A stretch of DNA of 48,291 nucleotides. It comes from Psammoneis japonica (Eukaryota). The notes below the pieces were generated by a model, which did not search any database, was not told where the DNA came from, and was given only the letters and a program-made list of their open reading frames with translations. The stretch covers positions 124,001 through 172,291 of the forward strand of contig QPGO01000071.1 of the NCBI GenBank assembly GCA_008632985.1, read 5' to 3'. Positions 1 to 48,291 of this stretch are shown in pieces (the stretch's first letter is position 1; every line of letters starts with the position of its first letter). Position numbers and translations under genes: made by a program.

Positions 1-181
1 TCGATGATCCCGTCATGCTAAAGGATCGTACTTGCGACCTCAGCAACGGTGCGCTCCTGACAGCTGCTTGTTGCATCGATGGCATACAGAGTGCTCGTAT
101 CTGTGGTGTCGTCGTCATTCTTGCACCCATCATAACGCGAACTCGTCCGGACGCCAATTTTGTGACTGCGTTTCGAAACAT
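1..181 (-). CDS. 5' end of a gene running off the window; N-terminus resembles a mitochondrial presequence
   Basis: ATG at 181 opens a frame to the window edge: MFRNAVTKLASGRVRVMMGARMTTTPQIRALCMPSMQQAAVRSAPLLRSQVRSFSMTGSS. It is Arg/Ser/Ala-rich, has no acidic residues and carries a VRSFS cleavage-like motif. TpA/CpG content is normal. Confidence 0.6.
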   Translation of the reverse strand, partial: MFRNAVTKLASGRVRVMMGARMTTTPQIRALCMPSMQQAAVRSAPLLRSQVRSFSMTGSS

Positions 182-489
182 AGCGTAAGCTGCTTCTTAT
201 ATCTATCTATCGAGAGGTCTGTATTATCCGTGTTGCAAAACCTAGTTGATATATCGTTGATGCTGCGCATATGCTGATTTATTTCGTGTTTTTTATGCCT
301 TGACAGATGTTGCGAGAAAGCTGGGTTCGCAAATGCGGCCATCATCTTGAGTTTCTGTGCGCGAAACAGATGCCGTCAACCAGCTGTGTTCTTCAGCGAA
401 CCCAAGGGTGTCACAGTGACATCGGAGTTGAAGGAGCCACGTCACGGCGAACTTCTCAAAAATCGAATACTTCGATTAGATTCTGACTG

Positions 490-3400
490 CATGTACCATG
501 TACGACACATGCTCCACTGACTAGAGCCAGGCAGCAGAGCACTTGCTGCTTGTGCTGGCACAGGAGCACAGGGCCCATTACAACCCTGTGCCACCTTAGC
601 TACTCTGCTGGCAGCTTCTATATAAAGAGCTGCTCTCTCATGAGAGTCAAGAGAGCTGGCGCCAGACTGCAGCAAAGCCTCTCTGCACAGCCATGTGCGC
701 TCATCTCAGGGCTCTCTGCTCTTGCTGGCACAACAGCTCATTCCCAAATGAGGTCATGAAGTTGCAATGAGTGAGTAGATTCAAAAATGTCACATCAGAA
801 ATGACAAACTCCATGCTGGTGTGTGCCACACAGCACAACACAAAAAAAGAGCTCCTTGGTCCTCGAGCACAGCACTCACCCCCCCCCCCCCCCCCGGCCA
901 AGACAAATGCACAAAGGGCACATCATCACATTGCGCCAACTTGTCCTTGGTGTCCTGCTTCTTCCACAACTTCATCTGTGCCCCCCCTTGTGTGAGCAGA
1001 CTGGCGGGCTGCGGCACAGATTTTCTGTTTTTGCCGCCACAAACAAGCGTCCTTCATGCTCTTTTTTGCACCACTGTCCAATTGTGCACAGCAGCCAGAG
1101 TCATGTGCAAGGGTCAAGTGCAGTGTGCTTTCATCCCAGGTGCAAAAACAATGCACAATCTGTGCAGATGTCAGATGCCATGTCTGTCCTTCTTCTGTTG
1201 TGCCATGCATTTTGTGCGAGCAATCATGGCTGCTGGCTTTCTCCCCAATTTTTTTGTTTTGCTTCTTTTCTCAGGTTTGTTTCTTGTTTTGTGAGGTGCT
1301 GCCAGCTGTCACTCTCATTGCTTGGATCTGATGTCAATGCTGCATCAAGCCAAATGCCAAGCACTGATCATCATCATCTGACATTGGAGCACATGCTTTC
1401 AGACTGTTCACATGACTTGTTCATTTTGTTGCCACCATTGCAATGTGGCTCACTTTTTTTCATGCACAAAAACACCTTTGTTGCTTCCCATCCATCCATG
1501 CTGCAAAAAGCATTTCAGCATGAGTGCAAGTGTGAGCTGTTTTGGTTGGCACAGCAAAGCCAATCACAGAGAGAGCTCAAGATTCTGGCAACTAAGTTGA
1601 TGAGGAAACGGGTGCAGATGATGAAATGGAGGCAAAGCCCTCACAACACCTTTCACAATTCAGCATTGGTGCCATCATGCAGTGGGAAAACATTGATGCT
1701 CCATGCCGCTGCAACAAAGCCATGTGTCTGCTTGTCCTGGATTGCAGGAAGGGACCCAAGCGATTCTCATCTTGATGAGTTCTTTGCTTTGACTCCATTT
1801 GATCCTTCTGCAGAAGATGCCCGCAATGAAATCTTGTCTTGCATTGCTTGGGAAAGAGGTGACAGAGAGCTGCAGAGGTTTGTTTGATTTAAGGAAAATG
1901 AAGCTGACTTTGAGGAGGTTGGCTTGGCAGGTGGCTGACAAGAAGCCAACACAATCAAGCAGTGCTTCTTGTGGATGAATCAAATGTGGCCCCATGCAAC
2001 ATGGCACATTGAAAAGACATGAGTGCTCTCCTTGACAACAACTTCATGGCTGGGGTGGGGGGTGGGCTGCACATTGATTGGCTCTGCAATTGGCTGTCCT
2101 CCCAGAATGCATCAGAGGTTGCAGCTCTGACAAAGCTTTGCAGACTCCACCTTTGCTGCAGAGTGGGGACAAGGTTGCCTTGCACCCACTGTTGCACAAT
2201 GAGTCAAAGCTTTTCCAAATGCACACAACCTGTTTAGAACCCAATCCTGTGCAAGTGAGTGCCATGATGTTGGGAGAAAGCTGTCATTTGCATGGCCCCT
2301 TTTTGTGCTTGCTCAAGGTGCCATCATCGGAAAAATGTTGCTGGCTCCATGCAACTTTGGAGAGTTCAGATGTTGATGAACCAAAGGCTTTTAAAGCAGC
2401 CTTCCTGCTTGCTGTCCTTGTGCGCTTGCTTTCTGGGCAGCAACATCCACCATGTGCACCTTTTCATCCTGAGATGAAAGATCTGGAGACAGCTTTTGTT
2501 CATCCACTTGGATGTCGCACATCTCAGAAAAGGCCACAACTCCAGCTGACATTGATGCAGATGTCACAGACTGGTTTTCTGGGGAGCCCAAGGTTGTGCC
2601 ATTTCTGATGCACAGCTTCTTCCTTCTCCACAGGGAAAGAGAAAGATGACAAGCAGTTTTTGGCCACAAGTGCAAGCAAGGAGTGGTCACCTCATTGACG
2701 ATGCATGGCCACAAGTTCTGCTCTCATTGTGTGTTGAAGCAGGTGTCACAAGTGCCATGTGCAAGAAGATTGCAACCACATTGGGGGACAAGAACATTGT
2801 GGCTGGAGCTTGCTGGGTCAATCCAACCAAAGCAATGTTTTGGGAGTGTCTGCGTTGGAGGCATTGCCTCAAGGTCCTTGTGTGAGACATTGGTGCAAGC
2901 CAAGAAAGGGCCTAAAAAAAAGCTCGGCAGTCGCTGTGATGTGATTTGATTCAGTGTCACTGTTCTACGATCACACAAGAAAGTTGATTCTGACTTTCAT
3001 GCCTTCACTGGTTGTCATTTCATTCTCTTGATTGTTGTGACTGTGGGTTCTTGTCAGAAGCTGCGGTTCTCACAGGATGCAATTCGTGACTTGAACGGTT
3101 GCTTTTTCATTCTCTTCATGAACTGTTGTGCATTCATTGTGACTGCTTCACGAAAGTGTTGGTCAATGAATGTGCTTGCAATTCTCTCCAGCACAACCAA
3201 CAATTTCAATGATTGCAAGAACAGATGGGGCACGATGCGTCGTAAAAAGATGCACCGAAAGTGGCTTGCAGCATTGCCTGGATTATTCCTTGTTGCTCCG
3301 CTGGATATGATGTCTAAAACAAGCATGAAAACGCCACTGCTGCAGGGACTCAACCCTCTTAGCAGCTCTATCCTCTACCATGTGTGAACTTCTAGAGAGC
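490..3400 (+). pseudogene. Degenerate TpA/CpG-depleted repeat or pseudogene remnant (boundaries approximate; family unassigned)
   Basis: TA is nearly absent and TG/CA strongly in excess. Broken plus-strand frames translate to Tyr-free, Cys/His-rich text with TGA stops. Poly-C tract at about 878-895. Confidence 0.55.
568..662 (+). repeat. Diverged direct repeat, copy 1 (copy 2 at about 3343-3434)
   Basis: AGAGCTGCTCTCTCATGAGAGTCAAGAGAGCTGGCGC here versus AGAGCTGTTCTCTCATGAGGAGTCGAGAGAGACTGGAGC near 3396-3434. Both have upstream CAGGG..CAACCCT..CTTAGC blocks. Confidence 0.55.
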
Positions 3401-3644
3401 TGTTCTCTCATGAGGAGTCGAGAGAGACTGGAGCACCGGTGCAATGGCTCATTTTTCTGTAAACAGCTAGCGTGAAGCCGTGAAGCCCCGCCAAAGGCCC
3501 GACGCGTAGGGATGATTGAGCATATTCGAGATTGTCGCATAAGAAATGAGAAACTCTACGCACAACAGAACAAAAAGATATTATAGACCTTGCGGACGAG
3601 AACTAACTCTTCAGTTACATTTAGATAACTTAAACATAAACGCA

Positions 3645-6600
3645 TCATGCCAACTTGTCCTTAATTCCCTGCTTCTTCCACAACACAGCGTACAGTCCGT
3701 CTTGTTCAAGCAGACTCGAATGCGATCCAGATTCTTTGACACCGCCGCCATCAAGCACCGCAATTGTGTCGCACTTTTGCACCGTTGTCAAACGGTGTGC
3801 AACAACCAGAGTCGTGCGAGGGTGCGATGCCTGCATTTCATCCAGGGCTGCCTGAACCACTGTCTCGGATTTGGGATCAAGAGCGGAGGTGGCCTCGTCC
3901 AAAACGAGAATTGAAGGGTTCTTAATGATGGCACGAGCAATGGCAATGCGTTGCTTTTGGCCACCGGACAGCAAGGAGCCTCCTGCACCAATGTCGGTCT
4001 CGTAGCCATCTGACAGTTCCTGAATGAAAGAATGCGCGTTTGCAGCCTTGGTGGCTTCCTCGATTTCTGCTTGAGTTGCATCAGGTTTGCCCAAAAGAAT
4101 GTTTTCGCGCACAGTTCCTGCAAACAATACGGGCTGTTGCCCAACATATCCAATGTTCCCACGCAGCCAGTGAACGTTCAGATCCATAACGTTGTTGTCG
4201 TCAACCGCAACTTGTCCAGACGAGACGTCATAGAATCGCAGCAAAAGCTGTAATGCTGTACTCTTCCCACAACCAGATTTACCAACAAACTAGTTTGAAT
4301 AAAAGAAACAAACGAGTGCATTCCAGTATGCAAATAACAAGGAAAGCACCAGCAACAGAAGCATGTGAGTTTCGTTGCAGCGTCCTCAGCAAACAAAATT
4401 GTCCTTAAAGCTACTTGAGCGACACGACACTTACCCCTACAGATTTTTGGGGAGGAATAGAGAGATTGAAGCCGTCGCGATCTGCCGCAGGATAGAAAAT
4501 AGGATGTTCTGGGCGTGTTGGATAACTAAACCCAATAGATTTGAAGTTGACAGAACCATCAAGCTTGGACGGCCTTGATCCGTCCTCCGATAGCGGATCA
4601 ATGCTATCATACGGCTCATCGACCACAGCAAACATACGAGCAGCTGCTGTTAGTCCCTTATGGCGAGAATTGAAGTCTGCGTTTCCCTGTGAAAGTGGAT
4701 GTATGGACCAGCAAGAAAACAGTGAAGTTGACACCAACATGTGCATCTTGACTGGCGGTTTTACTCACCTGTGCAACTGTAAGCGCGGCAAACATTACAG
4801 CAAGGAGACTAACAAAAAAGTCGGTAAAATCAACTTTCTGCGACATCATTAGCTCAAGACCCGCGTAGAACAGGATTGCAAACGTTGTGTACGTTGCAAA
4901 CGAGCTGAAACCAAAAACAAAGCCCGCGATCATGCCCTCTTTCACTTTATTTTTGGATAGTGGCTCCAATGCCTTCGCGTAGTCATTCGCTAAATCTTCT
5001 TGGAGATTATATGCCTGAACCAAACTAATTTCACGAAGTCCCTGCTCTAAAATCGTCGACGACGTTACTCCCTCCTCTACGTATCGAGCCCGCCTCGTGC
5101 ATCTGGTCTCGACAAATGAAGCAAACAGGATAAAGGGTACACACGCAATTGCAATCAGCCCGATTTGCCACGAGTACAACATGGCAATTACAACACCAGT
5201 GATCATTGCAGAAATGACCTGAATTTGGTAGCCAAGTTGCCAACCCGTGATCATTGAGACTGCTTCAGCATCATCCTCCAGTCGAGCAGTGAGTTCGCCT
5301 GTTGAATGCTCCGGATAGTCAAACCATCCCATTGAGTGTCGGACAATCTTTCCGAATACAAAAACTCTCATTCGCCTTGTCAAACGGAAGCCAGAGACTG
5401 ACAAACCACCAGCCAGAGCAAGGTTTCCTAACAACGCTGCGCCGCCCAAAATGAAGAAATAAAGGGAGAGAGTCCTATTTTCCCTTCTCATATCGTCCGG
5501 TTGGAGAGTAAAGAAATTCGCTGTGATCATTGCGTATAAGATACCTTCGGCGGGTTTCAATGCCCCAGTGACAATGGCCCCTGAAACTCCCATAATCACA
5601 TACTTGCGCTCGGGCTTGTTGTAGGAGAGAAGACGAGACATGCTTGCCTTTTCCTCTTCAATTATGGTGGCGTCCCCTTCTTCTTCTGACTGGGGTTTCA
5701 CAACAGAAATACCAGCTTCAATGTCCTGAAGGTCCCCAGAGGGTTCCAAACTCGTTTCGACACAAGTCCCCGTGTTTCCTGCTTTCTCCACAGCATTTGC
5801 TTCTGTGGAATCGGCTGCAGAGTTAATGCCGATCCCTTGGGCATCGCATAGCATAGAATAGATTCCACCCTTGTTGAAGAGCTCTTCGTGAGTTCCAATT
5901 TCTGCAATACCCCCATGAGCAATAACCGCAATCTCATCACTATCGATGATGGTCGATAACCTGTGTGCCACGGTCACGGTCGTGAGCTTCATAGTCTTGC
6001 GAATGTTAGCGAGGGCCTCTTGAACATATTTCTCGCTTTGGTTGTCCAGTGCACTTGTAGCTTCATCGAGCAACAGAATTGCTGGGTTACCAACAAGGGC
6101 TCGCGCAATGGCAATCCTCTGGATCTGCCCGCCGCTCAATTGGATCGATGCGCCACTATACATGGTATTGTAGCCATCAGGGAGCTCTCGGATGAACTCG
6201 TCTGCGCACGCAGCCCTGGCGGCGGCATATACTTGTTCGTCTGAAGGTGGCTTGTCCCCAACAGCCATACCTGCCGCAATATTGTCTCTGATTGTTCCGA
6301 TCAAAAGAGAAGGCTCCTGTGGTACATAGCCGATTCTGGAACGCCACCATTTCAGGTTAAGGTCGGGAAGGGGCACGCCGTCTACCAGGATGGTACCGTG
6401 GTTAGGATCATAGAAGCGAAGGAGAAGCTTCGTAATCGAAGATTTGCCGCTCCCACTCGGTCCAGTCAACGCAACGGAAGATCCTGCCTTGATCATCAAA
6501 TTCAAATTGGAAAAGACAGGGTCGAAGGGACGGGTCGGGTATGCAAAAGTAACGTTCTGAAATTGAATCGACCCTTCAAACTGGTCAAGTCTATCGCCTT

Positions 6601-7996
6601 CATCCGATGATGCATCGATGTCGGGCTTACGCTTGATCGTATCAAACACGTCGACAGCCGCCTGTCGCCCAAGGTTTATGGCCTGGATACCAGGAGCCAT
6701 CATGGTGAAAAATTGACAGGCGAGAATGACCCCGTAAATGCACCTGAAAGACAGACAAGATAGTTGCCATGACATGAGATTCAATTTTCTCCAACACATA
6801 AAGGACCAGTCCGGAAAATCAGTTACTACTTACACCAAGACTTCTCCACCGCTGATACCACAGTATTGAAACATGCAGTAGAATGGATTCGGGTAAGAGT
6901 TCTCGACGTCACCAGTTTCTGCCACCTGATATGTTCCATAGATAAACGAAACAACGTAAGCGGTGTAAAACAAAAACCCGGTCAAGCCTGACGAAACGCC
7001 GGTCAAAAATCCTCCTCGAATGGACCACTTCTGTCCATCCACTACAGTTTCTTCATAGCGTTCGACAGCCCAAGACTCGAGCGAAAGCGAGGCTACTGTC
7101 TTGATTCCCGAGATCACTTCGGTTGCAAACGCTCCAGCGTAGGCAAAATTCTTGAGCGCCTCACCACTGCTCTGACGAACGAAGATGCTCACAATGATGA
7201 TGACAAGCCCCACCACGGGTAAAAACGCCATGACAATCAGAGCCAGTGACCAGTCCAGTCCTACTGCTACTACCAGGCAAAAAAAGGAAGAGAGAAGGTT
7301 CGCGTAAGTGTCCGCCATGGTCCGCCCGATGGCCACGTTGATCTTGTTCAATGCGTTGGCCGCCAGAGTCGGTAGTTCTTGAGGATCTCCACGTAAATCA
7401 AACCACTTGGCCTCTTGTGCAAAAGCGCATCTCACAAAGGCTTCACGGATCCGCAGCGACTGCTTTTCGCCGGTGAGCGTCCACAGCGCAACATACATGG
7501 CCCCAGCAAAGAGTGATACAACACCCAAAATGATGAAGGAGTAGACCAAATCCATGAGCTTATCTTGCAATATTTCTACTGCACGATCTGCTCCGACTTC
7601 GTTGATGAGCTTGCCAAGATCATTGAAGACGTTGAGACTCTGCGCAAGTAGCATCAGCCAAACCGGCATTGCAAGACCAGAGATGGTGGCAGATAGCAAA
7701 CCAAAACACATCTGCAAGCGCTCTCGCTTGGTCGAAAACGACAAGAGAGACAACATAGAGACACGCGGCGGGGTCGTTTCCACCTCAGCTTCTGGAGTTT
7801 CTTCTTGAAGAACCGTCGAAGCGGCTCGATCGTTCGCCCATTCAATTACATAACAGCTGGCAGCTTTCGATGTGAGCAACGGATTCGCCGCACGAATCTC
7901 ATCCAACTCATGATTCTCCGTTAGCGTCGTCTCGTGCACAGAAGGCCGCCTGCGGCTGACGCCCATCGACAGCTTGTCCAGGGTGCCGCTCGTCAT
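3645..7996 (-). CDS. Full-size ABC transporter, subfamily B (MDR/P-glycoprotein-like), TMD-NBD-TMD-NBD, about 1344 aa; exons 7996-6834, 6743-4769, 4686-4435, 4289-3645
   Basis: Walker A GPSGSGKS and GKSGCGKS, signatures LSGGQIQRIAIARA and LSGGQKQRIAIARA, Walker B ILLLDEATSALD and ILVLDEATSALD, H-loop VAHRL twice, and two TM bundles. GT-AG introns at 6744-6833 (GTAAGT..TTTCAG), 4687-4768 (GTGAGT..CACAG) and 4290-4434 (GTAAGT..CTAG) splice to one 4035-nt open frame. Confidence 0.95.
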
Positions 7997-8329
7997 GGTA
8001 GGCTACGGCCTTATTCTTTCGAGTGGCGCACGTTGGTAGCTGTAAAGGTACGGTACAGTAGAATGTAGAAGGTGGAAGGATTAACAATGAAGAGAATGAA
8101 TGATGAATGAAGCTTTCGCGGTGTCCGACAAGAGGAGGGACATCATTGGCTTCCACCTTCCACTTTTGACGATGCTTTCTGATTGGTCGAATGCTTCAGC
8201 AGCGAACCCCGATGTGTCATTCCAGTCGCGCTTGGGGCAATTGGAACAGATTGAAAACAGACTGCATTCAAAATAATTGAGAAATCCCTTGCTTGGCGGG
8301 CAGACGCGAGTGTCGTTCGTGAGTTGGTG

Positions 8330-9620
8330 CATGACCTGAAGACATGTCAGGGAAGGCTGAGAAAGCGAAAACACAAGAACGGAAAAATCAAAAGGAAGCC
8401 AGGGAACATGGAGCCCACATGAAAAGCTTGGAGGAGGCAATGGCAAGCCTGAAGGAGCATGTGAACAAGGAGATGCTGAGCATGAGATGAGAACAAGCGG
8501 CCACCACACAACGTGCCAGCAACGGCATGGGGGGCAAAAACCTGTCCCGGGAATCCAAGCCACACAACATGAGTGGCAGCCCCTCTTGGGCTTGTTGTGA
8601 ACACATGGCGCACAATGCTGATTTCCAACCTGAGCAGTTGTGAGAACAAGCAACTGGCATGCATTGTGTGGGCGCACGTTGCTCACACAAGCAACGGACA
8701 CTGTGCTGGCAGCACGTGTCCTCACGCTCACAAAGAGAGCATGGTGATGCACACATGAGCATATCCCCCAATTCCAACTGACTCAACCCAACAGCCTTGT
8801 TGCACAATGTTTTTCCAGACACACTGTCAAGCAACAAAAAGGCTGCAGTGCACAGCTGAAGTTGTTGTTGCTTCCAATGAGTGGGAGAGTTGAGTGCCAT
8901 GTGCGCAGCATGCAACAGAGTGCAAAGAAGTTTTGTGCACAGAGTGATGTGCAGAAAACCTGGGTTCACAACGTGTGTTTTCAGAAAGAGCATTTTGGCA
9001 GACAGTGGGAGAGAAGCTCATCATGTCGTGAACGCACACCAGCTTCTGCCAATGCAAAACTGGGTTTTGAACGTGCCAGTTTCCTGCAGGAATTTCATGG
9101 AAGCAAGCCTCTAAAACAAGTGCTCAAAAAGAAACACACATGGCAAGGAAAAAGTGGGAGAGAACAAGTTGTGCAGGAAAGTTTGTGAAACAGCTTCCTT
9201 CAACAAGGTGGTGTGAAGGAAAGACAAAGGAGGCACAGAGGAGAGCAGAATGACCAGCAATCATGCACAACATGAGCTGTGATTTGATGCAGCCATCACT
9301 GCAAACTTCAGTGACAGTCAAGAAGTGCAAAAGGGCACCAAGTCTGGAGGACCTCAAAAACAATGTTGTGGTGTGCAGATGACACAAAACTGCCACACAA
9401 ATCTTGAGTGCCATGTTTGACCTCATGGCTGCATTTCACACAGTTGCTTCATGAACCAACTCTATGATTGGATGTTGAAATGTCCCACATGCATGGTGAA
9501 TGAGGGGTCAGTGTGGACCAGGGTTAACATTCTGATGGCAAAATGTTTGGCGCGCAAGATCACATGACATCATGATGCTCAAGACTTCTTGCTCGTTGCC
9601 TTTGTGTGACACTGTCTCGT
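8330..9620. pseudogene. Degenerate TpA-depleted repeat remnant, family unassigned (boundaries approximate)
   Basis: Abrupt switch to TA-poor, TG/CA-rich sequence between normal intergenic segments. No recognisable domain. Confidence 0.5.
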
Positions 9621-10157
9621 TGTTCGCCAGGGGAGGGTCTCATTGATCTGTGTCTGACGATTGAGGCTCACAGCAATCTTGGATTCTTAAAATTTGAGCG
9701 CATGGTGCCTGAACCATGTAAAATCCAGCTGGTTTCACTGTGGATCTATCTCTCCACTGCAGAGAAAAGCAATTTGATGGGCAGAATAATTGAGGGTGCA
9801 ACCTTTGGCTCTACGATGACAACTCATTATTTCCTGGACGAAGCACTTCAACAACTCACACTATAAAAGCTACAGTAGCTGAAAAAGGGGGTCGTTTGAA
9901 CATGTGAAGAAAATGAGAAAGCTCGCTTTAGAAGATTGAGATCCCGGAAGATGCCAAGGAAGAATCTAGAGTGCAGTAGATGACGTGCCCGCCAAACGCG
10001 AATGCAAAAACATGAGCCTCTGAACCACGAAAAGTCGACTTCGCCCCATACACGACAAACGTAGTTCAAGTACCATTGCCATTTATGTAGTTGCGAGCCA
10101 GTCATCCTTGTGCTTAGCCAAAACGAAGACGCGCGGTCAACCCAGCGACAACATCAT

Positions 10158-10418
10158 CTAATCATCATCGCTCGCACTCAATACTAAATCCATGCAGGTC
10201 ACGATTCCAATTCCAAAAGAGCCAAACACCACTGCAATTCCAACATACAAGTCCTTTTTATCATTGCCACTGCCTTGAGGCGGACTAGCAGAGGTCAGTC
10301 TTCGACTCGGCACCAGTGTTCTTCTGCGTGTAGAGCCGATAGGAGCGAATTCTGATGGAAGATTGTTCACGCGCCTGAAACATGATGACACCAACTGTCC
10401 GCCTATTCTTGGAAACAT
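10158..10418 (-). CDS. Small (86 aa) putative mitochondrial single-pass membrane protein
   Basis: Arg/Ser-rich N-terminus (MFPRIGGQLVSSCFRRV...RRLTSA), one hydrophobic segment (LYVGIAVVFGSFGIGIVTCM) and an acidic tail. Lies in unedited DNA. Confidence 0.5.
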   Translation of the reverse strand: MFPRIGGQLVSSCFRRVNNLPSEFAPIGSTRRRTLVPSRRLTSASPPQGSGNDKKDLYVGIAVVFGSFGIGIVTCMDLVLSASDDD

Positions 10419-11152
10419 TAGTGTCTGTTGTATTGAAAATTGATAATGGTAAACAAACGTGGGTAAAGAGGACGTGACGGCGAATTCCCGTCAAAATAAC
10501 AACGAGTGCCAATATGAAGCAGCACTGCGGAAGCGCTTGAATGAATCACGGATCTTTCCCGACTACAGGTACTTTTTTTTTTCAATTGAAATTTGAACTA
10601 TGAACTGTGTCTTTGTCCACCTTGTTTGTCCCAAGTCCCAAGCCAATGACTTTAGCCTTTCGCCTTGCTTTCGCCTTCGTAATCGACGCTGTCGATTGGT
10701 CTTCGCATTTCGGTTTTGGTCGATGGTGCGGTGTCACCAAACTTCAACACTTGCCAATTCCACAGTGTTCCACACGACGTACTTACGTACGTAGAAGTAG
10801 GTAGCGGGATGATTCCATCGACTGCGGCGCGCGGACGGACACTTGATGTGACTGACTCCTAGTAGAGTGTCTACTATCTATCCGAAAGCCGAATGCATGT
10901 TAGTGGATTCAACTCAAACGCATCACGCCCCAAGTGAAGAGAGAAGATCCCTGACACATTAACGCGTAGACTTTGACGCACGAGGAAACTGAACGTTTAA
11001 GTCGTCAAAACCCATCGCTTCATCCTCATTTTGATTTGAACTTGCTTTCTCACCGACAAAAAACACTGGAGCAGTAGTGGTACGTCGCTAGATAACATGG
11101 TCCTATAAAAATATAGAATACAACTAATGGTCGAGACGACGTCGCGATATAT

Positions 11153-11445
11153 TTACTCCGTTTTCTCTTCGGCTTGTACAGGAAGGTGCCCATCTCCATC
11201 CGTCTGAGGATCAAAGATCATTGCATAACACAAACCAACAAAGACAGCAGTGGCAGCAATTCCCCTCTTCAAGTTCGAGCTGCTATTTGATGCTGGTGCT
11301 GCAGCTGGTTCGGGTCACTCGCTTTGGGAGGAGGAGCAGTTCCGGCAGGAGGATCCTTGATTCTTCTTGCGCTAGGCCTAAAGTTGCGCACGGCAACACC
11401 GGCTGGCTTCTGCTGCAAACGAGTAACTGCTTGTCTCAAAAACAT
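11153..11445 (-). CDS. Small (about 97 aa) putative mitochondrial single-pass membrane protein with a 1-bp frameshift near 11309 (assembly indel or recent pseudogene)
   Basis: ATG at 11445 gives MFLRQAVTRLQQKPAGVAVRNFRPSARRIKDPPAGTAPPPKASDP. Adding one base at CCGAACCA continues PAAAPASNSSSNLKRGIAATAVFVGLCYAMIFDPQTDGDGHLPVQAEEKTE to TAA at 11153-11155. Confidence 0.55.
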
Positions 11446-11719
11446 CGTGACGGAAAAGTGAGGATCTTGAGAGAACCACTAGCAACCAATGAAGAGAAAT
11501 GTGTCTGCACTTGCAATCGACAATAACAGAAGCGACGATGTTGAATGTGGTGCGTTTGATAGAAGATATGATGTGTTGCGCCTTGGTCTCGACACGACAC
11601 GAAAAGAAGCAGGTCGCATGATGCGAACGCAATCCAAAATAATTGAACGTACTCGTGCACGAATACTTTAATGTGACGTGACGCAACATGACGTGTCCGT
11701 CTGTCAACGTCAGCTACTG

Positions 11720-12035
11720 TACACAGTGCACGTGCATGTGAAAAAGCTTGTGTTGTCACCCACCACATGCCACCCAGCTGCAGCTGGCAACGAAAGCAAA
11801 TTTTGAATGTTGTCCATTCTTGCAAAGGCTCCACATGACAAGAAGAAGGAGAGCAAACAAGTGCTGTCTCAAAACTCTGTAACTCTGTGTGCTCTTCTCC
11901 CAAGCAGCACAGCTGCAGCAGCAGCTTGTGTGGTGCATGGCAGCACACAGGCCTGCGTGTGAGGTTTCGATCACCCAAAACGCCCATTCTTGCTGGAGAG
12001 AAACTGGCCAATTTTCAATGACAAATGTGCAAAGC

Positions 12036-12066
<31 letters not shown>

Positions 12067-12600
12067 ACACACACTCCTCACTCTGGCTGATGTCACGATT
12101 GTGCTCACACACGCACTTTTGGCTGTTTGCTCACACGCACTTTTGGCTTTTTGAACAGCCACTTGCCACCAACTTTTTGCTTTTTGCTTGTCAACACATG
12201 GGTTCTTAAGAGCAGCATGCATGAAAAAATTGAATGATCACCTGGATTGTGGGTGGACCCAGAAACTCTGTGGTGAGATGATCAACAAAAAAGTGACAAA
12301 AAATGGGAAAGCTGCTGGCAACTGGGTGGCACGAGCATCACACACACACAGTGCAGTCAATTGATGGTTTTCTGGCAATGGTTTGCACTGCAGCTCCAAA
12401 GAAATCCACCTTTGAGCCAACCCAAAAAAATTGGCAAAGGCTGAGGCCTCAATCTCAGAAAGAGTTTTGCTTTGGAGCTGTCGCCGCTGCCACACAGAAA
12501 AGCTCACAACAAGAAAAGCTGACAAGCGAGGGGGGGGGGGGGGGGCAAAAAATGAAACCGTGGGGGGTGCCTGTCTTGGACATTTGGGCTGTGTTGGTGA
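11720..12600. repeat. TpA-depleted low-complexity segment upstream of the LINE: poly-C plus (CA)n at about 12035-12073, an approximately 26-bp tandem duplication at about 12100-12152, and poly-G at about 12530-12545
   Basis: Visible directly in the sequence. It may be the LINE 5' UTR or a separate non-autonomous element. Confidence 0.5.
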
Positions 12601-15600
12601 CAGGACACCAAAATTCAGGTGAAATGAAAAAAGCTCCCTGCAACAGCTCCGGAGGGTGCGAGTTGGCTGTTCTTGGCACAGTTGTTCCAACAAAACAAGC
12701 TCGCACGTCTTCCCAAAGAACCGAGAGTCAACAACGCCAGACCACTTCAGTGTCTTCAAAGGATCTGTTAACCCCCCTTGTTCCATTTCATTGATTGCAT
12801 CATTTGCAAAACCTTGGGACACTTTGGCATGTTTTGTGTGCGAGTTTCCGGACAGAAGCATGGTGACTGGGAGTTTTCAGTCGACAGAAAACAGCAGCGA
12901 CCTCTGTCTTCTTGGGAATTCTGCACAAAGCACCGCTCTTTAAGTGCCAGCAGCAAGGCTGGATCTGGGAGCTTGGGACATTGCATTCTTTGCAAAAAAA
13001 GGTCAAACTTTTGCCACTCAGACTGCAGGAGCTGATTTTGTCATGACAAGCCACACCCAAGCAACACAGGAGCTCTGCACTTTAAAGACATCTCAATGTG
13101 TCAAGACAGGCAGCATCACATCACCAGCAAGTGCACGTGCTTCATGCAGTGTCACCCAAAATTGCATCTGACTTAGAAACAAGACACGCAACAGGACAAG
13201 GTGTGAGAACAATGGACACGCAGCTGCAGACATGTGTGAAGTCATTTTGATGCTCCCGACTCTTTTCATGGTGCAATGAGTTGGTGCTGCATCAGTCATC
13301 AACACGACAGTCAATCAACATGTGCAGGGTGCGGCAAGCACATGCTTCGGCCCACAAGGCTTGCCAATGTTGGATGGCAGTGCAACCTTGAGGTTGCCTG
13401 CTGTGAATGGTGGCAAAATCAACAAAAGGTCTGCATGGAAAACAGCGCTTGCTGGAGCACAAGCAAAGGGTTCTTCTTTGGAGCACAGCTTGTGCAGTGT
13501 GTCCTGCATCAGCAGGGCTGTGCAGCTGGTGATGGCGGCTGTTGTCTGGTCATCTTGTGGCAAACAACATGGCCAAACACAGCATCTTTGAGAGACACAA
13601 ATTGCCATGTGAGAGCTGCAGGAGGCACAAGAATGTTGGCTGTGGCTGCTTCTCCAACCTGACTGCACAATGTCCAGGCCACAGCCACAGCCCATTCAAG
13701 ATTGTGGATTGTGGTGCGCAAACATCTGGGTGGAAAGTGCTGAGTGAATGCACAGCCAAGATCACATGAGTGACGTGTGGCCAAAAATTCAGTCAGAAAA
13801 CAGCGGGCATCACAGCACAGAGACAAACCACAAAGCCAGCCAAATTGTTGCATGGAAGCCAACACAGTGTTGTTGCAAGCAAGAGAGAGAGAGTTGGTGG
13901 TTGCAAGCTTGCAATGGCATGTTGCTGACTGAATGAGCACAAATTTTGGCATGCAATGCACTCATGAAATTCCACCCGGGGTGACCAAGCTGCCAAAGAC
14001 ATGATCCATGCCTTGTTGGAAGTTTTGAAAGAACATCCACTTGCAATTGTTTTGTCCCACTGGCGTTGCTCTCAACTGGAAGCTTTTGACAAAGCTGTCC
14101 AAAAACAACGCAAAACAAGTGCCAAGACCCATGTCATTCTGTTGCTCCACCACACAGAGGCCATCTTGTTCTGTTTGTCTGATGTGATCAAAGAGGTCAC
14201 TGGAGTGTCAGACGTCGCACCATCCAAGAAACTTGCAGAGGTGCAATGTTTTGGTTGACAAAGATCATCATCATCAGGCCAAACATGCATTGCATTGCCA
14301 AGCATCTTCTGGAATGGTTCAATGAAATTGCAGTCAAAGCAGGGCTCCCAGAAAGTCAGCTCAAACCCATGATTTCTGGAATCAGTGACAACATGTCTGA
14401 CACAGTCCAATCCATTTCTTCCACTGGCATTCAGAGTTGGGCATCTCTCGACATTTCTGACATTTCTCCGGCTGCTTCAGCAGTTTCTCCTTCTGCTGAT
14501 TCCAAAAGCCCTCCAGCTCCAAAGAGTGTTGGAGTTCACGGTGGTTTTCCAACTTGCTCTCAAGTCCTGAAGACTGCACCTGGAGCAGTTGTCCCCGGAG
14601 CCACCCCAATCTCCAAAATGTCAAACCAGTCAACTGAGATCACTGAATTGCAACAACTTGTTCTTAAAAACCAACAGGATCAAGAGAAGTGTTTTGCAGA
14701 TCTCAAAAGGAAGCACCAAGAGTCCATTTCACACCTGTCCACCCAGCTGCAAGCCACCATTGCCACACAGTTGCAGAGTTCCCAACAAAGGAAAAAGCCT
14801 GCTGCATCAGCTCCAGCCGGTGCCTCCGCTCATGACCCTTCACCTGAGGACACTTCAATGACCAAAAAAGCTGACAATTTGGATTTTTACAAGGCAGGCC
14901 CAGTCGTTCAAGCAACTTGCTGAAATCCCACAACACAGACAAGAGTCTTGCCTTCCAGCCTTCCCTCGAGGAAGTGTGGCCTCCAAATGAGGGGTGATGC
15001 CCCTTCGTCTGCAGTTGATCCCACTGCTCAGCAGTGGAACCAGCTCTTGTCAGGCAGAAGTTGTGTGCCTCCCTCCAGCACCATTGACCACACCAAATTG
15101 TCATCGAATGATCCCGTTGGTGACCCACTTCTCCCCAAATCATCCAGACACACACGACTGTGCATGTGTTCAACATCAACGGCTGTTTGTTCAACCAACG
15201 TGGCGGAGACTTTGACAATTGCACCCAAGCAGCAGACACCAAAATCCAAGCCACCGTCATTGGAATTTCAGAGACATGTTTGGACACCATGCAATTTCAA
15301 GTCTGTCACAGCTGCACCGCAGTGGTGAAACAATCTTTGCACCATGATGGCAGACTTGCCTGCTTGTCATTGAAGACCACTTTTGCTGCTCCACACAAAC
15401 CGGGCAGCACTGCTCTTGTGTCATGCAATTCTCTTTCCGCAAGGCACTGCTCTGAACATGAAGACCCACAGAGATGCTGATCAACACAGATTTTTGATGG
15501 GAAAGATGGCCATCAAGTTGTGTTTGTGTTGTGTTGCCGAGTGTGTGCCAACTCATTGTCCCTGGCAGGCAAGACAACCACATGTGCTCAGCAAGAAGTG

Positions 15601-16556
15601 GCCTCACTCTGCCAGCAAGGCCAAGCAAATCCTGACCCCCACCGCAGAGCCTTCTGCACTGACCTGACACGCATTCTTGAATGATTCTTGGAGATGATCT
15701 GAATTGTGAAGTGATCCCGGCAGGAGATTTCAACACTGACTTCCACCATGATTCTGACACACTCGCTTCCATGGCTCAAAGATTCAACATGTCGGATGTC
15801 ATGTGCCATCAACATGAAGACCTCAATTTCTCCAATCATGTGCAAGGTTCTAGATGCCTGGGCTGTGTCCTGGCAACTCCCGGTGCTCCAGCCGAAGCAT
15901 GGTGCTGTGGGTGTGAACCTTTTGGGTGTGGAATGTTGTCCAACCACCGTGCTTGTTTTGTGGATTTTGACACAGTTGCCCTGTTTGGCAGTCCTTCAAT
16001 CGACCTGCCAAGATTCCAGTTTGGGAACCTGCAAGCATCATCACCCAAGCATGTGACTGCGCATTTTGAGGCAATTGATCCTTTGACCACAAGTGTTGGA
16101 ATGTCCTGGACCAAACAGAGGCCCTTTTTCAATCAGATGCACTGAGTCATTGTCTTGCAAAGTGACCGGACCATGGACCATGACATGATGCAGTTCTCAT
16201 TGTCAGCAGCCAAAAAATGCAAATGCTGCAAAGAACCAGAGTGGTCTGTCAAATTGGCTGACCTCCAGAAGCAGGTGTTCATCTCATCTCAGATGATTTC
16301 TGTGTTTTGCAATCGCAAGGATCATGTGGTCCCTTCCATTCTCAGAGCACAGCACAAACTCTTCACTTCCTTTCTCCTTCCTGTGATGATTCAAGAATGT
16401 TCTGTTGCTTTGTTGCCCTGAGCTCAGTCAGAGTGCCGTCAAGTTGCCAAAGACAGTCAGAAACACTGTGACACAGAACATGATGCAAAAATTGCAGAAC
16501 TGGAACTTGAAGGCACCAAACAGTCTGAGGCTCAGGCAAAGCTTGTGATGTGTGGA
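12600..16556 (+). mobile_element. Non-LTR retrotransposon (Ambal-like LINE), 5' part: degenerate ORF1 and APE endonuclease of ORF2 (5' boundary approximate)
   Basis: APE motifs across broken frames from about 15100: RLCMFNING, IGISET, KPGSTA, IPAGDFN, GSRCLGCVL, SNHRACFVDFD. Interrupted at the TGGA target site (16553-16556). Confidence 0.8.
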
Positions 16557-17002
16557 GGCCTGTTCCAGCTCCAGGTGCTCCGCGTGGGTTCGATTCCCAT
16601 CATTGGCCCCCATTTTTAGGTTTGGCGCAAACAACTTTTTCAAAATCGGTTTTTTGCCAAATCGAAGGGCAAGTGTACACTTTGCATGTGTTTTCGGGTG
16701 TACACTCACCTTTCGATTTTCGAAATGATCAAAAATGAAGGAGTCAATTGTGCCAAATGTGATTTTCGGCTGGCGTCCCATTCCACGTGAAAAATGCTCA
16801 TGATCACTCACTTTTTCATTTTTTTGGAGCTCATGTGTTTGGTCTTCTTCAACTCAAGTGACGTCCGAACATGCCTCATTTCTACAGACACAATGCAGTT
16901 AATTTGATTGAGCGTGCCAAAAAAATGTGTCCTCTCGACTTGCCATCCGTCTCATCCACCAGCTCTCTCGATGCACACTTTCAATCAAATTTCCAGTGCA
17001 TC

Positions 17003-20000
17003 ATGGGCAACAAGAGGAAGAAGCAAAATGGAGTTGGCCATCGACACAAGTCAGGGACTGGCAACAGCAAAAACAAGAAGCCTAGTTGTGAACTTGAAAC
17101 ACACTCCACGGTCTCCGACCATGTCGTTGCTGCAGCTGAAGCAGCTGCAGCCACTCCCTTCAATCCGAACAACCCGAGTTCTGCTGCCTCCGTCACTCCC
17201 TCCATTGCTCCCACCGACCTGGCTGCTTTCAACCCAAACCCATCCACAGAACACCTCATTCATTGTCCAGTGTCGTCCTTGCCAAGACCGCCAGGCCCCT
17301 CCCAAATGCACACTGCAGGAGTGGCCGCCACTCCCTCCAACCCTGACTCTGACAATGCCGCCGTCACTCCCTCCGTTGCTCCCACCGACCTGGCTGCTTT
17401 CAACCCGAACCCCTCCAAGGAACACCCCACTCATTGTCCAGGGTCATCCTTGCCAAGACCGCCAGGCCCCTCCCAAATGCAAACTGCAGGAGCGGCCGCC
17501 ACTCCCTCCAACCCTGACTCTGACAATGCCGCCGTCACTCCCTCTGTCGCTTCGGCCAACCCAACTGCTGTCTCAACCTCACCGCCTCCCAAGGTTGCCC
17601 CACTTTTAATCCTCATGCATTTGAAGCAACCCACAAAGATCCCCAACAGGCACTTTGTCGTGCAGCGGTCAAAGTGAGAGAAGGAGTGTTGTCTTGCGCC
17701 GCCACTCAAGAACAACAAATCTGTGCGTTTGTGCATGCTTTGCATTTTCCCGAAATGGCCCCATTTCTTCAGGCTTGTAATTTGACATTGCCGAAAACAA
17801 ATGCTGCGGCTTTGCAAATTGCCAAGCAGTTGGGCAAAATGTGGGCACGTGCCAACGACACCAGCAATGGTCAACACCTTGCCGATGACAAAAAATCGTT
17901 TGTCTGCGCTCTTGCAACTGGAATCTCTGGTTCACCAGAAAAATCTGCTGAAGAGGAAAAGTTGTCTTCCCATGACTGCGCCAAGGCACTTGGCCTGAGA
18001 CGGAGCGCTGTTTGTCACCAAATGAAGAAGGGAAAGATTGCCAGAGAGGCATTGCTTTCAAACACTGACGATGTCATGTGGTCTTCAGTGCAACCCCGTC
18101 GGCGTCCTCACAAAGTTTCCCCTGAGATCCAAAAGGCATTTGCGCACTGGTTGTCAAATCATCCCAACATGGTGCAGTCTCCCAACACACAAGACATGAT
18201 TCTCATTAAAGATGAAGATGGAAACAAGAAACGAGTGAACAAATGGTTGCGCAATGTGTCCATGCGTGAGCTGCACAACGACATGTTGAAGCCTGTGTCT
18301 GTTGGCGGATTCGAACATGCACGTGATGCCAATGGCAAGACCCTCATCAGTGACACGATGTTTTGATTTTTGATTCCCAAGCAGTGTCGAAAAATGAATG
18401 CAAGTCAATGCAGCATGTGTCAATGCAGCAATTGCACCAACGCCAATTTTCTACAAGATGCATTGAACAGGTTTCGAAGGAAGCTTTTAAAAGAGATGGA
18501 GGTGGAGCAAAATTGGTTGAAGCTTGCGAGTGAGGATCCTGAGAACTTGGAGAACCATGACAGTGCCCTTGGCAAATTGGAGGAAACAATGCGTGTCTGT
18601 CAAGAGGAAGCATTTGGCCCCAATGGCCATCACCTTCATCCCAAAGCCCGAGATGCAGTTGCAACCATCACTTGTGGCAATGTCAATGGTCAGGATCATC
18701 CTCATTGGAAATGTGTTTTGGGTGAATGCGAGCATTGCCCATCCTGTCCAACTCCATTGTTGGAACAGAATGAAAGTCCCGCTGTGCCCCAAGTTTTGTT
18801 TCAACGTTGCTTGACTGTAAAAAGTTGTTCCAAGCATGGTGTGCACATGGAAGCATGTCCTGTTTGTGAGGCAGATCCAGATGGGAACAAGGACGCAAAG
18901 GTGAAACGTAGGACCTTGTTGACAAGGTTCCGAAAACCAGTCGGTGTCTTTACAAAAGAGCACTGCATTCCAAGTTTAGAGAAGCTCCGCTGCCACCTTC
19001 CCCACGTGGTCATTCTTGGGAAAAATCATTGCATGGAAATGTGTCGCAAAGCATTTGAGTCAACACCCAACAGCCTGTTCACGTCTCATGACTGCTCCGA
19101 GCGTCAGAAGGCAGAGTTCAACAAACAAGTTCAGGGTGACCATTGTGGCAACAACCGAACATTGTCAATCGAAGGAAGAGTTTGCGATGCAATGGTTGAC
19201 AATGAGCTTCAGAAAACACATCATGCGCATCTCTCTAACTCTTCCAAGCAAGATGCCACCACCACCAATGCTCACTTGGAAAAGTTTGTCACACGGTTAA
19301 AAAACCGTAACCTGCACAAGGCGTGGCTTGTGATTTGGGATCACACTGATGGTTGTGCCAAACAACACCAATGTGCTTTGGCACTGCACTTGTTGTCTGT
19401 CTTTGTGCACAAATGCAACATTGTGTTTGACCGTGCCATTGGAGCACCTGGACATGGCAAAGGAGAGGTTGATGGCATTGGAGCCTGCACCAAATCACTC
19501 ACACATCAAGAAATGCAGTCCACAACTGTTGCAGGAGTCAATGACAAGGATGGGAAAATCAGACCTGAAGCTTTGGTCATGGATGACAACAGTGTTGCAG
19601 CCACACACAGTTGTGCAAAGGAATGTTGCAAAATGCTCACAAAGAACAAGAATGCTTTTGGCGCAGTTGGTGACAGAAAACATGCCAAGAGGGAATCCCT
19701 TCAAAAGTTGATGCAAAGGGTGCATCATCTGCAGGAAGCTGACGAAGTTCTTGGCTCTTCAATCAAAGTCAAGTTGATTGGATTGGTGCAAGTGCACACG
19801 CGCCATTGTGGCATTGGAGCCTTGTGCCATTTCCGATTTGAACCTCTTTTCCCCATTGGTTGGGTTGCGATGCGAAGAATTCCTTGTGCTTGTGAAGCCT
19901 GCCTGGATCAGCTGAAACGGCCTTGGGTTAAAAATGTTGAGCCAACAGAGCAGCCGCGACATGCAGGTGGCAACTGAGCTTGCAAACTGTGGCCCATCTT

Positions 20001-20670
20001 TGAGGGACTGAATGATTGGCAAGTGTGTCAGGTGATTCAAACAGACAAGAGTGACGCCGACGAGGTGCAGTTGGTTCACAAATCTGTGTTGGACTTCCTG
20101 ACTGAGGAAATGGCCAAGGAAATTGTTCCAAACAGCTGTGCCGCTTTGTCTTGTGAATCTGAGGAGGGATTCTATCTGCTGCAATGGGATGAACTCCCCC
20201 ACAAAGCACAGGAGGATGAGGTTTGGAAAGAGTTTGACCCACCCATGACTGACAAGGCCGGTGAATGGGTTTGCAAGGGAACGCATCTTAACCCTGTTCC
20301 ACGGGCAAGAGGATGGTGCACTCCCGGTGATGCTGAGGAATGCAAGACAAGAGTGTTGCTCAAGCAAATTGCAGTTGCCAACATTGAGCTCAATGAACCA
20401 TCAGCCAATCTGGAACTGCCAAGCATGTGCAACAGGAATGAGGCTTCACTTCTTCATCCACGTCATTTGAGTGATGACGAGCATGAAGGAATTCTGGATG
20501 CCATCCGACAGCGGGAGGCAATGGATCATTTTGAGGACTGTTTGGACGAGGTGGAGGAACAAGACATCGAAACTGGTGAGTGGGGGGGAGAGAATGACGA
20601 CATGGAAGACACTGTGGAGGATGATGAGAGCGCGGCAGGGGACAGTGACAGCGACAATTCTGAAAAATAA
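17003..20670 (+). pseudogene. Sola-like DDD transposase (about 1200 aa), disrupted by one frameshift (about 17595) and two TGA stops (18364-18366, 19975-19977)
   Basis: Motifs HDCSERQKAEFNKQVQGDH, SKQDATTT, WDHTDGCAKQH and GAPGHGKGEVDGIG, plus Cys-rich Zn-binding segments and an acidic C-terminus. ORFs 17674-18366, 18370-19977 and 20023-20670 share one frame. Confidence 0.75.
17190..17560 (+). repeat. 171-bp (57-aa) tandem repeat, about 2.2 copies, in the transposase N-terminal region
   Basis: GGCTGCTTTCAACCC at 17221 and 17392; peptide TPSxAPTDLAAFNPNPS...PRPPGPSQM...NPDSDNAAV is repeated. Confidence 0.9.
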
Positions 20671-20689
20671 AATGGCAATGTCATGCAAC

Positions 20690-23600
20690 TAGATTGACCA
20701 TCCAACACAAAAGGTTTCCTTTTTGCACGCAACTTCTGCTGCACCGCCCTGGGAAGTTCGAACTGGTGCACCATGAACACTTGTTGCAGACGCTTTTTCG
20801 CCATGCATTTAACCTCATGTTCCTCATTCCCAAGACACCAATTGAAACACTCAATGTCCTTTGCTGGCAATGCAAAAGGGTGGTTGGAATCAAAGATCCA
20901 TCCATGGTGCAAGGCAATGCAGTGGTTGTTCACAAGACGGCACAAAGTTATGAAGTCATCATTGCAGGTCGTCACGTCAAATTCACCACCTGCTGCAAGG
21001 GAAATCGTTCGATCCACACTGCCGCAAAACTTCATGTTTGAGTTCTCAGGCAGGAATTTTCCCTTCAAACGACCGTTCAACATGTTCTTTGCAAACAACA
21101 TGTGCTTGTTGTCAGTGTCAGCATAGTTGGCAGATGTTTGAATGTGAGAAGCAATGCAGTCTCTCATTTCCACGTCGCCAGCATGATCAAGAACTCTGGC
21201 CAGGGAGGAAAAAACGCAAGTGTCGTTTTGTCCTTGCAGGAATTTCACGGGTGGACCGCTCATCGGCAAGTTGCTGTTCGATGGCATCAACACGTTTCCT
21301 TCCGGCAAGGAGCAATGACCATCCGATGGCTTCAATTCTTTCAAATCTTTCCACACATCTGGAAACCGAAACTTAAAATTGCACTCAGCCCAATCCAGGG
21401 TTGCACACATGGGACGGTTCCCCTCCAAGCTGCAACCAATGAAATCAGCTCCACGCCCAACAGGTGGAAGTTTTTGAATCTCCGCTTCAGTCAATCTCTT
21501 CAGTTTGGCAATCTGTGGTGGGTTGCAAATCGATTCCACCTTGTTCTTAATCTCGTCCCTGCATTTTCGATTGAGTTGCTGGGGAACGTTTGGTTTGTGT
21601 TTGGCACGTAAAATGAGGCCCGCACACGTGTTCATGGGATGGCCGTTCATTTAATTGTGTCGCTTGTCAAACCATGGTTCACACAACATGACGCCCTTGT
21701 TTTTCCCTTCAAAGCAACCAAACAAGTGAGGAACGTCTCCTTTTGGAATCGCCAGGACGCTGACGCCGGCTGTTCCATTTACTTGGATCAAACCAAATGA
21801 GTTTTTTAACCTGCAACATCACTTGAGCATCTTCGCACTCACGCTCGAGTCGATCCCTTTCTTCTTGGTGTCGCTGCACTTTGGTCAACCGACGCCATGA
21901 AGTGTCTCCTTTTGCCCTTGGTTTTGGGACAGAGCTACGAAGGCCAATGAGATCCTCATCCTTGTGCACTCCAGTCATTAATTTCAAGGTCTCATGCTCA
22001 CGTCTGCATCCAGCGTCTCCCACTGTCTCCCGCTTCTCTTCTGCAGCCGGGGCTTTCTTCCTCTTGTCTCTTGCAGCCTTGGCTTTCTCCCTCTTCTCTT
22101 GAGCTGCCTTGGCTTTCTCCCTCTTCTCTTTGGCAGTCTTGGATTTCTCCCTCTTCTCTTCTGCAGCCGCAGAAACTTCTTCCTTGCATTCATCGTCCTC
22201 CTCGTCCTCGGTTGCCTCTGGATCTTGCTCCTCCTGGATTTCGTCTTGCACACCGTCATCTTCCTTCTCTTCCTCCTCTTCCTCAGCCGATTGATCCATG
22301 GCCCCATCTTCCTCCTCTTTTCTCAGCCGATTGATCCATGGCCCCATCTTCCTCCTCTTCCTCAGCCGATTGATGCATGGCCCCATCTTCCTCCTCCTGG
22401 TTTTTGTCTTGCAGTTGCAACCTTGCAGTGCCAGCCTCGGCCTTTTGCAGGTCATCCGTCTCTTCAGTGCCCTCCTTCCCCTCTTCCTCTTCCTCCTCCA
22501 CCTCTTCCTTCAACCCTGCATCACGGGCACTGGCATGATGCGTGCAACAATGGCAACAAATCCTTCTGCAAAACTTGTGCCATGCAAGTCCAGGAGCTGC
22601 CTTGCACCAATCAGCAAGGTGAGCAAGCGGCTCTTTGAAATGATCCTTCCTGCTTGGTCCGTCAGGGAAGTGAACTTCAACCATTTGTTTGTCTTCGGTG
22701 ACGGCCTCCACTAACTCAGAGTGTCGTTGCGGCTTGAAAGGCCTGCACCACTGGTCTGGCGGACAAGTGCTGCCTCTGTGTTCACCACCAGAGGCAATCC
22801 ACAACACATGGTTGCACCACCAACCTACAATGATGTCAAACAAGGCCTCGGATGGCAGTCTGTCATTGGGGTCGAATGGCCCAAATGAGAAAATCCTCCG
22901 GCAGCCACTCGTGCAACTCATGAGCACTTTGCACGGCACGTTGGTGGGAAGTTCGGGAATGCAGGGATCTTCCTGCATGTCATCATCTGACTGTTCAAGC
23001 TTCTCCCTTTTGCAACACTCGTCATGAAAAACACAATCGTCGCTGTGATCCACAACGGGCTTCTTCAACTTCTTGTAGCTGATGCATGGTTTTCGACGCA
23101 GCTTTTTGTCCACCTGCTTCCTCTGAGCGATTTCATTGGGAACAGAGCGATGGTCACAGATTGAACCCCAGTGCTGTTTTGCAGATAGAATGGGATGTCT
23201 TGTTTCACATTTGAACTTGACGTCCAACCCCTTCAAAGCCAACATTTCAAAATTGTTCTTCGCCCCCTTTGGAGACTTAATTTGCCACCAACTTTGAAAC
23301 ACGACCTCGCCAAAAGGCACCCACGCATGCTTCTTTACATCTTCAGTCGACTTTTCATCATCGCACGATTCTAGGTTTTGAATGTTGACCAAAGATGCCA
23401 AGTGGAATCGGTGCTTGGCAATGCACGAATGATCAGCAATGCATCCTCCTTCAACAAGCGGTTCCTCCCAACAGTCTTCGTCCTTGCGGATCTCTGTTGC
23501 AATGTTCTGATGCTCGGTGCTGGAATGAGGCAATGCCAAAACAATTGCAGAGCTCATTGGGGGCAATCCTCTCCTTTGCACACAGGGCAACAGTGTTGCC

Positions 23601-24443
23601 TTGATCATTGATCATGAGATCATCCCAGTCCCAGTGCTTGCGGACGTCCGCCAGATCGGAACAATCACTCATGGTGTCCGTGATGTCCTCAAAACCCATC
23701 ACTCCCATGCAGTGAGACTTCAAAGTCTTCTGACAATGAAGACATGCATCCATCTTCTTGACAACACCACAGCAAATGGCTTGGGCAAGTCCAATCAAAA
23801 AAGGACATGCACCTCGACTCGACGGTGTGATCGATTGACTCTCATCGCCCGTCCCAACTGACACAACCGGAGACTCTGTCACACGGACATGGTCAACAAG
23901 CAGGCCAATGTTTGTCTTGACACGGCACATCAAAACAGCAGCAACATTTTGCTTGTCCTTCATGGCGGTCCCTCATCGACATTCCTGATGGCACCACAAC
24001 CAACATCAAGAGGTGCTGGTTCTTGTCCTTGATGCATTGGTTCAGTTGCGGTTGATTCTTGGAGTTAAATTTTTCACAAAACCAATCGACAACAGTGTTG
24101 CAGAACATGTTCCGTTTTTGGCACTGTTGAACCCATCCAAGCCATTCTTGTGATGAAGAACATGAAAGAGAGGGCTCGTCTTCTTTGTTCCACGATCTTC
24201 TGTGGTCAAGATGCTCAAATCTACAAGACCTTGAGGGCACTCAAGGGAATCAACCACATCTTGGAGAGGCACAGTGCACCAAGTTTTGGCTTTGCCCTGT
24301 GGTGGGCAATGTTCCGCGAGTGCCTCAACGCAACACTGGACGCAAAAGGAAACCTTCAACATGCTGGAAGAGTCATCGTTAGCTTGAGGAGAACTGCCAC
24401 CAACGGGACGCTGTTGGGAGGCTACTTTGGCCAACGTGTCCAT
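20690..24443 (-). pseudogene. Sola cargo ORF, frameshifted: GNAT-like region, central unknown region, E/K-rich repeat linker and C-terminal papain-like (C39-type) peptidase-like domain
   Basis: Overlapping minus-strand ORFs 24042-24767, 23893-24240, 23451-23963, 22283-23608, 21709-22455 and 20526-21650. GNAT-like: LLVDHVRV...RGACPFLIGLAQA...CLHCQKTLKSHCMGVMGF. Peptidase-like: FLQGQNDTCVFSS...NHCIALHHGWIFDSN (Q-C-H-D). Confidence 0.55.
22030..22400 (-). repeat. Coding tandem repeats in the cargo ORF: about 30-bp EKREKAKAA-type units and about 36-39-bp EEEEDGAMDQSA units
   Basis: Repeated CTTGGCTTTCTCCCTCTTCTCTT, and CTCAGCCGATTGAT(C/G)CATGGCCCCATCTTCCTCCTC three times. Confidence 0.85.
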
Positions 24444-24469
24444 GGCGAATGCACTGCTTTTGCACTCCT

Positions 24470-24718
24470 GTTTGTACGACAAATGCACTCCAGAGAGGGG
24501 GCCAACGTCAGTTGCCGCGAAAGTGATGCGGATGAACAGAGGCAGCCTCTGAGGCAGTTCCAGATGCTGAAAAGTGTCAAACAGCAAGCTGCACTCCCGC
24601 TTGTACGACAAATGCACTCCAGAGAGGGGGCCAATGTCAGTTGCCGCGAAAGTGATGTGGATGAACAGAGGCAGCCTCCAAGGCAGTTCCAGATGCTGAA
24701 AAGCACAAACAGCAAGCG
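24470..24718. repeat. 129-bp tandem duplication near the right end of the Sola element
   Basis: TTGTACGACAAATGCACTCCAGAGAGGGGGCCAA starts at 24472 and 24601. Confidence 0.9.
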
Positions 24719-25393
24719 TCACAGTGAAAACAAACCAAGACAAGTTTGTTCCAGTAGAAACTGTCACTCAGAGAATGCTCGGGCGAATGCTTGAGTTTTG
24801 TAGAAGTTCCGAAGGCCCTGGTGCAAAACAACCATAAAACAATGCATGAGAAGCAACCAGAAAAACACAGGCGCGCGGTGACACGTAAAAAAAAACACGA
24901 TAGAACGACTTGCCGAATTTGAAATGAGAGAATGCAAAGAGATGGTGTCATCCACAATGACAGCAACTCTTTAGAGCCGCAATCGCATTGCGATGACAAT
25001 GATGCAACTTTGAAATGAAAGGAACAGGCGGTTCCACACAACCGCAAGGGCAAAGAGGGGGTTGTGGAGCGGTGACAGCGGTGTGCTGCATTGTGGCTGG
25101 TGTGTGTTGGGTGGACGGCACGTGTTCGTAGAAGTCAGCATTGTTCTGCGCATTGCCAGAAAAACATTAAATGCCAACTGACACGATTCTTCCTGTGACG
25201 CATCATGCACCTCAGTTGTTGCACATGAGCATTGACATCACAAACACACCACGTCATCAAAACAATCAATGTTTGCACAAAGCCAAAAAGTGCGAGCTCT
25301 GCCGGGTGGAGACAAAAATGTCTGGCACTGAAAACTGCGTAGAAAATCTAGCATGATGAAAAGCAGAGCACCTGGAGCTGGGACAGGCCTGGA

Positions 25394-28300
25394 AGAGATG
25401 AGAAGAGGGTCTTCAGGAAGATGAATGCTTGCAAGAAGAAAGAGGATTCTAGCGTAAAGTCCTTTCAAGCACCAGTGAACCTGAACAAAAATCTGAAGAC
25501 ATGTGAAAATTGGATGACAGTCGACACCCCAGACGAGGTTGCTGCAGCTTTGCAGACACAGAACCAACATCATTTCGGCTCAGTCAAGCCAAAGGTGCAC
25601 CACAAACTGTTCCTCCCTTGTCAGTTGACCCATGATGCAAAGGTGACACCATCGTGGCAGATCTCATTTTAGATGGGGAGTGCGAGACCAGTCAGTTCAA
25701 TCTTGCAACTTCGTCACTCGCTCAGCATCTTCGCAGACGTGCACAACCAGCAGTGCGGAACCATCTCTCATCTGCTGCTTTGCTGTCTAAATGGAAGATG
25801 TGGCCCAAATCTGCATCTGCCTCACTGAAATCAGGACTGCACCTTGGCCACTGGAAGGTGCTGCATGCCCCTCATTCTCACGCCAACAATCAAGATGCCC
25901 AAGGCAATCCATCATCAAAGAACAAGGTGCATCTCGACCAAGTCCAGCAAACATTGTTTGCAATTCACCTCCATCTGATCAACTGCGCTTTGAAGTGGGG
26001 AGATGTTCATGTGACCGTTAGAAAGACATCATCAGTGTGATGATGTTCAAAGAACCAGGCAATGACAAAATCCACCGGCTGCAAGCAGTTCACATGTGCA
26101 AAGCAGATTTTCAGATTGTCACGAGTGTGAAGTGGCAAGAATTGGCTCAGCACATGGAGAACCACTGAATGCACAACCCCAGCATTCATGGATGCCATTC
26201 CTTCTTGTCCATCCAGACTCTGGTTTTTCTTGAGAACTTGATGTTAGAAACATCACGAGCTTCTCAAAAGACTTTGCTGACAAGTGATGATGATTGCACC
26301 TCCTGTTGTGATGGAAACATCCCTGCAATCATCGGACTGTGTTCCTGGAGTGATGGAATGGATTCTCACATGGTTGAAGTTAACATGGCCACCTTGCATC
26401 ACGCTCAACAGTGGCATCAGACCATGTCATGATTGACTCAGCAGAGTTGCTCTTGTGCTGAAGAATGACCCCTTTGTGGCCCAGGTCAAGGAAGTGGGAA
26501 CCCTCCGTGGTGTTGGAATGCTTTGTGCAGCTGCCTCTTCAACATTTTTGATGCAAGAGCCATTGGTGCATGCTTCAAAACCCCTGAAGGCAGGTTTTTC
26601 ATCCAAGTGTGCAACCGAGAATGTGCAGACCACACGTGCAAACAGGTCAACAATTTTTGAGCAAGCCTTCAACCTTCTGCACTCAATTTGTCCTTTTCTC
26701 TTCAACAGGACAATCAACTTTGGTGTGATTTGCTTGATGCTGCTGGACATGAACTTGAGTTGCCAAAGTGCTCTTTTCATGCAGTTGAATGGGAGCAAAC
26801 TGAGTGTGGTGATCCGCACATTTGCCCACACCACAATGACCTGGACGTCAAAGTTTTCTCAGCAGACAGGTCTGCTTCTCAATCCAGCACACAACTTTTG
26901 GTGCATGCTCTGCATAAAACGCTCGGACATCACGTGGCTCCAATTGGCACCCAGAAGACTCAGTTGAAGAAACTCCAAACCAAGAGCAACACTGTGACCC
27001 TCTTCCTTGTTTGATCCTGTCCTCTTGATCAGACTGAAACATGGCGACACTGCCACACATGCTGCCTTTCTTTGATGACTTGTGTGCTTCCAAATTTGAC
27101 CTTCCTCCCAAAAGAGTTGCTCGCTGTTCAACAAAAAGCTGTGCGGATTGTGTTTGCCAAATGTGGGCACAATGGAAATGCAAAACAACTCATCCTGTGT
27201 GGACCACAATCTCTTGGCGGTGGCAACTTTTGATCATTGGAAGTGGAACAAGGCACAGCTCAACTGCAATTGTTCCTCTGAAACATTCCAGGGGTGCCAC
27301 AAACCTCAATTTAGGAGAAGATCAACCACGCAAACTGCTGCACATTGCAATCTCCTGGATCCAGCTGAACTCAGGAACAGGAGTGAGCTTCCTGTGGGAC
27401 ATTAACACAGTGCTCCTGTGCATGGAATCCTGTTGGTTTGCTTCCATCCATTCATTCTTAAACAGGATTCATGGCAAAGGATGATGACCGGCACATCATG
27501 GATGTCATCCTTCAGCCTCAACTCTTTTCTCACCATGAAATCAGATGGATCAATTGCTGTCATTTGTGCTTGCAAGTGCTGCCAGCATCTGACATCACTT
27601 TGTCAGATGGTTTGACAATGGACACTGCAAAAACAGCCAGAGATCCTTTGCTTCAGAGCAGCTCAAGTGCACTGAATGATGTTGAGCAGCAAAATTCAGG
27701 AACAAGAGCTTAGGCCGCATGGAAGAAGTTCTGTGCTTCCCTGTGTCATCCAGCATCACAGACTCTGAAAGAACCTCTTGGCAACTGGTTGGTGCCCCCT
27801 TCTCAGATGCATGGCCTCTGCTTGTTTTTCTCCTTCTGAAGACTGCTTTTGTGCATTCGGTCTGCCACCAGGCATGACATTTTTCAGGTGAATGGCACCA
27901 GAACTGACTCAATCACAGAGTTGGAGATAGTCCCAACACCATCCAATGAATCTTTTCCAGCAGAGCTGTCCACAATGGAAGACAGGTGATGGGTGTTCAC
28001 CCTGCCACGTGCTTCTGTGTTGGATCCACCAATTTCCAGGTTGCCGGATGCATTCCAGGACATGCTGCAATCTTTGTCCCAATGGGAGGCTGTGTTGTTT
28101 GAACAACTCGAATTTTGCGTGTCACCCCATGTGCTGATCCAACATTTTGCATCTTTGACTTCTTTGACTGCTGGAAGTGATGGATTTGCAAAGGAGAGAG
28201 CTGCTGCCTTTGGTTGGATGATTGCTCTTGCAGGGACTCCATTGGTTGATTGCACTGGCCCCATTTTCAGAATGCAGCCATTGTCACACCAAGCAGAAGC

Positions 28301-29880
28301 ATGCAGGATTCTTTCAATCTTCCAACTCATCTGCCAATTTGTGGAATGCTGCCGAATGGAACAGTTTCCGGAGATGGAAGTGCACTGTGACAACAAAGCC
28401 CTGGTGTCTTGTCTGGAACAGACTGCCTTCACCCTTCCAGCTCCATCTCCAGGAGAACAGTCCAACAACACAAGAGACTTTCACATCAGACACCACAGAG
28501 CCAACACCCTCTCCTGTGGCTGGGATGTCATCAACAAGACATTGCATTCTTGTGTTGCAATGGAGAGATCCTGCTCAACTGGTGTGTCATCCCCACCATC
28601 TGTGCAAGTGAAGTGGGCAAAAGGACACCAAGATTGACATGCCCCTGTCCATGCACTTCCACTCAATGCCAGAGTGAATGCATGAGCAGATCAATCAGCT
28701 GGTGCATGCTGAGGCCATTGCAATTGGGGTGCTGCAGGGTGCTGTCCTTTTCTCATTGTCGCTCATGTTTGAGTCTCCAAGACGGCACTCTGACATCAGG
28801 TTGCAAATGGCAAATTGTCAGGCGTGCTGCCACCACCCCACAGCTCCTGCAGTGCATCATCGAGCATGGTCAGTGGCACCCAGATGTGATCGATCTGACA
28901 GATTGGGGCGCTCGTGCCACACTGACAAAACATCACTCCAAGCAACACATTGGGACAGTCAAGCTGGTCCATGATCTTCTGCTCACCAACAAGATGGTCC
29001 ACAGATGCAACTCAGCACAACCACTGCACCATTGTCTGCTGCTGGCATCCAATGGAAGACGGGGATCATGTCCTTTGATGTCCACACAACAAACCCTGGC
29101 ACAGAAATTTCCTGCAAGGTTTAAGAGGTGCTGTTGCGATCGAATTGATGCCGTGCCTGCACTTTCACAACTTTTTATTGGACTCCATCCAAGCACAGTT
29201 TAATGGCAAGATGGTTTGTCTTGAAGATTTAGATTGTCTCATTGCAGAGCCCTGTGACAGGCTCAATCTGACGTGGGGTGGAGACAAGTGTTTGGCAGAT
29301 GGTGCTCTGCTCTCTGGAGTGTCATTCAGCCCAGATGTCTGCAAGACTCAGGTGTTCTTCACAAGCACCAGGAAGAGAACAACCACCAAATTGGACAGTG
29401 CAGATGGGGTCATTCATCTGGAGACAATGGTGGAGTCTGTGGGAAGAACACAACCACCATGTGCACGGACACAATGCAGACACCAGGAAACCTTCTCAGT
29501 GATAAAAAGTGGAAGCCGAATTGACAGCTGTGTGCAACAAATGCCAAGAACATTTGGCTAAAGACCACGGGGTTTTGCTTGACTCTGCAGAAGAACATCA
29601 AACTTTCACCACAACGTGCACGCAAAATTGGATCTCAGTGGCAAGGCCCAGACTCAAAGAAAGTCTCAAGGAAGCCAAGAAGCCAGTGCTTTGCGGCATG
29701 CGCACCATCACCAGTTATTTCCGTCGGGCGTCTCCTCAGGGAGACACCGATTCAGGCTGATCGTGTTAACTTCTGCTGCATCCCCAAGTGGGGTGCACTA
29801 GAGGTGTGGGACAGCTGGCGCCGGTGTTGCTGGGCAAAGGTGTAATGGCACTTAAAGTTAGTTTTCTTTTTTATTTTGCT
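25394..29880 (+). mobile_element. Ambal-like LINE, 3' part: degenerate reverse transcriptase, RNase H and C-terminus (3' boundary approximate)
   Basis: RT: SGLHLGHWK, FKEPGNDKIHRL..H...ADF, DDDCTSCCD, GPGQGSGNPP, LELPKC. RNase H: AGSDG...AAFGW, HCDNKALV, VKWAKGHQD. Ends RTITSYF...TGA at 29760. Many frameshifts and stops. Confidence 0.8.
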
Positions 29881-30041
29881 TAGTTTTAACAGCATTTGTC
29901 TCTGTACGTAGGTTCGTGTGCCTAGCCTCCTTGGCAATCTCTGCCTTTCAACATGCCTTCTTTGTTGCCGTCAGCACAAAGGTAGTCAAGCAACGATGGT
30001 CTTGTCACACTGGGCATGCTGACAACTTCTGGCTCTATAAA

Positions 30042-31509
30042 TTACAAAGTAACATCTACGACACTCTCGACAGATACAACGTTGTCAAGCAACAATATTT
30101 CAACAAGGCCTTGAATTTTGGAGTTGAATGCACTTTGGAATTCCGCCTCTGACGGAGCTCGATCTTCCACATTTGGGGCGCACAAACATGTGGCAAGAGA
30201 CTCTTGGAGCAGACGATCCTCGACGCGAAATGTTGTAATCATATTTCGCCTCCCTTCACTAAAAGATCTAGATCTGTTACCACAACCTCGGCATCGCCCT
30301 CTCGTGCGGTAGAGATATGCGAAACTGCGACTTGCATTTTGTAACCGCCGATTCCTAACACTTGCTAAATCAATTTCCACAGTGTCAATCACTCGAAACA
30401 AGGGATCGCACAATTCAAAACTCAGCGCATTGTATAGATTGTAGGTTTCTTTGTATGCTTGAACCAATGTATCAATCTCTTGAGGCGTAACAGCTTCAGG
30501 GTCTCCAAAATGCTGAATCCTGACTTCAGACTCAAATGTGCTTACTTCAGAACTACAATCAACCTCCTCCAACTCTCCCACACCCTTTATCGCGGGGGGG
30601 TCATATACGACAGGGCCGGGAGGCGGGGCGATTGCACGGTTGTATTGAAATGTAAAATCGCCCAAGAGCGGCGCTGGGCAATTGCAAATTGTTTCATTGC
30701 CAGAGCTGCTATCAACAAATTTATATTTGTTGAAGGACTGACGTGCCAATGGCTTGAAATAGAATGATGATTCGTGAATTCTAAAGAAGGGATGACCATT
30801 TTCTGCAAGCCTCCTTCTCCTTCGTCGACTATCATTGAATGCTCTGCTACGACCACCGCAGCCACGACAACGTCCTGTGACACGTATTAAGTGCCTCCTT
30901 GACCTGTCCAGTTTCCTTCGGCGTACCGTCAACCCTGGATTGACCGATTCAGGCAAAGCGTCTGCACTATCAAGGATCAACGACTCCGGTCCACAGTTTG
31001 AGGCAGTAATGTTGTTGTATATATCGAGAAACAGTTGAGACCTAAAATCAAAAAAGCCTATTTCTTCAAAAATCAGCGTGCTTTCAAAGAAATCAAGCGG
31101 TTCACTTCCACAGTCAGTTTCTTCCTTGTTCTCCTTCGGTTTGTTTTTCTCTATTTTCTTGTTCAGTGCCGTCGTTTTGTGCTTCTTGATCATCTTCTGA
31201 TTCCCGGCTTGGTTGGGCTTGTGTATTTTTTGAATAATGCCAATTGGTTTCTGTTTCAGGATCCTTTGCACGAATACGTGCACCCTTCCCTCCTGGCTTC
31301 TTGTGAACTGGTTTCAGATGGTGTTTGGGGAAAATACAACCATCGGTCTTCTTCCCTCCCCTTCGTTTGCCTTTCTTTCCTTTGCCAATGTGGCCTTTGG
31401 CATAGTGGTGGGGCCAACAATGCACACAAAGATTGATGCATGCTATGAAAGATACGAAGGCAACTGTCAAGCAGCGATTCATAGGGAGGATAAGCATCAT
31501 CTTGGTCAT
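30042..31509 (-). CDS. Putative secreted protein with signal peptide, basic/acidic linker and two tandem Cys-containing repeat domains with RxL-type motifs; frameshift near 31115-31280
   Basis: ORF 31114-31509 supplies a hydrophobic N-terminus (CLTVAFVSFIACINLCVHC). ORF 30042-31283 supplies duplicated units (xGRCRGCG..SR.F...RR, CxC.P) with RRLA, RRLQ and RLLQ sites. TpA content is normal. Confidence 0.65.
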
Positions 31510-32039
31510 TTTCTTGAGCTGCTTTGAATCGTATCATACTGTAATTACTCAACGCAAAACGCAACGCACCTGTCACCACTCAATACTCGACGCACTATAT
31601 CACCACTCAACGCTCAACGCATTTTTTATCACCACTCAACGCTCAACGCATTCATCATGAATACGACAACGGATGACAGCTTGAACGAGTTTCTTTTTGG
31701 CGCATAGTTAGTAGAACTTACATTCTGTACTTCATTCTACATGCAACGACCTTCCCACAAGCAAATGAATAAAGCTGCAATGAAGCGAATGTGCCATTGC
31801 GTGCCGCTTCGTTTGGCCACAATCCGCACAATTTTACAATGTTGCTTCCACTCTTGACTGTTGACGCTGGGGGGGGCATTGAAGCCTGAAGAACTTTCCA
31901 AGGCTTATCGTGATATGGTAATGTGAAGGAATTCGACGAGGAAGGGTAGCCTTTATCGGTTTAGGGGGGAGAATTTTTCGATAAAATGGGGAATCCCCCC
32001 GATGAAAAGCCGGGGGCCCAGTTTTTGGAAGGCAGCGCC

Positions 32040-34100
32040 TGCAGTACAGTGCACGTGGGTGGTGTGGGGTGGGCAGGGCTGCATGCAGTCTCTGCTCTAG
32101 AGAGCAGGAAGAGAGATGCATGTCAGGCAGCAGAGTGGTTGCAGTTGCCACTTTGGTGGCAGGCACTCTCTGCTCTGGGCACCAGCAGCACAGCATGTTG
32201 AGCAGAATGCCCGCGTGGCCTTGTTTGATTGGAGGGGTGTGTGTGGCGTGCGTGGGGCACGCGTGTGGCCGCGAGCACTGGCGCAACTCAAGAGTGGACA
32301 AGTTGCGGTGGCAAACAATTCCCTGATCTTGTGTCTTCAGCCATTCAGACAATGACTCCATTCTCTCTCTTGCACAACCTTCATTTCACAGCCCTCGTGT
32401 GCAAATTTTGCTCACAGCTCTGTCAGAACGAGCTCGCGCTAACCACTGCAAATCACGCACACAAGTCAATGCACACGGACAAACTCCCATTGCAACCTGG
32501 ATGCTTTGTGGCAAAATGTCAATTCCTGATGAGTGTCACACAAATCAATGTAAGATCGCTGCATGTCACATGTGCAAGAACTCATGTTGCAGCCCGGATT
32601 TTCTGTGACAAAAACTGTTGCATTCCTGCAGCCAAACTCAGCAGCCACCACATGCACTCAGTCAGCAAGTCACAAAAAAACTTTGGCGTCACTTGCCCAG
32701 GTGGTCAGTGAAAAGTCATCTGACAATCAACCAAGTGCGTCGTGCTGCTTTGAACCAGTGCTCCACTTGGCGGTGCTCAGAAAGCCCTGTTTGGTCATGT
32801 GCAAGAAAGAGAGAGAGTGCAATCTTGTCAGAAAGAAGCCTTGTTTGATTTTCATGGAACAAGTTCCTTGGGAGAGAAAAGACATGCTTGACTGCACCAG
32901 AAGATGGCTGAACCAAAGCGATGAGAAATGTGCAGCCTCAAACCACACACTCCCTGAGGTGCTTGCTGCAACTGCACAAGCACTCTTGCAGTCTGCATGA
33001 TGAAGCCACATCACCTGCACTTTCTCTTCTTTTTGTCATTCTCAAGTTCAAAACCCATGCTCAGACAAAGACAGGAGCAGCGCCAAGTGAGAATGTTGCG
33101 TGCTGACATGCAAGCTGGCAGCGGCTCATGACCCATGTGCTCCAGACAAAATAAACTGGGGAGCCCCCCCCCCCCTGAGCTGGCAAGCCTGAGGAAAAGG
33201 CAAGAACATGCCTTGACTGAGCTTGCCAGGCAGCTCATGGTGCAGAAATTTGACCCAGAAATCATGCAGCTGCTGGAGAACATAAAAAAATCAGCCAAGT
33301 CAACCACAGAGATGACAAGGTTCTCCCAGGAAAGGCGCGCGCGCATCCCAACAAGGCTCTGGGAGTCAATGTGCAGGATGACAGCAAACTGCAGGTTGTT
33401 GTTGAGGCAGAAATCTCAAACAGAGATTCCCTTCCTCTGGCAAAATGTGCGCCTGCACTCATGACAGGTTGGGAAAATCTCCGCTGCATTGCTGGACTGA
33501 AGATTCACAAATGCACTAAAAAGGGGGCAAAAATTGCCTGTGTTTGTCATGCATGGAAGAAAAGGATCAACAGCGCCATTTGCAATGATCGCATTTTTGA
33601 TGTTGGCCCCAAACCGAGCAGCATGTGATCCCGCAAGGATGTTGCACAATTCTGGAGGAATGTCACAATTCATGTCGACTTCCAGAAAATCTCAACCGAC
33701 AATGGAAATTCATTCAAAGTCAAAGCACTGCCCAGTGACCTGGGCTGTCCGCTGCTGTTTGAGGAGTGCCTAGATGAATTGGAAGACCATTTCACAGTCT
33801 CCACCCACAAGGCAGATGTCTGCCATGGCCACACTCCAACCAAAAGGTTTGAAAGAAGAAGAATTCAAAGTTTTTTGTTGAGCTGAAAAACAAGGAACCA
33901 CTTGAGATTGACCTGTTTCTTGTGTTGAGAAGCACTCACAAGGCTAAGACAAAAGACTTCAAACAAAACCAATGAATCAAGGGCCCTTGTTCATTGCCTC
34001 TGTGACAAATGCAACTGCTTGTGGGCCAATTGATGCTAATTTGCGGAAAGAGAGATCGTTGTTCTCCTTTCATTGAGTTTGCTTTGAACTAATTTCTTCA
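32040..34100. pseudogene. Degenerate TpA-depleted repeat remnant, family unassigned (boundaries approximate)
   Basis: Sharp onset of TA-poor, TG/CA-rich sequence at about 32045. Broken Cys/His-rich frames. Poly-C at about 33164-33175. Confidence 0.5.
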
Positions 34101-34667
34101 CTTTTTGCGGTGGTTTTTTTAGTGTTCATGATTTTTCTCTCAAGACGGGCTGAGTGTCAATTAAAATGCTGGGGCGATGCACCGGCCGGGGCCTGGGTGA
34201 GGAGGTTCCACAGCGCGTGGGGTAATGGTGCCGACCATGGGTCATTAGTCACCTCCAAGTAACGCAGCAGATGATGAAGAACCCAACGTGGTGGCCAACC
34301 GAGTCGATGCTTTTCATCCTCACCGTGATGTCGTTCGGCCTCGGAGCCCACCAGTCGCAGCAGCGAGTAATGCTGGACGACGCGTCGCCAGTCACACGAA
34401 ACGAGGAACCCACCGGAGGAGGAGTCATTCGATACAACATGACATTCGTTCAAGCAATTCATGTGCCCGCCGGGGCACAACAAAATCATGAAGGAAGAAC
34501 TGAGGAAAATGTTTATGGGAAGGACGGCTGCATCTGAGAATTTCAATGGAATCGACACTGGTCACTAATGCAGCATACGAATAGAACCATCTTGACTACA
34601 AGTTTGCGTACTAACTTGTTAGGTTAATCTATAGTTAACGAGGCTTTAAGGGAAACCGGCGTCATTT

Positions 34668-36640
34668 TTATTGGCTCGCTCCTCCTCCTCCACTATGGCT
34701 TTCATTCAAAAGAGCGCATTCCATCTTGATGACTTTGAGCGCGTTGTCTACGGCAATCCGATCCTTGGCCGCCTGTTTCCAATCACGAATGGTAAAGGCC
34801 GCCTGTCCTTCTAGCTTGTCCAGCTGTTCTACCGCACGGTCCAGCTCACCGAGTTGAACATGTCGCTGTGCCTTGACCAAAATGTAATCGGGAGCACCAT
34901 CGTCGTCTTGAGAGGCTGCTTCTTCCGGAGACGGACTTAGTTTAAGAGTCGAAAAGGCCATTCCCATTAGCTGTCCTTCCAATCCAGACCAGCCCTTGGG
35001 AACCATGGCGGCTTGGCGAGCCTTGTTCTGAATCGTTTCAAAGCGGGTCTGCAACTCCGACAGGGTTGGAACTCCCTCCTTGACTGACTTTTCAGGAATC
35101 TTTTTCAAGGCTGTTGCAATGACTCCATTGTCGCCAGACGCATACGAAAGAGCATTTAGTTCTGCCTCGGCGCCCTTGTTGGTTTCCAGCTTGGCACCCA
35201 AGGCCATTGCCGCGGCACTGACACGGTGGGCCATTTGAGAGCCACTCTCAAAGGTTTTGCTCGCTTCGAGGGACGACTCGAGTTGCTGCAACTGAGATGA
35301 TAATTCTTCCAAGGAGGCCATTTTCGTTTGAAGCTCTTGAGCAAACTCTGCCTTGGCCGCAGCCAATTTGTTGCCGAATTCGGCTTCGTGCTTTGAAGAT
35401 ATTTCTCGAGACAAGCGTTGTTCTGTGCTTTCCAAATCAGCCTTGTGTTCCGCCGCTTGTGCATCAACGGCGGCCTTGACGACGGATTGGATGGCATCCT
35501 CTTTGGCTTGTAGCGCGGCGTTGGTTTGACGGGTCATCTCCTGTTCTTGTTCCAACAAGCGACGTGCCAGGAGTCCTTCAAACTCCATACGCTGTTGCTG
35601 AAGAATCTCCATGTACCTACAAAGAAAAGAAGAAGAGAGAAAAGAGGGTGAGATAAGAAACCAACAACAACTAAACCCCATACACATTCGCTGTCACAAC
35701 TCAACTTGTCTGCCGTTTCCTTTTCCTTGAGTGCCAAGAATTCCTTCATTCGCACCGCCTCCCACTTGGTTCTCTCGTTCATTTCCGCCGCCAATTGAAC
35801 CACGCGAGCCCTAAGCTCGGTATCGGATAGCTTGTCGACATCAGTCAATAGGGATTCATCCAGATTGGCACGAAGAGCCTTGTGCGCTTTTTGAAGAGTA
35901 GCAGAAGCCTCCTCGTCTTCCTTGGAACGCAACTCTTGGGCAGCCGCGTCTGCCGTCCACAAGTGAGCTGTAGCTTCAGCCTTCTTTTTTGGTTCCATGG
36001 CGACCCGATTTCCTTGAGGTGGATGCGAAATCTCTGCCGCGTTACTCAACGCAGCCGGACGAGTTCCTGGAGGTGGAACGTGAATAGTTGTCACGCGGTG
36101 TCCGGTCGGTTCCTTTGCTTCCTCCTTGGGTGCTTCCTCTTCTTTTGTGACTGGAGCTTCTTCCTTCTTGACCGGTTCAGGCTTTTTCTCCTCCTTCTTT
36201 GCAGCAGGCTCTTCTGTAACTCGCTTCTTTTCCACTACAGCAGCAACAGGTTCTGCCTTGGGCTCTTTCTTTTCCACCTTTGCAATCTCCTGTTCGACAA
36301 GACCAGGCATACTCCTCTCCTTGGCCTTAATGGGCTCTGGAGACTGTGGTTGCGAGTTCATGTACATGTATCCTCCAACACCCAATGCAGCCACCGCAGC
36401 AACACCAATCAGGAGCGAGTTACTGCTGCCGCTATCCTGCTTGGAAGGCGTCGGAGGAGGAGGCACTCCTTTATCACCGCCACCACCACTCGATACTGGG
36501 GGCTTTGAATCTGTTCCTTCCAATTGTTTCTTGTTGAGAGCACGCTTTTGTGCGGCAGTCGTCATCATGGGTCGAGTGCTACGCCGATATGCAGATAGCA
36601 CGGCGGCTCGCTTTGGGAGAATCGATAACTGTCTCAACAT
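34668..36640 (-). CDS. MIC60: MICOS complex subunit MIC60 (mitofilin), about 627 aa; exons 36640-35706 and 35616-34668
   Basis: Presequence MLRQLSILPKRAAVLSAYRRSTR, a single TM (LLIGVAAVAALGVGGYMYM), a long coiled coil and a C-terminal mitofilin domain (GVPTLSELQTRF...DYILVKAQRHVQLGELDRAVEQLDKLEGQAAFTIRDWKQAAKDR). GT-AG intron 35617-35705 restores KEKETADK|YMEILQQQR in frame. Confidence 0.9.
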
Positions 36641-36959
36641 GGTCCTTACTGAATGAATCAAGCGGTCTATACAAGTCTATGGCGATACAGCAATCACTGT
36701 CCGCTGCCTCTTGTTACTGTCGACAATCGCAATTCAGGCCTAAGCAGCGAAAGCAACACAACACCAGCAGCACAATGCCTTCGTGCCTTCGGCTTGTTGA
36801 TGCGTCTCTGCCGACGAAACGCAGTACCTCGCGGTACAAATTTTACGTGGGGTCGGATCTGTGCTACTGTCGCGATCTTTTTGACTGTCTGTCTTCCCGT
36901 CGAACGCGACCTCGTACAGTACCTCGAGTCACGAGTCAACAACCGAGTCTGATTCACGG

Positions 36960-37779
36960 ATGACGCTTCCGGTCATGGATCTCTTCTTCCGGAAGAAATG
37001 TCCGTTGAGTCTTCTAGCGATAGTAATCGGAGTGACACACACGACCGTTAGGTCATAATGTCATCTCCAATCCCTCGTGAGATCTTCTCACAATTCGTAT
37101 CTTTAGCGTGTCTTATTGTCCCAAAACCACTTCTTATCATCCTCTGTTGAATTGTACAACCTCAAGAGAGTCCTGAACTCTCCATCCTACACAGTGCATT
37201 GTTGCATCCCAAGTGGTTACGACCCCAATCCACGCACCGGTGTCAACTCGCAACGGAGTTGCTGCCACTCGTTCGTCTCGTTACAGACGACATCCTGTCC
37301 AACGGCGATCTTCCATGTCGCAATCCAACGGCGATCATCTATGTCGCAATCCCCACCCACTAATCGATCCTCTATGTCGAATCATCCACAACCATGTCCA
37401 TGGATCCTGATGCCGTCAAGATGTTTGCTGAGGCCTTCGCCAAGATGCAAACCTCGACCAACCCTCCTGCGATCCCCACGCCGCTTCGCGGCGGTGTCCA
37501 CCACTCTCATGGAGTGCATCTGGGTGGTTTGGCTCTGAACAACAAGTGCAAGCAGACTGACACCCGCACCTGCCGTTTTGCCTCGCAACGTCGCCATCCG
37601 AAAGCTGTCGACTCTGTCGAGCGATCTCTCAGAGATCAACTCGCTTTGGCAACCACATCCAAGTTCAACGGCCAGATTGAGTTGTCCAACGGTTCCAGCG
37701 CTGAACTGGACAAAGACCACTTCGTCAAGACCATTCAGGACTTAATCGAGTCGCACGGACAAGAAACTTTCTACCATCT
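36960..37779 (+). mobile_element. Outer Ty1/Copia (CoDi-like) element, 5' part: probable LTR/UTR (start uncertain) and beginning of gag (ATG 37394)
   Basis: The gag frame MSMDPDAVKMF...GQETFYHL is cut at the CATCT target site and continues in frame as KKVDGKVV after 44863. Possible PBS GGTTACGACCC at about 37214. Confidence 0.7.
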
Positions 37780-38055
37780 TGATAGAAATTGAAGGCAAAC
37801 AGCAAGAATTCAAACAACAACTCCTTGCTGCTGTCTAAACAGCAGATGAGTCTCCGCTCAGAGACCGTTGCAGGAGCCGAAAGACATGCAAGTCGGTACA
37901 ATCGGGCTGCTGTTGTTGTTCTTGTGAGCCTTGTGGCTCGAAAGCAAACTACATCGCGCGTGAACGTGCGGAACTAAAGCACACAAAACTGTGCGCGGTA
38001 AACTAAACAGCGCGCGATGCTTCGCGCGCATCCAAATCCTGTTCAAATCCTGTCA
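37780..38055 (-). repeat. 3' LTR of the inner Copia
   Basis: Colinear with 44583-44858 with no indels. Preceded on the minus strand by the purine-rich tract AAACTGGGGAG (PPT, 38056-38066). Confidence 0.95.
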
Positions 38056-38089
38056 CTCCCCAGTTTGCTTGAGGAGCCACAGAAACAGA

Positions 38090-41000
38090 TTCGACTTCGG
38101 ATGGAATGAAGTTCCAGAACATGAGGGGGCGGAGAAGGTCCCAGATTTGGGAGCAACCCCAATGCTTGCTGAGAATGTCAGCAGGGTTGCGGGAGCCTTC
38201 GATGAAGTGGAACTCAAGGTAACCAGAGGCAATTGCCTCACGCACATGGTGGAACGACAGTGCGGTGTGTCGCTTGTGTAACTTGGAGTGCGGGATGGTG
38301 GCACTGTCTACAACCGACTTGTTGTCACCGAACATGTAACTGACATTACGGATCGGGACGCCAAGGCAGCGCAGGGTGATGCGCAGGTCGACAATCTGCT
38401 CAACACAATTCCTTGCGGCAACAAATTCAGATCCGCAGGTTGCAGTCTCCACGGTGGCTTGTTTCTTGGAGAACCAATCAGCCGGGAATTTGTTGAGGAA
38501 GTGGAGCATTCCCATGACAGAGCGTCCGGTGAGCATGCAATGGTGCAAGTTTGCATCGACGCAGTGGGTGGTGGTGACGAACTTGCCAAGGGGCGGTGGA
38601 GCATCCTTCGGGATCATCTCTTCTGCTTCACCATGCACGGAATGCATCCATTCACAGGCTGGAGCAGGGAGATCCGAACAGTCGGGCTCTTCCGTGCGAA
38701 CGCGGAGAGCACCGTGTCGCATCTTGGAGAGGTGCCCACAGACGCGTTTGGCACGATCCAAGTGGCCTTGACGGGGCGCAGCTCGGAAGCTAGAGAGTGA
38801 CATGACAGCCGTGGTAATGTCAATTCGACCAAGGGACACTGCCCATTGGAGTGAACCAACAAGAGACTGGAACTTGTGAATGCCATCGGGTCCCAGCAGT
38901 TCGGAAGTGTCCAGTTCGGGGTGGTCACCCTTCTCCAGAGGTGACAGGGCGTTGGTGGCAGGTTTCTCCCCAAACAGTCGGGCGCAGCTGTCGACCATGC
39001 GCTCGATGTACTTGCGCGGAGACAGGCACAAGGTTCCGTTGGGGTCCCGGGAAAAGTCGCAACCCAGATGGAACTCAATGGGTCCCGCACCCTTGAGCTT
39101 GAACTTGTGCTTTTCCGTGAGAGTGTCGACGAAAGATTGAGGGTCCTTCATGGCAATGGCGAGGTCATCCACATAAACGGCAATGCATTCACAGTGGTCG
39201 CCGTTCCTGCGCATCCAAATGTCGGGTTCGGCGCGGCAGGGGAAGAAGCCTTCAGCTCGCAGGCAGTCAGCGAAGCGCTCGTGCCAGCGGAGACCGGAGC
39301 TGCGCAGTCCATGCAGTGCCTTGTGGATGACAAGGATGTGTCCTTCGAGTTTGCCAAATTCGGGTCCAGCTACAATGTAAAGCTTCTCCTTGGTGGCAGC
39401 TTCAAGGTGGGCATTGCCAATGTCGGTGGCCCATGTCTCCAGCTCGTTGAGTTCGGCCAGGAAAATCATCAGCCGAAGGCCACGGAGGGAGACCACTCCG
39501 GAGCAGACACTGTCGATGGGTGCGTCCGTGAGGTGCCCGTCGGCTACGAGTCGTGCCTTGTGGCGACCGTCGTGTTTCACGTCGCACACCAGGTGCACTC
39601 GGATCTTCTTGTGTCCCGCAGGAGGAGTGGAAGACTTGAAGGGCCCGCAGTCATGGAAGACTTCGTATTCGTTGAGTTGGTCCATCTCGAGATTAGTTGC
39701 GTCTCCCCACTTGCGGTTGCCGTTGCGTTCGTCTAGTGACATGGCGTGTTTGTAGTTCCGGGGAACTTCGCACCCGCACTTGTGGCGAGGTGCAGTGCGG
39801 AAGGAGCGAAGCTTGGCTTGGTTGGCCATGCGAAACAGCTTCTTTTGGCGCCTCGCGACAGTGCGGAACCGCTTCCAGCCATCCGTGTCGAGGAGTCCGT
39901 TCTCTCGTGCATAGATGGCACAGGTGACGGGGTCGTCCTTGGCGATGATGGCAAGAGGCTCGGACGTGATCTCCCCACTTTCCCATTCAAGCATGATGTT
40001 GTAGCTTGAGCCTTTCCAGGTTGGGTCGTGAGGCTTCAGAGGTCCTTCGTGTGACACGATGCGTCGAAATTTCCAAATGGTGGTGTCTTCGTCTTCTTGC
40101 TCAATGTGATTCATGATGTCATTGCAGGCAAGGACTTCCTCGCATTCGTCATTGTTGACAGAGCAGACGAACCCAGTGAGCTCGGGATTGCCGTTCACTT
40201 TCCATTCATGGTCTTCGACGGCCTTGACGATGCGAGCTCTGTGGCGTTGTCCGTCCTCTTGTGGCTGCATGAGGAAGGTACGTCCAATGATGTCTTGCGG
40301 ATCGAAAACTGGCATCTTGGGTGTCCTGATCTCCCCATCAGGAGAATCGACGGGGTTGTCGTCATGGCGAGATTTGATGATGGGTTCAGGTGGCTCCCCA
40401 TCAGGAGGATCAAGACGCAGGTTTCGAACGGCAGGATCGGGGGTAGCAGAGCGAACGTTGGACCGGCAGAGGATCTTCTGAGTCTCGTCAGATAGGATCT
40501 TGAAGGTCATCTGGTGGCCGACGTGCTCAGCAATGCCAACGAAGCGTCCACGCAACTCACGGGATTCGGACGGCCAATCGGAGTCATCGAGGTGGAAGCA
40601 CACTGGTTCCCACCAGTGAAAGCGAAGCAATGGGCTGATGTCCGGGGTGGATCCAGTGAGAGTCTCGAGGGGCGTGCGCCAGTGGAGACGTGGGACGCTG
40701 TGTGGTTGAGTGTGAAGCACACGTGCATGAGCGCCAGCAGCCATGTGTGGGCGGGCGAACCAAAACGGTCCATGACAGTGTTCGCCATGCGCTTCACGGT
40801 CTGGTGTCGACGCTCGGCAAAGTTTTGGTGTTGCTGGTGAGGCTCACTTTGCCAGCTGGAGATGAAGAGGGCGCGCAGGATCCCGAGCACTTTGTTGCTG
40901 ATCTCAACTTGAGCACGGTCGCTAATGAGTTTGGATGGGGCACCACGTTCACGGATCTGATCCTCGAGTGTGTTGACAAACTCTTTGTCCGTCTTAGTGC

Positions 41001-43644
41001 CGTAGACGTCAGTGACGGTAGACTCGGTGCCAACAAACAGTTGGGCGCTGGTGCAACCAGAGTCGACGGCCGGGGTGTCGGCATGAACGGTGTCAGTGGC
41101 GATGGGCTCATTGCGGCGGTGTACATTAAGGGCGGGGTTGGGTGATTTGCAGGCCTTGCGAAGGTGTGTGCCGGCGGGCATGCGGGCGTACTGCGTGGTG
41201 CAGTCAAAAGTACGACGGACCGCATCGGCAGGCAGGAAGCCAAAGTGAGGCCGAAGAGACTCGAAGGGGGGGTCCTTGGGCTGTGCAGTGCGCTCCGGAG
41301 GTGGAACGTCATCGCCCTTGGGGTCAATCGCATGCAGATGACACTCGTAGAACACGTCGTCGTTCGGAATGAGGTGATCATCGAGGGCGGACGCGTGATC
41401 GGCAGACAAGGAAGCGGACAAGATGGTCTCGTTGACAACGACACGGTGACGGCAGTTGCCGCATTCGTCAAATGGGTTGGCAGTGGGATCGTCCTGCAGG
41501 TCAGAGATCGCATCGTACCACTGGTCGTCGTCAGTGACAGAGTGATCGAGGACGGAAGGGTCCCATGTGTCATCACCGGTGAGGATGACATGGGGCAGGG
41601 TGTCCCATTCGGTGTCAGTGCAAGGTCGCATGGCAACATAAGGCAGGCCAGCCTTGATGTCAATGGGGATGACATAGCCATCAGGAGTGGCAACACGTTG
41701 CAAGCCGTTGGGCACCTTGACAGAGCGATCGTTGACATCCTGTTTGCACCATTCGAGCTGGCCGCAGGAATGGATGGTCTTGCCCTTTCCCGTGCATGCG
41801 CACTGATGGAGGATGGCGATGACGGGACCACGCTGGGTCTCAATGACGCCAACTGATGATCGTCAATGCCCTGAACGTCGACTTGGCGAGAGGTGCGTGC
41901 GATGACGCGAACGTCGTCGCCAGCAATGCCGCCGTTGGCCCCACGATCGACTAGAGCGCCAGTGCGTGTGGAGCGATGAGCAGAGGCAGAGCAAATGACA
42001 TTGTGGTTGTTGACGCGGCAGCAAGTGCGGCCGTTAAGTTCCATGTCATCTGCAGAAGCTGGCGGGGTAGAGGAAGCGGCGGATGGCCCCGGTCGACTGG
42101 CATTGGAGGCTTGGTTAGGAGACAACAGACGTTGCAGATCACCGGGTGGCAGTGGCTTGCGCTTGGTGAGGTGCGCCAGGATGGGATCATCCGAAGTGGC
42201 GTCCACATGTGTGGCGGAGTCACCACAGTCAGCAGGAGTCGTGTTGGACAAGTTGACATCACCGTCACTCCCAAGGTGTTGGTCGTGAAGGTTGGCCGTA
42301 ACAGACTCATGGCAGTCACTGGCTCGCGGGTTGCGGGGAGGCGGACGAGATTGCTCAAGGATGATCGCCTTGGAGGAATCAGGCAACGAATCCCAGAGCC
42401 GTTGGTGGTCGGGAGGGAGACGTCTCCATTGGACACCGGTGAGGCTGGGACCGCGGGTGCAGGCAGCATTGGCTTGAAGGACGTCAACGTCGCTGTCAAT
42501 GTCGTAGAACACATTGTCGGACGGTTCCTCGGAGCAGACGTCGTGTGCGCACATGGCGCGTCGGGGAGCTCGAGGTGTCGTCTTGGGTTGAAACGTGCTG
42601 TCGTGCTGAGCTGCCGCGGAGAGGAGCAAGCCACAGCATTGATCGCATGTGAGGCTCTTGTCACTCTGCGTGCGATGCTGATCAGCTTGGTTCTTGACAG
42701 CACGGAGTTCCTCGACAGGGTGCACGGCATTCTCGAGCATGACGCGCTTCTGTCCTTCAGAGAAGTGGTCACTGGCGGGGATGAGTGCCTCGCACTTGCG
42801 CAACTGATCTTGCCAATGAAGGATGAACCCGTGGGTCGGACCTTTCCAAGTGCCATCACCAAGACGTGCGGTGGTGAGGTGCGTGAGCAGGGTGGAGGAC
42901 TCGACAGATGCACGGGTGGAGGCAAGCGCGCACTCAGACAAGGAGCGGCAGACGGTCTGTGCGTCAGAAGACCCCACATTTTCGCGAATGAGAGCCTTGC
43001 CCTTGTCGGTGAGAAGGATGCGTTCGAAGACGGCGAACATGTGCTTTTGCTGTTCAGCAAAGAGCAGTTTGTCTTCGGGGCTGGTCGGTTTGTACGACGA
43101 GTCTAGAATGCACTCGACGTCTTGGGCACGGGCTTGTGCCACAAGTGAGGTGTGCCAAGTGTGCCACTGCTTGTCGGATTTGAGAGCCGTGAAAGCGGTG
43201 GGATCACGCTTGATGCCTCGCTTGAAGTCTCGCACCGGGTCGCGTGCCTTGGTGGGGTTGGTGACATGTGGAGGTGCAAGGGGTGAGCTGCCGATGGACA
43301 CAGAGGACATGCAGTCCGGGCTGAGGCGGCAGGCAAGGAACTCGTCATGCGTGAACAAAGAGGAGTTGTTGGCAACGTCAAGACCTTTGTGTGCTTTGAC
43401 AATGTGCAGGCCAACTGGTGCTGCTGACATGTTCTTGTAACCACGGGGCAAAGGGATTGCATTGGTGCCGTTGTCGTGCTCAAGCGAGTCGATTTGGGAC
43501 GGCATGAACGTGAACAGTTCCTGATGCGAGTCCGTGCCGTCTTGGGCCAAAGCCAAACGAAGAGGACTCCCAGCACCTTGGGCAAGCACGGTTCCAACAA
43601 CATGCTCGAAACCATCGGTTTGTTGCTGACGAGTGAGAACCATG
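38090..43644 (-). pseudogene. Inner Copia gag-pol polyprotein, frameshifted at about 41850 and about 40700 and extensively Tyr>Cys/His mutated
   Basis: gag FKRGIKRD; protease LVDRGANGG; integrase ATDTVHADTP, ISDRAQVE, SEPHQQHQNFAER; RT KARLVADGH, TDIGNAHL, KALHGLRSSG, YVDD; RNase H VDANLHH, GSEFVAA, GDNKSVV, NPADILSKHW. Confidence 0.9.
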
Positions 43645-44565
43645 GCAGACAAAAGTGGTGTCAGGACAATCAATTCTGGTTGGGAAGCGAAGGCAGACTC
43701 GAAACTTGGGTGAGAACAGACTTGACTTGAAACAGACTTGACTTGAAATCTTGAACTGTCTTAAAATCAGAAGTCGCCGGGCTTTGTTGTCCCGTTCGTT
43801 GTCAAGTGCTAAACTTCCTGTCCGGTCCGTAGAGTTGTGCCGGCACGTCCGAACCCGCAGCTGGCGGCGCTTTGGGTTGCTTGCGAGCGGAGCAGCGGGT
43901 TGTAAACCCCTGCAGGTGAGCTGACCAGAGGTGGACAAGACCCCCAAACCATTCTCATTTTATGTCGGTTGGATTTCCCGATCAGGCTGGCCAGTTGACG
44001 CAGGCGTCAGGCGCTGTGGACGAACGAACAAACGCGGGAAAGCACCCTCGCCCCAACGCAGGCTGCAATCACGGCTGCTTGCTCTCACAGTCGTCCTCGT
44101 GGACCCAGTGGAACTGCAGAGCACCAGCAGTCCGGGGTAGATCAGGTGCAATGGACTCGGTGTGCTTGTAGAGTGGCAGCAAAACCGCAGTCTGAAGAGT
44201 GGGTACAGGTTCTTGGCCGTGAAGACATGCACACATGCACATGTCTTCAGCGACGAAGATCCTTGAATATGTGGGGTTCTTGACCGTCAACCGATGAACA
44301 GGTATGTCAAGGGATGAGGATCAAGGACAGACTTGGATGTGACCGTTGAATGTATGTCTTCAGCGATCAAAGGCAGTATAATCAATCCAGGTGTCCAGCG
44401 GTAAGGAGACTTGACGGTGACGTTAACTTCCTGCCGATGCCCTGGTGTTGAATGCGCGTAGACTTGCCGATGTATGTAGAACATATACGGAGGTCCACGT
44501 GGAATTGAAATAGCGTCGTTGGTAAATCAACGACGACGATGGCGGTTGCTCAATGGGTTGACAAT

Positions 44566-44582
44566 GAGCAAGACTGTTAATC
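44566..44582 (-). promoter_or_regulatory. Primer-binding site of the inner Copia, complementary to a tRNA-Asn(GUU)-like anticodon arm
   Basis: Immediately internal to the 5' LTR the minus strand reads GATTAACAGTC, the complement of GACTGTTAATC. There is no canonical TGG start. Confidence 0.5.
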
Positions 44583-44858
44583 TGATAGAAATTGAAGGCA
44601 AATGGCAAGAATTCAAACAATGACTCCTTACTGCTGTCTAAACAGCAGATGAGTCTCCGCTCAGAGACCGTCACAGGAGCTGAAAGACGTGCAAGTCGGC
44701 ACAATCGGGCCACTGTCATTATTCTTGTGAGCCTTGTGGCTCGAAAGCAAACTACATCGCGCGTGAACGCGCGGAACTAAAGCACACAAAACTGTGCGCG
44801 GTAAACTAAACAGCGCGCGATGCTTCGCGCGCATCCAAATCCTGTTCAAATCCTGTCA
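44583..44858 (-). repeat. 5' LTR of the inner Copia
   Basis: Second LTR copy, TGATAG...CTGTCA on the plus strand, followed by TSD CATCT. Confidence 0.95.
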
Positions 44859-44863
44859 CATCT

Positions 44864-47800
44864 CAAGAAAGTCGACGGCAAGGTCGTGTGCCTTTTTGAT
44901 CATCTTCACGCCTTCACTGTCAAAGACCTTGAGAAGGAACATGAGACCCGTGTGGCGGCCACAGGTGACGAAGGCTACGATCAGCATGAAATCGATGACA
45001 TCGGCTTGTCACAACTCATCGTCAAGTCGCGCATCACCGAAACCTTCCGTGAAAAGATTGAAACCAAGTTTGATCACTTGAAGAAACTGCAAGGATCTTC
45101 CGGGGTCTGTCTCATTTATGATGGCTCTGGACACCTGCAACGCCAGTGCTCTGGTTGACGTCAAGGCCGCCAAGGAAAAGTTGAACGACTTAACTCTGGA
45201 TGCCCACCCTGGCGAGGACTGCACCGAGCTTGCAACCGAAGCTCTGCGCCTGCTCAAGATCATGCAGACGGACCATGCGTCACCAGTTGAAACTGGGTCC
45301 ACCATTTTATCTGAGGTGTCAAAGACATCGTCCGAGTTTTTCAATCGTCAAGTTTTTGCCAAGCTCGACTCCGTCAAGCGCTTGGAGTGCAAATGTCGCT
45401 TGCGTGACCCGGCAGAAGTCCCCAAGGATGCCGGCTGTGCGGATCTTGGACCTGTTGGCCTCATTGGCTGGATCACCAAGACCCATGGCGAACTCATTAG
45501 CGATGAAGATTGGCCTGCCTTAGCAGCCAAGCTCCCGGAATCCAACCTCACCAAGGACAACTCGGAAAAGCATTGCTGCGGCTGTGGCAAGGTTGGGTGC
45601 ACCAAACGCACGTGTCCTGCCTGCAAGGAGCAATGCAAGAAGGACAAAAAGGGCATGGCGGACAAGTCCAAGGATGACCCTCCGGATGTCCGGAAGACTG
45701 ACCCTTCCAAGAAACCACCCAAGCCGGCCTGGCATTTCGTTCACAAAGGTGCCACTGTCACCGACGAGAAAGGCACGACCTGGCACTGGTGCGACAAGTG
45801 TGTGAACAAGGAAACGGGCAAGAAGGGCATGTGTCAAGGCCACTCCTCCGCTCAACACACCGGGAAACCGTCTGTCAAAACCGAAACCACCGCTGCGGCA
45901 AATTTGTCTGCTGTGTCGGACCCCTCTTCGGGCATTCCTTTTGGTCCTCCCGAGCAGACGACGTCTCCGCCTACAGACGAACCCTCTGACCCTCACGAGC
46001 TGGTTTATTGCGGCATGTGGTGTGCACCTGTGGACGACTCTTTGAGTTCGACTCCAGTGACTACGACCGTCACGTTCACTCCTGCTCCATCGGCCGAGAG
46101 GGAGACTGCCGTGGCCAAACCCGCTCCCATCTTGGTTGAAACGGTTGACCCCGAAGACGCTGACGATTGCTCCGAGCACTCTGACGCTCACTCCTCTTTT
46201 GACTCCCTGCCGTCAGCTATCGAGCTATTTCCGGCCCATGCTGTGCATGAGATTCAAAATCCGGACGTGTTTTATGACACGATCGCAACTCACGTGGAAG
46301 GTCTGTCCGACGACGTGTTAGACGATCTCGTTTCCGGGGCAAGCATCCTGCCTTTCGAAGACAGCTACGAGCACTTACCTCCAAGCACCCAGTGTCGCGG
46401 TTTCGAATTTTACGATCCCGAACCCCAAGATGTTGATTGTGGCGTCGAGGAGGCAACGCCGAGCTCTCGTCTTGAGCTCTTCTGGAACTTCTTGAAGCTC
46501 CGAGTTTTCTGGCTGTTTGCCATGTTCTGGGAAACGGTGCCACACATTTGCTGTGCGCCGATTCCTGTCTTACCTCGTCGTATGCGCCGTAAGGCATTCA
46601 TCCCAACCATTCACGGTTTCCCCTCTACCTGGATGGTGCTGACTGGAGCTGTCATGGTCTGGGCGTCTGTTTTCAACGGTCAGCTTCCCACGTATCCATT
46701 CTCCAAGGTCCCCTCTCGCTTCTCCAAAGCTGGCTCTCAGGTCTGCTCGATCATTGAAGAACTGGACGATAAGACAGTGTTAGATCCGGGCAGTTTGGTG
46801 GAATGCAACAAGATCAAGGCGCGACAAGTGCTTGCCGAATTTGTGGAGCGCGATCCGGACCATCATCTGAGCAAGAAATTCACGCAGCTCTGGGAGAACG
46901 ATGCATGCTCTTCCCCAGGCCGCTGTGTCCCTCCAGCTCTAGAAGACCCCGAGTCCTACTTCGACACCTATGATTCAGAGGAAGCCCTCGGCCCGCTCCC
47001 GACCGAGCCGAGCCACCACTTTGATGCGGTTGAGGAGCTCTCTCCGGACTATTTTCGTTTCGACGAGCTGTCCACCAAGTTTGGTTTCGTGGACACCACT
47101 CCATGGCAAGACCCTGTGAAGCTTCTCCAGGCAGCTACTGACGGAACCGAAGCCTGTCCCACTCATACCTCTATGCAGGTGTTGACAGGCCAACGTTCTT
47201 CAGCACAACTCGCCGCCGACCCGCAAGCTTTGCTGAGCCTAGCACATGAGCGCCACACCGTCATGTGCGACACTGGCGCATCCTTGGCCATTGCTTACGA
47301 TGAAAACGACTTTGTCGGACCTCTGACAATCCCTGATGGCCCATTGAAGCTTGGGGGTCTAGCAAATGGCTTAACCATCGCCGGCATCGGACCCGTCTCC
47401 TGGGTTTTCCATGACAAGGACGGCTCTGAGCTCGTCGTCAAGACGATGGCGTGCCATGTGCCTCAGGCCGGACAACGTCTTCTATCCCCACAACGCCTCT
47501 ACAGCAAGGAACATGGCGTGACAGGAAAATGTGAGGGAGACGAGGACTCATTTCGAGTGCACATTGATGGCGCCGGTTCGCTCAAGGTCGCGCACGCGTC
47601 AAATCACTTGCCGGTTGCGTCTGTGACCAACGGGGTGGCACCCGCTCCTCAAGTCAATCTGTCTGTGTTGCACGAGGACAACCAGAACCTCACCACCGGT
47701 CAGAAGCTCCTTCAAGAATGGCACTTCAGGTTTGGTCACCTGAACATGCCACGCATCCAAGGCCTGCTTCGGGCCGAACCTTTTCTCCGACCCAAATTCA

Positions 47801-48291
47801 AGCATGCTTCGCGTTGCGACATTCCGCGGTGCGAGGTGTGCGAACATGCCAAAGGACATCGCCGAACCCTCAAGTCTGCCAAACATGCGGCTACTCCAGA
47901 GCGTGAGGGTGCTCTTCGAGCCGAGCATCTACGTCCAGGCCAAGCCGTCAGCGTGGATCACTTCGAATCCCGTCTCCTCGGCCGAACCTACGACTCCTGC
48001 GGGAAGGCCTCGTCCCAGCAATACAAAGGAGGCTGCATTTTTGTGGATCATGCCTCCGGTTACCCACATGTTGAACACCAACTTGGTTTCTCTGCTGTGG
48101 AAACGGTGCGAGCGAAGCAAGCGTTTGAAAAGCACGCGATGGACCACGGCGTCATCATCCAAGAATTTCTTGCCGATTCTGGCGCTTTCAAGGCCAATGC
48201 TTTTGTGCAACACATGCAACAGCACGAACAACGTCTGCGTTTTTGCGGAACCAATGCCCACCATCAGAACGGCGTCGCAGAACGTGGCATT
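44864..48291 (+). mobile_element. Outer Copia, continued: gag (Zn-knuckle-like), protease, GAG-pre-integrase and integrase core, running off the window; frameshifted
   Basis: CCGCGKVGCTKRTC and WHWCDKC...H...H in gag; CDTGAS protease motif at about 47265; LLQEWHFRFGHLN...CEVC; PGQAVSVDHFES, GGCIFVDHASG, LADSG and FCGTNAHHQNGVAERG. Confidence 0.9.

What the first reader, a model, noticed from the sequence alone, without database searches (positions are those of the whole stretch)
490..48291. Repeat-targeted TpA>TpG/CpA (A-to-G) hypermutation: a candidate 'reverse-RIP' genome-defence system
Seen: all repeat-derived blocks (about 490-3400, 8330-9620, 11720-29880, 32040-34100 and most of 37200-48291) are strongly TpA-depleted; I find no TA in 13321-13920, whereas the ABCB, MIC60 and secreted-protein genes and intergenic DNA keep plentiful TA. 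From established family motifs, conserved Tyr (TAY) in TE proteins now reads Cys (TGY) or His (CAY): Copia VHLVCDVKHDG, SVCSGVV, GNAHLEA, KALHGL and TATCGSEF (normally Y), Sola DGCAKQH, and LINE HCDN and CTSCCD. The change is strand-symmetric and affects a LINE, a DNA transposon and two LTR elements alike. Inference: it acts on chromosomal repeat DNA, not on RNA or cDNA intermediates. Fungal RIP creates TpA (CpA>TpA) and 5mC decay destroys CpG, so neither explains TpA loss. Candidate mechanisms are a DNA adenine deaminase (TadA/ADAT-like enzymes favour TA contexts) or mutagenic processing of a modified A or T at TpA in heterochromatin. I do not know of a description of this process, but I cannot search the literature.
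Basis: partly seen in the sequence, partly recalled or inferred. Interest (0 to 1): 0.97.

Follow-up and report, generated by a model that had tools for sequence, protein, structure and literature searches.

The report
TA-erasing hypermutation of diatom repeats
In this diatom-like alga, silent repeated DNA has had nearly every TA step rewritten to TG or CA, a direction of repeat mutation that no described process explains and that may mark a new way of disabling mobile DNA.

Summary
In four old blocks (about 24 kb) TA is 103 against 1558 expected, while neighbouring genes keep 426 of 804. Only four dinucleotides differ from genes: TA -31 and CG -33 per kb, CA +33 and TG +31.

The direction is TA to TG/CA. 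Tyr columns conserved in relatives read Cys or His in a Copia (16 of 26) and in a terminal-inverted-repeat (TIR) transposon (11 of 13).

It is genetic, not a base-calling artefact. Independent k-mer contigs of a DNA run at about 60x give the same letters in long single-path contigs.

It acts on chromosomal DNA. The two LTRs of one Copia differ at 16 bases, all transitions in pyrimidine-purine steps. Five are CA/TG doubles that CpG decay cannot give.

It has a sequence rule: ATAC and ATAT are erased, TTAA is spared.

None of 80 related Copia loci from metagenomes shows it, and nine literature searches found no description.

The enzyme, the targeting rule and any defence role are not shown. The LINE and Sola labels are unverified. 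One Copia leader is spared, and the many transposon copies mostly share the TA-free state.

The parts
630..3240 (.). TA- and CpG-depleted block 1. Single-copy and of unknown origin.
   Evidence: TA 7 of 176 expected, CG 28 of 150. One X1 DNA contig of 8564 nt spans 908-9429 with 12 differences. No RNA contig lies on it. ORF 805-1884 has 0 Tyr, 23 Cys and 26 His, and no homologue.
8280..9680 (.). TA- and CpG-depleted block 2, between the ABCB gene and the next transcribed stretch.
   Evidence: TA 4 of 88, CG 28 of 83. There are 14 differences from the X1 contig, all transitions: 7 are CG against TG/CA, 1 is TA against CA (8762, the only ATAT left in the old blocks), and 1 is a CA/TG double.
11730..29700 (.). 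Largest TA-depleted block. It contains the TIR element.
   Evidence: TA 85 of 1171, CG 431 of 1072. X1 contigs cover 12086-16582 with 0 differences.
16556..25390 (+). 8.8-kb element bounded by terminal inverted repeats. High copy number.
   Evidence: Arms 16556-16583 and 25363-25390 are 28 nt and 93% complementary. The left arm starts where the loose ends of X1 contigs begin (16552/16557). Summed depth rises from about 60 to 2000-4500.
18367..19974 (+). 536-aa open frame of the TIR element, with no Tyr.
   Evidence: Y 0, C 34, H 34. It has 33 relatives at 29-39% identity carrying 1.7-6.1% Tyr. In 13 columns where at least 60% of relatives have Tyr, the window reads C 6, H 5, Q 1, L 1, Y 0. Other conserved columns are kept in 120 of 182 cases, Fisher P 2e-6.
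32100..34030 (.). TA- and CpG-depleted block 4.
   Evidence: TA 7 of 123, CG 39 of 116.
37780..44858 (-). Complete Copia element 1, with LTRs and a 5-bp target duplication. It is nested in Copia 2.
   Evidence: LTRs 37780-38056 and 44583-44859 are 94% identical. CATCT lies directly before the left LTR and directly after the right one. RVT_2 scores E 7.9e-27.
38006..40843 (-). Copia 1 pol frame used for the Tyr test.
   Evidence: In 26 columns with at least 80% Tyr in 60 relatives (60 of the 120 listed were aligned), the window reads Y 6, C 10, H 6, F 2, R 1, W 1. Other conserved columns are kept in 401 of 441 cases, Fisher P 9e-15.
37780..38056 (-). 3' LTR of Copia 1.
   Evidence: There are 16 differing bases against the other LTR, at 11 sites. 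All are transitions inside pyrimidine-purine steps, and none lies elsewhere.
44583..44859 (-). 5' LTR of Copia 1.
   Evidence: Same comparison: 5 CA/TG doubles, 3 TA against TG/CA, 3 CG against TG/CA. Shared between the LTRs: 18 CG and 6 TA.
43751..44582 (-). Leader of Copia 1, which has escaped the TA loss.
   Evidence: 23 TA remain, including the most mutable contexts (ATAC 5, ATAT 2).
45082..48291 (+). Copia 2. It is older than Copia 1, is interrupted by it, and runs off the window.
   Evidence: The 1070-aa open frame matches gag_pre-integrs at E 8.6e-5, below Pfam's cut-off. It holds 40 TA, 12.5 per kb. CG is 227 of 251 over 45000-48291.
3645..8002 (-). ABCB transporter gene, a control with normal TA.
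   Evidence: ABC_tran and ABC_membrane domains are present. RNA-like contigs of X2 skip introns 4290-4434 and 6742-6831. TA is 170 of 315 over 3400-8270.
34668..36676 (-). Mitofilin/MIC60 gene, a control.
   Evidence: PF09731 scores E 3.7e-27. TA is 87 of 184 over 34100-37200.

Best explanation
Shown. The silent repeat DNA of this diatom-like genome has undergone a real, heritable, DNA-level hypermutation. It turns 5'-TA-3' into TG or CA by a transition on one strand or the other. The process:
- touches no dinucleotide other than the four pyrimidine-purine steps;
- is far faster than background mutation;
- stops sharply at block edges;
- follows a palindromic flank rule. Purine-TA-pyrimidine (ATAC, ATAT, GTAC) is erased and TTAA is immune.

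Ordinary CpG decay, of the 5mC type, runs beside it in the older blocks but not in the younger Copia elements.

Inferred. I think the most likely chemistry is conversion of the adenine of TA into a base that pairs like guanine, most simply deamination to hypoxanthine. It would act on either strand of chromosomal DNA, be favoured by a pyrimidine 3' of the A, and be aimed at silenced or repeated DNA by a chromatin, small-RNA or homology cue. Replication then fixes A to G. The effect is to wreck Tyr codons, and so mobile-element proteins, while creating no stop codons.
For: Depletion and balance. In the old blocks TA is 4.3 per kb against 35.0 in genes, CG 22.0 against 55.0, CA 110.5 against 77.3 and TG 102.0 against 70.6. 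The other 12 dinucleotides stay within about 7 per kb, and the sum of the four is 238.8 against 237.9.

Direction. Conserved Tyr reads Cys or His in 16 of 26 Copia columns and 11 of 13 TIR-element columns, while other conserved residues are kept in 401/441 and 120/182 cases.

Both strands. The outcomes are C 10 against H 6, and C 6 against H 5. Sense TG against CA is 175 against 170 in the TIR ORF.

Not an artefact. X1 DNA k-mer contigs at word depth about 60 reproduce the TA-free sequence as long single paths: 908-9429 with 12 differences and 12086-16582 with none. A base that read differently on the two strands could not give such paths.

Acts in place.
- The LTR pair has 16 differing bases, all transitions in pyrimidine-purine steps and 0 elsewhere in 277 positions.
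- Five are CA/TG doubles. With 18 shared CG and 3 single CG changes, only about 0.05 doubles are expected from CpG.
- Read as former TA, the doubles sit in the most mutable contexts, while the 6 shared TA are mostly CTAA.
- Allelic differences: TA/TG at 622 and TA/CA at 8762.

Context rule. Survival relative to gene density is TTAA 0.82, CTAG 0.30, CTAA 0.26, CTAC 0.11, GTAA 0.10, GTAC 0.08, ATAA 0.07, ATAG 0.05, ATAT 0.02 and ATAC 0 of 57. The products TTGA and TCAA are the least enriched.

Lineage-specific. 80 related Copia loci have TA o/e of 0.42-1.06 and GC of 0.40-0.54. The window's Copia has about 0.15 and 0.58.

Silent. No X2 RNA-like contig lies on the depleted blocks.
Against: - No enzyme could be sought, because no genome is held.
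- In the high-copy TIR element, contigs of depth 490-860 are themselves TA-poor. G>A plus C>T differences total only 31 over the 20 kb laid. So most copies share the TA-free state, and much of the loss predates their amplification.
- The 830-bp leader of Copia 1 keeps 23 TA, including ATAC and ATAT, although it lies between a mutated LTR and a mutated coding region.
- The older Copia 2 keeps more TA (12.5 per kb) than the younger nested Copia 1 (6.9 per kb).
- The library type of X1 is not on record, and it comes from the same sample as the assembly may.
- Only three depleted stretches are proven mobile elements.
- The 3' pyrimidine preference does not match what I recall for ADAR (3' G) and matches TadA (UAC) only loosely. 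Both are recalled, not tested.
- All of this rests on one 48-kb window.
Confidence: 0.6

Rival explanations
1. Same phenomenon, different chemistry: over-correction by a T:G mismatch glycosylase. A methyl-DNA-bound enzyme of the MBD4/TDG kind, present to undo 5mC deamination, would also turn replication T:G mispairs at TpA into C:G before strand-directed mismatch repair can act. That would drive TA to CA/TG only in methylated repeats. This is a eukaryotic counterpart of the word bias that very-short-patch repair causes in E. coli.
For: - The depletion is confined to blocks that are silent, and the old ones are CpG-decayed, so probably methylated.
- The young Copia elements have lost TA but kept CpG (394 of 430 expected; Arg kept in 32 of 33 columns). 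That is what efficient T:G to C:G repair would give.
- One conserved Tyr reads Arg (CGT), which needs both bases to change.
- Bypassing mismatch repair could explain a rate roughly 100 times background.
- From recall, not tested: TDG's second-best context after CpG is T:G followed by A.
Against: - No enzyme was tested.
- Mammals have MBD4 and TDG without any such TA loss (recalled).
- CG o/e in the Copia is 0.90, not raised.
- The immunity of TTAA is not predicted.
- The methylation state was not measured.
Confidence: 0.15
2. Same phenomenon, with thymine as the target. A TET/JBP-type oxygenase would mark heterochromatin by oxidising T at TpA to 5-hydroxymethyl- or 5-formyl-uracil. These bases mispair with G and would give T to C.
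For: - The symmetry of the rule (purine 5' of T equals pyrimidine 3' of A) cannot tell A from T as the target.
- The depletion is limited to sharply bounded blocks.
- From recall: dinoflagellate hydroxymethyluracil and kinetoplastid base J favour TpA.
Against: - From recall, older base-composition surveys did not report such a base in diatoms.
- No gene could be sought.
- A mark that destroys its own site is an odd design.
Confidence: 0.1
3. The change happened before insertion. The mobile-element lineages would be edited as RNA or cDNA (ADAR/ADAT-like A-to-I), or have drifted to a TA-free state while still spreading. On this reading the blocks are inherited composition, not mutation in place.
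For: - Most of the roughly 35-75 copy-equivalents of the TIR element share the TA-free state.
- The Copia 1 leader is unmutated while the coding part is mutated, as a recombinant of edited and unedited templates would be.
- The extent differs from element to element rather than with age.
- An X2 RNA-like contig shows A>G at two UA sites (10341, 10420) where the DNA contig has A.
Against: - A TIR-bounded DNA transposon has no RNA intermediate.
- Both Tyr-to-Cys and Tyr-to-His occur.
- The LTRs, identical at insertion, now differ only by transitions in pyrimidine-purine steps, including 5 CA/TG doubles.
- There are allelic TA/TG and TA/CA differences.
- Single-copy blocks with no recognisable element are the most depleted.
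- Proteins with 0 of 13 conserved Tyr left are unlikely to be active.
Confidence: 0.08
4. Sequencing or assembly artefact: a repeat-specific modified base is miscalled, or a polishing error was made.
For: The library type of X1 is not on record, all three runs are from one sample and one study, and X1 may have been used to build or polish the assembly.
Against: - K-mer contigs at depth about 60 agree through the depleted blocks as long single paths.
- The window crosses an 8.8-kb element present in tens of copies. Short reads alone would not span that, so two technologies probably agree (inference).
- The changes follow codon-level logic (Tyr to Cys/His) and a flank rule.
Confidence: 0.03

Closest known systems
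Repeat-induced point mutation (RIP) of Neurospora and other fungi
   Same: Heavy transition mutation limited to repeated or silent DNA, on both strands, with a dinucleotide preference and sharp edges. It ruins mobile-element genes. Part of an element (the Copia 1 leader) can escape, as unduplicated DNA does in RIP.
   Different: The direction is opposite. RIP makes TA from CA/TG by C to T and lowers GC. Here TA is destroyed by A:T to G:C, and GC rises to 0.58 in the Copia. A cytosine methyltransferase-like enzyme (RID, DNMT4 family) cannot do this chemistry. Unlike RIP, this process creates no stop codons. Dependence on duplication and on the sexual cycle is untested. Diatom DNMT4 enzymes of unknown function are noted in PMC9998398 (passages read).
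CpG decay by deamination of 5-methylcytosine
   Same: A context-bound transition confined to a chromatin compartment, yielding TG/CA. It is present in the old blocks (CG o/e 0.37) and in many metagenomic Copia relatives (CG o/e 0.10-0.5).
   Different: It cannot remove TA. The Copia elements lost TA while keeping CpG. Relatives with strong CpG decay keep TA at 0.42 or more.
A-to-I editing by ADAR or ADAT/TadA-type deaminases, and APOBEC editing of retroelement cDNA
   Same: A-to-G outcome with a 5' U/T requirement, which is typical of tRNA A34 deaminases and favoured by ADAR (recalled). APOBEC offers a precedent for editing enzymes that hypermutate retroelements.
   Different: Here the change is fixed in DNA, on both strands, and also in a DNA transposon, in LTRs after insertion and in unrecognisable single-copy DNA. 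No natural enzyme that deaminates adenine in chromosomal DNA is known to me (recalled).
Word bias from very-short-patch (Vsr) repair in E. coli
   Same: A T:G to C:G directed repair that depletes TA-containing words as a side effect (recalled).
   Different: It is bacterial, tied to one methylase site, and mild. Here nearly every TA in a compartment is lost.

Membership tests
Fungal RIP | C:G to T:A transitions that create TpA and lower GC | tested here: not met
   TA is lost, not gained. Conserved Tyr (TAY) reads Cys or His. GC is 0.58 in the Copia against 0.40-0.54 in 80 relatives.
Fungal RIP | Mutation limited to duplicated sequence | tested here: inconclusive
   LTRs, the Copia coding region and a high-copy TIR element are hit, and the Copia 1 leader is spared. 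The most depleted blocks are now single-copy, and no genome is held for counting copies.
Fungal RIP | Dependence on a RID/DNMT4-type enzyme and on the premeiotic stage | not testable with these tools
   No genome or crosses are available. PMC9998398 reports DNMT4 in many diatoms with unknown function (passages read).
5mC-driven CpG decay | Loss of CG with gain of TG/CA | tested here: met
   In the old blocks CG is 22.0 per kb against 55.0. Seven of 14 allelic differences in 8280-9680 are CG against TG/CA. This accounts for about half of the TG/CA gain and none of the TA loss.
RNA-level A-to-I editing of retroelements | A-to-G on the transcribed strand only, in elements with an RNA stage | tested here: not met
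   Tyr-to-His (T to C on the sense strand) occurs in 6 and 5 columns, beside Tyr-to-Cys in 10 and 6. A TIR DNA element is affected, and the LTRs diverged after insertion.
Base-calling artefact from a modified base | Accurate reads of amplified DNA show the unmodified letter, or the two strands disagree | tested here: not met
   X1 k-mer contigs at depth about 60 agree with the window in long single paths. The library type is not on record.
Copia (Ty1/copia) LTR retrotransposon | RVT_2 reverse transcriptase, LTR pair, 5-bp target duplication | tested here: met
   RVT_2 scores E 7.9e-27. The LTRs are 277 nt and 94% identical. The motif CATCT flanks both ends.
   28-nt terminal inverted repeats are present. 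No Pfam family matches the ORF or 7 intact relatives, and no clear target duplication is seen.
   No such Pfam hit at E<=0.1 in 122 ORFs of at least 90 aa from 487-33770. Heavy mutation may hide one.

The most novel reading that the evidence does not exclude
A diatom lineage has a dedicated genome-defence pathway that works like RIP in reverse. Silenced or duplicated DNA is recognised, and an adenine-directed DNA deaminase, or an equivalent activity, rewrites TA to TG/CA on both strands. The rule is purine-TA-pyrimidine, and TTAA is spared. This erases Tyr codons and TA-rich signals without making stop codons. It would be the first natural enzyme system that edits A:T to G:C in chromosomal DNA.
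Probability: 0.3. Interest if true: 0.95.

Novelty: categorically new. Interest (0 to 1): 0.86.

Why it matters
All described repeat-directed mutation (RIP, 5mC decay, APOBEC editing) starts from cytosine. A natural process that removes TA by A:T to G:C transitions in chromosomal DNA would be a new class of mutational genome defence, or of chromatin-linked mutagenesis.

It would point to an unknown DNA-modifying or repair activity. One candidate is a natural DNA adenine deaminase, a function so far obtained only by engineering (recalled).

It would also change how repeats, pseudogenes and open reading frames should be read in such genomes. TA-free DNA has very long false open frames, and mobile-element proteins escape profile searches.

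The system is testable, because the organism has been sequenced from culture-like material and diatoms can be crossed and transformed.

Tried and rejected
- Whole genome: none is held, so there are no genome-wide profiles, family consensus sequences or proteome search.
- Earlier findings of this scan: nothing for this genome or sequence (one search was a word-count slip). The phage notes returned concern other dinucleotide biases and did not bear on this finding.
- Pfam on 27 long ORFs and on 122 ORFs of at least 90 aa from the old blocks: only ABC, Mitofilin, RVT_2 and a weak gag_pre-integrs hit. No LINE or transposase domain.
- ORF 805-1884 against 1.84 billion representatives: 0 hits.
- N-terminal Copia 1 frame and the Copia 2 frame aligned to 25 full-length relatives: only about 35-40% of conserved columns kept, so too noisy to use. 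Tyr was kept in 0/16 and 2/20 columns, with few clean Cys/His outcomes.
- Strand bias: none is consistent. Copia 1 has sense CA 502 against TG 411 (P 0.003), but Tyr outcomes of C 10 against H 6. Copia 2 and the TIR ORF are even.
- Polymerase-eta-type WA mutagenesis: rejected, because AA is not depleted (o/e 1.24 against 1.19).
- Neutral genome-wide bias: rejected, because intergenic and intronic DNA next to genes keeps TA.
- No RNA holder was listed by the run search. X2 behaves like RNA but is not on record as such.
- Literature: nine searches found no description of TA-to-TG/CA mutation of repeats.
  - PMC6604790 (passages read) reports a GC-to-AT bias and no TA effect in Phaeodactylum mutation-accumulation lines.
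  - PMC7884421 (passages read) was irrelevant.
  - Subscription journals and the organism's own genome paper, which I did not try to identify, are not covered.


Full report
**What the window is.** It is nuclear DNA of a diatom or a close relative.
- The ABCB-type transporter frame 4658-6829(-) finds its best full-length-type matches, at 44-58% identity, in diatom proteins.
- Pfam confirms ABC transporter domains at 3645-8002(-) and Mitofilin/MIC60 at 34668-35693(-). It also finds a Copia reverse transcriptase at 38003-40843(-) and a weak gag_pre-integrs match in the frame 45082-48291(+).
- No whole genome is held, so everything below rests on 48 kb plus public reads and relatives.

- Over the window TA has o/e 0.24, and TG and CA about 1.5.
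- Four old blocks (630-3240, 8280-9680, 11730-29700, 32100-34030; 23.9 kb) hold 103 TA against 1558 expected. Four gene stretches (12.2 kb) hold 426 of 804.
- Edges are sharp.
- The two Copia elements are less extreme (37 of 242 and 40 of 164) and, unlike the old blocks, keep their CpG (394 of 430 and 227 of 251).

**Only four dinucleotides are involved.** Per kb, old blocks against genes: TA 4.3 against 35.0, CG 22.0 against 55.0, CA 110.5 against 77.3, TG 102.0 against 70.6. The other twelve differ by no more than about 7 per kb. The sum of the four pyrimidine-purine steps is unchanged: 238.8, 245.3 and 237.9 per kb in old blocks, Copia and genes. That is what transitions inside this class produce. 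CG to TG/CA is ordinary 5mC-type decay. TA to TG/CA is the anomaly.

**The direction is TA to TG/CA.** I aligned the Copia pol frame with 60 of the 120 listed relatives.
- In 26 columns where at least 80% of relatives have Tyr, the window reads Cys 10, His 6 and Tyr 6, plus F 2, R 1 and W 1.
- Other equally conserved columns are kept in 401 of 441 cases (His 18/18, Trp 14/14, Arg 32/33), Fisher P 9e-15.
- The codons are TGY or CAY.
- The 536-aa frame 18367-19974(+) has no Tyr at all, with 34 Cys and 34 His. Its 33 relatives carry 1.7-6.1% Tyr. In 13 columns with at least 60% Tyr it reads Cys 6, His 5, Gln 1, Leu 1 and Tyr 0, against 120 of 182 kept elsewhere.
- Both outcomes occur, so both strands are hit.

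**What the blocks are.**
- Copia 1 is a complete element at 37780-44858(-). It has 277-nt LTRs (94% identical) and the 5-nt duplication CATCT on both sides.
- It is inserted into Copia 2, whose parts lie at 37200-37779 and 44859-48291.
- The Tyr-free frame belongs to an 8.8-kb element bounded by 28-nt terminal inverted repeats at 16556-16583 and 25363-25390.
- The left repeat begins where loose ends of DNA contigs pile up, and where summed depth jumps from about 60 to 2000-4500, roughly 35-75 copy-equivalents. It is therefore a class II element.
- The label Sola could not be tested. There is no Pfam family for this frame or for seven intact relatives.
- No LINE was found, and the remaining depleted DNA has no recognisable domain. 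ORF 805-1884 has no relative at all.

**It is not an artefact.** Three coded runs of one sample hold the stretch.
- X1 gives k-mer contigs at word depth about 60 that reproduce the depleted blocks as long single paths. One contig of 8564 nt covers 908-9429 with 12 differences, and five contigs cover 12086-16582 with none.
- A modified base that read differently from the two strands would break such contigs at every site.
- X1's library type is not on record and it is not an independent sample. That is the remaining caveat.
- X2 behaves like RNA. It skips two GT-AG introns of the ABCB gene, covers only the gene stretches, and leaves the depleted blocks without any contig.

**It acts on chromosomal DNA after insertion, and fast.**
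- The two LTRs of Copia 1, identical at integration, differ at 16 bases in 11 sites. All are transitions inside pyrimidine-purine steps, and none lies elsewhere in 277 positions.
- Three sites are TA against TG/CA, three are CG against TG/CA, and five are CA against TG.
- With 18 shared CG and three single CG changes, CA/TG doubles from CpG should number about 0.05. The five doubles are therefore former TA sites resolved independently in each LTR.
- Read as TA, they lie in the most mutable contexts (ATAG, ATAA, TTAC, CTAC, TTAT). The six TA shared by both LTRs are mostly CTAA.
- The X1 contig differs from the window by TA/TG at 622, the edge of block 1. It also differs by TA/CA at 8762, the only ATAT left in the old blocks.

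**A sequence rule.** TA survival in the old blocks, relative to gene density, is:

| Context | Survival |
|---|---|
| TTAA | 0.82 |
| CTAG | 0.30 |
| CTAA | 0.26 |
| CTAC | 0.11 |
| GTAA | 0.10 |
| GTAC | 0.08 |
| ATAA | 0.07 |
| ATAG | 0.05 |
| ATAT | 0.02 |
| ATAC | 0 of 57 (gene-stretch count) |

- The 29 surviving TTAA are spread evenly. TTGA and TCAA, the products TTAA would give, are the least enriched tetranucleotides.
- Seen from one strand, A to G is favoured by a 3' pyrimidine and disfavoured by a 3' A. Equivalently, T to C is favoured by a 5' purine.
- In the Copia, Tyr codons preceded by G went to His 4 and Cys 1, and those preceded by C went to His 2 and Cys 7, as this rule predicts (small numbers).

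**Lineage-specific.** A scan of metagenome contigs returned 80 related Copia loci.
- In the matched region TA o/e is 0.42-1.06 and GC is 0.40-0.54, even where CpG is down to 0.10.
- The window's Copia has about 0.15 and 0.58.
- One of the two search patterns required a Tyr, which biases the scan against mutated copies.
- Two of the 120 protein relatives have low Tyr (P0200 1.7%, P0228 2.3%).

**What does not fit a simple defence story.**
- Most copy-equivalents of the TIR element share the TA-free state. Contigs of depth 490-860 match the TA-free window, and G>A plus C>T differences total only 31 over the 20 kb laid. Much of the loss therefore predates their spread.
- The leader of Copia 1 (43751-44582) keeps 23 TA, including ATAC and ATAT.
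- The older Copia 2 keeps more TA than the younger Copia 1.
- These points suggest element-specific episodes, perhaps dependent on homology or on targeting by small RNA, rather than steady decay of a chromatin domain. They could not be resolved here.

**Mechanism.**
- Shown: a DNA-level, two-strand, context-bound transition at TA, confined to silent blocks.
- Inferred: I favour conversion of the A of TA to a G-pairing base (deamination).
- Rivals are over-correction of T:G mispairs by a methyl-DNA-bound glycosylase, which would also explain why the Copia keeps its CpG, and mutagenic oxidation of T.
- Polymerase-eta-type mutagenesis is rejected because AA is untouched.
- A genome-wide neutral bias is rejected because intergenic DNA next to genes keeps TA.

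**Novelty.** Nine full-text searches found no description. In Phaeodactylum mutation-accumulation lines the bias runs from GC to AT (PMC6604790, passages read). Diatom DNMT4 enzymes related to the RIP enzyme have unknown function (PMC9998398, passages read) but cannot do this chemistry. Papers outside the held library were not seen.

Noticed in passing
window 10341 and 10420: The RNA-like contig of X2 reads G at two A positions, both in 5'-TA-3', where the window and the X1 DNA contig read A. Indels lie nearby (10417-10448), so this may be the other allele. It could also be A-to-I editing at UA.
   Followed up: partly
window 43751-44582: The leader of Copia 1 keeps a normal TA density (23 TA, including the most mutable contexts), although the LTR and coding region on either side are mutated.
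   Followed up: partly
window 37200-37779 and 44859-48291: Copia 1 is nested in Copia 2. The older host element is less TA-depleted (12.5 per kb) than the younger insert (6.9 per kb).
   Followed up: partly
window 17185-17594 and 24461-24717: There are two short tandem duplications inside the TIR element, with units of 171 nt and 129 nt. The 129-nt pair differs mainly by CG/TG and CA/TG. The 171-nt copies also differ by transversions.
   Followed up: partly
window 38006-40843(-), residue 41: One invariant Tyr column reads Arg (CGT), so both bases of the TA changed. This hints that TG/CA can go on to CG.
   Followed up: no
loci L004, L015, L025, L068 and others: Many metagenomic Copia relatives are strongly CpG-depleted (o/e 0.10-0.5) with TG/CA excess but keep TA. 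5mC-type decay of these elements is therefore common in nature, and the TA loss is not.
   Followed up: partly
proteins P0200 and P0228: Two of the 120 Copia relatives have low Tyr (1.7% and 2.3%) with raised Cys. They may be partly affected copies from a related organism.
   Followed up: no
window 600-34100, all frames: TA-free DNA has only TGA as a stop, so it carries many long false open frames on both strands (61 frames of at least 150 aa in the window). This would mislead gene callers.
   Followed up: partly
window 9990-10670 and 11202-11541: These stretches are transcribed (X2 contigs) but hold no convincing open reading frame. They may be untranslated regions or non-coding RNA.
   Followed up: no

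Follow-up and report, generated by a model that had tools for sequence, protein, structure and literature searches.

The retrotransposon and its frames

The window, that is, the whole stretch of DNA analysed here, comprises 48,291 nt of Psammoneis japonica (GCA_008632985.1, contig QPGO01000071.1, positions 124,001-172,291 of the forward strand). Positions 37780-44858 are occupied by an LTR retrotransposon of the Ty1/copia type, whose host is a diatom-like stramenopile; its features are as follows.

37775..37779, no strand: target-site duplication CATCT, left, from the alignment of the LTRs with their flanks; the five letters beyond the other LTR are identical
37780..38055, minus strand: 3′ LTR, 276 bp, a direct repeat 94% identical to 44583-44858
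37800..37967, no strand: stretch of the 3′ LTR containing all 11 differing sites, from site-by-site comparison
38003..40843, minus strand: RVT_2 frame and C-terminal polyprotein (Pfam PF07727, E 7.9e-27)
40507..41862, minus strand: frame upstream of the reverse transcriptase, presumed protease-integrase (tblastn to copia polyproteins)
40675..40699, minus strand: first frame change relative to homologous polyproteins, where tblastn frames -2 and -3 meet
41841..41853, minus strand: second frame change, where tblastn frames -3 and -1 meet
41851..43760, minus strand: Gag-like N-terminal frame (aligns weakly with the N-terminal regions of long homologues, at 32-59% identity)
44583..44858, minus strand: 5′ LTR, 276 bp, the direct repeat of 37780-38055
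44859..44863, no strand: target-site duplication CATCT, right, from the alignment of the LTRs with their flanks

Both LTR copies have the TG...CA ends of a Ty1/copia element and are flanked on each side by the 5-bp CATCT, and a contig joins 37774 directly to 44859 with five shared letters at the target-site duplication. The RVT_2 frame, a copia-type reverse transcriptase with 60-66% identity to public copia-type polyproteins, lies on the minus strand, which makes the copy at 44583 the 5′ LTR of the element and that at 37780 its 3′ LTR. A purine run is located just inside the 3′ LTR (37780..38055) on the element strand. The frame at 40507..41862 aligns by tblastn with residues ~95-715 of long homologues at 41-55% identity, and a Pfam search found neither integrase nor any other Pfam family in it; no Pfam family was found in 41851..43760. 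At the two frame changes, contigs of other family copies carry one extra base behind 40691, and those from runs X3 and X4 have 28 additional letters behind 41848. These contigs, which are assembled sequences and not reads, come from four runs on one sample, with a 315-kb contig in run X1, and all family-level variation given below was taken from them.

Differences between the two LTRs

An ungapped comparison of the 276-bp LTRs yields 16 mismatches at 11 sites, all of them transitions and with zero indels, as counted in the initial annotation; the letters compared rest on the accuracy of the assembly for a high-copy repeat. The annotation had also placed every difference inside a pyrimidine-purine (YR) step, and this holds for 16/16 mismatches; the 132 positions outside YR steps are all identical. 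With 52% of LTR positions in YR steps, 11 independent sites would all be placed in such steps by chance with a probability of ~8e-4. The site classes were recovered as described, with five TG/CA doublets (37800-1, 37818-9, 37869-70, 37908-9 and 37914-5), three sites of TA versus TG or CA (37827, 37897, 37918) and three of CG versus TG or CA (37878, 37886, 37967). The 72 aligned YR steps otherwise comprise CA/CA (20), TG/TG (17), CG/CG (18) and TA/TA (6), the differing ones being CA/TG (5), CG/TG (2), CG/CA (1), TA/TG (2) and TA/CA (1); many CpGs are thus common to both LTRs, as had been noted. Overall divergence is 5.8%, against 0/132 outside YR steps. The rate of change at the affected steps is therefore far above background and dating by LTR divergence overestimates the age of the insertion, both of which had been proposed from the letters.

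The three CG-type sites are ordinary, methyl-CpG-type transitions. The five doublets probably descend from TA, judging from the rates obtained in the coding part (see below). An ancestral TA struck on opposite strands in the two LTRs would appear as TG versus CA, and one struck in a single LTR as TA versus TG or CA, if the LTRs were struck independently following integration. A uniform model of independent hits fits the LTRs poorly (five opposite double hits, three single hits and six intact TAs), and site heterogeneity must therefore be invoked. The context YTAR is found at 0/8 inferred hit sites versus 3/6 intact TAs (p = 0.055). The direction of the hits also differs, with 7/7 context-favoured in the copy at 37780 and 5/6 unfavoured in the copy at 44583 (p ~0.06).

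This mirror-image pattern is odd under independent hits, and the LTR differences might instead have been imported, the hypermutation of the family being real but ~170 bp having been replaced by ectopic gene conversion from a differently mutated LTR. The differences do lie in one stretch, 37800-37967, the final 88 bp of the LTR with its CpG cluster being identical between the copies, and contigs laid on the window reach a depth of ~250,000 in the LTR versus ~2,100-2,400 in the flanks, which implies many donors. However, the three TAs common to the identical 88 bp stand in contexts that are poorly hit elsewhere (CTAA, GTAA, CTAA), so that no conversion tract is needed; a tract would have brought in differences at 0/132 non-YR positions, and no donor copy was seen. 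We consider conversion improbable.

Polarity in coding DNA and loss of TA across the window

Coding sites, and these only, were polarised with an outgroup made up of residues conserved across 120 homologous polyproteins, a column being conserved at an agreement of at least 80% (476 columns). The window polyprotein equals the consensus at 446/476 columns and retains 442/455 of the conserved non-Tyr columns, against 4/21 of the conserved Tyr (TAY). The 17 lost Tyr columns have become Cys (TGY, 9), His (CAY, 5), Phe (2) and Trp (1), and the share of Tyr among aligned residues is 1.03%, compared with 4.26% in the homologues. Conserved Arg, in turn, is encoded by 36 CGN, 2 AGR and 1 CAT codons, so that CGN is intact at 36/37. 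Since 14/21 Tyr codons are now TGY or CAY and 1/37 CGN codons is lost (Fisher p = 1e-8), loss of TA has been far faster than loss of CpG, by ~25-30x per site in the window copy (14/18 vs 1/37). With these rates, a TA ancestor of a TG/CA pair in the LTRs is 29 to 411 times likelier than a CG ancestor, and the earlier view that CpG decay is an unlikely origin of such pairs is supported by the same Tyr and Arg counts.

Both outcomes occur at conserved Tyr positions, TGY at 12 and CAY at 8, and the strands are mixed throughout the coding part; the codons at 39778 and 39784 show opposite outcomes at a distance of 6 bp. CGY is present at 0/20 changed Tyr codons (p = 3e-4 under per-position strand voting). 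Two of the 120 public homologues, belonging to other families (P0108 and P0080), also show Tyr replaced by His or Cys with Arg retained. P0080 has Arg at four conserved Tyr columns, and both strands can therefore be hit at one site.

Across the contigs of the family, transitions account for 358/390 variable places in run X1, and 33/37 places listed within the element lie in YR steps. TG:CA ratios range from about 50:50 up to 88:12. TA had been predicted as the ancestral state of TG/CA sites, with CG as the refuting outcome. Among the seven family-wide TG/CA double sites in the coding part, TA is the polarised state at five, of which four are conserved Tyr codons and the fifth is an invariant Val codon (GTA); one site is uninformative, and one, 41103/4, favours G, implying a CG or TG ancestor. 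At three sites the window has TAC (Tyr) and other family copies have TGC. At 12 listed places at least 95% of the family depth stands against the window: eight with CG in the family and TG or CA in the window, one with CA in the family and TA in the window, and three outside YR steps. None of the 12 has TA in the family and TG or CA in the window, as expected if TA seldom survives as the majority, yet this gives the TA reading no support. Most of the family has CG at 37886 (95%), at 44681 (99%) and at six further private sites, all of the minor class.

Could methyl-CpG decay account for everything, the TG/CA pairs arising where a CG was struck on opposite strands, and TA from second hits or CpA-to-TpA changes? 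Such a scheme needs no more transitions than the TA model (the number is equal), three LTR sites and eight private internal sites are clearly CG to TG or CA, and 41103/4 fits a CG ancestor. It does not agree with 36/37 intact CGN Arg codons beside 14/21 lost Tyr codons, with the 5/7 double sites that polarise to TA, with 18 CpGs intact in both LTRs, or with old repeats depleted of TA, the opposite of what C-to-T change at CpA predicts. As the sole cause, CpG decay is already contradicted in the coding part, and we regard it as highly improbable. It forms a minor component here, seen at the three LTR sites, the eight private sites and in Arg losses of an old domain, which is among three further loci of the window.

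12001..29500, no strand: largest TA-less, CpG-poor domain, from dinucleotide counts per 500 bp
17563..20677, plus strand: decayed coding remnant inside this domain (979 homologues, E<=0.001)
45082..48291, plus strand: second copia-like element, running off the window (gag_pre-integrs and diatom copia homologues)

Smaller TA-less domains lie at 501-3000, 8501-9500 and 32001-34000, and almost TA-free blocks total ~23 kb. Per 500 bp, these domains contain 0-7 TA versus 30-37 expected, 2-23 CG and 87-129 TG+CA, except for the low-complexity bin 22001-22500 (TG+CA 63, TA expected only 16); their TA observed/expected is 0.00-0.29, and the sequence is complex and not of the simple-repeat kind. By block type, TA observed/expected is ~0.4-0.66 for genes and 0.00-0.2 for repeats; the element itself has a TA value of 0.21 and a CG value of 0.91. 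In the repeat blocks, TG/CA observed/expected is 1.6-2.06. The domain 12001..29500 is apparently the end state of a TA-erasing process. Surviving TA in the old domains is mostly YTAR, with observed/expected values of 0.02 for RTAY, 0.06 with one favourable side and 0.16 for YTAR, and TTAA makes up 28/108 surviving TAs.

The remnant at 17563..20677 keeps 78% of its conserved columns and has one stop codon; no Pfam or NCBIfam family and no reverse transcriptase signature were found in it. Its 15 conserved Tyr include 1 kept, 6 Cys and 6 His, while 15 of 26 conserved Arg are kept and 6, about a quarter, show CpG-type changes (H, C, Q or stop). The second copia-like element, whose gag_pre-integrs match (E 8.6e-5) lies under the Pfam cut-off (22.7 vs 28.4 bits), has a TA observed/expected of 0.24 with CpG intact, and of five conserved Tyr one is kept and three are now His or Cys. 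A host ABC transporter, in contrast, retains Tyr at 7/8 conserved positions and shows no change of Tyr to His or Cys (Fisher p = 0.002 against Tyr loss in the element; 3e-5 at a looser threshold). The comparison within the window covers three frames derived from transposons, all of them hit, and a single host gene, which is spared.

A technical origin of these patterns has also to be weighed. The real DNA might be TA (and CG), perhaps with modified bases, miscalled as TG/CA in base-calling, in polishing with reads of ~100 paralogous copies, or by polymerase misreading. The signal is limited to silenced repeats, the DNA in which modified bases would be expected, and double LTR differences outnumber single ones. 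Furthermore, all or nearly all contig depth contradicts the window at 42515, 40173 and 44391, the sole contig over the flank 37530-37558 reads CG, CG, CG where the window has TG, CA, TG, and the four runs are one sample, possibly the window's own source. However, the contigs of the four runs (library type not on record) vary among themselves in the same way, the family ratios depart from 50:50, and neither the opposite Tyr outcomes 6 bp apart nor the absence of CGY fits miscalling. The private letters of the window recur in low-depth contigs at most private sites (40208, depth 1064; 44681, depth 2064), the older domain combines greater TA loss with ordinary decay, as accumulation predicts, and the signature is found in two proteins of other public assemblies. 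An artefact is, in our judgement, unlikely.

We give a similarly low probability to editing at birth, in which a host factor would edit the single-stranded cDNA intermediates of reverse transcription at TpA, in the manner of APOBEC3 at C, new copies would arrive mutated and with unequal LTRs, and the sources would stay intact. This would explain how the family is prolific although most copies lack Tyr codons. When the hits are read with the strand-transfer scheme of reverse transcription, the nine in the central block (LTR 138-229, element orientation) correspond to plus-strand A in the 5′ LTR and minus-strand A in the 3′ LTR. The four hits closest to the U5 end, however, have the reverse polarity, the coding part is hit on both strands throughout, and the saturation of 17-kb domains, and of a protein family without a reverse transcriptase signature, points to continuing action on DNA already integrated. 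We infer that the process acts on integrated DNA.

A proposed TpA-directed process and known systems

The observations comprise the signature with its polarity in coding DNA, the restriction to transposon DNA among the frames compared, the context preference and a kilobase-scale end state nearly free of TA. They are probably explained by a transposon-directed A:T-to-G:C process at TpA together with slower CpG decay. The T of TpA on either strand would be changed to C, giving CA or TG, most efficiently with a purine before the T (R-T-A), while ordinary CpG to TpG/CpA decay would proceed alongside at a slower pace and host genes would be spared. By analogy, we favour a chemistry in which an enzyme would modify thymine symmetrically at the TpA steps of silenced DNA and the product, possibly a 5-hydroxymethyl- or 5-formyl-uracil-like base, would mispair with G; deamination of adenine in DNA would be expected to leave identical letters.

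There is perhaps an even chance that this diatom lineage possesses, alongside CpG methylation, a second system that marks or edits silenced DNA at TpA, in which an enzyme would recognise the palindromic TpA dyad in transposons, best as RTAY, and modify or deaminate it, turning A:T into G:C. If so, transposons lose TA at hundreds of times the background rate, which leaves kilobase domains without TA, stop codons are destroyed and not created, transposon proteins are inactivated through Tyr to His or Cys, and the system is a natural double-strand A:T-to-G:C mutator serving genome defence. To our knowledge, no genome-defence mutator has such a chemistry, and our literature searches found no description of a TpA-directed A:T-to-G:C process in transposons. 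A major marine algal group would then practise transposon-directed point mutation with a base chemistry opposite to RIP and methyl-CpG decay. A TpA-specific DNA modification, or an adenine/thymine editing enzyme in stramenopiles, becomes testable, and the latter would interest builders of base editors. For annotation, LTR-divergence dating is invalid here, TA-less DNA without TAA/TAG stops leads gene finders to long false ORFs, and loss of Tyr from transposon proteins weakens profile searches. Maps of TA and CG observed/expected offer a cheap relative clock, TA being lost first and CpG later.

Dense transitions limited to repeats and transposons, with genes spared, characterise RIP of ascomycetes and the RIP-like hypermutation at CpG/TCG known from certain basidiomycetes, and the frames compared here point to a similar distribution; these systems also resemble the present signature in being dinucleotide-specific, acting on both strands and inflating the divergence of copies. 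RIP changes C:G to T:A, mostly at CpA, so that TpA and stop codons arise and the DNA becomes AT-rich. In the present case, A:T is changed to G:C at TpA, TpA and TAA/TAG stops are destroyed, GC is left at 0.49-0.60, and the host is a stramenopile whereas RIP hosts are fungi. We rejected fungal RIP, as repeat blocks lose TpA and gain TG/CA and Tyr codons turn into His or Cys codons. Methyl-CpG decay shares with the present process a symmetric YpR step in silenced DNA that yields TG/CA from either strand, but the major component here starts from TA.

APOBEC3, acting on cDNA, and ADAR, acting on dsRNA, are host enzymes that hypermutate retroelements in particular sequence contexts, as proposed here. 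APOBEC causes C-to-T or G-to-A changes, and ADAR causes A-to-G changes with preferences for a 5′ U and a 3′ G. Unlike the latter, TAY is hit and TAR spared in the present case. ADAR-type A-to-I editing was rejected, as editing of RNA cannot make LTRs unequal and both strands are hit; APOBEC-type cDNA editing was rejected since A:T-to-G:C changes at TpA predominate and affect both strands.

In dinoflagellates, 5hmU marks and silences transposable elements and prefers TA and TC, according to the available part of the report (PMC11572971), and 5-formyluracil, an oxidised thymine, causes mainly A:T-to-G:C changes, as stated in the accessible portion of its account (PMC7051996). The parts of the two accounts available make no mention of mutational erosion of TA (PMC11572971, PMC7051996), and no gene for a TET/JBP-type hydroxylase, which a thymine-modification system of the 5hmU or base J kind would require, was found within the window. 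Unlike dinoflagellates, the host here has GT-AG introns and finds its best matches in diatoms. The TA preference and transposon location of dinoflagellate 5hmU, the product of a TET/JBP-type thymine hydroxylase, resemble the signature described here, as far as the available part of that report goes (PMC11572971).

Element structure and divergence of the LTR pair

The studied copy is a copia-type retrotransposon bounded by two direct LTRs and a short target-site duplication, and a second copia-like element lies next to it.

Features of the element and its insertion site
37780-38055 and 44583-44858: LTRs, 276 bp each, direct, with TG...CA ends (repeat search and flanked alignment)
Both outer sides of the LTR pair: target-site duplication CATCT, 5 bp (flanked alignment)
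Between the LTRs, minus strand: copia-type retrotransposon (RVT_2-bearing frame)
38003-40843, minus strand: frame matching Pfam RVT_2 (E = 7.9e-27)
45082-48291, plus strand: second copia-like element, beginning 223 bp from the insertion and continuing past the window end

No Pfam family was found in the frames upstream of the RVT_2 frame, which match homologous polyproteins over their N-terminal parts. Relative to these homologues the studied copy contains two frame changes, one near 40675-40699, where other copies of the family have an additional base after 40691, and one near 41841-41853, where they have 28 additional letters behind 41848. Searches with blastn, tblastn and a repeat finder detected no further copies of the element inside the window. 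As its nearest protein relatives are 65-66% identical at best, the protein collection contains no members of the family. A 26-letter degenerate LTR-end pattern, used to seek LTR copies in public DNA, returned nine metagenome loci that matched the pattern alone and were discarded as chance; the same pattern gave no matches in viral contigs.

In the second copia-like element, which is homologous to diatom copia polyproteins, a gag-pre-integrase match scores under the cut-off that Pfam sets, and reading the translation by eye reveals a DTGAS protease motif and an integrase-like region. The 5′ region of this neighbour may have been the insertion site of the studied element. Contigs from X1, one of four sequencing runs of one sample, link 37774 to 44859 exactly across the element, with the five target-site letters shared and a depth of 1050. 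This joint represents either an allele without the insertion or paralogues of the neighbouring element that are not interrupted. A polymorphic insertion was considered on this basis and dropped, as the flanks belong to the second copia-like element and the joint may stem from its paralogues.

Alignment of the LTRs bears out what the initial annotation had read by eye. They differ at 16 positions grouped in 11 sites, with transitions throughout and no indels; five sites are TG in one LTR and CA in the other, three are TA versus TG or CA, and three are CG versus TG or CA. All 11 sites lie in pyrimidine-purine (YR) steps, which cover 52% of LTR positions (chance ~8e-4), and 18 CpGs are intact in both copies. 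The caution against LTR-divergence dating is likewise upheld, and such dating fails for this element: overall divergence is 5.8% (K2P 0.062), against 0/132 outside YR steps, where the 95% upper bound is 2.2%.

For the origin of the five TG/CA doublets, the chance of a hit was taken as 0.46-0.67 for a TA and 0.03-0.07 for a CG. The expected number of visible TG/CA pairs is then 1.5-3.1 from 14 ancestral TA sites and 0.01-0.05 from ~21 CG sites, which would favour a TA origin over CG by odds of 29-411 to 1, as an estimate by analogy and not as a reconstruction of the ancestor. Five double hits are nevertheless too many beside three single hits and six intact TAs, unless susceptibility varies strongly from site to site. 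The context YTAR accounts for none of the eight inferred hit sites and for three of the six intact TAs (p = 0.055), and the TAs within 88 identical LTR bases are CTAA, GTAA and CTAA, with no others. In the 37780 copy all seven hits run in the context-favoured direction, whereas five of six in the 44583 copy, the element's 5′ LTR, run in the opposite one (p ~ 0.06). The two copies form a mirror pattern, and in each of them the hit direction changes between LTR columns 40 and 48. Double hits in the same direction are invisible and therefore account for part of the misfit, but the asymmetry between the LTRs stays; strand exposure in the course of transcription or reverse transcription is one conceivable cause, gene conversion another.

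Loss of TA in coding DNA and in TA-poor domains

The observed/expected ratio of TA is 0.24 for the entire window. The studied element has a CG ratio of 0.91 and a TA ratio of 0.21, while in host-gene blocks CG is near 1 and TA 0.4-0.66; it was this dinucleotide profile that led us away from the initial expectation of CpG decay. Within the element, the leader and LTRs (43761-44858) contain 12-15 TA per 500 bp versus 1-7 in the coding part, which may have evolved TA avoidance where synonymous choices allow.

Tyrosine is encoded by TAY only, so columns with conserved tyrosine in an outgroup reveal the fate of TA. The outgroup comprised 120 homologous polyproteins, 55-68% identical, and columns conserved at ≥80% were used. 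The studied copy matches 446 of 476 such columns, including 442 of the 455 that are not tyrosine. The 21 tyrosine columns behave differently: four are kept, nine have become TGY (Cys), five CAY (His), two Phe and one Trp. Lowering the threshold to 60% leaves 10 of 34 kept, with 12 Cys and 8 His. Conserved arginine columns read CGN in 36 cases, AGR in two and CAT in one. Per site, loss thus amounts to 14/18 for TA versus 1/37 for CG (Fisher p = 1e-8). In the host transporter, seven of eight conserved tyrosines are kept and none has changed to His or Cys (p = 0.002). The initial hypothesis of CpG decay, or of a RIP-like C-to-T process, was rejected on the polarity of these tyrosine columns together with that of TG/CA doublets across the family. 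The data show A:T-to-G:C changes at TpA that can fall on each of the two strands, are restricted to transposons and depend on context, with slower CpG decay alongside.

Along the window, TA-poor blocks are interspersed with gene-bearing domains whose composition is normal.

Compositional domains and genes of the window
501-3000, 8501-9500, 12001-29500 and 32001-34000: TA-poor blocks (observed/expected TA 0.00-0.2, CpG 0.15-0.5, TG/CA 1.6-2.06)
3644-7981, minus strand: full transporter of ABCB type, containing at least one GT-AG intron (GTAAGT at ~6830), in a normal-TA/CpG domain
34668-35693, minus strand: Mic60/Mitofilin homologue, in a normal-TA/CpG domain
17563-20677, plus strand: decayed copy of a ~1,100-residue protein (979 homologues at E ≤ 0.001)

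The blocks consist of complex sequence, not simple repeats, have sharp edges and contain 0-7 TA per 500 bp versus ~33 expected. The long frames on both strands between 12 and 29 kb are a by-product of this composition, since DNA devoid of TA lacks TAA and TAG stops. Two tandem duplications of two copies each, of 171 bp (17185-17551) and 129 bp (24461-24717), are present in the TA-less domain, with copies 92-93% identical. Both for the host gene and for the neighbouring element, the top matches that carry a name are from diatoms (Thalassiosira, Bacillariaceae, Fragilaria, Cylindrotheca).

The 979 homologues are those of a 536-residue frame in the TA-less domain. The decayed copy at 17563-20677 belongs to this large family, for which sequence searches of Pfam, NCBIfam and PDB gave no match, and the product is probably an unclassified mobile-element protein. 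Only one of the 15 conserved tyrosines of the decayed copy is kept, with six changed to Cys and six to His; 15 of 26 conserved arginines are kept, six of the changes being of CpG type; and 112 of 143 conserved columns are kept overall, a lower proportion than in the studied element. Nearly all TA and part of the CpG have thus gone from this older DNA, in addition to ordinary decay. The TAs that survive in the old domains depend on their neighbours, with observed/expected ratios of 0.02 for RTAY, 0.06 where a purine precedes T on one strand and 0.16 for YTAR; TTAA makes up 28 of the 108 survivors. Survival by context therefore marks the T of R-T-A as the best target, and the LTR sites agree with this preference.

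Three of five conserved tyrosine columns in the second copia-like element are also His or Cys. Among the 120 homologues, two show the same pattern: P0108 with 8/18 and P0080 with 10/21 tyrosine columns changed to His or Cys, and with arginine kept. They represent different families with 55% mutual identity and come from other public assemblies, so the signature is not limited to the assembly of the window. P0080 also has Arg at some tyrosine columns.

Variation among family copies and the possibility of artefact

Family variation was taken from Logan contigs, not reads, of the four runs. In total, 14,435 X1 contigs were aligned; 40 of 391 differences were listed, none of them the LTR doublets, and counts on them are lower bounds. 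Summed contig depth, which does not equal copy number, is ~59,000-136,000 inside the element, ~250,000 in the LTRs and ~2,100-2,400 in the flanks. The contig sets of the other three runs are very small (0.36-0.54 million letters), with about a tenth on the element and none on its flanks, a pattern expected if a genome made up largely of the element's family were sequenced at very low depth.

Transitions make up 358 of 390 variable places in X1, and 33 of the 37 in-element places among those listed lie in YR steps. Seven TG/CA doublets occur across copies among the places listed, and each state was translated and compared with the homologues. Five lead back to TA, namely four Tyr codons (TGC or CAC by copy) and one invariant Val (GTG or GCA); 41103/4 favours a G-bearing ancestor and one is uninformative. 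At 38337, 39753 and 41003 the window has TAC (Tyr) where 32-64% of family depth has TGC. Among the places listed, 12 disagree with the window at ≥95% of depth: eight are CG in the family versus TG or CA in the window, one is CA versus TA, and three fall outside YR steps. CpG decay thus affects the studied copy as well, at no fewer than roughly 8 of 474 CpGs.

A strand conversion, a strand-specific miscall or a polishing error could in principle write such letters, and all aligned family evidence consists of contigs from one sample. Polishing errs precisely at the LTR states of a high-copy repeat, and some window-private letters have no supporting contig, although most are present in low-depth contigs. 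The sole contig over 37530-37558 reads CG at 37530, 37550 and 37558, where the window has TG, CA and TG. These three CpG-type differences fall within 29 bp of left flank, ~230 bp from the LTR edge, and the contig could represent an allele or a paralogous copy of the neighbour, or point to an error in the assembly. Against a technical origin, TG:CA ratios across the family range from ~50:50 to 88:12, and the extent of TA loss follows other signs of age. The codons at 39778 and 39784, 6 bp apart, have opposite outcomes. Furthermore, CGY is found at 0/20 changed Tyr codons, where per-position strand voting predicts a third (p = 3e-4). On balance we regard an artefact as improbable. From 19 sites it had seemed that TG or CA states form strand-coherent runs within the element, but this vanished with the 20 Tyr-derived sites, which include many singletons and opposite states 6 bp apart.

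Candidate chemistry and known mutators

The TpA process would act on integrated DNA. The closest analogy documented for its chemistry is thymine hydroxylation: one report places 5hmU of dinoflagellates on transposons, which it silences, with a TA and TC preference (PMC11572971), and another states that 5-formyluracil, a product of further oxidation, pairs wrongly with G and yields mainly A:T-to-G:C changes (PMC7051996). An alternative candidate, which would leave identical letters, is a deaminase of DNA adenine with TpA as its target. No candidate enzyme gene was found inside the window. In the main texts of the open literature we found no description of TA-to-TG/CA hypermutation of transposons, and neither hypermutation nor deamination nor dinucleotide bias is mentioned in the available text of two papers on diatom transposons (PMC2806351; bioRxiv 10.1101/2025.10.24.684338).

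The loss of tyrosine may weaken profile detection of transposon proteins. We take the finding to be point hypermutation directed at transposons, with a chemistry that may be new. ADAR prefers a 3′ G; the preference here is the opposite, for a pyrimidine after the A. The repeat-directed mutators known to us, RIP, methyl-CpG decay and APOBEC, all change C to T, whereas the change described here is A:T-to-G:C at TpA.
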